A stretch of 29,157 bases of DNA from Candidatus Iainarchaeum sp. (lineage in GTDB: Archaea; Iainarchaeota; Iainarchaeia; Iainarchaeales; DTGL01): contig JAVYME010000001.1 of NCBI GenBank assembly GCA_038736825.1, forward strand, positions 13,541 to 42,697, in the 5' to 3' direction. Below the pieces are notes generated by a model. The model did no database searches and had not been told where the DNA came from. It was given only the letters and a program-made list of their open reading frames with translations. Shown here piece by piece: positions 1 to 29,157 of the stretch. The translations under genes and the position numbers were made by a program. Positions within the stretch are counted from its first letter, which is position 1, and the number at the start of each line of letters is the position of its first letter.

Positions 1-3000
1 GACGCAGTGCAATTCTCAGCATTCCTTGCAAAAAAACTCCTGCAAACAGCAAAAAGCGCGCAAGACAAAATGCAATCCAAAAACTTTAACGCAGAAGCAT
101 TCGGGTGCCCGCAAACCTTTTGCTCTTTTGCAACCCTTGGCCTTTCAGCGCCAGAATACACTGTTTATTTAATGAACGACTTTGTCTCTGCAGAGGCAAT
201 CCAAAACGGTCTTGCCGATGAAGCCAAAAGCCTTTCAAGCTATGCAGTTTCCTTTAGAGCAGAAGAATTTGACGACATTCTCTCCAAGACAACCTCTTTC
301 AGTCCATTCAACATTTACATGAACAAACCCATGCAAGGCTGCGGCAGATACAAAATCAAAATAAAGGGAGCAGTGCAAAACGCATCCAATGCACTCCAAA
401 AAGACAACCTCATATTGTACGTGCAAATAACCGAAGACAGAAAAGTAACACCGGAATGCACCAACAAAATACAAAACATGATGAACTTCCTTCCAGTGGA
501 CACAGGACTGACAAGCAGCAGAACCCTTGCAAGCTGGCTTGGAATGGTGCAAACAGACGAAAAACTCCAAAAAGTCGGAGAAGACTTTGCAACAACCCTT
601 TTTGGCTCAAGCAAGGGCAGGGTTGCAATGAACACAACATCCAACAAATTACACTTATTGCTCAAAGAACTTGAAACAGGCACAATAATGAAACTATCCA
701 TAGGGCAAGTCAGTGAAACAGACGCAAAACCAAACACCATCACACTGGAATTAAACGCAATGTTTGACCAGCCAGACGAACTTGTAAGAAACGAAATCGC
801 CACCAAAGCAAAAGAAGGCTTGAAGGCAATGGCACAAGGAGCATTCGCCTTGGACGCATGCATTGGAGAAAGAGAAGACTATTTAATGATAAGCAAGTTT
901 GAAAAACTCGGCGAACTCACAATAACAGGACCCACAGAAATGGCAGTATATTATGACATGAAAAACTGCATAAAACTCAAAGCCCAGGGAACAATAAAAG
1001 GCGAAAAAATAGCACTAAAAACAAGCTTTAACGACATAGAAACAGCAAACCCGCAAGACAAAGCCGGAATAAAAGCAGCATGGATTGAAATAGAGGAAAG
1101 CGGAACAACAAAAAAAATCACAGAATACTCTGCAACAGAAACTGGAACACCAATAGCGCTTGCCCCGGTTGCAGGAAAAGAAGGCTTGAACGAAAAAGAA
1201 TTCCTTCTCTGCGCTGAAGGAGACAACGGGCAAGTATTCCAAGCAATAGGAAAAAAACTGAAAGTAAAGGCAAAAAGCGTTTCAATTCCAATGGCAAAAG
1301 ACACAGAAGGCGAAATCCGCGTAAGAGAAATGACTGGATGGCATGAAGTCAAAATCAGCACTTGCGGAATGCACCCCTACGCAATGCTCAAAAAAATATC
1401 AGAACAAGCAACAGAAGTCAAAAAATCCGGCAAAAAAATAGAAGCCTACACAGTGCTCGTATGGAAAGGCGACCCAGAAGAACTAACACTAAAATCAATG
1501 ATTGCAGCATGGCGCGCCCACAAACTCAAGCAAACCGAAGGAGAAGAAGACGAAGAAGGAAAAACAATGGAGCAAAAAATTGCAAGAGCGAAAACATACT
1601 CGCTTTGGGTATACTTGGGAGCCTGCTCAGGAATGAACCTTGCATGCAACCTTCTTACAAAAGCTTTTTTGGGGCTTCCAATTGCACTTCCAGATATTTT
1701 GTTCAACTGCGGCATTCCGACAATTGCTGGCTTTTTCGGTCCACAGATTTCCGGAGCATTCGGCGGATTATGGGAAAAAATAAAGACATTTTTCACCGGA
1801 GGACCCGTGGATGAATGGGCAGATGCAGTTCAAGAAGGCACTACTGGCCAAGGTGATGGCGGAACCCAAGCTGAAGCAACAGAAGATGACCTGTTAACAG
1901 GAGCCTTTTTCGGCATAAGTTTTAGGGGTCTCACAAGATTTATTGCTCCAAGCAATAGGGGGGCCTTTACATCAGCCACAGCAGCCCAGTCCGCAATAAA
2001 AGAAACAGCTGAAAGCATTGCAGAGGATGCAACAAAAAGATGGGCGGACAGTTTCATTAAGGGAGCAGTGCAAGAAGATGCTTTGAGGAGCGCCTTAAAA
2101 TCAGACTTGGAGACACGCCTTACTACAAGGCTGACAAGGGCTGCTGAGGAAGCTGCCAGAAAGGGCTCTTTTAAAATAGCAAACCTTGGATTGGATGATG
2201 CTGCTAATGCTGCTTGGGCTGAGTCAAGCGAAAGCATGGTGAGAAGGATTGCTGCAGACCCAAGTGTTGTCAAAAACTCTGTAATGGGAAGCCGCCTTCA
2301 AAAAGCAATATCTGGAAGTGTTGATGACCTAATAGATTCTTCAACCATTGCCCAGAGGGCAACCAAAAATCTCAGCATTAAACCAGGCGCTGGCAACATG
2401 TATCAAAACCCAGCCTCAATGGTTGACGAGCTCACAACCAAAACAATGAGTGAACTGGATGACTTGTTAAGAGCAAACCCCCAGCTAAGAAGCCAAATAG
2501 AAGGAGCACTAAGAAAACAGTTAAGCGAAAGGCTTGGCTCTAGTACTGCCATGCAAGCAGATGATCTAACCAGAGTAGTCAACCAATCCATTAACAATGT
2601 TAAAGCACAGTATGCTGATGACTTGTTTAGTGCAACGAGAGCCAATATTGACGATCAAGTTCGCGCAATGTTTGAAAGCCGGCCTGCTGCAAGCACGGAA
2701 GTGCCAAGAGGCGGACGCATAAAAAATTTTATTGCAAGACTGAAAGATCCGCGGTTTTGGAAAACCCTTGGAAGAGGCATAGTTTGCGGAGCAATTTCAA
2801 ACCTTGCTGGTTTGGTCGCAAAACAATGGTTCCTCAACTATTATTTAGGTGAATTGCATGCTGAGGCTGAAGCTGGCTTGGGCTTTGATTTCACTGGGCC
2901 TTTGTCCAATTATGAGGGCTCTGAAGTGTTCAGAAAGTTTAAGCCTTACAAGATAACCATTGACAGGAAAGAGAATGGCAATGTGCGGGTTTCAATAGAG

Positions 3001-3558
3001 GATTTAACTGTTGAAACTGATGGCGAAAGCGTTGATGAAAAATTAAAGGCAATGGGTGAAGCGATTGCAAAGGATCCTGCAAGCTATTGGAAAGAGGATT
3101 GTGAAGGGCAACTCAAGCAAGGAATTGATGAGTTGATTGGCTGTCTTGCTCCGGATGCTGAATCCGAGGGTGTTACCACAAAGCAAGTGCTTGCATATTA
3201 TGCCAATAATGCTGATATTGCAGCCAATTGTTTTTCAGAAAACCCAGAGCAAAGACTGGATGAAGCGCTCTTAATGGCTGTTCTTTTGACAAAACCCGAA
3301 AACATTTCAAATTGCTGCATTGAAGGCGGTGAGTGCATTAAGAGTGACTGGTATGAGGCGAGCAAGGGTGAAAGGCAGAGAACAATAGGTTGTGCTGCAA
3401 CTCAATTGAGGAGGGCAATGTCTGCTGGAAGCCCAGAGGAAACAGTGAAAAGCCTTGCATTAAACCTTGAAGGCGAAAACCTTGAAAACTATGCAAGGGA
3501 AGTGCTTAAAACATACAATGTTTGGAGAAAGTTTGACATTTGCAGTGATGGTTCTTGA
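1..3558 (+). CDS. Giant surface-protein paralog, C-terminal 1,185 codons only (5' end outside the window). The paralog core (1..~1530) is fused to a unique membrane-spanning C-terminal extension (~1531..3555).
   Basis: Frame +1 is open from base 1. The first codons read D-A-V-Q-F-S-A-F-L-A-K-K, which matches the internal C-D-A-[VT]-Q-[FL]-S motif of the three downstream giants (Cys codons at 11049, 20228, 27420). The GTG at 7 used by the ORF track is therefore an internal Val. Collinear similarity continues downstream (FRAEEFDDI ~ FRNDFDEF; NFLPVDTG ~ YYMPFNG; TVLVWKGDPEELTLKSM ~ TVFFWNPKVIIEKSL). Stop TGA 3556..3558. Confidence 0.85.
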   Translation, partial: DAVQFSAFLAKKLLQTAKSAQDKMQSKNFNAEAFGCPQTFCSFATLGLSAPEYTVYLMNDFVSAEAIQNGLADEAKSLSSYAVSFRAEEFDDILSKTTSFSPFNIYMNKPMQGCGRYKIKIKGAVQNASNALQKDNLILYVQITEDRKVTPECTNKIQNMMNFLPVDTGLTSSRTLASWLGMVQTDEKLQKVGEDFATTLFGSSKGRVAMNTTSNKLHLLLKELETGTIMKLSIGQVSETDAKPNTITLELNAMFDQPDELVRNEIATKAKEGLKAMAQGAFALDACIGEREDYLMISKFEKLGELTITGPTEMAVYYDMKNCIKLKAQGTIKGEKIALKTSFNDIETANPQDKAGIKAAWIEIEESGTTKKITEYSATETGTPIALAPVAGKEGLNEKEFLLCAEGDNGQVFQAIGKKLKVKAKSVSIPMAKDTEGEIRVREMTGWHEVKISTCGMHPYAMLKKISEQATEVKKSGKKIEAYTVLVWKGDPEELTLKSMIAAWRAHKLKQTEGEEDEEGKTMEQKIARAKTYSLWVYLGACSGMNLACNLLTKAFLGLPIALPDILFNCGIPTIAGFFGPQISGAFGGLWEKIKTFFTGGPVDEWADAVQEGTTGQGDGGTQAEATEDDLLTGAFFGISFRGLTRFIAPSNRGAFTSATAAQSAIKETAESIAEDATKRWADSFIKGAVQEDALRSALKSDLETRLTTRLTRAAEEAARKGSFKIANLGLDDAANAAWAESSESMVRRIAADPSVVKNSVMGSRLQKAISGSVDDLIDSSTIAQRATKNLSIKPGAGNMYQNPASMVDELTTKTMSELDDLLRANPQLRSQIEGALRKQLSERLGSSTAMQADDLTRVVNQSINNVKAQYADDLFSATRANIDDQVRAMFESRPAASTEVPRGGRIKNFIARLKDPRFWKTLGRGIVCGAISNLAGLVAKQWFLNYYLGELHAEAEAGLGFDFTGPLSNYEGSEVFRKFKPYKITIDRKENGNVRVSIEDLTVETDGESVDEKLKAMGEAIAKDPASYWKEDCEGQLKQGIDELIGCLAPDAESEGVTTKQVLAYYANNADIAANCFSENPEQRLDEALLMAVLLTKPENISNCCIEGGECIKSDWYEASKGERQRTIGCAATQLRRAMSAGSPEETVKSLALNLEGENLENYAREVLKTYNVWRKFDICSDGS
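1594..1773 (+). other. Cluster of 2-3 hydrophobic, Gly-rich TM-like segments at the start of the C-terminal extension of gene 1.
   Basis: T-Y-S-L-W-V-Y-L-G-A-C-S-G-M-N-L-A-C-N-L-L-T-K-A-F-L-G-L-P-I-A-L-P-D-I-L-F-N-C-G-I-P-T-I-A-G-F-F-G-P-Q-I-S-G-A-F-G-G-L-W, preceded by an acidic linker E-G-E-E-D-E-E-G. Confidence 0.65.
1774..2754 (+). other. ~325-aa Ala/Ser/Arg/Asp/Leu-rich, Cys-free region that is probably alpha-helical; possibly cytoplasmic.
   Basis: Example translations are ...AAQSAIKETAESIAEDATKRWADSFIKGAVQEDALRSALKSDLETRLTTRLTRAAEEAARKG... and ...DELTTKTMSELDDLLRANPQLRSQIEGALRKQLSERLG... The composition is unlike the K/E/T/N-rich, beta-rich remainder of the locus. Confidence 0.5.
2755..2850 (+). 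other. Hydrophobic TM-like segment closing the helical region of gene 1.
   Basis: F-W-K-T-L-G-R-G-I-V-C-G-A-I-S-N-L-A-G-L-V-A-K-Q-W-F-L-N-Y-Y-L-G. Confidence 0.6.
2851..3555 (+). other. ~235-aa C-terminal Cys-containing domain of gene 1; function unknown.
   Basis: Eleven Cys are present, including N-C-C-I-E-G-G-E-C, which is reminiscent of the CC-x3-C element of the Cys modules in the 13202 giant. Confidence 0.45.
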
Positions 3559-3563
3559 AAAAG

Positions 3564-3568
3564 GGTGA
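3564..3568 (+). promoter_or_regulatory. Shine-Dalgarno-like GGTGA for the 3578 start; placed between the upstream stop and the start, which suggests translational coupling.
   Basis: GGGTGAG lies at 3563..3569, 9 nt before GTG 3578 and 5 nt after the TGA of the upstream gene. Confidence 0.5.
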
Positions 3569-3577
3569 GTGGGAAAA

Positions 3578-5275
3578 GTGAATGAGCGCGCCTTCAATCT
3601 TTTCACTGCGCTTTTAGCCCTAATACTCATAATTTTGACAGCAATTCTTGTTTCCAGCATGGTGCAAAGCGAAAGCAATGCCAAAACCATAATTGCCAAA
3701 ACCCTGGATCAAAGCCGCATAGAGTCAATGTCAAGGCTTTTGAGGGCTGACGCATTCCAGTCATTCAATTTTGCGACAAGAGACCAGATGGAGGACTGGT
3801 TCAGCAAGCCGGACAATGTTATTACAGTTTCGGATTTCAATAAGTGGTCTGACTGGAATGCAATCGTGGACGAGTTTGCAAACGACAAGTTCAGGCAGTC
3901 AGAAGTTTTTGCTGGCTATATTGCAAGCAATCTTACAAGCCTGACTTACAAGACAGGCGACAAATATGCTGGCTATGAAATCAAAGTGGAATTTGACCAA
4001 GCAAAATTCAAGGAAATCCTGAAATCTGTTTTAGAGAAAAGCTATAAAGACAAGGATTTTTTTCAAATAATTGACTGTGATGGCACTCCACAGGGATGCC
4101 CTAACGGCAGTTTTTACTTGAACTTAAAGTTTTCCAAGCTCGACCAGTCCCTTTACGAGCAAATGCCGTTAGTGCACGTAAAGCACATCAGTGGCAGCAC
4201 TGAAAGAAGAGACCCGATAATTCCAAAAAACGATTTAAAGGTTTACATTCCATTAAGGGTTTTCAAGGCACTCGCAATAACAAGGGGTTTCATGCACTCG
4301 AGGCTGGACTGGCAAATGAATTCTCAAAACGATTTCGGATATTATTCGCCGAGAATGCAAAACGAAATAGATTCAATGGCTTTAGGGTTTTGCGATTACG
4401 GTTATTGCCATCCAAGAACCAATCCCTATTATCCTCCAGACAAAAAATCCATTAGTGGAAAAAACTGTCCTGACTTTATTGCAAGCGGTTCTTATTACAA
4501 GACAATTGGTGAAACAAGAGGAGAAACCTTTGAATACGAGGCAGGCAACGAAAAAAACACTGAAGACATATTGAAAGACTTGCTTATAAAAAGATTGTGC
4601 GCTCTTTCAAGGGAATTGCTCGGCCAATACGATAATCCTTCAAGCCCGTCTTTTGCAAAAGACTTTGCGGTTTCAAAATCAATAGTGTTCGGACAGCCGT
4701 GTTATGTGAAAGTTGACAGGGCAAGCATTGAAACCACTTCCATTGAATCAAAGGAAATCCTTTTGTCAGCTGATGACAGCAAGCTTGACAAAAGCTTGCC
4801 ATCGCTTGTTTTTAATCCAACAGATGAACCCAATCAATTCGGGGTTCCAAGCTCTCCCTGCCCTTATGATGCAGTTGGATTGCTTAGTGAAAGCCAGCGC
4901 ACTGGAATGTTTTGGGATGGAAAGGAAATCAGGAATTGGAATTATGGAAAAGCAACATGCACTGAAGATTCAGGAATAAGCGGAAAAACAACTTGCACTC
5001 AAATCACAATGGTGAGCCTGATAATAACTTACGAGGAAAAGGATGCAAACTATAAAGTGATAGACAACAGGGATGTGAAAATAAAAATAAGGACTTTTGA
5101 TGCAAATTACACTCCCTTCAATCCAAAAAGGGATATGGGGGATCCTTCCCAGGCTTCAGGTTGCCTTTTCTCAGGCCCGTCGCTTGCAGAACAACAATGC
5201 CATAGGGAAGGCTGGCAGTGCTATGTGCCAGCCTCCAGCATTGCTGGCTGTTATCCTTTGAGAAACCTGCCTTGA
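3578..5275 (+). CDS. Membrane-anchored secreted protein (565 aa) with a type IV pilin-like / class III signal-peptide-like N-terminus and a Cys-containing extracytoplasmic body; function unknown.
   Basis: The ORF in the track is 3569..5275 (GTG). I prefer the in-frame GTG at 3578 because GGTGA (3564..3568) lies 9 nt upstream of it. The N-terminus M-N-E-R-A-F-N-L-F-T-A-L-L-A-L-I-L-I-I-L-T-A-I-L resembles the [KR]-[GA]-F-T-L-I-E + hydrophobic helix of prepilins. The remainder is hydrophilic and carries about 20 Cys. Stop TGA 5273..5275. The gene starts 19 nt after the stop of the upstream gene. Confidence 0.8.
   Translation: MNERAFNLFTALLALILIILTAILVSSMVQSESNAKTIIAKTLDQSRIESMSRLLRADAFQSFNFATRDQMEDWFSKPDNVITVSDFNKWSDWNAIVDEFANDKFRQSEVFAGYIASNLTSLTYKTGDKYAGYEIKVEFDQAKFKEILKSVLEKSYKDKDFFQIIDCDGTPQGCPNGSFYLNLKFSKLDQSLYEQMPLVHVKHISGSTERRDPIIPKNDLKVYIPLRVFKALAITRGFMHSRLDWQMNSQNDFGYYSPRMQNEIDSMALGFCDYGYCHPRTNPYYPPDKKSISGKNCPDFIASGSYYKTIGETRGETFEYEAGNEKNTEDILKDLLIKRLCALSRELLGQYDNPSSPSFAKDFAVSKSIVFGQPCYVKVDRASIETTSIESKEILLSADDSKLDKSLPSLVFNPTDEPNQFGVPSSPCPYDAVGLLSESQRTGMFWDGKEIRNWNYGKATCTEDSGISGKTTCTQITMVSLIITYEEKDANYKVIDNRDVKIKIRTFDANYTPFNPKRDMGDPSQASGCLFSGPSLAEQQCHREGWQCYVPASSIAGCYPLRNLP
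3593..3661 (+). other. N-terminal hydrophobic helix of the pilin-like protein.
   Basis: The translation is F-N-L-F-T-A-L-L-A-L-I-L-I-I-L-T-A-I-L-V-S-S-M, directly after E-R-A. Confidence 0.7.
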
Positions 5276-5436
5276 ATGCAGGCAAAAATGCATGGGAAAA
5301 TATTATAAATAGGAATTCGTTATAATAAGAGAAAGAATAATATAATTGGTTGCCGGCAAAAAAAAGAATTTTCTTTAAAGCAAAAGAAATAAATAAAGAA
5401 AGAGAGCAATTAATTTGGGTAAAGAAATAAGTTAAT
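5276..5436 (+). promoter_or_regulatory. AT-rich intergenic region, probable promoter and 5' leader of the 5448 gene.
   Basis: This is the longest non-coding gap in the window. It has TATA-like tracts (tattataaat 5301..5310; TATAAT 5321..5326; aataatataatt ~5336..5347). It also has an 8-bp palindrome TGCCGGCA (5351..5358), an inverted repeat AAAGAA-tt-TTCTTT (5363..5376), and a 10-nt direct repeat AAAGAAATAA (5383..5392 and 5421..5430). No transcription start site can be assigned from sequence alone. Confidence 0.35.
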
Positions 5437-5440
5437 GGAG
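5437..5440 (+). promoter_or_regulatory. Shine-Dalgarno-like GGAG for ATG 5448.
   Basis: GGAGTGG with a 7-nt spacer to the ATG. Confidence 0.55.
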
Positions 5441-5447
5441 TGGTTTG

Positions 5448-8400
5448 ATGGCTTTGGAGGCATTGAAAGAAAAATGGGTTGCTTTTTCTGACTGGCTTGA
5501 GGAAAAAGGCATTCCAGTGCCATTGTTTTTTCTCCTCATACTCCTGCTTGTTGTTGGAATAATATATTTTGCCTTTCCAGAACTCTTTGGCGTGGTGGCT
5601 CCACCCAAGGATGCAAAGCTGACAGTCACAGTTGTAGACAGTGAATCCAATGCATTGAAAGACGCAATAGTTAAAGTAGTTGAAAACAAAGTGCAACTCG
5701 GCGAAGAACAGAAAACCAATTCCGAGGGAAAAACAGAATTCATAATTAAGGGGGGAGCAGGCAAAACAGTGACAGTGATTGCAAAGTATGGCGAAGTGGA
5801 AGGCAGCAAAGATGTAAAACTCTCTGAAACCAGCAACAATCCAAAAATAACCTTGAAAGTCAAACCAGCAATTGCTTCCTTTTCAAAAACCGTAAGGTTC
5901 TTGGACAAAGACGGCAGCATTATCAGAAAAAATGTTTCTTTTAGCGCTTTATGCGAAGGCAACCCTTCATTCTCAAAAACACAATTGCAGACAGGCAGCG
6001 GCGAATACACTCTTTCAGAAATTCCAGGCGATTGCGGCAACCTTAAAATCAGCGTGTCAGAGGTTGGCGGTTCAGTGAATTTCAGTGAAGGACAGTTCAG
6101 GGGCGCAGTCAGTGCAAGCATAGAGCCAGTGAACGTGAAAATAATAGAAGAGGCAAAAAAAGGCACAATAATTGTTTACGTGAAAAAAAAGGACGGAGGC
6201 GATTTTGATTCTTCAAAAAATTGCAGGGTTTCACTTGAAGCAATTGAAGGCGGAGACTATGTGCCATCACAAACCACAGAATCAACTGGTTCTGCGAAAT
6301 TTGAAAATGTGACGCCTGGAACATATTCTGCAAGCGTTTCCTGTTCAGGCTATAAGGCAGTGCCATCCACAGACAAAAAAACACTGGCTCCGGGCGGAAA
6401 AATCTCTTTCGATCTTTACGTTGAAGACGCACAACAGTTTTCAGTGAAATTCCTTGTATACGAAAAAGGAAACAAAAGCAAAAAAGTTGAAGGAATCGCC
6501 CTCGAATTAAAGGATTCAGCCTCAAAATATGTTGGCTCTTGCACCACTGACAAAAGCGGAGTCTGCACAATAATAGTGCCAGAAAACAAGCAATACACTT
6601 TATATGCAAAAAAAGGAACCATTGCAGTAAAGCTTTCAGACAACACCGCAAACAAGGTAAGCCCCAGGGATACAGCATACGAATTCTATTATGATGCAGC
6701 ACTGGAGGAAAACCCGAACATGCTGATTGTCACAGTAAAAGAGGCTGACTCCAAAGCACCAATTGAAGGAGCAAAAATAGAATTGTTTTTTGCAACAGGC
6801 GAACTAATAGGGCAAACAGCAAACATAACCGGTTTTACAGGGGCTGATGGAAAACTGGAATTCGCTTCAGTGCCAGCAGGCTCTTATTTCATTCAAGCTT
6901 CAGTCAGCACCTTCCAGCCAGGAAAAAGCGGAACCTTCACAATAGAAGAAACACAGGAAAAACCAAAAGAAGTATCACTCGAACTAACAATCCCAAAAGG
7001 AAATTTCTCCATTGCAGTGGTAAACTCTTCAAACCAGGCAATGCCAAACGCTTCAATAAAGGCAGTCAACATTGTTGACGGCGCCACAATCAACACAGTG
7101 AAATCCGACAAGGATGGAATGGCCAAAATGTCAATCAGGGCTGACAAAAGACCTTTCTTTATAGTTGAATTGCCAGGCTATCTGCCTTTTGTTACAACAA
7201 TTTTCAGGCCTGTTGCTGGTGTCACAACAGAAATCAAGGCATTGCTTTTAGAGGAAACCTCTGCGCTTTCAGTCAAACTTGAAGGACTTTACAAGGAAAA
7301 CGCTCTGGTAAAGGATTCAGTTGAAAGCGGGCAGGCTTACACTGCAAGGCTTTTGCTTGTAGTGCCAAACAAGGGTTATGCTTCTGCTGGAATCCATTTC
7401 AGGGCTGGAAGCGATGAAGAAGGCAAAACCACCCTGGCAAGCGATGACATTATTGCAGTTGGAGCTGTTGAAAGCGTTGCGCAAAGAATTGTTAGAAGTG
7501 TTTCTTATTCGCCACCCAATGGTGCTGCTTCAGACACTGCAAAACTCGCTGGAGCCAGTGAAGCAGCAAAATGGACTGAAATTGAATGGTTGCTTGGAAA
7601 AAACGGTTTGCCGGAATTCGGAGTGTTCAGTGCAACAGTTGAGGTTTTAATAGATGCAATGGCAACAGAGGGCGATCTTGCAAAAATCTCTTACCGTGGG
7701 TGGGGTGCAAAAACCACTTATGACCGCGACCCAGTTGACAGTGTTTTGGGCACTTCAGCAAACGCCAGCACAAAACAGGGATTGTACGCAAAAGCCTACG
7801 ATGTGGTTTATTCTTTAGGGCAAGCCAATTTATGCCTTGAAGGCTATTGCCGCATTGTTTCAATAGAAGACCTTGCAACCAAATCAAAGGTTTCTGTTTT
7901 CGACAAAGCCTCTCTCAACATTTCTTCAGCTTACAGGTTGAACTTTACAATCAACAAGCAAGCAGCAACTTCAACCAAAAACGCCAAAATCAGCATTTCA
8001 GGCAAAGAAAAAGGCTTAAGGTTTGGAAATTACAGTGTAAAGGATGCATTGGGAGGAACCACTCCCGGAAAAGCATCAGGGTTTTCAATTTCAACAGACA
8101 TTGGCACTCTCGACCAATACAAAACCATTTCAGGCTGGATTGAATTTGAAACAGTGAAAAGCGGTGTAACCAACCTGGTGATTGCAATAGAATCAGAAAA
8201 AGGAATTGAAATGCAGCAATCAATTGCAGTCACTGTCCAGCCAGGCAAAACAATGAAAATAGACTTTGTTCCAAAAGAAATAATTCCCGTGCTGGACAAC
8301 CAGATGGTTTTCAGAGTGTTTGAAGAAACAATAGTGGAAAGCGAGGAAACAGAAGAAGGAGAAAAACCAGTCACTGAAAAAGTACAAGTTGGAGTGCCAG

Positions 8401-11400
8401 AGGCAAGCATTTCAATTCTCTTGGATGGCATTCCAATCGGCGGTGGCTTTACTGACTCAGAGGGAATGTTTCCCTTAAAAATAGAGGCACCAAAAGCAGG
8501 CTCAAAAGTAAAAGTTTCAGCCGCAAAACCCGGATACAAGCCAGTGGAAAGAGAAATACTAATAGATGACAAAATCATAACCGTGATTCCGCCAAAAATC
8601 TCGCTTGACATGATGGCAAACTCTGGCCAGAGCGCAAAAATAAAGTTTTCAATTGAAAACGGAAGCGCAATAACCTTAAAAGTGTCATCTTTAACTCTTG
8701 CAAAAGAAATAGCGCCATACCTGCTCATAAAATCCCCAGAACAGCTTGTGGGAAAAGAAATAGAGGCAGGCAAAACCCTTGAGGCAGAACTCGACGTGGA
8801 ATTAACCAAAGAAGGCATTAACACTGAAAAACCAGTGAATTTGGACAGCAAGCTTTCAATTGAAGTGGAAAGCACTGAATTTTCCAGAAAATGGGTTTCA
8901 GACTTGGGAATTGCGTTCAGAATACTTTTAGGACAGCAAACCGACAACAAGGACTGCCTTTCAATAACCCCGACTGAATGGAAGTTTTCCACTTATGGAG
9001 CAGACAAAAAAATCACCCTTGAAGTAAAAAACAATTGCACTGCAAACAGCAAGCCTGTTTCCCTAAAAGACTTTGAGGTTGCAATTGCTTGGGCTGACGA
9101 AACAATGCCAGGCGAGTTCAGGCTTTCAAGCGATTCTTTCACGGAAGAGGGAAAAACAGACATTGCACTAAGCGACGCCTTTGCAAAAATTTCCAGCACA
9201 ATTCCAGCAGAATTTGAAGGAACCCTTACACTCTCATTCAAGCCCTCGAGTGCAACAAAAAGCGCTGAATCAAACCCAGAAATCTCTTTCAGGGCAAAAC
9301 ATGTTTCAGAAAAAGGAATTGAAAAACTGAAAGCCAGCGTAAAGGTTTCCTTACTGGTTAACAAGCTTGCAGAATGCCTGCAAATAATCAAGGAAAGCGA
9401 AGAAATAGAACTGAAAACCCTCCCATACAATTATGGCTGGGGCATAGTGCAAGACTATTTCGACAAAGACCCTTACGCTGAAACCACGGGAACAGGGCAA
9501 GGACAACAAAACCCGTACTCCAATCCGACAACCCAATACCAGTCGCCATGGGGCACCACTTACGGTTATCCTCCATGGAGCACTCAAACATACCAGTGGC
9601 AGACAAGAGACGGTGAAGCAGAGGAAGGCTCTTTCAAGCTTGAAAACTCTTGCAAGGAAGCAGTGCAGGTAAGCCTTTCCACAAGAGCCGGCCTGGAAAT
9701 AGAGGAAAAAGAATTTGAAATAGCCTCAGGTGCTTCAAAAGATGTTGTTTTCACTCCAACCACCAAAATCGGAAAGTTTGAAATAAAAGTCAGGGCAAAA
9801 CTGAAAAGCGAGTCCGCTTTCTACAAGGAAATCGGTTCAGTGAAAGTAAGGGTTTTAAGGTTTGAAGAAATTTCAGAAAAATGCAAGCCAACAGTTGAAC
9901 CAACATATTTCACTGCAACCTTCCTTGGATGGCAAATGAGCGCTGGCAGAATAATAAACAATTGCGTGGACTTGGGTTACAAGCTGAAACCCCTTACAAG
10001 GGAAAGATTCCACTGCTATAAGCCACCCCAGGGCACAGACATGACTGGCACCTGCCCACTCATAGAAGCAGTGTGGAGCCAGAGCCCGGTAGTGCAAAAA
10101 ATAAACGAAGACCAAAGCATTGAAGTGCTGGAATTCGGTTTAAAATTCAACCCCAACATTACAGAACAAATGCAAATTCCAATGGAAGGCCCGATAGAGA
10201 AAAGAGTTGGAAAACTAAGGATTGTGTTCTCCAATCTTGCAAACTCACTCATTTCACCCGGAATAATCAGCATTCCAATCCTGACACCAGAGGGAAAAGA
10301 AAAATTCATTCCAAGAGAAGTAACCTTTGAAGACCCCTTTGAATGGATTGGCGTTATAGGAATGCTGATAAACAGCGGAGACCCAGACAAACTGCCAGAA
10401 GAATGCATTTTCAACAAAAACTATTTCGTTTTGGAAAGCTGGGGCGCAGAATGGAAAGAATTGAAAGACACTCATTTCACAGAAAACAGGTTTGCCTGGA
10501 AAGAAAAAGTCCCAAAAAGAGAAATGGTTTTGCCCTATGCAATCTCAAACGATGAAGTTTTAGACAAAAAATATTGTGGTTCCACTGACAAAATCCAGTC
10601 AGTAACACCTCCAACCCTTGAAGACAGTGAAAGCGGTCTCAGGCTTTCATTCAACATCACAGAAAACGGCCATCACGTGGTAATGGTTGTGGACAGAAGC
10701 CAGATGGCAACAAAGTGCGCAAAAATAGACAGAACCATCACTCTCACAGTGAAAAGAGCCTTCTATAAAACCGATGCAGCTGAAGTGAAAATGCCAGTGA
10801 AACTTACAGTGTTAAACAAAGGCGTAACAGCATACACTGCTGGATGCGAAAACCAGCCACTTGAAGCAAAACCAAAACCAGACTGGGCTTCAAATACAGC
10901 CTGCACAAGCCTTGAAACAGGACCGGAGGCTTTCACAAAACTTGGCTTTGACAGGATAAAATTCAACTGGCGTGCAGGCGAAATACCTGCAAATGCATGC
11001 GATCCAATAATTGCAGGCACCACCACAGCAAACCCGAAATACATTTTTTGCGATGCAGTGCAGTTCTCGCTCGCATTAAGCAAAAAATTCAATGAAACAA
11101 GAGCACTGGCTGACAAAATCTCGCAACAATTGCAGGAAGACCCCTTAATGTCAAAAACTGTTTCAGTGATAGCGCAGGACAGCGCGCTAGTGAAAGAAAT
11201 CAATAGCACGCCTGGAAAGCTTTACAAGATTTACAAAAAACAGCTTGCAGTGCACGACAATGAAACAGGCAAAGACTATTTGTTGTTCCTTGCAGAAGAC
11301 ACTGTTGACGGCAGTGTTTCCCTGCTTGCACCTCCAAAAAAGGCAAACGCAGTCGGCTGTGACACTGCCAAAATCCAAAGCGATTTAACTGGATGGATTA

Positions 11401-13109
11401 ACGCGCTCTCAACCGCAAACGAACAGTCAACAGCGGCTTCTCTCTCTTCAATTCCGCAAAAGTTTGCTGGAATGCTTTCCGCATGCTATGGAACAGACAT
11501 TGATGGCTCCAACGTGATTGCAATAATTCCAAAAACAATTGACAACAGCATGGCAGCAAACCCTGACACCAAAATACTGTGGGAAGGAATGCAAGGAAAC
11601 ATATTTGAATTCGAGGAAGGCTCAGGCAATTCCTATCTGGGAATTGATGCCTACATAATGACTTTCGAAGAATACAAAAAAATCCACTTGGAATTGTTGG
11701 CGCAATGGACTTCAGCGAAAAGCGCTGGAGAAGAAGATCCCACGCTGGTAGTGCAATTAGGTGGCACTGAATTCAGTGCTCTCTCCTCAGCATGGGTTAA
11801 GTTCTTGAACAACTTGAACAATTCAGGCATATCCTTCCAGATAGGCTTAAGGAACAGGAAAGCCATGAGCGAGGCAAGAGAGGCGTTTGTGAGAGACAAG
11901 GCAGCAAATGCAATCAGTGCAAGCCTTGAAAACCTTGCAGGTTCAAAGGTAACCATGGCAAGGCTGATAAAGGACAATTATTCTGAAACCTTTTTGAAGG
12001 ACTTCACTTCCTATTACAAGGACACTGGGTTCAGTGCAGACCAAATCAAATTCGAACTCTATGACTCGTATTCTGCCGCCAGCGGCTTTGAAGGCGGAGA
12101 CCAGCTATTGCCGGTTTTACCGGATTCAGGCGAATACTATTACAGGATTGAACCAGTGATTGCCCTCAACCTTTCAGGCGACAATTATTCGCTTGTATTG
12201 AAAAAGATTGTGGTGAAAATGGCATTGAACAAAGGGCTTGTGGAATTGAGCAATTCAGAGGGAAAGGTTTACGATTTGAATCCGTTCTTTTATTTGCCTT
12301 TTGATGGCGAAGTCGGGCAAGGGAATACGGCTGCAGACTATGGTGTTGGATTCGCTTCAGATGTTGGCAGCAAAATCTTTTATTCAAACGAATCGCAAAA
12401 CAATTGGTTTGCCGCAGTTCCAAGAATGCCTGGCATAATCACTCTCACTCCCAATTATTCAGACAAATATGACAAAGTGCGATCCGGCTCAGTTCTATCC
12501 ATAAACCGCACAAAAGGCACTTTCAATTACACGCCCTCATACCCGGTTGCAATTAAAGCTGAATGGGATGGCGGCACCAACAACACAATCTTTTACAGGT
12601 TAGCGCCAGCCAGTTATGGAGACATCAGCAAAATGAACGAATTGTTTGTGTGGTGGCAGGGCACAGAGGCAAGATCTGATGCCTTCAAGGAAACAGAGGG
12701 CGATCCGTTTTGCGAGGGCTGGACTGAAAAACAGCGCGCAGCAAAAGTAATGTTCAACAATGTTTCTCCATGGAATTCACTTGCATTCATGCCGGCAAAC
12801 GCGGGCGCTTTCAGGTTTGAATTGTTGTGCGCAAAACAACCCACTACAATTACAGCCCAGCCATTTGAAAGCGAACCTGTTTCCACTGCCAAGACAACCA
12901 CTTCAAGCGGGGGCTCTGTTGCATTGGTTGAGCAAGCTGGAAGGATTGTTGCAATCCAAGACTATATTGACAGAATCCCCAAGGGAGAGATTTGCATAAA
13001 CAAAGGCCGCGGGTTTGCAAGTGGAACTGTTGCCACACTGGATTTGAGTTGGAACACTTATATTCCGGGACTGACAGAAAATTTCATGCCGCCACCGGGA
13101 GGAAGCTGA
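5448..13109 (+). CDS. Giant membrane-anchored surface protein, paralog (2,553 aa).
   Basis: The track ORF is 5445..13109 (TTG). The ATG at 5448 is preceded by GGAG (5437..5440) with a 7-nt spacer. It has an N-terminal TM helix, six beta-sandwich repeats, the conserved R-G-W-G domain and the conserved C-terminal module. Stop TGA 13107..13109. Confidence 0.92.
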   Translation: MALEALKEKWVAFSDWLEEKGIPVPLFFLLILLLVVGIIYFAFPELFGVVAPPKDAKLTVTVVDSESNALKDAIVKVVENKVQLGEEQKTNSEGKTEFIIKGGAGKTVTVIAKYGEVEGSKDVKLSETSNNPKITLKVKPAIASFSKTVRFLDKDGSIIRKNVSFSALCEGNPSFSKTQLQTGSGEYTLSEIPGDCGNLKISVSEVGGSVNFSEGQFRGAVSASIEPVNVKIIEEAKKGTIIVYVKKKDGGDFDSSKNCRVSLEAIEGGDYVPSQTTESTGSAKFENVTPGTYSASVSCSGYKAVPSTDKKTLAPGGKISFDLYVEDAQQFSVKFLVYEKGNKSKKVEGIALELKDSASKYVGSCTTDKSGVCTIIVPENKQYTLYAKKGTIAVKLSDNTANKVSPRDTAYEFYYDAALEENPNMLIVTVKEADSKAPIEGAKIELFFATGELIGQTANITGFTGADGKLEFASVPAGSYFIQASVSTFQPGKSGTFTIEETQEKPKEVSLELTIPKGNFSIAVVNSSNQAMPNASIKAVNIVDGATINTVKSDKDGMAKMSIRADKRPFFIVELPGYLPFVTTIFRPVAGVTTEIKALLLEETSALSVKLEGLYKENALVKDSVESGQAYTARLLLVVPNKGYASAGIHFRAGSDEEGKTTLASDDIIAVGAVESVAQRIVRSVSYSPPNGAASDTAKLAGASEAAKWTEIEWLLGKNGLPEFGVFSATVEVLIDAMATEGDLAKISYRGWGAKTTYDRDPVDSVLGTSANASTKQGLYAKAYDVVYSLGQANLCLEGYCRIVSIEDLATKSKVSVFDKASLNISSAYRLNFTINKQAATSTKNAKISISGKEKGLRFGNYSVKDALGGTTPGKASGFSISTDIGTLDQYKTISGWIEFETVKSGVTNLVIAIESEKGIEMQQSIAVTVQPGKTMKIDFVPKEIIPVLDNQMVFRVFEETIVESEETEEGEKPVTEKVQVGVPEASISILLDGIPIGGGFTDSEGMFPLKIEAPKAGSKVKVSAAKPGYKPVEREILIDDKIITVIPPKISLDMMANSGQSAKIKFSIENGSAITLKVSSLTLAKEIAPYLLIKSPEQLVGKEIEAGKTLEAELDVELTKEGINTEKPVNLDSKLSIEVESTEFSRKWVSDLGIAFRILLGQQTDNKDCLSITPTEWKFSTYGADKKITLEVKNNCTANSKPVSLKDFEVAIAWADETMPGEFRLSSDSFTEEGKTDIALSDAFAKISSTIPAEFEGTLTLSFKPSSATKSAESNPEISFRAKHVSEKGIEKLKASVKVSLLVNKLAECLQIIKESEEIELKTLPYNYGWGIVQDYFDKDPYAETTGTGQGQQNPYSNPTTQYQSPWGTTYGYPPWSTQTYQWQTRDGEAEEGSFKLENSCKEAVQVSLSTRAGLEIEEKEFEIASGASKDVVFTPTTKIGKFEIKVRAKLKSESAFYKEIGSVKVRVLRFEEISEKCKPTVEPTYFTATFLGWQMSAGRIINNCVDLGYKLKPLTRERFHCYKPPQGTDMTGTCPLIEAVWSQSPVVQKINEDQSIEVLEFGLKFNPNITEQMQIPMEGPIEKRVGKLRIVFSNLANSLISPGIISIPILTPEGKEKFIPREVTFEDPFEWIGVIGMLINSGDPDKLPEECIFNKNYFVLESWGAEWKELKDTHFTENRFAWKEKVPKREMVLPYAISNDEVLDKKYCGSTDKIQSVTPPTLEDSESGLRLSFNITENGHHVVMVVDRSQMATKCAKIDRTITLTVKRAFYKTDAAEVKMPVKLTVLNKGVTAYTAGCENQPLEAKPKPDWASNTACTSLETGPEAFTKLGFDRIKFNWRAGEIPANACDPIIAGTTTANPKYIFCDAVQFSLALSKKFNETRALADKISQQLQEDPLMSKTVSVIAQDSALVKEINSTPGKLYKIYKKQLAVHDNETGKDYLLFLAEDTVDGSVSLLAPPKKANAVGCDTAKIQSDLTGWINALSTANEQSTAASLSSIPQKFAGMLSACYGTDIDGSNVIAIIPKTIDNSMAANPDTKILWEGMQGNIFEFEEGSGNSYLGIDAYIMTFEEYKKIHLELLAQWTSAKSAGEEDPTLVVQLGGTEFSALSSAWVKFLNNLNNSGISFQIGLRNRKAMSEAREAFVRDKAANAISASLENLAGSKVTMARLIKDNYSETFLKDFTSYYKDTGFSADQIKFELYDSYSAASGFEGGDQLLPVLPDSGEYYYRIEPVIALNLSGDNYSLVLKKIVVKMALNKGLVELSNSEGKVYDLNPFFYLPFDGEVGQGNTAADYGVGFASDVGSKIFYSNESQNNWFAAVPRMPGIITLTPNYSDKYDKVRSGSVLSINRTKGTFNYTPSYPVAIKAEWDGGTNNTIFYRLAPASYGDISKMNELFVWWQGTEARSDAFKETEGDPFCEGWTEKQRAAKVMFNNVSPWNSLAFMPANAGAFRFELLCAKQPTTITAQPFESEPVSTAKTTTSSGGSVALVEQAGRIVAIQDYIDRIPKGEICINKGRGFASGTVATLDLSWNTYIPGLTENFMPPPGGS
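5517..5576 (+). other. N-terminal TM anchor or signal-anchor of the 5448 giant.
   Basis: V-P-L-F-F-L-L-I-L-L-L-V-V-G-I-I-Y-F-A-F follows a ~24-aa charged tail ending K-G-I-P. Confidence 0.75.
5613..7244 (+). repeat. Six tandem ~85-90-aa beta-sandwich repeats (carboxypeptidase-regulatory-like / PEGA-like) at protein level.
   Basis: Each unit has the pattern [LIV]-x-[LIV]-x-V-x-D/K...G-x-P-[LIV]-x-G-A-x-[LIV]...T-[DN]-x-x-G-x-x-x-F...G-x-Y-x-[LIV]...G-[YF]. One example is NMLIVTVKEADSKAPIEGAKIELF...TGADGKLEFASVPAGSYFIQAS. This was assigned by eye, without an HMM. Confidence 0.65.
7389..7874 (+). other. Conserved ~160-aa domain of unknown function (copy in the 5448 giant).
   Basis: G-I-H-F-R-A-G ... 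K-W-T-E-I-E-W ... Y-R-G-W-G ... D-P-V-D-S-V-L-G ... G-L-Y-A-K-A-Y ... C-L-E-G-Y-C. Confidence 0.7.
9426..9614 (+). repeat. Low-complexity Q/Y/P/W/T/G-rich linker (63 aa) in the 5448 giant.
   Basis: The translation is YNYGWGIVQDYFDKDPYAETTGTGQGQQNPYSNPTTQYQSPWGTTYGYPPWSTQTYQWQTRDG. I saw no counterpart in the other paralogs. Confidence 0.8.
10959..13106 (+). other. Conserved C-terminal module (copy in the 5448 giant, ~715 aa).
   Basis: K-F-N-W-R-A-G (10959), C-D-A-V-Q-F-S (11049), P-F-F-Y-L-P-F-D-G (12282..12308), and the terminal I-V-A-I-Q-D-Y-I-D-R-I-P-K-G-E-I-C-I. Confidence 0.7.
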
Positions 13110-13188
13110 AACTAAAAGTTTAAAAAAAAGAATAATAATAAGAGATTAATTAAGGAAAGTTAATTAATAAATATGGATGGATTGTTGC
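13110..13188 (+). promoter_or_regulatory. AT-rich intergenic region, possible internal promoter.
   Basis: Contains aaagtttaaaaaaaag (~13115..13130) and two copies of the palindrome TTAATTAA (13146..13153 and 13160..13167), both TATA-box-like. Confidence 0.3.
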
Positions 13189-13193
13189 GGTGA
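13189..13193 (+). promoter_or_regulatory. Shine-Dalgarno-like GGTGA for ATG 13202.
   Basis: GGTGA with an 8-nt spacer to the ATG. It overlaps the GTG (13190) that the ORF track used as the start. Confidence 0.55.
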
Positions 13194-13201
13194 ACCAGTC
13201 A

Positions 13202-16200
13202 ATGAGCTCCCTGAAAGACTTGTACTATCATTTAGAAGACAGATATTATGAAGTAATAGACAAAATAAGCGCTAAAATTCCAATAAACAAGATAACCGAT
13301 GCAATAGACAAAGTCTTTCCAAGCTTTGCATTGCTGCTCTTAATAATTGCCGCTCTCCTCTTATACTTGATATTCATTTTCTTGCTGCCAGTCATTTCAG
13401 CCAAACCAGGAGTCCTCTCGCTAACAGTAAAAGACACTCAAAAAAACCCGCTTGAAGGAATAATTGTAAAAATAACCTATGGAAAAGAAACAACAGAATT
13501 CAAAACCGACAGTGAAGGCAAAATCCCTGACTTCAATGTATTCATTGGAGACACAGTCAAAAAAGTCTGGATTGAACCCGACAAAGAAGACTACAAATTC
13601 AAAACCCCTTCAAGTGGAGAAATCTCTGAAATAAAAATAGAAAAAGAAAGAACAACCCTGTCCTTTGTTTTGGAAGAAATAATAAAAACAAAAGAAATAA
13701 CCATTAAACTAATTGACTCCAAAACAGGCGGGCTTTTAAGCGACAAAAAAGCCTATGCTGACATTTCCTGCACAGACCCAAGCCTTAAAGCACCAGGGCC
13801 AGTGACAATTGAAAGAGGCGTTCTAACAGTAACACTGCCAATTAACTGCATTCCCAGGCTGGATGTAAGAATGGATGGCTACAAGCGATGGAACAACACC
13901 ATTGGGCCTGACGGAATAGTAAAACTTGAAGCCGAAGAACCCATTGTGCCGCCTGAACCAAAAACAGGAGATCTCACAGTAAACCTTTACTATGACAAGG
14001 ACAAAAGCAAGCGCGTCACCGAAGAAATAAAAGTCAACCTTTACATGGTTGAAGAAGGCGCAATAGACAGCAGTCCAATAGACAATAAAACCACTTTAAG
14101 CGGGCAAGTGCAATTCAAGGAACTCCAGCCAGGGCAATACAAAGTGAAAAGCATTGCAACAGAAACCCTGACAGGCGAAGAATCAACCACAATTTATGTA
14201 AACGCAGGCGACAAAAAAACCACTTCTTTATACTTGAAAGACAGAATCATTGGCTATATAAAACTAAAAATAATTGATGAAACCTCTGAAGCTCCAGTTA
14301 AAGATGCAAGGCTCACCCTCAAAAAAGGCCTTGTGGAAGTGGAAAGCGGGCTTACAAAAGAAACCGGGGAATACACTTTCAGCCTAAAAGAAGACACTAA
14401 ATACAATCTCGTCATAGACAAGGAAGGCTATTGCCTAACCAAGCTTTCAGAGCTAACCAAAGGCAATGACATAAAGCAAATAAAGCTCAAAAAATACACT
14501 GGGCTTGCAAGCCAGTGCGGTGGCGCACTCATAGTGAAAGTGCAAAACGAGGCAGGGCAAGGCATTCAAGGCGCAATAGTAATGTTGTTTGACAAGGAAG
14601 GCTATTACACTGGAACCCAGAGGACAACCGACATAAACGGAGAAGCAAAATTCACAGGCATTTCAAACGGCACATACAAGGCATTCGCTTATCGCGGATA
14701 CAGCAAGGGCTGGAGTGAAACAACAGAATACAATGTAAGGGAAGGCGCAGAAAAAGACCTTTTAGTGACCATGGTGATGCAAAACGGCACACTCAATGTA
14801 AAAATACTTGATTTGGACAAAAAACCATTACAGTACTCTTTCATCACCCTCAAAAAAGCATTCAATGATGAAAAAATTGCTGGGCCAAAAATAGTGGAAA
14901 ACGAAGACGGCACAATCTCGTTTGACGTCATTGCAGGCGAACCAGTGTTCTTTGTAATCCAAAAAGAAGGCTATTCAACGCTTGTATCACAACCAGTAAC
15001 CGTGGAACCAGGTGCAACCAAGGACTTGAACTTCATGCTTGAAATAATGCGCATAAGCGGAGAAGTGAAAGGCGAATTCTTGGGATTGTTTAAAAACAAC
15101 AAGAGAGTTTCAATTGCAGGCGCAGGAGAAGAATACACAGCAAAATTCAGGCTTTCAATGCCTGAAAACGCTGGCTATGAAAAAGTCGGATTGCATGTAA
15201 GAACAGGCTATTCAAGCAAAATGGAATTAGACCACATTTACATAAAAGAAGAAAAAGTTCCAGGCAATCCAAACATTTTGAAAGGCACCTCTTTTGACAA
15301 AACACAGGGAATAAACATAGACTCGCAGTTTTTGAGCGCTGACGGCTCAAAATGGATGAACTTTGAATGGTCCAATTACACTAAAGGGCACATATACTTG
15401 GAACTAATAATAAAAGTCAGGGACACAGCCAAACCGGATTCTGAACTTCCAATTTTTTGGCGCGCATGGGGCAAAAAAGGAAACCAGATTGCAAGAGACC
15501 CAAAAGATGTTTCTCTTGGAACAACAGAATCACCGCAAGACCTTTACGCAGACGCTTACAAGAAAACCTTCCAGGTTGGCACAGAAACCCTTTGCACTGA
15601 AAAATGGTGTTATTCGGTAAAAATTCTAGACATAGAGGAAGACCTGGTGCGCTCCATAGACAACACGTATTCTGCAAAAGTCGGCAGGCCTTACAGGCTT
15701 TCCTTCAGCATTCTCAACAACAGCAGAAGTGAAACCGACACATTCCACAACGTGAGCGCAAAAATCTGGAATCCAGAGGAAGCAATAGAATTTGGCAAAT
15801 ACAATTTCACAGGCGAACTATCCATAGACGGAAACGCGCAAGGCAGTGAAACCCCAAGCGCAATGATTGGCACTATTGCCCCAAACAGAGAAGTAAGAGG
15901 CACTCTTTACTTTACACCAAAAACAAGCATTTCCTCCACATTAAGGATTAGACTGCATGACCCGGACAGGCATGAAAACATATTTGAAAAAGAAATAACA
16001 ATAGAAGTGCTTGCAGCAGAGCAATTCAAGATATTGTTTGAAAAAGACGGCGAATACGGTGACACTCCGCCAACACTGCCCAGCGGCATAGAAAACGAAA
16101 TAAAGGTAAAAGTGCAAAGGGCTCGCGACGGGCTTGAAGTGAGTGGTGCAACAGTAAAGCTTCAAAACAAGTTTGGCGACACTCTTTCACAGACAACAAC

Positions 16201-19200
16201 AACAGGCTTTGGAATTGCAATAATAACAATTCCAATCCTTGCACCAGGGCAAAAACTCTTTGTGGTTGCAGAAAAACCAGACTATCAAGCACTAAAAAAA
16301 GAAATAACAGTTGACACTTCAGTCCTGGAAGTGAAACCAGACAAGGTTTCATTCAATTTGAGCGTAATAGACTTGCTCCCTGACACAAAAACAATCGCGT
16401 TAACCAATTTAACCCAGATGGAATTAACCCTTTCAGACATCAAGTTCACAGGCGACTTTTCAGGCTTAGTGGACGAAGCCAAAGCAAATGAATGGCTGCG
16501 CACAGAATACCTGGGCAAAAAAATTCCATCCAAGGAAAAAATTGAAATTGCCTCCAAAGCAGAATTAAGCGATTTGGGAAAAATAACCGAAACAAGCCAG
16601 ACACTCAAGGGAAAAATAGTCTTCACTGTTTCAGCAATGGGGCAATCATGGGTGTTCCAAACAGAAACAACAATTGCAATCGCCCTTGGAGGCGAAGTCG
16701 ACGACCCCAACTGTTTCACAGTAGACAAAGCATCCTGGCAGTCAATAACCCAAGGAAAAGAAACAGCCACAGACATAAAAATCTCCAATTCTTGCACTGT
16801 AAAAGGAAAACCAGTTGAACTCAAAAACATTTCAGCAAAAATTGAATGGAAAAGCAACCGCCTTGGAGATGTATGGGTAAAAATCCAAGACATAGCAATA
16901 GCCCTCAAAGGCAATTACCCGAAAATCATGAGAGGCTCGCTTGAAAAAGAAAGCGACATGACCGGAATGATTTCCTTCATTCCAGATGCGGGCATAGTTG
17001 GCACAGCAGAAGCAACAATCACCTTCACAGCAGAACACCCCACAAGCGGCGGAAAACAGATTTTAAGCGATTCAATGGACATTTCAATAAAAATAATAAA
17101 CATGGCAGGCTGCTTGAAGTTTGACAAAGACTTAATCAAAATAATGGAAGGAGAAGAAGGCGCTTTCACCATAGAAGCCACAGAAAACTGTGGCGGCAAT
17201 GTAGACCTGCAATTGGACACAGAACTCATGACTTCAGCGAAAAAGTTTTCCTTGAAAGTAGGCGAAACAAAAGAAATAACAGTGCAATCCCTTGAAAACT
17301 ATCCAGGCGCATACCCCATCTATGTTTTCGCCAAAGGACCAGGGCAAAGCGAATACAGTTTCACAAAACTTGTAAGAGTAATAATAGAAACAGAGGGATG
17401 CATAAGGCTAAGCCAGTACGAGTTCGACATACAAGACTGTGAAAACAATCCCTATGACGGATTCGACACCGCCAAAATAATAAACGTCTGCCATTCAAAA
17501 ACAGTCAACGCACAAGTTAAATTCAGCGAAAAAGACTGGCTAAAAGCATTCTTGAACTCTTGGCCTTGGGCTATAGGCGGCTTCCTATACGGAGGCTTGA
17601 ACGCAATGAGCCAAGGCAAAACCTTTTGGGGCACAGACAAGCCTGAAACAACTTGTTCAAAAACAGGATTGCAGTATTGTTCTGGAAAAATGATGTGCAA
17701 AAACGACAACATAAAACAGGTTGGCAGCGTAATCTGCTGCGCTTCAGAATGCGTTACCGGAGAACAAGGCAAAACCTTGAGGGACGAAATGTGCGAAAAG
17801 AAAGGGTATATTTATTGCGCTACAGGCAAATGCGTTGGCGAACCAGTGCCAGTGAGCGGAATATATTGTTGCAAAGGCAAATGCCAAGACCAGTTTGAAA
17901 TAGAAGAATTCACCAAAATCTGCAAAAAACACGGCTTCCAGTACTGCAAAGAAGGAGACGAATGCTCTGACAAATTTGAATGGGTTGAAGGAGTGCACTG
18001 TTGCACTGGAAAATGCAGTCCACCGGAAAAAACCCCGCAAACAATGGCTTGCTCTGCAAAAGGCTTGAAATTCTGCAATGAATCCAATGGCTGGGTTTGC
18101 CCGAGCGGTCAAGAAGTAATAGACGAACAAAAACACGTAAAATGCTGTGCAACAGACTGCATAAGGCAAGAGGAAAAAACCTGGGTTTGCAAGGAAAACG
18201 AAACCTGTCCAAGAGGCACAAAAGACAAATGCCTTGAACCATGCACTCCGCCAGTGCAAGAAATGACAACCGAAGACGAAAAATGCAAATCAGAAAGCCC
18301 CAATTACGATTTTTGCCAGAAAGGAGAAGCATGCCTTAGCGGAACAATCAAAGTGCAAGGAATAGATTGCTGCAAGAGCATGTGCGTTGACCCAACCAAT
18401 CCAGACTATTACAACCAAGCCTGCAAAGCCTTTGACTCCAGTTACAGGTTTTGCGATAGCAGAACAGAAAAATGCTCGGTAACCCCAAAAACAATAACAG
18501 ATCCAGCAACCAAAAAACCCGGACTGGAATGCTGTCCAAAGGAATGCACTCCACTGGAACCAGAAGAAGAAACAGAAGAAGAAGAGGAAGAAGAAGAGGA
18601 AACACCACCGGTTTCAGAAGACCAATCCCGCACTTGCCTGCAAGCAGTGGGAATAATTGTAGTCGTCAAACCAGATGGCTCAAACTGGAAAGTGGAAGAA
18701 ATATGCAGCAATCCAGAAGAACCGGTTTTCAGTCATTACTGCCATTTAGGCAAGTGCATGACAGGCACTGAAATCTGCAAAACCACAAACGGTTACCCCA
18801 ACTTTTGCAATATAAGAAACGGTTACACTTGCCCGGAAGGCCAAGGCGTATGGTTAAAAGAAAAAGAAGGATGGCAATCACACTTGTGCTGCAAACAGGA
18901 ATGCGTAAAACAAACACCAAAATGCGTTGAAGGAGCAGAAAAAGGCTATGAATGCTCTTCTGACGGAAAAACACTTTTAGTGAGAAAAACCCACGCGGAT
19001 TGCAGTGAATACACTGAAACATTTGAAGATTGTTCAGCCAAAGGAATGCAATGCAAGGGAACCGAATGCGTTGCCACTGAAACAAGCAGGGGCGCAACAC
19101 AAGATTATGCAACGCTTGACGCACAATGCAAAAGCTTTGGCTATGGCGAGTACTGCCCGCAAGGAAACATTTGCGAAAAAGGCGGTTGCTCGAGCTGTCC

Positions 19201-22027
19201 AAACACTTACCCGATAAATGTCTCCTCAGGACTATCCTGTTGCGGTACAGGCAGGTATTGCAGCATAAGAAAACAACAATTCAGTCCAACAACCACTTTG
19301 ACACAACAACAAATCTGTGATGGTGCAGGAATGGGTCCGGCTTGCACAACTGAGTGCAGTCCCTGCACTGGAGAAAGTTGCGGAATGCCAATAAAACCAC
19401 AAACAGCCACTTACAATGGTCAAACCGCCTCTTGTTGCCCTGCAGAAACAGTTATTAACGGCAAAATAGCATCCTATAATTGTGTAGCCCAAACAGCAGT
19501 CCAGCCACAATTGCCTTTCATGCCTGTTGCGCTTGCAACTGCTGGCAGCCTGCTGGATTTGGGTGGCTCCCTCTTTGGAACGCTGAACACTGCAATAAAT
19601 TCAGTGCTTGGCATTGACAATCCATGGATGGGTGCTTTGGTGGGCACAATTGCCGGCACATTCTATAATTATTCACAGCAAAAGGAAGGCGTGCTGCCCT
19701 ACATGACAACCGCGAGAGACTTGAACGTTTTGTCAGTGAAACTGTTCATTCCAATGGGTTTAGAGGAAAAACCTGAAACACAAATAATTGTGGAAACAGG
19801 CACTGTTTCGAAAAAACCCAACAAGGATTTCCCGTTAGGGCAAGAGGAAACAGAACTAGTGTTCAAAAACAATGGAATAAAACAGGAAGAACCCTACAAG
19901 CCGATTTTCCGCACCTTTAAAGTGGAAGGCGAAAAATACGATTACAACACAGAATTCGAGGTTAAAATGGAAAAAGACGCTGAAAAGCTCAAAAAAGGGC
20001 AATTCCTTGAAGTGAAAACCAAGGAAGGCTTCACTCAAAAATTCCACTTGCAATTCAATGCTTATTGCGCTAAAGAAACCCCGCCAGTTGTCCAAGAAGA
20101 GGTTTCCTGCATGATTGGCGACATGACTGGAATAACCGGGCCAAATGCAGTGCCAAAGGTGTTGTTCAAATGGGATTGGTCAAGCATTAAGGAAAACACT
20201 TGCGATGAAGACGGAGAAGGCATGTATTGTGATGCCACACAGTTCTCCATAGAATTACTGAAAAAAATCAACCAAGTGGACACTCTTTTAAGGGGACAGT
20301 CTTTCGCTTGCCCTGAAATTGAAGGCGCTGTAAGCGACAAATCACAGCCATTAAGCCAAAACGACAAAGATGTTGGGCTTACCAGGATAAGGATTGCAAA
20401 GGACGGCAAAAATGCAAAAGTGATTGGAACCATTGAAAGCAACAATCAAACAGAAATGACTGTAAAAGGCGTTATTTCGCTCACAAAACAGGGCACCACT
20501 TCAATAATTGCATGCCCTGAAGCGCCAAACGGCGAAAAAGCAGTGCAGGTTACAAGCAGAGAGGAAATGGATTGCACTTTCAGCAGCCTGCAAGACGGCA
20601 TTTACACTGCAAGCATTCAAATCCTGCCACAGCTTTCAACCTGCAAAGCCGAATGCAAGAACGCAGAAACAGCCAATGACAGAATCGAGGTTTTAATGGT
20701 TATTGGCTCTGGCGCTCCAGCAAAATGCGAGCCTTATTCGACTGCAAGGCTTGGAGAATACGCAATCGCAAACCCAGGCAATGCCAACCTCAAAAAAGCA
20801 GCGGATTTAACCAATTTCAAGGCAAACCTTATAATGGACGGTTATACCACTGATTTCAGAAACGACTTTGACGAATTCGCGCACAAAAACGATTTCTTTA
20901 ACACGCCATCCTATTACAAGGGCGACACTGGCTTATGGAAATACTTTAAAAACCCAGACTTAATGCAATTCGAATCACCATTCCTGAGACCAGAATCAGG
21001 ATACTTGTTGAGCGGAAAATACCAGGTAAGCATTGAAATAGAATACAAGGATTCCTCTTGGTCTCTCTTCAAGGGAACAGAGCCAAACGCAAAAATAAAA
21101 GTAAAACTCAACAAGCTTGTAAGCACTGCTCCAGACTCGCCATTCTATTACATGCCATTCAATGGCCTCATTGGAGTGGAAAGCAATAATGGAAGGCAAG
21201 GCTATGGCGTAAACTATAGGCAGGACTCTCTTGCAACAATAAACGTGAACGAGGACCCAAAACAACTCATAAGGACAAGCACTATTGCCATGAGCTCAAC
21301 CATACCTGGCGCTTGGGTTTACACTGCAAAAAGCAACAATTTCCGCACCCTCAACAATGACAAGCGCGGAGTAGTGCTTGACGTTGAACGCTCTTCCTCA
21401 GAATCAAGCATTGTTTTAAGCCCAAGCAATGCAACCCCGCTCATCCTAAAAGTCTCAGGAGGCAAATCCGATAGAGCGTGGGCTTTCTATTCAATGACAA
21501 TAGACGGTGAACCCCAAATAACTGGCTCCAGCCTTACAACTTGGACTGGCTTTACCAGGGGTTGCAGGGATTTCACCGACAAAGAAATAACCGAAACCTA
21601 TATGAACCGAAAAGACTTGCATGGCGGGATTTCCAGCGAGCAAACCTGTGCGCCAGTGCAAAGAAAAAGCGATTACGGCCTTGAATGGTGTGACGTGAAA
21701 AGACAAGGCAATGTTTTGCTGAAAACAGTTCTTTTCACTCCACAAGGCTCTGAAGCATTCATTGAATTGACAGACAGCCAGGACGACGCAGTCTTTATTG
21801 CTCCAGGCACTGCTGGAGGCAAAAAGGTTCACTTGAGCGGCATTTATGCAGGACGCATTGAATCCATTGAAAAAGTGTTCGAACTAGTAAAAGCAGAGGA
21901 CATTTGCGTTGCCGGTGTCGGCAATTCAGCGAAAACAGTCTTTTTCTGGAACCCGAAAGTGATAATAGAAAAATCATTAAAGCAATACATTGACAATGCA
22001 ACCAATGAATGCATTCTGCCCAAATAA
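13202..22027 (+). CDS. Giant membrane-anchored surface protein, paralog with an internal ~610-aa Cys-rich repeat array (2,941 aa).
   Basis: The track ORF is 13190..22027 (GTG). The ATG at 13202 is preceded by GGTGA (13189..13193) with an 8-nt spacer, and it gives the N-terminus M-S-S-L-K-D-L-Y-Y, which aligns with the N-termini of the other two complete paralogs. Stop TAA 22025..22027. Confidence 0.92.
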   Translation: MSSLKDLYYHLEDRYYEVIDKISAKIPINKITDAIDKVFPSFALLLLIIAALLLYLIFIFLLPVISAKPGVLSLTVKDTQKNPLEGIIVKITYGKETTEFKTDSEGKIPDFNVFIGDTVKKVWIEPDKEDYKFKTPSSGEISEIKIEKERTTLSFVLEEIIKTKEITIKLIDSKTGGLLSDKKAYADISCTDPSLKAPGPVTIERGVLTVTLPINCIPRLDVRMDGYKRWNNTIGPDGIVKLEAEEPIVPPEPKTGDLTVNLYYDKDKSKRVTEEIKVNLYMVEEGAIDSSPIDNKTTLSGQVQFKELQPGQYKVKSIATETLTGEESTTIYVNAGDKKTTSLYLKDRIIGYIKLKIIDETSEAPVKDARLTLKKGLVEVESGLTKETGEYTFSLKEDTKYNLVIDKEGYCLTKLSELTKGNDIKQIKLKKYTGLASQCGGALIVKVQNEAGQGIQGAIVMLFDKEGYYTGTQRTTDINGEAKFTGISNGTYKAFAYRGYSKGWSETTEYNVREGAEKDLLVTMVMQNGTLNVKILDLDKKPLQYSFITLKKAFNDEKIAGPKIVENEDGTISFDVIAGEPVFFVIQKEGYSTLVSQPVTVEPGATKDLNFMLEIMRISGEVKGEFLGLFKNNKRVSIAGAGEEYTAKFRLSMPENAGYEKVGLHVRTGYSSKMELDHIYIKEEKVPGNPNILKGTSFDKTQGINIDSQFLSADGSKWMNFEWSNYTKGHIYLELIIKVRDTAKPDSELPIFWRAWGKKGNQIARDPKDVSLGTTESPQDLYADAYKKTFQVGTETLCTEKWCYSVKILDIEEDLVRSIDNTYSAKVGRPYRLSFSILNNSRSETDTFHNVSAKIWNPEEAIEFGKYNFTGELSIDGNAQGSETPSAMIGTIAPNREVRGTLYFTPKTSISSTLRIRLHDPDRHENIFEKEITIEVLAAEQFKILFEKDGEYGDTPPTLPSGIENEIKVKVQRARDGLEVSGATVKLQNKFGDTLSQTTTTGFGIAIITIPILAPGQKLFVVAEKPDYQALKKEITVDTSVLEVKPDKVSFNLSVIDLLPDTKTIALTNLTQMELTLSDIKFTGDFSGLVDEAKANEWLRTEYLGKKIPSKEKIEIASKAELSDLGKITETSQTLKGKIVFTVSAMGQSWVFQTETTIAIALGGEVDDPNCFTVDKASWQSITQGKETATDIKISNSCTVKGKPVELKNISAKIEWKSNRLGDVWVKIQDIAIALKGNYPKIMRGSLEKESDMTGMISFIPDAGIVGTAEATITFTAEHPTSGGKQILSDSMDISIKIINMAGCLKFDKDLIKIMEGEEGAFTIEATENCGGNVDLQLDTELMTSAKKFSLKVGETKEITVQSLENYPGAYPIYVFAKGPGQSEYSFTKLVRVIIETEGCIRLSQYEFDIQDCENNPYDGFDTAKIINVCHSKTVNAQVKFSEKDWLKAFLNSWPWAIGGFLYGGLNAMSQGKTFWGTDKPETTCSKTGLQYCSGKMMCKNDNIKQVGSVICCASECVTGEQGKTLRDEMCEKKGYIYCATGKCVGEPVPVSGIYCCKGKCQDQFEIEEFTKICKKHGFQYCKEGDECSDKFEWVEGVHCCTGKCSPPEKTPQTMACSAKGLKFCNESNGWVCPSGQEVIDEQKHVKCCATDCIRQEEKTWVCKENETCPRGTKDKCLEPCTPPVQEMTTEDEKCKSESPNYDFCQKGEACLSGTIKVQGIDCCKSMCVDPTNPDYYNQACKAFDSSYRFCDSRTEKCSVTPKTITDPATKKPGLECCPKECTPLEPEEETEEEEEEEEETPPVSEDQSRTCLQAVGIIVVVKPDGSNWKVEEICSNPEEPVFSHYCHLGKCMTGTEICKTTNGYPNFCNIRNGYTCPEGQGVWLKEKEGWQSHLCCKQECVKQTPKCVEGAEKGYECSSDGKTLLVRKTHADCSEYTETFEDCSAKGMQCKGTECVATETSRGATQDYATLDAQCKSFGYGEYCPQGNICEKGGCSSCPNTYPINVSSGLSCCGTGRYCSIRKQQFSPTTTLTQQQICDGAGMGPACTTECSPCTGESCGMPIKPQTATYNGQTASCCPAETVINGKIASYNCVAQTAVQPQLPFMPVALATAGSLLDLGGSLFGTLNTAINSVLGIDNPWMGALVGTIAGTFYNYSQQKEGVLPYMTTARDLNVLSVKLFIPMGLEEKPETQIIVETGTVSKKPNKDFPLGQEETELVFKNNGIKQEEPYKPIFRTFKVEGEKYDYNTEFEVKMEKDAEKLKKGQFLEVKTKEGFTQKFHLQFNAYCAKETPPVVQEEVSCMIGDMTGITGPNAVPKVLFKWDWSSIKENTCDEDGEGMYCDATQFSIELLKKINQVDTLLRGQSFACPEIEGAVSDKSQPLSQNDKDVGLTRIRIAKDGKNAKVIGTIESNNQTEMTVKGVISLTKQGTTSIIACPEAPNGEKAVQVTSREEMDCTFSSLQDGIYTASIQILPQLSTCKAECKNAETANDRIEVLMVIGSGAPAKCEPYSTARLGEYAIANPGNANLKKAADLTNFKANLIMDGYTTDFRNDFDEFAHKNDFFNTPSYYKGDTGLWKYFKNPDLMQFESPFLRPESGYLLSGKYQVSIEIEYKDSSWSLFKGTEPNAKIKVKLNKLVSTAPDSPFYYMPFNGLIGVESNNGRQGYGVNYRQDSLATINVNEDPKQLIRTSTIAMSSTIPGAWVYTAKSNNFRTLNNDKRGVVLDVERSSSESSIVLSPSNATPLILKVSGGKSDRAWAFYSMTIDGEPQITGSSLTTWTGFTRGCRDFTDKEITETYMNRKDLHGGISSEQTCAPVQRKSDYGLEWCDVKRQGNVLLKTVLFTPQGSEAFIELTDSQDDAVFIAPGTAGGKKVHLSGIYAGRIESIEKVFELVKAEDICVAGVGNSAKTVFFWNPKVIIEKSLKQYIDNATNECILPK
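13322..13396 (+). other. N-terminal TM anchor of the 13202 giant.
   Basis: S-F-A-L-L-L-L-I-I-A-A-L-L-L-Y-L-I-F-I-F-L-L-P-V-I follows a ~40-aa charged tail containing A-K-I-P-I. Confidence 0.75.
13406..15040 (+). repeat. Six tandem beta-sandwich repeats (carboxypeptidase-regulatory-like) at protein level.
   Basis: One example is GGALIVKVQNEAGQGIQGAIVMLFDKEGYYTGTQRTTDINGEAKFTGISNGTYKAFAYRGYS. The number and position are the same as in the two other complete paralogs. Confidence 0.65.
15188..15646 (+). other. Conserved ~155-aa domain of unknown function (copy in the 13202 giant).
   Basis: G-L-H-V-R-T-G ... K-W-M-N-F-E-W ... F-W-R-A-W-G ... D-P-K-D-V-S-L-G ... D-L-Y-A-D-A-Y ... C-T-E-K-W-C. Confidence 0.7.
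17537..17609 (+). other. Gly/Trp-rich hydrophobic segment H1 preceding the Cys array.
   Basis: W-L-K-A-F-L-N-S-W-P-W-A-I-G-G-F-L-Y-G-G-L-N-A-M. Confidence 0.6.
17654..19483 (+). repeat. Array of about nine degenerate 40-55-aa six-cysteine modules (~610 aa, ~70 Cys) inside the 13202 giant.
   Basis: The recurrent pattern is C-x(3,6)-G-[FYL]-x-[YF]-C-x(3,7)-C-x(8,20)-C-C-x(3)-C. Examples are CSKTGLQYCSGKMMCKNDNIKQVGSVICCASEC, CEKKGYIYCATGKCVGEPVPVSGIYCCKGKC, CKKHGFQYCKEGDECSDKFEWVEGVHCCTGKC, CSAKGLKFCNESNGWVCPSG...KCCATDC, C..NYDFCQKGEACLSG...DCCKSMC, C..YRFCDSRTEKC...ECCPKEC and C..YPNFCNIRNGYTCPEG...LCCKQEC. Confidence 0.85.
18557..18602 (+). repeat. Acidic tract E-P-E-E-E-T-E(9) encoded by a GAA/GAG purine run.
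   Basis: The sequence is gaa cca gaa gaa gaa aca followed by nine gaa/gag codons (18575..18601). An uninterrupted 29-nt purine run spans 18574..18602. It lies between Cys modules 6 and 7. Confidence 0.9.
19511..19667 (+). other. Gly-rich hydrophobic segment(s) H2 following the Cys array.
   Basis: L-P-F-M-P-V-A-L-A-T-A-G-S-L-L-D-L-G-G-S-L-F-G-T-L-N-T-A-I-N-S-V-L-G-I-D-N-P-W-M-G-A-L-V-G-T-I-A-G-T-F-Y. Confidence 0.6.
20156..22024 (+). other. Conserved C-terminal module (copy in the 13202 giant, ~620 aa).
   Basis: K-V-L-F-K-W-D-W (20156), C-D-A-T-Q-F-S (20228), F-K-A-N-L-I-M-D-G-Y-T-T-D-F, P-F-Y-Y-M-P-F-N-G (21140..21166), N-G-R-Q-G-Y-G-V-N-Y, and I-E-S-I-E-K-V-F-E-L-V-K-A-E-D-I-C-V. Confidence 0.7.
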
Positions 22028-22028
22028 C

Positions 22029-22067
22029 GCGCTTCAAAAAAAAGCCCTAAAAAGGCTTTAAAAGCGC
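22029..22067 (+). terminator. Nested stem-loop immediately after the stop of the 13202..22027 gene; candidate terminator or RNA-processing/stability element.
   Basis: The outer stem is GCGCTT (22029..22034) paired with AAGCGC (22062..22067). The inner stem is AAAGCC (22041..22046) paired with GGCTTT (22054..22059), with a 7-nt loop ctaaaaa. It starts 2 nt after TAA and has no long U-tract after it. Confidence 0.4.
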
Positions 22068-22131
22068 ACTCAGAAAAGATTATTAACTTTGAGCGCGAAA
22101 ATTATGACAGCATAAAGCTGGGCTTGCAGCT
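22068..22131 (+). promoter_or_regulatory. Intergenic region, possible promoter or leader of the 22146 gene.
   Basis: Contains AT-rich tracts (aaaagattattaac ~22073..22086; gaaaattatgac ~22097..22108) between the hairpin and the SD-like site. Confidence 0.25.
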
Positions 22132-22135
22132 GGAG
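22132..22135 (+). promoter_or_regulatory. Shine-Dalgarno-like GGAG for ATG 22146.
   Basis: GGAGATAGTGA with a 10-nt spacer from GGAG to the ATG. A weak 5-bp hairpin (AGCTG 22116..22120 / CAGCT 22127..22131) lies immediately upstream. Confidence 0.45.
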
Positions 22136-22145
22136 ATAGTGAAAA

Positions 22146-25100
22146 ATGCCATTAAAGGAAAACATTGAAGACTTGGGTTTTACAATAAGCGAGGGATATG
22201 CAAGCTTAAAGGAAAAAACACGGATTCCACCAATCGCAATAATTGCAGTTTTAGTGATTGCAATTGCAGCCTTTTTTTATTTTTCCCAGCAACCAAAACC
22301 GCCAATAACAACACCAACTGTTGCAACAGTGGGTGCAACCTTTATTTTCAGGGACAATTTTGAAAACCCAATCAACAATCTTTCAGTCACAATAACAGTG
22401 GACAAAAACTCTATGTCGAGAAAAACAGCTGATGGCGGCAAAATAGCCCTTGAAGTGCCAGAAGAAGCCAAAATAAAAATCAGCGTTAACGATCCAGACT
22501 ATGAGGCTTTTGAAAAAACATATTCGGCTGGAAAAAAAGGCTTAAAAGAAATAATAACACTAAAACTCCTCAAAATCCCGCCAGAAAAAAGAGTGCTTCG
22601 CTTTGAAGACGAAAAAGGCCTGATAAAAGGCAAAAAAATCACAGCAATAATAGAATGCAAGGACGGAAGAAGCTTTACAGCAACAGACGAAGACATGGAC
22701 GGCATAATAGAAGTGGAATTGCCGCAAAACTGCAAGGAAATAAAAGTGAGAGCGGAAGTGCCAGGCTATGAAGCCCTGGACACTGGCAGTTTCAGTGGAA
22801 GCGGAACACAAACCATTACCTTGAAAAAAATTGAACGCCCAAAGGGCTCTGCAACCATTAATGTTGTAAAAGAGGACGGAAAACCGCTCACAGGAGTGGA
22901 TTTCACCATAGTGCTTGAAAAGGAAGGCGAAAAAATTCCAGCTTCAAGCCAAGGCTATGCAAGCGTTCACTTTCCAGATCTTTTGACTGGCACATATGAT
23001 GGCACATTCATTGAAAGCACTGGCGAATTCGTTCCAGTAAACCCGGCAGAATTGCACGGCATTGTAATCCAAAAAGGCATGTCAACCGAAAAAACAATAA
23101 AGGTTTCAAGAACAGTAAAGGGCACAATCACTGTTTCAGTAAAAGACAAGGAAACAAGCCAAGCAATAGCCAACGCCAAAGTAATCCTTTCAACTCAATC
23201 CGGAAAACTTTTGGATGAAAAAAACACTGGGGAAAACGCTGAAAAAGTGGTTTTCAGGCTTTACGAAAAAGGCAGTTATTCCATTACTGCAAAAAAAGAA
23301 GGCAAAGTTAATGAAGGCTATTTTCCAGCAACCATTGACGTGAACGACCTCAACACGGAAATAACAATAGAACTGCAAATGATAAAACCAGAGCTTTTGG
23401 GAAAAGCCATAGTGAAAGTGAAAGACGAAGACGGCTTGCCAGTAATGGATGCAAAAGCAATGTTTCGCTATAAAACCACTGGCGCAATAGTTCCCTTGAA
23501 TGGAGAAAAAGACTATGTTTTAACAAACTCTGAAGGAATAGCAGAATTCCAGCTAGGGCCAATTGAAAAAGAAATATACGCTTATGCGCTCAAATACCCT
23601 GCAGAGGGCGGCAAGCCTGAAAACGCGAAAAAAATCGATCCATTGAAACTCAACGAGTTTGAAGTGAAAATCTCCATAGGCAACAGCACTCTTTCAATAA
23701 AAACCCTTGACACCAGCGGAACACTTTTAACTGAAACCTTTTTTGAAGCCTTTGACCAGTCAAATGTTTCAGTAACCCAAGGAAAAGTGCCAGTCCCGCA
23801 AGGAGAACTCGAATATTCAATAAAAGCGGACAAAAAAATCTATCTTGTTTTTTCAAAAAACGGGTACATGGATTTCCAAACAGAATTGTTCCAGTTATGG
23901 CCTGGGGAAAAATTCCCAATCACTGCAATAATGCGAAAGCCTGGCGAAATATTGCAGCCTGAAATTTCCTTTACTGGGGCTTTTGAAAACGGAGTGAAGG
24001 CTGAAAGCCTGAAAGCCGGCAAAACCTATGAAATGAAATTCATGCTCTCCTTTCCAAACAATACAGAGCTTTCAAGCGCTGGCTTTCACTTTAGGGCTGG
24101 AGAAAAGCAAACCCTGAAAGAAGAACAAATATACATTTCCACAGTGAACGCTCCAAATGCAAGCTCGATAAAAAAAGGCGCAACCTATAAACCGCCAAAA
24201 AACGAGGCATTTGAAGAGCCTGCAATGGATTCAGCAAAATGGGCGAGCATTGAATGGGTAAAACCTGCAAGCGGGGTATACAATGTTTCAATAGAAGTGC
24301 GCATAAAAGAAGCAACATACCCTAATTCAAAACTGCCAGTGTACTATCGCGCTTGGAGCGTAAAAGACACCAATTTTGCTCGCACTCCACAAGATGCAGT
24401 GCTTGGCGGCAATGCTGTTTCCCCTTCAAAAGACGGATTGTATGCTGAAACCTTTTCACAGGTTTTCTTTGAAGGCTCAAAACCGTTTTGCGACAAGCCG
24501 TTCTGCATAATGGGAGAATGGCTTTACGACAAGCAAGAGGATATTTTCAAGCCAAAACCCTATTCCATGCTGGTTTTAGGCGATTACAATTACATTTTCA
24601 CCCTTGTCAACAACTCCAAGGAAACCTATAATGAAACAAGATTGCTGTTGAAAAACGAAATGGCAGGCGAAGAAAAACAGGACTTGATGGTAAAATCCTT
24701 CATTTTTTATAATGCTGACAAGGCTTTTTCTTCACAAAACGTGAATGATTTCTCTTTTTCACTGTCATCCCTAGGCAATTTCACATACTCTAAAGACATA
24801 AACTTGAACCTTTCCCTTTTCCCGAAAAACACTGCAGACACACAGTTTTTAGTGCAATTGGTTGGCGACAAACAAGTTGTTTTTGAGGAAAAAATAGGCT
24901 TTAGAATTACAGCAAAAAGCGAACTATTGCTGGAGGCAACCCCTTCAAGCATTGTGCCCTTTGAAGAAACAATCCTTAAAATAAAAGCCAAATCCAAGGA
25001 CAACGGAACAAACATAAAAGGAGTGCTTGTCAAGGCAACACGTGAAACCCCAGACGGACTCTTCCAGGTTTTCGCCAAAACAACAGACAATTCAGGAGAA

Positions 25101-28100
25101 GCAACATTCCAAATTCCAGCCTCAACACCACTCACAAAAATAAAAATTGAAGCTGAAAAAACAGGGTTTGCCCCGAAAAAAATGGAAATAATTGTGGGAA
25201 AGGAAACAATTGACTTCAAGCCAAAAACGCTTTCATCCTCACTTCAAACCACAGGCAAAACAGAGGAAACACTGCCCATAACCTTTTCCAACAGCACTGG
25301 CACAGAATTCGCATTAAAAAAAGCAACCCTTAAAGGCAATTTCAAGGGAATCCTCAACGAACAAGCAATAGCCACCTATCTCGCATCCTGGACAAACACA
25401 AAAATTTCAGCAAAAACCAATCAAGAAATTCCATTGCTTAAAACAGTGCTCTCCTCAAACGCTGAAGACTACATGAAAGGCACTGAAACCCTCAAAGGAG
25501 AACTCGAAATAATAGTGTGGGCGCCAAAATTCCTTGCAGAATACTTGATTTCAATTCCCTTAACAGTAAGCGTTTCAATGGGCGGCCTTCCTGATAATTC
25601 GCCATGCGTCAACATAGAAGGCATTGACGTGCCCAACTGGCAGGCAACAACCGCAAACAATCGCGCTTCAACAGAATTCGACATTTACAATGTGTGCTCC
25701 AAAAACGGGCAAAAAATAAACGTAAAAAACCTGCAGGCAATGCTTGAATGGGAAAGCGATTCCAAAAAAGCAGGCACAATAGAACTCACAATTTTCAATG
25801 CAGACGGCGCTTCAGTCACAGAAGTGCTAAAAGCAGGGGAATGGATTACTTTTTGGCCGGAAATGGGAAAAGACATTTTCGGTTCATTCCATGCAATCCT
25901 CACCTTTACGCCAAAAACAGGCTATCTCAATGAAACAGCAAAATTCAAGGTATTTTTTGACGCGGAAACAATGACAGACAATGGCTTGCAAAAAGTAAAC
26001 AATGGAAAAGTGAAAATCAGTGCAAGCATTCTCTCACTCAACCTGGATGACTGCATTTCAATGCCTGGCGCTGGAGAAAAAGTGGTTCTTGGCGCAGACA
26101 AGGATGAAACAACATTTGAATTGGATGCAACAAACTGCAAGGCAGATGTAACAGTAAGGCTTTGCCCTGGAGACCCTAAATGCAAGGGCGGCACTCAAGA
26201 AGGCGGCATAAGAGTCACACCAATGGAATTCACTCTCACAAAAACAAGCCCAAAGCAAAAAATCACAGTTTACAGAGAACAAATCCCAGGCTTGTACGGA
26301 ATTCCAGTTCAAGCAAGGCTTTCAAGCACTTCCTTCCGCACAGTGCGCACAATCGATTTATTGGTTGAACCAGAAAAAAGCGAATGGTTTGCATTAAACA
26401 GGTATGAAGCATTGCTCAGCAAGGAAACCGACTGGAAAGACACAATAGAACTGAAAAACAGTGCGCCAATGGATTTAGTGGAAATCACTGCAAAATTTTG
26501 CGATAAATGCAAGGACCCACAAAACCCTCCAAAAGAATGCGTTTGGAACTATGTTTTGAAAAAAAAGCCAGAGCAAAGGCCAGAGCGGTGGGCTGAAGCA
26601 CTAACCTGGGGGCTAACAACTGCAGTATCCTGCTGGTGCCTGTTAAACCTTGGAACCTGTGTTGAATCAGGTGGCGCCATTATCAGCAAAATACTGCCTT
26701 TTGAAGCAGAAGAGGATTATGGTCAGCCAATAGCATATTTCAGCCAAAAACCAACACCTGAAACAAACAAAAAAGAGATTACAGCCAATTTCCTCTTTCC
26801 TGGGCCATGGGATGCAATAATATGCGGGGGAGTTGGCATTGTTGTTGGAGTTTTTACTTTCTTGGGAGGCCCAGAATGCAATGAAAAAAAGGATGTTACA
26901 GAAATATTGCGCGATTATATAGTGAAGGTTGGAAATGATCCGAACAGAAAGCTTTCACTTGAAAGCAATCTCTTCAATGCAGTTTGGCATGACACAAACA
27001 GCAATTGGGAAACAGCAGGAATAGAAAAAGTCCCAATAACAATTGTCAACACTTCAAAGACAGCCAAGACAAGCCCGACATACGATGTTTTGTCTGTAAG
27101 CGCAACAGAGCACATTCACAACGATCCAACCCATAAAAAGCCGAAAATGATAATGGAAACACCAAACTTTTCAGACTTAAACATACCTGACACTGAAACA
27201 AGAAAGTATGAACAAAAGTTCCACATGAAATTCACTACAAAAGAAATGATTGACTTTGAGTTGCCTCCACTTGAAGACTTTTACTCTTGTGTTGATGGCT
27301 CCAAGATTGGGATTACTGGCAAGGATGCAAGACCAAAAATAAAATTCAACTGGGACTGGAAGGAAAACAGCGGGATTTCCGCAACAGATTGTGATGCAAC
27401 AAACAAGGACGGCATTTATTGTGATGCAACACAGCTTTCAATTGCAGTAAGCAAGAGAATCCACAAAATAGAGGAATTCCTTGCAGCAAACGGCAACAGC
27501 CTCAAATGCCCAAACAATCCTCAAACCTCTTATTCCAGTGCAGTATTGGAAAAAATAAACAAAGAACAAAGCATGCATGAAGTCGTAAACGGCAAAATTG
27601 GAATGAAAAGCATTTCAGCCACAGCAAACAGTGATTCTGGAACCGTTGCAATATCAGCAATAATAGAAAACAAGAGCTCTAACAGCGCCACTGCAAAAAT
27701 AATAATGGGATTGAGTGGTCCAAACAATTATTTCAATCACTGCCAGCTGGAAGTCACTGTTCCAGCCAATGGCACTACTCCTGCAAAGTGCGATTTCACT
27801 GGCCTTGAAAAGAACAACTTCACTCCATACATTTCAACTGCATACATTGCAGAAAGCAGTGCTTCAGAAATAGATGACACTGAAGTCAAAACCGGCTTTT
27901 TCCTTTCAAACCCATTGCAAGCTACAGAATGCTGGCTCCCATTTTCAACTCAAAAATTCCAAGGTTATCCTGTCATTGAATACTTTTTCAATAAAAGCAT
28001 TCCCAACTGGGAACAATACTTGCAGCAACAGTCTGTGAACTGGCCTGCTGGCTGGCCTGGTGCAACCGAACAGGAAAAAATCGCTTATTTGCGTTCTTTG

Positions 28101-29157
28101 TTTGAGTTCAAGGCAAACCTGATAAAGGATGGTTATGGTGCTGATTTCCAGTCAGACTTTGCCGCATATTATTCTGGTTCCACTTTCTTTGATGTGCCTT
28201 CATGGTTTTATTCTGGTTCAAGCAACCAGTTGTCAGATTATTTCAGGGACCCAGAGAGATTGAAATTCAAGCAAAAATATTCAAGTGAGGCAATACTGCC
28301 CGGGCCTGGAACTTACGAAGTTTACATTGTAATTGATTTTGGCGCTGGCAATTGGAGTTTGTACAAGGATGGAAAACCCAAGGGCAAAATCACTGTTGAA
28401 TTTTACAAGGCAAGCGATCCAATAGTGAATTCTGCCTTTTATTATTTGCCTTTTAACGGGCAAGTGGGATTGCAAACCCAAAACGGAAGGCAGGATTATG
28501 GCTTGAATTATTCAAACCAAAACGAGGAAATTCCAATAAAGGGCGCTCCCTATGATGTGCGCACTGTGCCTTCAAGTGCTTCAAAGGCTTTAATGACACT
28601 GCAAACAAAAAAACAGCAAGACTTAAAGCAGTTGAACAGTTCGCCTTCCACTAGAGGCAACCTGCTGGCAATAGAAATCCAGGGCTCTAATCCATTGCTT
28701 TCCTTTTCTCCAAGTTATGCCACTCCGGTTATATTAAAGGCGTCAGGTGAAAAGGGCAAGCCTTTTACCTCACAATTCACTTTGATTGAAAACGGGCAGC
28801 CAGTCATTGCAGGCAACAATCTTTCTTTTTGGACTGGGCTTGGAAAATGCGCTGACTTTTCAGGAGTGCCAATTAGAGAGGCATTTGATGCCTTCCCGGA
28901 CTCGCGTTCTACGGAAAAATCTTACAAGATTTCATGGGATTCAATTGCTTATGGCGGAAACCTCTATCTTTACTCTGTTTTTTACACTCCGCTTGCAGGC
29001 GCTTATTCGATAACCGCTGATTCCCCAAATTCCTATTTCATGTCACCGGATTCAGGAGAGGCGAAAACAATCGAGGTTTCTGGAATAAATGGAATGAAAA
29101 ACAATTCTCGCTCTGGAAATGACCCTGTTGCCTCAATTGAAAGAATCCTTGAAATGG
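22146..29157 (+). CDS. Giant membrane-anchored surface protein, paralog, 3'-truncated by the window end (at least 2,337 codons; an estimated 40-60 codons are missing).
   Basis: Not in the supplied ORF track, presumably because it has no stop in the window. I translated the frame by hand from ATG 22146 (in-frame TGA at 22140..22142 just upstream; GGAG 22132..22135) to 29156 and found no stop codon. The product is collinear with the two upstream giants. The final residues (...V-A-S-I-E-R-I-L-E-M) align with I-E-S-I-E-K-V-F-E-L-V, about 50 aa before the C-terminus of the 13202..22027 product. Confidence 0.88.
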   Translation, partial: MPLKENIEDLGFTISEGYASLKEKTRIPPIAIIAVLVIAIAAFFYFSQQPKPPITTPTVATVGATFIFRDNFENPINNLSVTITVDKNSMSRKTADGGKIALEVPEEAKIKISVNDPDYEAFEKTYSAGKKGLKEIITLKLLKIPPEKRVLRFEDEKGLIKGKKITAIIECKDGRSFTATDEDMDGIIEVELPQNCKEIKVRAEVPGYEALDTGSFSGSGTQTITLKKIERPKGSATINVVKEDGKPLTGVDFTIVLEKEGEKIPASSQGYASVHFPDLLTGTYDGTFIESTGEFVPVNPAELHGIVIQKGMSTEKTIKVSRTVKGTITVSVKDKETSQAIANAKVILSTQSGKLLDEKNTGENAEKVVFRLYEKGSYSITAKKEGKVNEGYFPATIDVNDLNTEITIELQMIKPELLGKAIVKVKDEDGLPVMDAKAMFRYKTTGAIVPLNGEKDYVLTNSEGIAEFQLGPIEKEIYAYALKYPAEGGKPENAKKIDPLKLNEFEVKISIGNSTLSIKTLDTSGTLLTETFFEAFDQSNVSVTQGKVPVPQGELEYSIKADKKIYLVFSKNGYMDFQTELFQLWPGEKFPITAIMRKPGEILQPEISFTGAFENGVKAESLKAGKTYEMKFMLSFPNNTELSSAGFHFRAGEKQTLKEEQIYISTVNAPNASSIKKGATYKPPKNEAFEEPAMDSAKWASIEWVKPASGVYNVSIEVRIKEATYPNSKLPVYYRAWSVKDTNFARTPQDAVLGGNAVSPSKDGLYAETFSQVFFEGSKPFCDKPFCIMGEWLYDKQEDIFKPKPYSMLVLGDYNYIFTLVNNSKETYNETRLLLKNEMAGEEKQDLMVKSFIFYNADKAFSSQNVNDFSFSLSSLGNFTYSKDINLNLSLFPKNTADTQFLVQLVGDKQVVFEEKIGFRITAKSELLLEATPSSIVPFEETILKIKAKSKDNGTNIKGVLVKATRETPDGLFQVFAKTTDNSGEATFQIPASTPLTKIKIEAEKTGFAPKKMEIIVGKETIDFKPKTLSSSLQTTGKTEETLPITFSNSTGTEFALKKATLKGNFKGILNEQAIATYLASWTNTKISAKTNQEIPLLKTVLSSNAEDYMKGTETLKGELEIIVWAPKFLAEYLISIPLTVSVSMGGLPDNSPCVNIEGIDVPNWQATTANNRASTEFDIYNVCSKNGQKINVKNLQAMLEWESDSKKAGTIELTIFNADGASVTEVLKAGEWITFWPEMGKDIFGSFHAILTFTPKTGYLNETAKFKVFFDAETMTDNGLQKVNNGKVKISASILSLNLDDCISMPGAGEKVVLGADKDETTFELDATNCKADVTVRLCPGDPKCKGGTQEGGIRVTPMEFTLTKTSPKQKITVYREQIPGLYGIPVQARLSSTSFRTVRTIDLLVEPEKSEWFALNRYEALLSKETDWKDTIELKNSAPMDLVEITAKFCDKCKDPQNPPKECVWNYVLKKKPEQRPERWAEALTWGLTTAVSCWCLLNLGTCVESGGAIISKILPFEAEEDYGQPIAYFSQKPTPETNKKEITANFLFPGPWDAIICGGVGIVVGVFTFLGGPECNEKKDVTEILRDYIVKVGNDPNRKLSLESNLFNAVWHDTNSNWETAGIEKVPITIVNTSKTAKTSPTYDVLSVSATEHIHNDPTHKKPKMIMETPNFSDLNIPDTETRKYEQKFHMKFTTKEMIDFELPPLEDFYSCVDGSKIGITGKDARPKIKFNWDWKENSGISATDCDATNKDGIYCDATQLSIAVSKRIHKIEEFLAANGNSLKCPNNPQTSYSSAVLEKINKEQSMHEVVNGKIGMKSISATANSDSGTVAISAIIENKSSNSATAKIIMGLSGPNNYFNHCQLEVTVPANGTTPAKCDFTGLEKNNFTPYISTAYIAESSASEIDDTEVKTGFFLSNPLQATECWLPFSTQKFQGYPVIEYFFNKSIPNWEQYLQQQSVNWPAGWPGATEQEKIAYLRSLFEFKANLIKDGYGADFQSDFAAYYSGSTFFDVPSWFYSGSSNQLSDYFRDPERLKFKQKYSSEAILPGPGTYEVYIVIDFGAGNWSLYKDGKPKGKITVEFYKASDPIVNSAFYYLPFNGQVGLQTQNGRQDYGLNYSNQNEEIPIKGAPYDVRTVPSSASKALMTLQTKKQQDLKQLNSSPSTRGNLLAIEIQGSNPLLSFSPSYATPVILKASGEKGKPFTSQFTLIENGQPVIAGNNLSFWTGLGKCADFSGVPIREAFDAFPDSRSTEKSYKISWDSIAYGGNLYLYSVFYTPLAGAYSITADSPNSYFMSPDSGEAKTIEVSGINGMKNNSRSGNDPVASIERILEM
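22230..22283 (+). other. N-terminal TM anchor of the 22146 giant.
   Basis: P-I-A-I-I-A-V-L-V-I-A-I-A-A-F-F-Y-F follows a ~27-aa charged tail ending T-R-I-P. Confidence 0.75.
22326..23933 (+). repeat. Six tandem beta-sandwich repeats (carboxypeptidase-regulatory-like) at protein level.
   Basis: Examples are GKAIVKVKDEDGLPVMDAKAMFRYK...LTNSEGIAEFQLGP and KGTITVSVKDKETSQAIANAKVILS... Confidence 0.6.
24081..24542 (+). other. Conserved ~155-aa domain of unknown function (copy in the 22146 giant).
   Basis: G-F-H-F-R-A-G ... K-W-A-S-I-E-W ... Y-Y-R-A-W-S ... T-P-Q-D-A-V-L-G ... G-L-Y-A-E-T-F ... C-D-K-P-F-C. Confidence 0.7.
26589..26663 (+). other. Hydrophobic segment H1 in the 22146 giant, at a position equivalent to 17537..17609.
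   Basis: W-A-E-A-L-T-W-G-L-T-T-A-V-S-C-W-C-L-L-N-L-G-T-C-V. Confidence 0.55.
26805..26873 (+). other. Hydrophobic TM-like segment H2 in the 22146 giant.
   Basis: P-W-D-A-I-I-C-G-G-V-G-I-V-V-G-V-F-T-F-L-G-G-P, which lies ~45 aa after H1. Confidence 0.65.
27336..29157 (+). other. Conserved C-terminal module (copy in the 22146 giant, truncated by the window).
   Basis: K-I-K-F-N-W-D-W (27336), C-D-A-T-Q-L-S (27420), F-K-A-N-L-I-K-D-G-Y-G-A-D-F, A-F-Y-Y-L-P-F-N-G (28434..28460), and N-G-R-Q-D-Y-G-L-N-Y. Confidence 0.7.

Follow-up and report, generated by a model that had tools for sequence, protein, structure and literature searches.

Giant Paralogous Proteins at a Conserved Iainarchaeota Locus, Candidate Components of a Cell-Surface Apparatus

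The window analyzed here, a 29,157-nt stretch of Candidatus Iainarchaeum sp. (GCA_038736825.1 JAVYME010000001.1:13541-42697), comes from the lineage Candidatus Diapherotrites (Iainarchaeota, DPANN). It is filled by five open reading frames, A to E, all on the plus strand and separated by gaps of 10, 172, 92, and 118 nt (A-B, B-C, C-D, and D-E, respectively). No RNA genes were found in the window.

1..3558, +: gene A, C-terminal 1185 aa of an A-type giant of ~2,700 aa, cut at its 5′ end
3569..5275, +: gene B, 568-aa pilin-like protein
5448..13109, +: gene C, C-type giant, 2553 aa
13202..22027, +: gene D, D-type giant, 2941 aa (identical to P0001, QXK06_00055)
22146..29157, +: gene E, E-type giant of 2337 aa or more, running off the window ~30 aa before its stop

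The contig begins within A, and the genes upstream of A are known from relatives only; the NCBI record of gene A (QXK06_00040) is marked “partial.” The E ortholog in locus L001 is 2366 aa long, and L001 and L003 each have a C ortholog (2,525-2,553 aa) in the corresponding place. Entries identical to the window proteins are on record in NCBI. NCBIfam models gave nothing above cut-off for the five proteins, and the literature searched does not describe the cluster.

The window is part of a 40- to 50-kb cluster conserved in a single group of very small DPANN archaea, the Iainarchaeota/Diapherotrites, where it takes up ~4% of a 1.0- to 1.2-Mb genome. A search of GTDB species representatives yielded 265 relatives, and almost every genome that carries one is titled Iainarchaeum or unclassified archaeon. 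Among 40 loci that span at least 20 kb, about 35 have the order C-D-E-s1-s2-s3-s4-s5, in which s1 to s5 are five genes for small multi-transmembrane (TM) proteins 3′ of E; the complete genomes CP010424.1 (AR10) and CP064981.1 are among them. All three related loci that reach upstream of A have the order exosortase-like gene, A, B, C; the upstream gene belongs to the exosortase/archaeosortase family (TIGR04178, 35-46 bits against a cut-off of 23), with no named subfamily above cut-off. The relatives' locus also adjoins genes for a FlaI/TadA-like ATPase, a T2SSF-like platform, and 6 to 8 small pilins with [KR][GA]Q signals (K-G-Q|A-F-S-T-F-K-L-L-I-A-A). The neighbor x492 has no significant match in the PDB.

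C, D, and E are clear old paralogs by sequence comparison. Pairwise BLASTP alignments are collinear, with 22-24% identity over 1,094-1,500 aa (E 1.8e-47 to 1.7e-71), and the C termini of D and E share 29% identity over 680 aa (E 4.6e-66). The motifs GxH[FV]RxG, KWxx[IF]EW, R[AG]W[GS], LYA, CxxxxC, and NxC[TS]..K[DN] occur once each and in the same order in all three, and their listed residues are at least 85% conserved among 22 family members. The collinear motifs at low identity that the initial annotation had noticed by eye are thereby confirmed for C, D, and E. D shares 29-66% identity with its orthologs and 24% with E; orthologs from distant genomes are thus closer than paralogs within one genome, as expected of an old duplication. 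Each of C, D, and E has a predicted cytoplasmic motif, a TM helix, about six beta-sandwiches, a ~190-aa domain, Ig-like domains, and the landmark CDAxQ[FL]S; within the window A has the landmark alone, and the remaining features are seen in A orthologs. All-vs-all BLASTP/HHalign comparison of the window proteins gave the A fragment none of the listed motifs and no similarity to C, D, or E beyond the landmark helix (C-D-A-x-Q-[FL]-S...KK, detected by HHalign), so the four paralogs first proposed hold for C, D, and E by BLASTP and for the fourth by orthology only. Conserved Cys pairs (C194/C220, C802/C807, C1175/C1202, and C1308/C1334 in D numbering; 22 family members) bracket individual domains, in agreement with the Cys-bracketed Ig-like domains described earlier. 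HExxH, thioester, and LPxTG motifs are absent from the window proteins, and GxSxG and P-loop pattern matches are few and unconserved, in agreement with the initial annotation, which recognized no enzymatic signature by eye. N-x-S/T sequons had been called frequent, but observed/expected counts reveal no enrichment (C, 29/18; D, 19/19.5; E, 24/20.5; A, 5/7.3).

The giants start with a short conserved segment, predicted to be cytoplasmic, and a TM helix, followed by a predicted exterior portion of 2,300-2,900 aa.

5493..5609, +: signal-anchor (TM helix) of C, Kyte-Doolittle maximum 2.94
13301..13432, +: signal-anchor of D, Kyte-Doolittle maximum 3.36
22206..22298, +: signal-anchor of E, Kyte-Doolittle maximum 2.59

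The single N-terminal helix of the initial annotation is thus present in each of the three, and across 30 family members it is the only consistently strong hydrophobic helix. The leaders (~20-50 aa) look helical by eye. A conserved, predicted cytoplasmic motif, ...W..F.DWLEEKGIP, precedes the helix of C, and a juxtamembrane [DE][KR]G[IL]P is common to C and the A-type orthologs. The junctions read [KR]-G-[IL]-P in the A type and C, K-V-F-P in D, and K-T-R-I-P in E; the G or A at -1 before the helix that marks a prepilin is not found consistently in the giants. A mid-protein TM hairpin on either side of the variable region (in D, aa 1450-1474 and 2108-2132; in E, aa 1488-1506 and 1548-1578) was rejected as a general feature: a TM-like hydrophobicity threshold is exceeded there only in E itself, its L001 ortholog, and the E-type relative P0016.

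Arrays of beta-sandwich domains follow the anchors, and D carries additional regions.

5616..7238, +: array of C, six prealbumin/CarboxypepD_reg-like slots of ~85-90 aa (PF13620, 82.2 bits; units at aa 58-142, 241-328, 333-415, 426-518, and 520-598)
13412..15052, +: array of D, same six-slot type (PF13620, 91.3 bits; units at aa 75-164, 262-351, 356-435, 446-532, and 534-621)
22347..23921, +: array of E, same six-slot type (PF13620, 36.8 bits; units at aa 327-414 and 420-513 significant, others weak)
15635..17539, +: further Ig-like/beta-sandwich domains of D, aa ~816-1450, with a seventh CarboxypepD_reg-like unit (aa 970-1061) and two Cys-bracketed domains
17654..19483, +: D-specific insert, about a dozen Cys-rich ~44-aa repeats (C-x7-C-x5-C-x12-CC-x3-C) and an acidic, E-rich linker

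All three arrays score above the PF13620 (CarboxypepD_reg) gathering cut-off of 32.3 bits. Units were delimited with an iterated HMM, which found five in the six slots (aa ~60-620) of C and D, slot 2 being divergent, and a further CarboxypepD_reg-like unit beyond the array of both at ~aa 945-1060. The “exactly six” repeats reported at the outset are therefore approximate; the six slots stand, but C and D have five HMM units in them and one more downstream, and E has two significant units. About six more Ig-like domains follow the ~190-aa domain in the giants. An AlphaFold2 model of D aa 540-1480 is all-beta (mean pLDDT, 83.5), and Foldseek relates it to generic tandem Ig/ASH/MG arrays at TM scores of 0.1-0.2. 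The length of the D insert differs among D orthologs.

The shared motifs fall mostly in one domain, which the initial annotation gave as ~155 aa and which is delimited here as ~190 aa; each of its motifs recurs once in C, D, and E, and all three keep the motif order.

7308..7880, +: ~190-aa beta-sandwich domain of C (GIHFRAG ... KWTEIEW ... RGWG ... LYA ... C-x4-C)
15062..15634, +: ~190-aa domain of D, with the motifs; all-beta model, pLDDT ~82-94
24006..24578, +: ~190-aa domain of E, with the motifs

Few parts of the N-terminal half of D are as well conserved as this domain, which has invariant or near-invariant G, H, R, K, W, R, P, D, and Y and a C-x4-C pair. A profile search of the PDB revealed no relative (best E, 0.65).

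The giants end in large C-terminal modules.

11049..13106, +: C-terminal module of C, starting at F-C-D-A-V-Q-F-S
20228..22024, +: C-terminal module of D, 599 aa, from Y-C-D-A-T-Q-F-S
27420..29156, +: C-terminal module of E, from Y-C-D-A-T-Q-L-S, incomplete at the 3′ edge of the window

HHalign relates the D and E modules at 100% probability (E 5e-110), C and D at 99.9% (E 1e-36 over 339 columns), and C and E at 99.9% (E 4e-33). The 600- to 700-aa shared module proposed initially is accordingly complete in D and E, limited to the last ~340 columns in C, and absent from A. The AlphaFold2 model of D aa 2090-2945 has a mean pLDDT of 79.6 (mostly 80-97 in the C-terminal module) and a pTM of 0.64. 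Foldseek searches of the module against the PDB and BFVD returned matches to single beta-sandwiches only, CARDB/CBM-like ones among them, with BFVD matches otherwise of low probability. A Pfam scan of 48 C-terminal modules yielded no consistent family, and C, D, and E revealed neither a glycoside hydrolase nor a peptidase fold. Conservation of the distal modules equals or exceeds that of the stalk (D versus P0008, 50.7% against 42.5%), which speaks for a partner that is itself conserved and against a host receptor that evolves fast. D ends in a conserved ...FFWNPK...(about 20 aa)...C-I-x-x-x, and the C termini of the family close with this or a similar sequence. This Cys was considered as a sorting or lipidation signal and rejected; more likely it pairs with a conserved Cys ~35 residues upstream. 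The tripartite sorting signal of motif, TM segment, and basic residues is absent from the C termini of the giants and B, and the giants have no C-terminal hydrophobic segment; nor do they combine a cleaved signal peptide with a signal such as PGF-CTERM, as archaeosortase substrates and S-layer proteins do.

Gene A enters the window inside the landmark, (Y-C)-D-A-V-Q-F-S. Its full-length ortholog P0022 (2727 aa) is 43% identical to A and matches C, D, and E at the N terminus (E 3e-7 to 1e-17), and PF13620 is matched by 15 of 15 full-length A-type relatives (best E, 3.2e-23) and nowhere in the A fragment. From these orthologs, the A type shares the N-terminal architecture of C, D, and E, and we recognize types A, C, D, and E as four anciently diverged giant paralogs, single copy and fixed in order. 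Beyond the landmark helix, the distal module of A has no relation to its counterparts in C, D, and E, and it is twice as long; it begins at ~aa 1,520-1,600 in relatives of 2,650-2,950 aa, of which a profile search found 130 (clusters at 50% identity). A has no Pfam, NCBIfam, or PDB match, and the A-type profile likewise has no significant one in the PDB.

3151..3555, +: terminal domain of A, ~135 aa, with conserved VPEALL...C...I.CAA..L...Y..W

At this position 2 of 89 long relatives have a canonical SLT lytic-transglycosylase domain; one, P0030 from a Candidatus Diapherotrites metagenome-assembled genome, matches Pfam SLT at E 2.3e-10 and is so named by NCBI. The A terminus in the window shares flanking motifs with the SLT-bearing relatives via intermediates and matches canonical SLT members weakly (hhalign E 0.002-0.014; probability, 3-14%). 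It has no match to SLT (PF01464) or any other Pfam family, the catalytic E-S and GLMQ motifs are unrecognizable in it, and only a T-Y-N-V-W block resembles SLT motif 3 (A-Y-N-x-G). A profile of the terminus built without the canonical members found no SLT structure and no significant PDB match.

B is a large type IV pilin-like protein of 568 aa with 14 Cys and a single N-terminal hydrophobic helix, as judged from its N terminus; searches of Pfam, NCBIfam, and the PDB detected no known domain.

3569..3682, +: prepilin-like N terminus of B, ...N-E-R-A|F-N-L-F-T-A-L-L-A-L-I-L-I-I-L

The class III signal was taken to be a short leader with [KR]-[GA] at its end and a hydrophobic helix of ~20 residues immediately after it, and B has this arrangement, reading E-R-A|F-N-L-F in the window. 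At +2, where N or T stands, B departs from the strict FlaFind pattern. In L001, L003, L082, L083, and L084, B orthologs are likewise placed between A and C; orthologs read V-R-G|F-N-L-F-T-A-L-L-A and E-G-G|F-T-L-F-T-A-L-V-A, summarized as [KR]G|F[NT]LFTAL, in support of the pilin-like gene first reported.

DPANN archaea, abundant but for the most part uncultured, are believed to depend on contact with other cells, and to our knowledge the molecules of this contact are almost unknown. The locus is conserved in order and content across Iainarchaeota, and nearly all of its parts are without functional annotation. The window covers the left-hand portion of an operon that is conserved in, and specific to, Iainarchaeota. 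Our preferred account, which we hold to be somewhat more probable than not, is that this operon builds a membrane-anchored cell-surface apparatus; the best reading is that the predicted apparatus is either adhesive or envelope-forming. The uncharacterized cell-surface apparatus of the initial annotation is partly supported by the signal-anchors, the beta-sandwich ectodomain, the conserved order, and the linkage to pilus and exosortase genes. Its small-celled episymbiont agrees in part, in that the source lineage is DPANN, and the adhesion or host contact that it proposed may be a role; we know of no demonstrated host for Iainarchaeota.

In the apparatus that we favor, the giants would be inserted as type II (N-in, C-out) signal-anchored proteins, and the beta-sandwich array would form a semirigid stalk resembling those of NOMO, Sdr/SpaA-type adhesins, and MG arrays, holding the conserved distal modules tens of nanometers off the membrane. 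The four giant types, B, and the small membrane proteins may form one hetero-oligomeric structure, an association suggested by synteny alone, and B would be processed and assembled by the neighboring pilus machinery. The structure would touch a conserved external partner (cell, particle, or polymer) or make an outer envelope canopy. Against this account, no domain with demonstrated binding or catalytic activity was identified in PDB profile and Pfam searches, and the giants have neither the C-terminal tripartite signal nor a consistent prepilin site (D and E have no G or A at the expected position) that would tie them to the neighboring machineries.

The giants could also be the main structural proteins of the envelope, a canopy or S-layer substitute on stalks rather than adhesins, and this scaffold would differ from the preferred reading only in whether the distal modules contact each other or an external partner. 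We regard it as possible, if on the unlikely side. A fixed copy number and strict order phylum-wide, highly conserved distal modules, the large share of a reduced genome given to the cluster, and a NOMO-like spacer architecture would all suit a scaffold, as would the adjacent exosortase/archaeosortase gene, from a family that reportedly processes the Haloferax S-layer glycoprotein. For archaeal S-layer proteins, however, the usual arrangement is a signal peptide that is cleaved off plus an anchor or PGF-CTERM at the C terminus; the giants are anchored at the N terminus and have no C-terminal signal, sequons are not enriched, and a lattice of four 2,300- to 2,900-aa giants would be unusually costly. 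We are more doubtful of a wall-breaching or polymer-harvesting device, whose distal modules would bind and cleave external glycans such as the peptidoglycan of a bacterial partner or prey, similar to what is proposed for giant genes of predatory Omnitrophota. The canonical SLT domains of the two A-type relatives, the position and flanking motifs of the A terminal domain, the CARDB/CBM-like sandwiches, and the invariant W/Y/H/R/D of the ~190-aa domain, reminiscent of lectin-like sites, point that way; the unrecognizable E-S and GLMQ motifs in A, the weakness of the SLT link, which is lost from a profile without canonical members, and the failure to find any glycoside hydrolase or peptidase fold among the other three giants point against it.

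A surface-anchored alpha-2-macroglobulin (A2M)/TEP-like protease trap or defense protein is very improbable. The giants resemble thioester proteins in their strings of MG-like sandwiches: Pfam bMG3 and MG4 match faintly, and Foldseek retrieves A2M, complement C3/C5, CD109, and TEP1 at E 1e-14 to 1e-17. The MG matches nevertheless fall below the Pfam cut-offs and TM scores are ~0.1, which indicates a generic beta-sandwich string; the C-terminal module has no A2M match and the giants have no bait region. This reading is effectively refuted by the lack of the thioester C-[GL]-E-Q in all five proteins and of an alpha/alpha-toroid TED or a CUB in either model, and the giants are not members of the family. 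Least credible is that no conserved system exists and that these are ordinary fast-evolving, strain-specific adhesins or an assembly artifact. Assemblies often break at giant, repeat-rich ORFs, and contigs do end inside A-type genes in the window and two relatives, but the 265 GTDB relatives, the 130 A-module clusters, the conserved gene order, and the identical proteins in NCBI refute it.

A bolder proposal, which we put forward as a long shot, is a new archaeal cell-contact organelle, in which a hetero-oligomer of the four giants would stand on a platform of five small proteins, be linked through B to a pilus-type motor, and be matured by the small exosortase, with a tip on A, derived from a lysozyme-like domain, that engages or in some species cleaves the wall of a bacterial partner. 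Were this true, Iainarchaeota would live on bacteria as wall-breaching episymbionts or as predators, and the molecules with which one DPANN lineage makes contact would have been identified. More generally, the four giants, the modular pilin, the five small membrane proteins, and the small exosortase are candidates for the envelope or contact apparatus of Iainarchaeota. The ~190-aa domain and the ~600-aa C-terminal module are confidently modeled and have no solved or curated relative.

Among known systems, NOMO shares with the giants a single-pass anchor and a long rod of CarboxypepD_reg-type sandwiches. The NOMO2 beta-sandwich is the sole significant PDB match (E 8.2e-6, D-type profile) in sequence and profile searches with D, A, B, x492, the D-type and A-type profiles, the ~190-aa domain, and the A terminus, and faint Pfam matches are NOMO1-like. 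NOMO, however, is a C-terminally anchored protein of ~1,200 aa from the eukaryotic endoplasmic reticulum, without the ~190-aa domain and distal modules, and the likeness is confined to one repeat type. Bacterial giant adhesins (Sdr/SpaA-type MSCRAMMs, Bap/LapA/SiiE-type, and PrgB) are likewise very large, with tandem beta-sandwiches and a distinct distal module. SdrD_B scores above the Pfam cut-off in D (43 bits versus 29.7), SpaA narrowly passes its cut-off in C (27.6 versus 23.1) and matches D and E weakly, and PrgB Ig domains are among the Foldseek matches of the D model. The giants differ in their N-terminal anchor, in distal modules that are conserved rather than variable, and in forming four diverged paralogs in a fixed phylum-wide operon with pilin-like, s1-s5, and exosortase-family genes. 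LPxTG, RTX, and T1SS signals and protease and nuclease domains are absent from the window proteins, apart from one chance D-x-D-x-D-G in E, and no Pfam family of RTX, Bap, or LPxTG giant adhesins is matched. Giant surface proteins have been reported in DPANN/CPR, as SPEARE of Nanohaloarchaeota (PMC6642349), and giant genes in Omnitrophota (bioRxiv 10.1101/2023.11.21.568195), where they are implicated in cell-wall degradation in predatory members; like the giants here, both occur in small-genome organisms. Exosortase/archaeosortase systems (PGF-CTERM/ArtA) are represented by the family gene upstream of A in the three relatives, but the giants and B lack the substrate signal. Type IV pilus tip and minor-pilin systems (PilY1, Streptococcus sanguinis PilB, TadG with VWA, and the archaeal bindosome Bas) compare through the ATPase, platform, and pilins beside the relatives' locus. 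Neither a PilY1 beta-propeller nor a known pilin globular domain was detected, and the giants have no consistent prepilin cleavage motif. B resembles modular or minor pilins in its prepilin-like N terminus on a 520- to 580-aa body, without E5. One relative also encodes a protein of 1,479 aa that combines a TM helix at its N terminus with a VWA domain.

The window (29,157 nt) has a G+C content of 40-45% and contains five ORFs, all on the + strand, of which A, C, D and E are referred to here as giants.

nt 1-3558, + strand: A, 1185 aa, open at the left end
nt 3569-5275, + strand: B, 568 aa, pilin-like
nt 5448-13109, + strand: C, 2553 aa
nt 13202-22027, + strand: D, 2941 aa
nt 22146 to window end, + strand: E, at least 2337 aa

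Minus-strand ORFs are at most 320 aa long and all lie inside the five genes, and no tRNA or Rfam family was found in the window. The single DNA tandem repeat (18557-18601) codes for an acidic E-rich stretch, EEETEEEEEEEEETPP, inside D. NCBI annotates all window proteins as "hypothetical"; D is identical to QXK06_00055, from a Candidatus Diapherotrites archaeon MAG (contig of 157,382 nt), and A to QXK06_00040. The latter record is marked "partial," so the contig starts at window position 1 and the N-terminal half of A is missing from the assembly too. The contig start (window 1-40) falls within a conserved landmark of A, (Y-C)-D-A-V-Q-F-S. The two closest A-type homologs (database proteins P0020 and P0021) likewise lie on short contigs of 3.5-3.8 kb, and assemblies seem to break at A-type genes.

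The initial annotation proposed at least four divergent giant paralogs of low identity. All-against-all BLASTP confirmed collinear paralogy at 22-24% identity (E values of 2e-47 to 2e-71) for C, D and E: C and D align over 1,094 aa (24%, 2e-50), C and E over 1,258 aa (22%, 2e-47), and D and E over 1,500 aa (24%, 2e-71), with 29% identity (5e-66) across the last 680 aa of D and E. C, D and E each contain every motif listed in that annotation once, in one common order, and A and B contain none; motif residues and four Cys pairs reach at least 85% conservation across an alignment of 22 sequences. The single strong N-terminal hydrophobic helix was also recovered in each of these three giants. CarboxypepD_reg scored over the Pfam cut-off in all three. 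The count of "exactly six" repeats of ~85-90 aa is approximate, since in C and D an iterated HMM found five units in the six ~90-aa slots (aa ~60-620) and another at aa ~945-1060. The reported lack of an enzymatic signature stood: HExxH, thioester and LPxTG motifs are absent, and matches to GxSxG and the P-loop are few, lack conservation and occur at about the chance level. N-x-S/T sequons, described as frequent, are not enriched.

For A, paralogy was not demonstrable within the window and was recovered only through full-length A-type orthologs. BLASTP with its 1185 aa returned no similarity to C, D or E (best E value, 2.2), and neither did HHalign of the family alignments (best E value, 0.09). 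An exhaustive profile search yielded 130 cluster representatives of the A family; in most, the protein is 2,650-2,950 aa long and the A module begins at residue ~1,520-1,600. On a related contig, the gene for the closest full-length relative, P0022 (2727 aa, 43% identical to A), lies directly upstream of the B ortholog. The first ~1,000 aa of P0022 align collinearly with C, D and E (E values of 3e-7 to 1e-17), and other A-type proteins reach 1.6e-25. GVHVRLG, YRAW, FYA and CSKGLC are present in P0022, and CarboxypepD_reg was detected in all 15 A-type proteins scanned. The landmark [YF]-C-D-A-x-Q-[FL]-S...KK...C-P is common to all four types and marks the start of the distal module. As judged by sequence comparison, four ancient paralogs exist, yet only three are demonstrable inside the window.

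Past the landmark, homology between D and E extends over the full remaining length (HHalign probability, 100%; E value, 5e-110), and the last ~340 columns of C are common to both (99.9%; 1e-36 and 4e-33). A has nothing further in common with C, D and E there, and its module is twice as long. No consistent Pfam family was found among 48 diverse C-terminal modules. D/E-type C-termini (window 21900-22024 in D; orthologs in related loci L005-L063) carry a conserved F-F-W-N-P-K, ~20 residues and C-I-x(0-6), and C-type termini carry the variant C...W-N-P. The terminal Cys of the D/E type probably pairs with a conserved Cys ~35 residues upstream. At the other end, a conserved segment, predicted to be cytoplasmic, precedes the TM helix in C (window 5448-5560), D (13202-13340) and A-type orthologs (P0022-P0049). 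Its motif, Y..[LIV]E[DE].[WY]Y...D.L..KGIP.Y...D.[LI]E.[KR]G[IL]P[SA][FL]P, matched no known motif; the giants may share this segment as a signal for docking or targeting.

D contains an insert (window 17654-19483; D aa ~1489-2098) in which a Cys-rich unit of ~44 aa (C-x7-C-x5-C-x12-CC-x3-C) is repeated about a dozen times, bringing the protein to 100 cysteines; the acidic stretch mentioned above lies within this insert. The insert has no counterpart in C and E, matches no Pfam family and varies in length among D orthologs (2,449-3,216 aa). Between the C-terminal module and the beta-sandwich array, the variable insert has Gly-rich, moderately hydrophobic helices on either side.

window 17537-17611: D aa 1450-1474, flanking the insert
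window 19511-19585: D aa 2108-2132, flanking the insert
window 26607-26663: E aa 1488-1506
window 26787-26879: E aa 1548-1578

The second helix of E is TM-like (Kyte-Doolittle, 2.15). A membrane hairpin was rejected as a general feature because these helices are under the TM threshold in most orthologs.

An AlphaFold2 model of D aa 540-1480 (20-sequence alignment; mean pLDDT, 83.5) is an unbroken series of beta-sandwiches ending in a moderately hydrophobic helix. Foldseek matched it in the PDB to tandem Ig/ASH arrays (hydin and other ciliary central-pair proteins), alpha-2-macroglobulin/complement MG arrays, PrgB and titin; although E values go down to 1e-23, the low TM-scores of 0.1-0.2 mean that what is matched is a generic string of beads. 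An alpha-2-macroglobulin reading was rejected, as the thioester motif is absent and the models contain no TED-like helical domain. The model of D aa 2090-2945 (mean pLDDT, 79.6; pTM, 0.64), in which most blocks after the first ~210 residues score 80-97, matched only single sandwiches, such as CARDB, in the PDB and BFVD (best E value, ~2e-4). In profile searches, the sole PDB-sequence match was a NOMO2 repeat (E value, 8e-6), and nothing was returned for the conserved ~190-aa domain, an A-type protein or the A terminus.

In 2 of 89 long A-type relatives the C-terminus is occupied by a canonical SLT lytic-transglycosylase domain; one of them, P0030 (Pfam E value, 2.3e-10), comes from a Candidatus Diapherotrites archaeon and is named "SLT domain-containing" at NCBI. 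In the window's A, the last ~130 aa are part of a conserved terminal domain that has flanking blocks in common with the SLT domain through intermediates (group-to-group HHalign, 97% and then 27%). The direct HHalign link is weak (E values of 0.002-0.014), and the SLT catalytic motifs are not recognizable in A. We regard a possible SLT relation of the A terminus as a lead, not a finding.

Loci were fetched around D-type, E-type and A-type proteins. In all three diverged genomes examined, an exosortase/archaeosortase-family gene (195-216 aa; TIGR04178, 35-46 bits versus a cut-off of 23) directly precedes the A-type giant.

L082 9293-9943, outside the window: exosortase/archaeosortase-family gene
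L083 9340-9927, outside the window: exosortase/archaeosortase-family gene
L084 9280-9930, outside the window: exosortase/archaeosortase-family gene

The small protein scored over the cut-off of no named subfamily. Nearby are genes for a FlaI/TadA-like ATPase (PF00437), a T2SSF-like platform protein and about 2-8 small proteins with archaeal class III signals, e.g., K-G-Q|A-F-S-T-F-K-L-L-I-A-A. Among the cluster proteins examined, a C-terminal sorting signal was found only in a 509-aa neighbor in L082, which has a signal peptide and C-terminal anchor. At 2541-6980, flanked by pilin-like genes, L082 also encodes a protein of 1,479 aa that combines an N-terminal TM helix with VWA domains (PF00092, 62 bits) and resembles PilY1/TadG-type pilus-associated proteins; none was seen in L083 or L084. 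B starts with E-R-A|F-N-L-F-T-A-L-L-A and its orthologs with V-R-G|F-N-L-F-T-A-L-L-A or E-G-G|F-T-L-F-T-A-L-V-A, N-termini that identify B as a large pilin-like protein, as initially annotated.

Downstream, about 35 of the 40 loci that span 20 kb or more, including those of the complete genomes CP010424.1 (AR10) and CP064981.1, have genes for five small multi-TM proteins, s1-s5 (about 85-170 aa each), after C-D-E in the same orientation.

L001 26284-28309, outside the window: s1-s5 after the E ortholog
L002 17492-19457, outside the window: s1-s5 after the E ortholog
L003 27033-28905, outside the window: s1-s5 after the E ortholog

The set always comes after the last giant. No Pfam family was found for any of the five; s1, s2 and s3 are mutually related (HHalign, 94-97% for s1-s2 and s1-s3, 66% for s2-s3). 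Next in the cluster are a coiled-coil protein and one of ~500 aa whose family is unknown. The Candidatus Iainarchaeum andersonii locus (L054) keeps C-D-E, with a further giant rather than s1 after E; such an extra giant also occurs in four other genomes (L040, L046, L052 and L061), giving a family size of four to five or more.

The giants carry one N-terminal anchor each and sandwich domains bracketed by disulfides, and their four diverged types keep a constant order in single copy. Together with the pilin-like partner, the dedicated small membrane proteins, and the pilus and exosortase neighborhood, these features point to one multicomponent cell-surface structure anchored in the cytoplasmic membrane. 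The most plausible role of the beta-sandwich array would be that of a stalk or spacer. Conservation of the distal modules equals or exceeds that of the stalk, and what varies is the Cys-rich insert in D; this pattern of sequence conservation suggests a conserved partner or lateral contacts, not an arms-race receptor. The structure may serve in adhesion or in envelope scaffolding. The giants have no consistent prepilin site and no exosortase-type C-terminal signal. Giant beta-sandwich surface proteins are an already known kind, and no description of this cluster was found in the searchable literature; new here is an operon of four paralogs and their accessory genes, along with two modules without a known relative.

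Nearly all family members come from genomes titled Iainarchaeum or unclassified archaeon. Some few contigs are labeled Micrarchaeota, Thaumarchaeota, Chloroflexi or Falkowbacteria, and in L019, L047, L048 and L057 the archaeal cluster is filed under Chloroflexi, Falkowbacteria or Thaumarchaeota MAGs; these filings and the non-archaeal labels probably reflect mis-binning.

Follow-up and report, generated by a model that had tools for sequence, protein, structure and literature searches.

The locus poses three linked questions: what a dense block of cysteines within a giant archaeal protein builds, on which side of the membrane it lies, and what the Gly-rich segments bracketing it do. Two answers had been proposed by a sequence-only reading of the window (the whole 29,157-nucleotide stretch of DNA analysed here): either the bracketing segments are transmembrane (TM) helices and the array is cytoplasmic, or the entire region is extracellular and forms a disulfide-rich stalk. 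Our analysis favours the second answer. Probably, though by no means securely, the block is an extracellular, disulfide-rich and hypervariable stalk or binding array placed where relatives of the protein have a membrane hairpin.

Architecture of the giant protein

Read from its GTG start codon at 13190, the giant ORF D (13190..22027, + strand) codes for 2945 aa. The database entry, MEM0359717.1, uses the ATG at 13202 instead, which gives 2941 aa, and names the product a hypothetical protein of Candidatus Diapherotrites archaeon. Behind a 45-aa N-terminal tail lies a signal-anchor TM helix (TM1), FALLLLIIAALLLYLIFIFLLPV (13325..13393, + strand; aa 46-68), with a Kyte-Doolittle hydropathy of 3.36. 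The N-terminal part of the ectodomain (N-part; 13394..17536, + strand; aa 69-1449) consists of successive beta-sandwich domains, which carry conserved Cys pairs, and is homologous to paralogs C and E by BLASTP. Three stretches of it match CarboxypepD_reg (PF13620) well above the Pfam gathering threshold (E = 5e-26, 91.3 bits against a cutoff of 32.3), which places D among the CarboxypepD_reg surface proteins; SdrD_B, Big_1 and SpaA are also matched in this part. The conserved C-terminal part (C-part; 19676..22024, + strand; aa 2163-2945) carries the motifs YCDATQFS, DGY..DF, YYMPFNG..G and FWNPK that, with invariant columns in A2, mark a family of ~780 aa. Homologs of this part (n = 13) were found with E from 0 to 1e-44, and the family occupies 277 genomic loci in GTDB genomes, nearly all of them Candidatus Iainarchaeum/Diapherotrites. 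Although it is spread across Iainarchaeota, no Pfam model exists for it. The equivalent region of paralog E is predicted by AlphaFold2 (AF2) to be beta-rich (pLDDT 60-90), and a Foldseek search with the model of the paralog E hinge and C-part gave generic Ig-like sandwich matches only. Pfam and NCBIfam searches of D revealed no protease, nuclease or lectin domain. On the best reading, this giant is a surface protein of a DPANN archaeon (Iainarchaeota) with a type-II anchor (N-in). The gene belongs to a cluster of tandem genes for giant surface proteins that is conserved across Iainarchaeota.

Paralog E aligns to D at residues 51-1448 and 2281-2899, with ~230 aa between the two blocks in E against ~830 aa in D, which bears out the proposal that the array was inserted between Gly-rich hydrophobic segments; these segments are conserved. 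The size of the insert at this hinge ranges from 0 aa in E through ~35 aa in P0005 to three modules in L078, and other genomes hold different Cys-rich inserts at the same place; on these alignments the hinge is an insertion hotspot. The boundaries given by the sequence-only reading hold as well: nt 17537 corresponds to aa 1450 and the start of WLKAFLNSWPWAIGGFLYGGL, nt 19511 to aa 2108 and the start of LPFMPVALATAG, and its array end, nt 19667, falls within aa 2159, in ...AGTFY.

The six-cysteine module and its array

The Cys-rich block, put beforehand at ~610 aa with ~70 Cys, runs from C1489 to C2098 and counts 610 aa and 72 of the protein's 100 Cys (11.7% Cys against 1.3% elsewhere in the protein). 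It consists of seven canonical modules and five irregular units. A canonical module is ~33-43 aa long, has six Cys spaced C-x7-9-C-x4-7-C-x11-18-CC-x3-C, and carries a conserved Gly-aromatic-x-aromatic motif directly before C2. A junction conserved in the four-ortholog alignment, SQGKTFWGTDKPETT (17609..17653, + strand), leads into modules M1-M4 (17654..18160, + strand; aa 1489-1521, 1535-1565, 1578-1609 and 1621-1657), each with six Cys and separated by linkers of 11-13 aa. The irregular 4-Cys unit S1, CKENETCPRGTKDKCLEPC (18188..18244, + strand), follows and is missing as a whole block in ortholog P0014. Next come M5 (aa 1699-1732) and M6 (aa 1745-1786; together 18284..18547, + strand), both recognized by the module HMM described below, and the Glu run that had been noted as interrupting the array, EPEEETEEEEEEEEETP (18557..18607, + strand), which forms the linker between M6 and S2; at its position the orthologs have a Pro/Thr/Gln/Glu- or Gly-rich linker instead. 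S2 (18635..18757, + strand; aa 1816-1856) is a degenerate 4-Cys module: in the ortholog alignment it pairs with a canonical 6-Cys module of P0014 and L001, but S2 itself has lost C2 and one of the two adjacent Cys. The last canonical module, M7 (18776..18904, + strand; aa 1863-1905), again recognized by the HMM, is followed by S3 (18923..19069, + strand; aa 1912-1960), an irregular 6-Cys unit ending C-x5-C-x4-C, and by two degenerate 8-Cys units that keep the CC motif, M8 (aa 1980-2024) and M9 (aa 2043-2098; together 19127..19483, + strand). The earlier count of about nine units thus stands for the seven canonical ones, but the last two have eight Cys each, and the module HMM does not recognize them; and where two irregular Cys-containing spacers had been proposed there are three, S1 with four Cys, S2 with four and S3 with six.

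In order, the units of D hold 6, 6, 6, 6, 4, 6, 6, 4, 6, 6, 8 and 8 Cys, every number even (array totals of 72, 74 and 18 were counted). C-x2-C occurs twice in the array, both times in M8/M9 and never in M1-M7, and none of the seven canonical modules has a C-x-C pair. His makes up 1.1% and Glu 10.7% of the array, and the linkers between units are rich in Pro, Thr and Glu. Its three N-glycosylation sequons (2.9 expected) are uninformative as a topology marker.

To separate the module from chance clustering of Cys, we compared the array with 5000 shuffles of itself. A loose expression (C-x3-9-C-x3-8-C-x8-24-CC-x3-4-C) matched seven times, against a mean of 0.45 and a maximum of 4 in the shuffles, and the strict pattern of the sequence-only reading matched four times against none in all 5000. 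An HMM built from 26 orthologous modules recognized the seven canonical modules of D with i-E values of 2e-6 to 3e-11. Structure prediction on a single module, which had been suggested as a check, gave a confident AF2 fold for M1 (pLDDT 88.5) from an alignment of eight rows, all of them paralogous modules of one protein. On the favoured reading, a unit probably folds on its own into a bead of a short helix plus a beta-hairpin, held by internal disulfides.

The module fits no named Cys-rich family, as the sequence-only reading had supposed. No Pfam family matched the array at E <= 10 (the whole protein was searched at E <= 0.1), NCBIfam gave no match to the module, and PDB sequences searched with the module profile and with the whole array returned nothing significant (best E 0.37). 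Foldseek with the confident module model found no PDB match at E <= 10, a search that is weak on 37-residue queries, and nothing meaningful in BFVD. Among 1.84 billion (1.84e9) representative proteins, a HMMER profile scan gave one real match, the ortholog P0014 (E = 1e-21); the remaining matches were partial and to bacterial FCAxGGxxCxDG repeats. A word-indexed homolog search with the array returned nothing, but it is uninformative: D and P0014, both listed as members of the collection searched, came back neither here nor in the homolog search with the C-part. Scans of JGI metagenomes added no further arrays or orthologs, and no description of the D protein family or of the Cys module was found in the full-text literature. 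A single-copy regex match in L050, a secreted papain-like protein, does not score with the 26-module HMM and was taken as chance. Judged by these searches, the module appears to be a previously undescribed six-cysteine mini-domain.

The arrays are confined to four Iainarchaeota genomes, those of D, P0014, L001 and L078, with seven, at least eight, at least eight and three canonical modules respectively. D and P0014 are 75% identical in the N-part and 76.5% in the C-part, whereas their arrays are only 45% identical. Between the arrays of D and L001, 64 of 69 aligned Cys are conserved (~93%), against 35% identity at non-Cys positions. In these alignments the array has changed far more quickly than the parts on either side of it, the Cys scaffold being kept while the loops have diverged. 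The modules of D are only ~22-33% identical to M1, which suggests that the array is old. Recent DNA-level duplication was considered as its origin and rejected, as Tandem Repeats Finder reports, apart from the Glu run, a single weak repeat of 15 nt. A diversity-generating retroelement was likewise rejected as the cause of the hypervariability: the window holds no template/variable repeat pair, and the RVT_1 match on ORF B (E = 0.14) is noise.

Flanking segments and the side of the membrane

Gly-rich segments do bracket the array on both sides, as proposed, but the downstream flank consists of two. H1, WLKAFLNSWPWAIGGFLYGGLNAM (17537..17608, + strand; aa 1450-1473), is rich in Gly and aromatic residues and lies at the position of 'helix a' of a hairpin found throughout the family. 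H2, LPFMPVALATAGSLLDLGGSLFGT (19511..19582, + strand; aa 2108-2131), is rich in Gly, Ser and Ala and is conserved across the D-like subfamily. H3, DNPWMGALVGTIAGTFYN (19616..19669, + strand; aa 2143-2160), is glycine-zipper-like and homologous to 'helix b'. All three are too polar for membrane-spanning helices: their approximate insertion ΔG is +8.7, +5.9 and +9.3 kcal/mol for H1, H2 and H3 respectively, against -7.6 kcal/mol for TM1, on a crude unweighted sum over 19 residues with the Hessa 2005 scale. The motif GALVGTIAG in H3 fits G-x3-G-x3-G, although the segment has the high ΔG just given; its paralog equivalents are hydrophobic. Across the family, the segments homologous to H1-H3 are hydrophobic in 51 of 62 ORFs (median ΔG 0.7, down to -5.0) and often form a pair of helices joined by a tight turn, with conserved Cys on either side (C-D-W ... 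DPC). Both of these Cys are gone from the D lineage. The flanks of D are degenerate versions of a family-wide central hydrophobic/glycine-zipper hairpin that in most paralogs is clearly membrane-like.

The idea of TM flanks around a cytoplasmic array therefore has a real evolutionary root, as the homologous paralog segments look like a Cys-bracketed, two-helix membrane hairpin. The array sits between H1 (helix a) and H3 (helix b), at the presumably cytoplasmic loop position of that hairpin, so that a cytoplasmic location is the ancestral expectation. If H1 and H3 (or H1 and H2) still spanned the membrane, D would cross it three times and the array would be a cytoplasmic loop binding metal, for example Zn; the archaeal cytoplasm is reducing, and 72 Cys there would have to bind metal. 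For D itself we regard this arrangement as improbable. It is at odds with the polarity of the flanks and with the loss of both hairpin-flanking Cys; moreover, C-x2-C and C-x-C knuckles are absent from the canonical modules, and His is scarce in the array. Linkers rich in Pro, Thr and Glu, and conserved Cys combined with hypervariable loops, are typical of secreted proteins.

Gene fission bears on the same point. In L004 the D ortholog is encoded by two genes, split exactly at the array site: the first-half protein (1840 aa) aligns to D 8-1481 and the second, P0002, to D 2125-2942. P0002 begins with a typical signal peptide, followed by four Cys, a Gly-rich stretch and H3, and the same layout of signal peptide, H2/H3 and C-part is found in P0006, P0007 and P0009-12. 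With the region before H2, H2, H3 and the C-part coming right after a signal peptide, H3 as a TM helix is incompatible with the split orthologs if the C-part stays on one side. More generally, if the TM status of each segment does not change between orthologs and the C-part lies on one side of the membrane, only two arrangements are self-consistent, namely no TM helix among H1-H3 or an H2+H3 hairpin, and both put the array outside. The N-part would be outside because of the signal anchor, and conserved Cys pairs are found there too. From flank polarity, gene fission with a signal peptide and membrane-crossing parity, we infer that the array is most likely extracellular; even Cys counts, canonical modules lacking C-x2-C and the Pro/Thr/Glu-rich linkers also favour the extracellular one of the two proposed answers.

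An extracellular array leaves the flanks with a possible role of their own, since the Gly-rich segments could insert into the membrane of another cell, like fusion peptides or a glycine-zipper pore, with the Cys array as a rigid delivery stalk. Several observations are consistent with this. Conservation of H1-H3 equals that of the globular domains, with 72-75% identity to P0014 (72% over aa 1450-1481, the H1 region), whereas the array reaches 45%. In composition and hydrophobic moment they resemble the influenza HA2 and HIV gp41 fusion peptides, H3 has its G-x3-G-x3-G, and H2/H3 lie near the mature N-terminus, behind the signal peptide, in split homologs. DPANN archaea also depend on contact with a host cell. 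The proposal nevertheless has little probability in our view. The Pfam glycine-zipper models do not match H1 or H2/H3 of D, and there is no significant glycine-zipper or fusion match among the homologs, the best being P0006 with 11 bits (E = 0.36) against a cutoff of 24. AF2 shows no structure in the hinge of paralog E (pLDDT 21-35) and does not predict buried strands there; the downstream domain is beta-rich rather than a heptad-repeat coiled coil; and the link to a host is presumed. That H1-H3 are relics of the family's own membrane hairpin is a simpler account. Least likely, and frankly speculative, is an elaboration in which the Iainarchaeota giants serve to engage a host. Most paralogs would be anchored midway along their length in the archaeon's own membrane by a glycine-zipper hairpin stapled with disulfides; the D lineage would have freed this hairpin, set it on a disulfide-rich stalk of ~12 beads and reused it as a fusion-peptide or pore-like element for insertion into the host membrane. 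If true, D would represent a membrane-insertion device of cellular rather than viral kind, derived from a TM hairpin and carried on a stalk fold not seen before.

Probable disulfide scaffold, possible role and known systems

The even Cys counts, the canonical modules free of C-x2-C and the low His content favour disulfides over metal as the fate of the Cys. The absence of S1 from P0014 as a whole 4-Cys block, and the loss of two Cys together from S2, fit Cys pairing. Iainarchaeota MAGs derive largely from groundwater and sediment; such habitats often lack oxygen, and the formation of disulfides outside the cell is less certain there. An array that is extracellular but acts through free thiols or metal chelation (for example in metal sequestration, or in binding mineral or sulfide surfaces in an anoxic habitat) rather than as a disulfide scaffold is an alternative that we judge unlikely. 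It shares the topology arguments that put the array outside, the habitat labels of related MAGs (groundwater, lake sediment) suggest low oxygen, and the Glu content and Glu run of the array could assist cation binding. However, Cys numbers are strictly even in every unit and Cys are lost in pairs or whole blocks, the Gly-aromatic-x-aromatic motif and the confident, compact, ligand-free AF2 fold fit a structural mini-domain, and His/Asp co-ligand motifs are lacking.

Under the disulfide-stalk reading that we favour, the hinge between the ~1,380-aa beta-sandwich N-part and the ~780-aa C-part would have held a hydrophobic/glycine-zipper hairpin, as in relatives. In the small lineage of D this hairpin would have lost its hydrophobicity and its two flanking Cys, and its loop position would have been filled by an expanding array of the new mini-domain. 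Beads joined by short Pro/Thr/Glu-rich linkers could make up a stalk that resists proteases and holds the C-terminal head away from the cell, and fast-evolving loops displayed on this stalk could bind a partner, presumably a host surface. Gain and loss of modules, together with a Cys scaffold carrying hypervariable loops, is the kind of evolution seen in host-recognition proteins. Iainarchaeota are an uncultured phylum, of whose cell-surface biology and host relations next to nothing has been described. The comparison across the family may turn out more widely useful than the array: at one and the same point the hairpin has been lost and a stalk inserted or the gene split, which yields a concrete, testable model of how the giants are arranged on the membrane.

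To our knowledge, small disulfide-rich tandem modules, a staple of eukaryotic extracellular proteins and toxins, have rarely been described in archaea. Like knottin/ICK and EGF-like domains and conotoxin framework XXIII (C-C-C-CC-C), all of them mini-domains of ~35 aa, the modules of D are small (~33-43 aa), have six invariant Cys and are used in tandem, probably outside the cell; shared too are a short beta-hairpin core, which in D is predicted, and hypervariable loops on a conserved Cys scaffold. The joint loss of C2 and one CC-pair Cys in S2 is compatible with pairing of the knottin type (1-4/2-5/3-6). Their order of Cys differs, however, from that of knottin/ICK (C-C-CC-C-C), the adjacent Cys being 4 and 5 and not 3 and 4; the host is an archaeon, and the spacing with G-aromatic-x-aromatic-C occurs in no Pfam, NCBIfam or PDB family. 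EGF-like domains have C-x-C between Cys 4 and 5, which are adjacent in the module, and no Pfam EGF model matched at E <= 10. The sole similarity among PDB sequences is to three-finger toxins: the C3...CC-x3-C half of the module aligns to the C-terminal loop of muscarinic toxins, resembling the C-terminal C-x(n)-CC-x4-5-C of the three-finger toxin/Ly6-uPAR group, over 19 of 36 profile positions and without significance (E 0.37-1.4), and the overall Cys framework differs and Foldseek gave no structural match. With zinc ribbons, Zn2Cys6 clusters and metallothionein the array shares its Cys density and six Cys per unit, but neither their C-x2-C and C-x-C pairs (canonical modules) nor His in quantity, and it is probably extracellular.

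As for the flanks, H3 and the paralog helices, for example LGTYAALGAIAGGLLGG, resemble Glycine zipper 2TM (PF05433) and Gly-zipper_Omp (PF13488), the paralogs in being two-helix, Gly/Ala-rich hydrophobic hairpins. The segments of D differ in being too polar to span and in having no significant HMM match, and the hairpin here lies mid-protein in a chain of >2,000 aa, unlike that of a small lipoprotein. Class I viral-type fusion peptides are Gly-rich hydrophobic segments at or near a (cleavage-generated) N-terminus, followed by a heptad-repeat coiled coil. H2/H3 come after a signal peptide in the split homologs but are internal in D, and the AF2 model of the region downstream in paralog E is beta-rich and lacks a long helix bundle. 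D differs from the giant surface proteins of DPANN/CPR episymbionts, such as nanohaloarchaeal SPEARE proteins, and from bacterial CarboxypepD_reg/Big giant adhesins in its C-part family and its Cys module, neither of which has a Pfam model. The likeness to both is one of architecture: all are very large, membrane-anchored, tandemly encoded proteins built of beta-sandwich repeats, and the organism that carries D has, like such episymbionts, a reduced genome and is presumably host-dependent.

The gene cluster and the array of ORF D

Five tandem forward-strand ORFs fill nearly all of the 29-kb window: the first, A (nt 1..3558), covers only the last 1185 aa of a longer protein and is followed by B (568 aa; nt 3569..5275), C (2554 aa; nt 5445..13109), D (2945 aa; nt 13190..22027) and E, which begins at nt 22143 and runs past the window end (> 2338 aa). 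D, numbered here from its GTG at 13190, is deposited with an ATG start at 13202 as a 2941-aa 'hypothetical protein QXK06_00055, Candidatus Diapherotrites archaeon' (MEM0359717.1) on a 157-kb contig. A single strongly hydrophobic N-terminal helix is present in each of B, C, D and E, and the first ∼ 1,000 aa of C, D and E contain matches to CarboxypepD_reg, Big_1, SdrD_B and SpaA-type beta-sandwich domains. In GTDB genomes, 277 loci encode relatives of the C-terminal domain of D; almost all of them carry the label Candidatus Iainarchaeum or Diapherotrites, which places them in phylum Iainarchaeota of kingdom Nanobdellati (DPANN). The bins that hold three family-bearing contigs (L018, L060 and L065) are named as Falkowbacteria, Chloroflexi and Thaumarchaeota, probably through binning errors. 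The gene order C-D-E is also found in two other Iainarchaeota genomes (loci L001 and L004), where it is followed by five small ORFs (78-135 aa) that gave no significant Pfam match. The coding strand of the window has a strong A-over-T skew (AT skew up to +0.38), and the long antisense ORFs that result from it are spurious, many being rich in Cys (e.g. 8030-8992, 17744-18259 and 24707-25219); in the L001 annotation two antisense ORFs are called as genes in place of the real giant ORF.

The coordinates and flanking sequences that the sequence-only reading gave for the Cys-rich array of D match the sequence exactly. The 610 aa between C1489 and C2098 contain 72 Cys (11.7% of residues vs 1.3% in the rest of D). 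The strict six-Cys pattern proposed in that reading is matched four times in the array and never in shuffles; a loose form gave seven matches, against a mean of 0.45 and a maximum of 4 when the residues of the array were shuffled 5000 times. Eight aligned units share the consensus xxCKxxGYxYCxxGxxCxxxxxxVxGxxCCxxxC, in which six Cys are invariant. Seven canonical modules in D (M1-M7; aa 1489-1521, 1535-1565, 1578-1609, 1621-1657, 1699-1732, 1745-1786 and 1863-1905) are recognized by an HMM made from 26 modules taken from four orthologs. The last two of the roughly nine units first counted (M8 and M9) have eight Cys each and do not score. The modules are interspersed with a Glu run and three irregular Cys-containing units (S1, S2 and S3), and the linkers are Pro-, Thr- and Glu-rich. 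Nucleotide-level repeats in the array are limited to the Glu run and a single weak repeat of 15 nt. The Cys count is even in all units of D (6,6,6,6,4,6,6,4,6,6,8,8), and the array totals in the three complete orthologs are 72, 74 and 18. C-x2-C spacing occurs twice in the D array, both times in degenerate terminal units, and His makes up 1.1% of its residues.

The hydrophobic flanks and the side of the membrane

The Gly-rich hydrophobic segments reported around the array, H1 (aa 1450-1473), H2 (aa 2108-2131) and H3 (aa 2143-2160), are real and are conserved as strongly as the globular parts (72-75% vs the D ortholog P0014). Paralog E aligns to D 51-1448 and D 2281-2899, and at the junction has its own hydrophobic, Gly-rich segments without a Cys array. 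Among homologs of the C-part (D after the hinge), H2 and H3 form a conserved element immediately N-terminal to it, with the pattern ...GGSLxGxLxxAIxxxLGxxNPWxGxxxGxxxGTxxxY. Of 62 family ORFs whose upstream sequence is long enough (from loci L004-L079 and the window), 51 have a hydrophobic helix ∼ 200 aa upstream of YCDATQF, with a Cys in the next 14 residues, mostly as part of (D/E)DPC. The median insertion dG of this group is 0.7 kcal/mol, reaching down to -5.0; all dG values here are approximate, being sums over the Hessa 2005 scale that take no account of position. Often a second helix, rich in Ala and Gly, comes before the hydrophobic one, together with a very short turn and a C-D-W motif; examples are the L056 ORF (aa 1440-1530), the L064 ORF (aa 1450-1505) and E itself (aa 1483-1580; nt ∼ 26589-26882). 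We infer that this two-helix element is a membrane hairpin in mid-protein with both ends on the same, outer side, possibly stapled by its two flanking Cys; two large ectodomains may be separated here by a disulfide-stapled return into the membrane. AlphaFold2 gave no structure for the region of E equivalent to the hinge (pLDDT 21-35). Both the flanking Cys and the hydrophobicity are absent in D, L001, L078 and paralog C; on the same approximate scale, the insertion dG in D is +8.7 for H1, +5.9 for H2 and +9.3 for H3, compared with -7.6 for the N-terminal anchor. H1 and H2/H3 are degenerate homologs of the family-wide hairpin, and the array sits at the hairpin-loop position, between helix a (H1) and H2/H3.

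In the ancestral hairpin the loop would be cytoplasmic, and here the earlier suggestion of TM flanks enclosing a cytoplasmic, metal-binding array holds a kernel of truth. For the D lineage, however, we argue that the array lies outside the cell, because H1-H3 are too polar for membrane insertion and because the D ortholog of L004 is split exactly at the array site, its second half having its own signal peptide. The first half (4462-9984; 1840 aa) aligns to D 8-1481; beyond H1 it continues with a poly-Gly/Ser stretch and closes with an acidic tail of ∼ 380 aa that holds a small CC-bearing 6-Cys motif. At the start of the second half (P0002; 10001-12952), which aligns to D 2125-2942, four Cys come after a canonical signal peptide, and then a Gly-rich stretch, H3 and the C-part. 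The layout of signal peptide, H2/H3 and C-part is shared by P0006, P0007 and P0009-12, and P0006, like P0002, has a short 4-Cys stretch right behind the signal peptide. If the TM status of every segment is taken to be constant among orthologs, and the homologous C-part to be on a single side of the membrane, the only self-consistent states are no TM helix among H1-H3, or a hairpin of H2 and H3; either would place the array on the side of the N-part (D before the hinge), i.e. outside. Segment polarity, the L004 split and the parity of crossings all speak against a cytoplasmic metal-binding loop in D, which we consider quite improbable. We likewise give little credence to membrane activity of H1-H3 against a host membrane: their conservation and composition are compatible with such a role, but the Pfam glycine-zipper matches are non-significant.

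Evolution of the array and of the hinge

An extracellular array is also in keeping with how its sequence has changed. Identity between D and P0014 is 75% in the N-part, 72% in the H1 region, 45% in the array, 75% in H2/H3 and 76.5% in the C-part; for L001 the N-part, array and C-part values are 56%, 42% and 66%. In the D and L001 arrays, 64 of 69 aligned Cys are kept, compared with 35% identity at non-Cys positions. Whole units have been gained or lost: S1 (4 Cys) is missing as a block in P0014, and S2, which lacks C2 and one Cys of the CC pair, aligns with a canonical module in P0014 and L001. Conserved Cys combined with hypervariable loops and a changing copy number would be expected of extracellular mini-domains that fold autonomously and carry internal disulfides, and not of zinc knuckles. 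Since the disulfides within the modules are inferred and the habitat may be anoxic, the extracellular array might instead depend on free thiols or metals, which we regard as unlikely.

The family hinge is an insertion hotspot outside the D lineage too. The spacing between H1 and H2 is 0 aa in E and about 35 aa in P0005. The L016 ORF starting at nt 1846 has a CLARSCDCSGACCPDHCTPTCSGCAC cluster around the hinge (aa ∼ 1720-1750), and the L074 ORF starting at nt 382 has a CSCD...CIKDC...CYVDC...C stretch immediately after the hairpin (aa ∼ 1670-1740). These two Cys-dense inserts are unrelated, and both are in E-like paralogs, around the same hinge as the D array. At the equivalent junction, the gene upstream of P0012 ends in a Cys-rich repeat of another type, three near-identical 25-aa four-Cys units (TNVCTPACDAATQECVNGVCQLKAI; L002 3-587, L003 3-461). 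They finish in ...EC-x-NG-x-C, in a way similar to S3 of D and to the 4-Cys stretch that P0006 carries. In protein A, Gly-rich, weakly hydrophobic segments such as LWVYLGACSGMNLACNLLTKAFLGLPIALP... and FWKTLGRGIVCGAISNLAGLVAKQWF (aa 535-650 and 922-945; window 1603-1950 and 2764-2835) enclose a ∼ 270-aa insert rich in Ala and charged residues; a variable insert between Gly-rich segments may be a general layout in this gene cluster.

Proposed architecture and relatives of the module

Most likely, the N-terminal helix anchors D so that its N-terminus faces the cell interior, and the ectodomain comprises a long beta-sandwich arm, a hinge and a conserved ∼ 780-aa head. The head-equivalent region of E gave a beta-rich AlphaFold2 model (pLDDT 60-90), with generic Ig-like matches only in Foldseek. 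The hinge of E-like paralogs probably re-enters the cell's own membrane; the D lineage would have lost this second anchor and acquired in its place a chain of about 12 Cys-rich beads, a putative rigid, protease-resistant stalk holding the head away from the cell. The fast-evolving loops of the stalk could then serve as binding sites, presumably for the surface of a host or substrate. Host contact by the array is speculation, suggested by the DPANN lifestyle and the evolutionary signature.

A profile search with HMMER against 1.84 billion representative proteins returned one real match to the module (E 1e-21): P0014 (MCX6802905.1, 2991 aa), the D ortholog from a MAG of Lac Pavin sediment. The other 15 matches were partial alignments to bacterial FCAxGGxxCxDG repeats. 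Among the 79 loci scanned, arrays were present in L001 (an ortholog of D broken by a run of N, with at least eight canonical modules) and L078 (Iainarchaeum AUK252, exactly three modules) only, and none was found in the JGI metagenome contigs scanned. L001 3624-12685 is the closest DNA-level ortholog of D; because the run of N lies inside its array, the public annotation holds only a C-terminal 894-aa fragment (P0001) and leaves the array-bearing part unannotated. A 613-aa ORF in L050 (11813-13651), whose N-terminal hydrophobic segment ends in LSGC, has one regex match (CKESGGIICEDYEVCKGVILKANDTNRCCLGTC) that the module HMM does not score, and was taken as chance.

The array gave no match in Pfam, even at E ≤ 10, or in NCBIfam, and when all chain sequences of the PDB were searched, with the profile as well as with a single sequence, no match was significant; the best (E 0.37) was to the loop at the C-terminus of three-finger muscarinic toxins. 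The confident AlphaFold2 model of M1 (mean pLDDT 88.5; alignment of the eight paralogous modules) predicts a short N-terminal helix, then a beta-hairpin leading into the CC pair. With this model, Foldseek returned nothing from the PDB at E ≤ 10 and no meaningful match from BFVD, its power being low at 37 residues. The sequence-only reading, which could not assign the module to a named Cys-rich family, is therefore borne out. The module represents a new sequence family, perhaps with a new fold; tandem arrays of small Cys-rich modules in giant surface proteins are of an already known kind.
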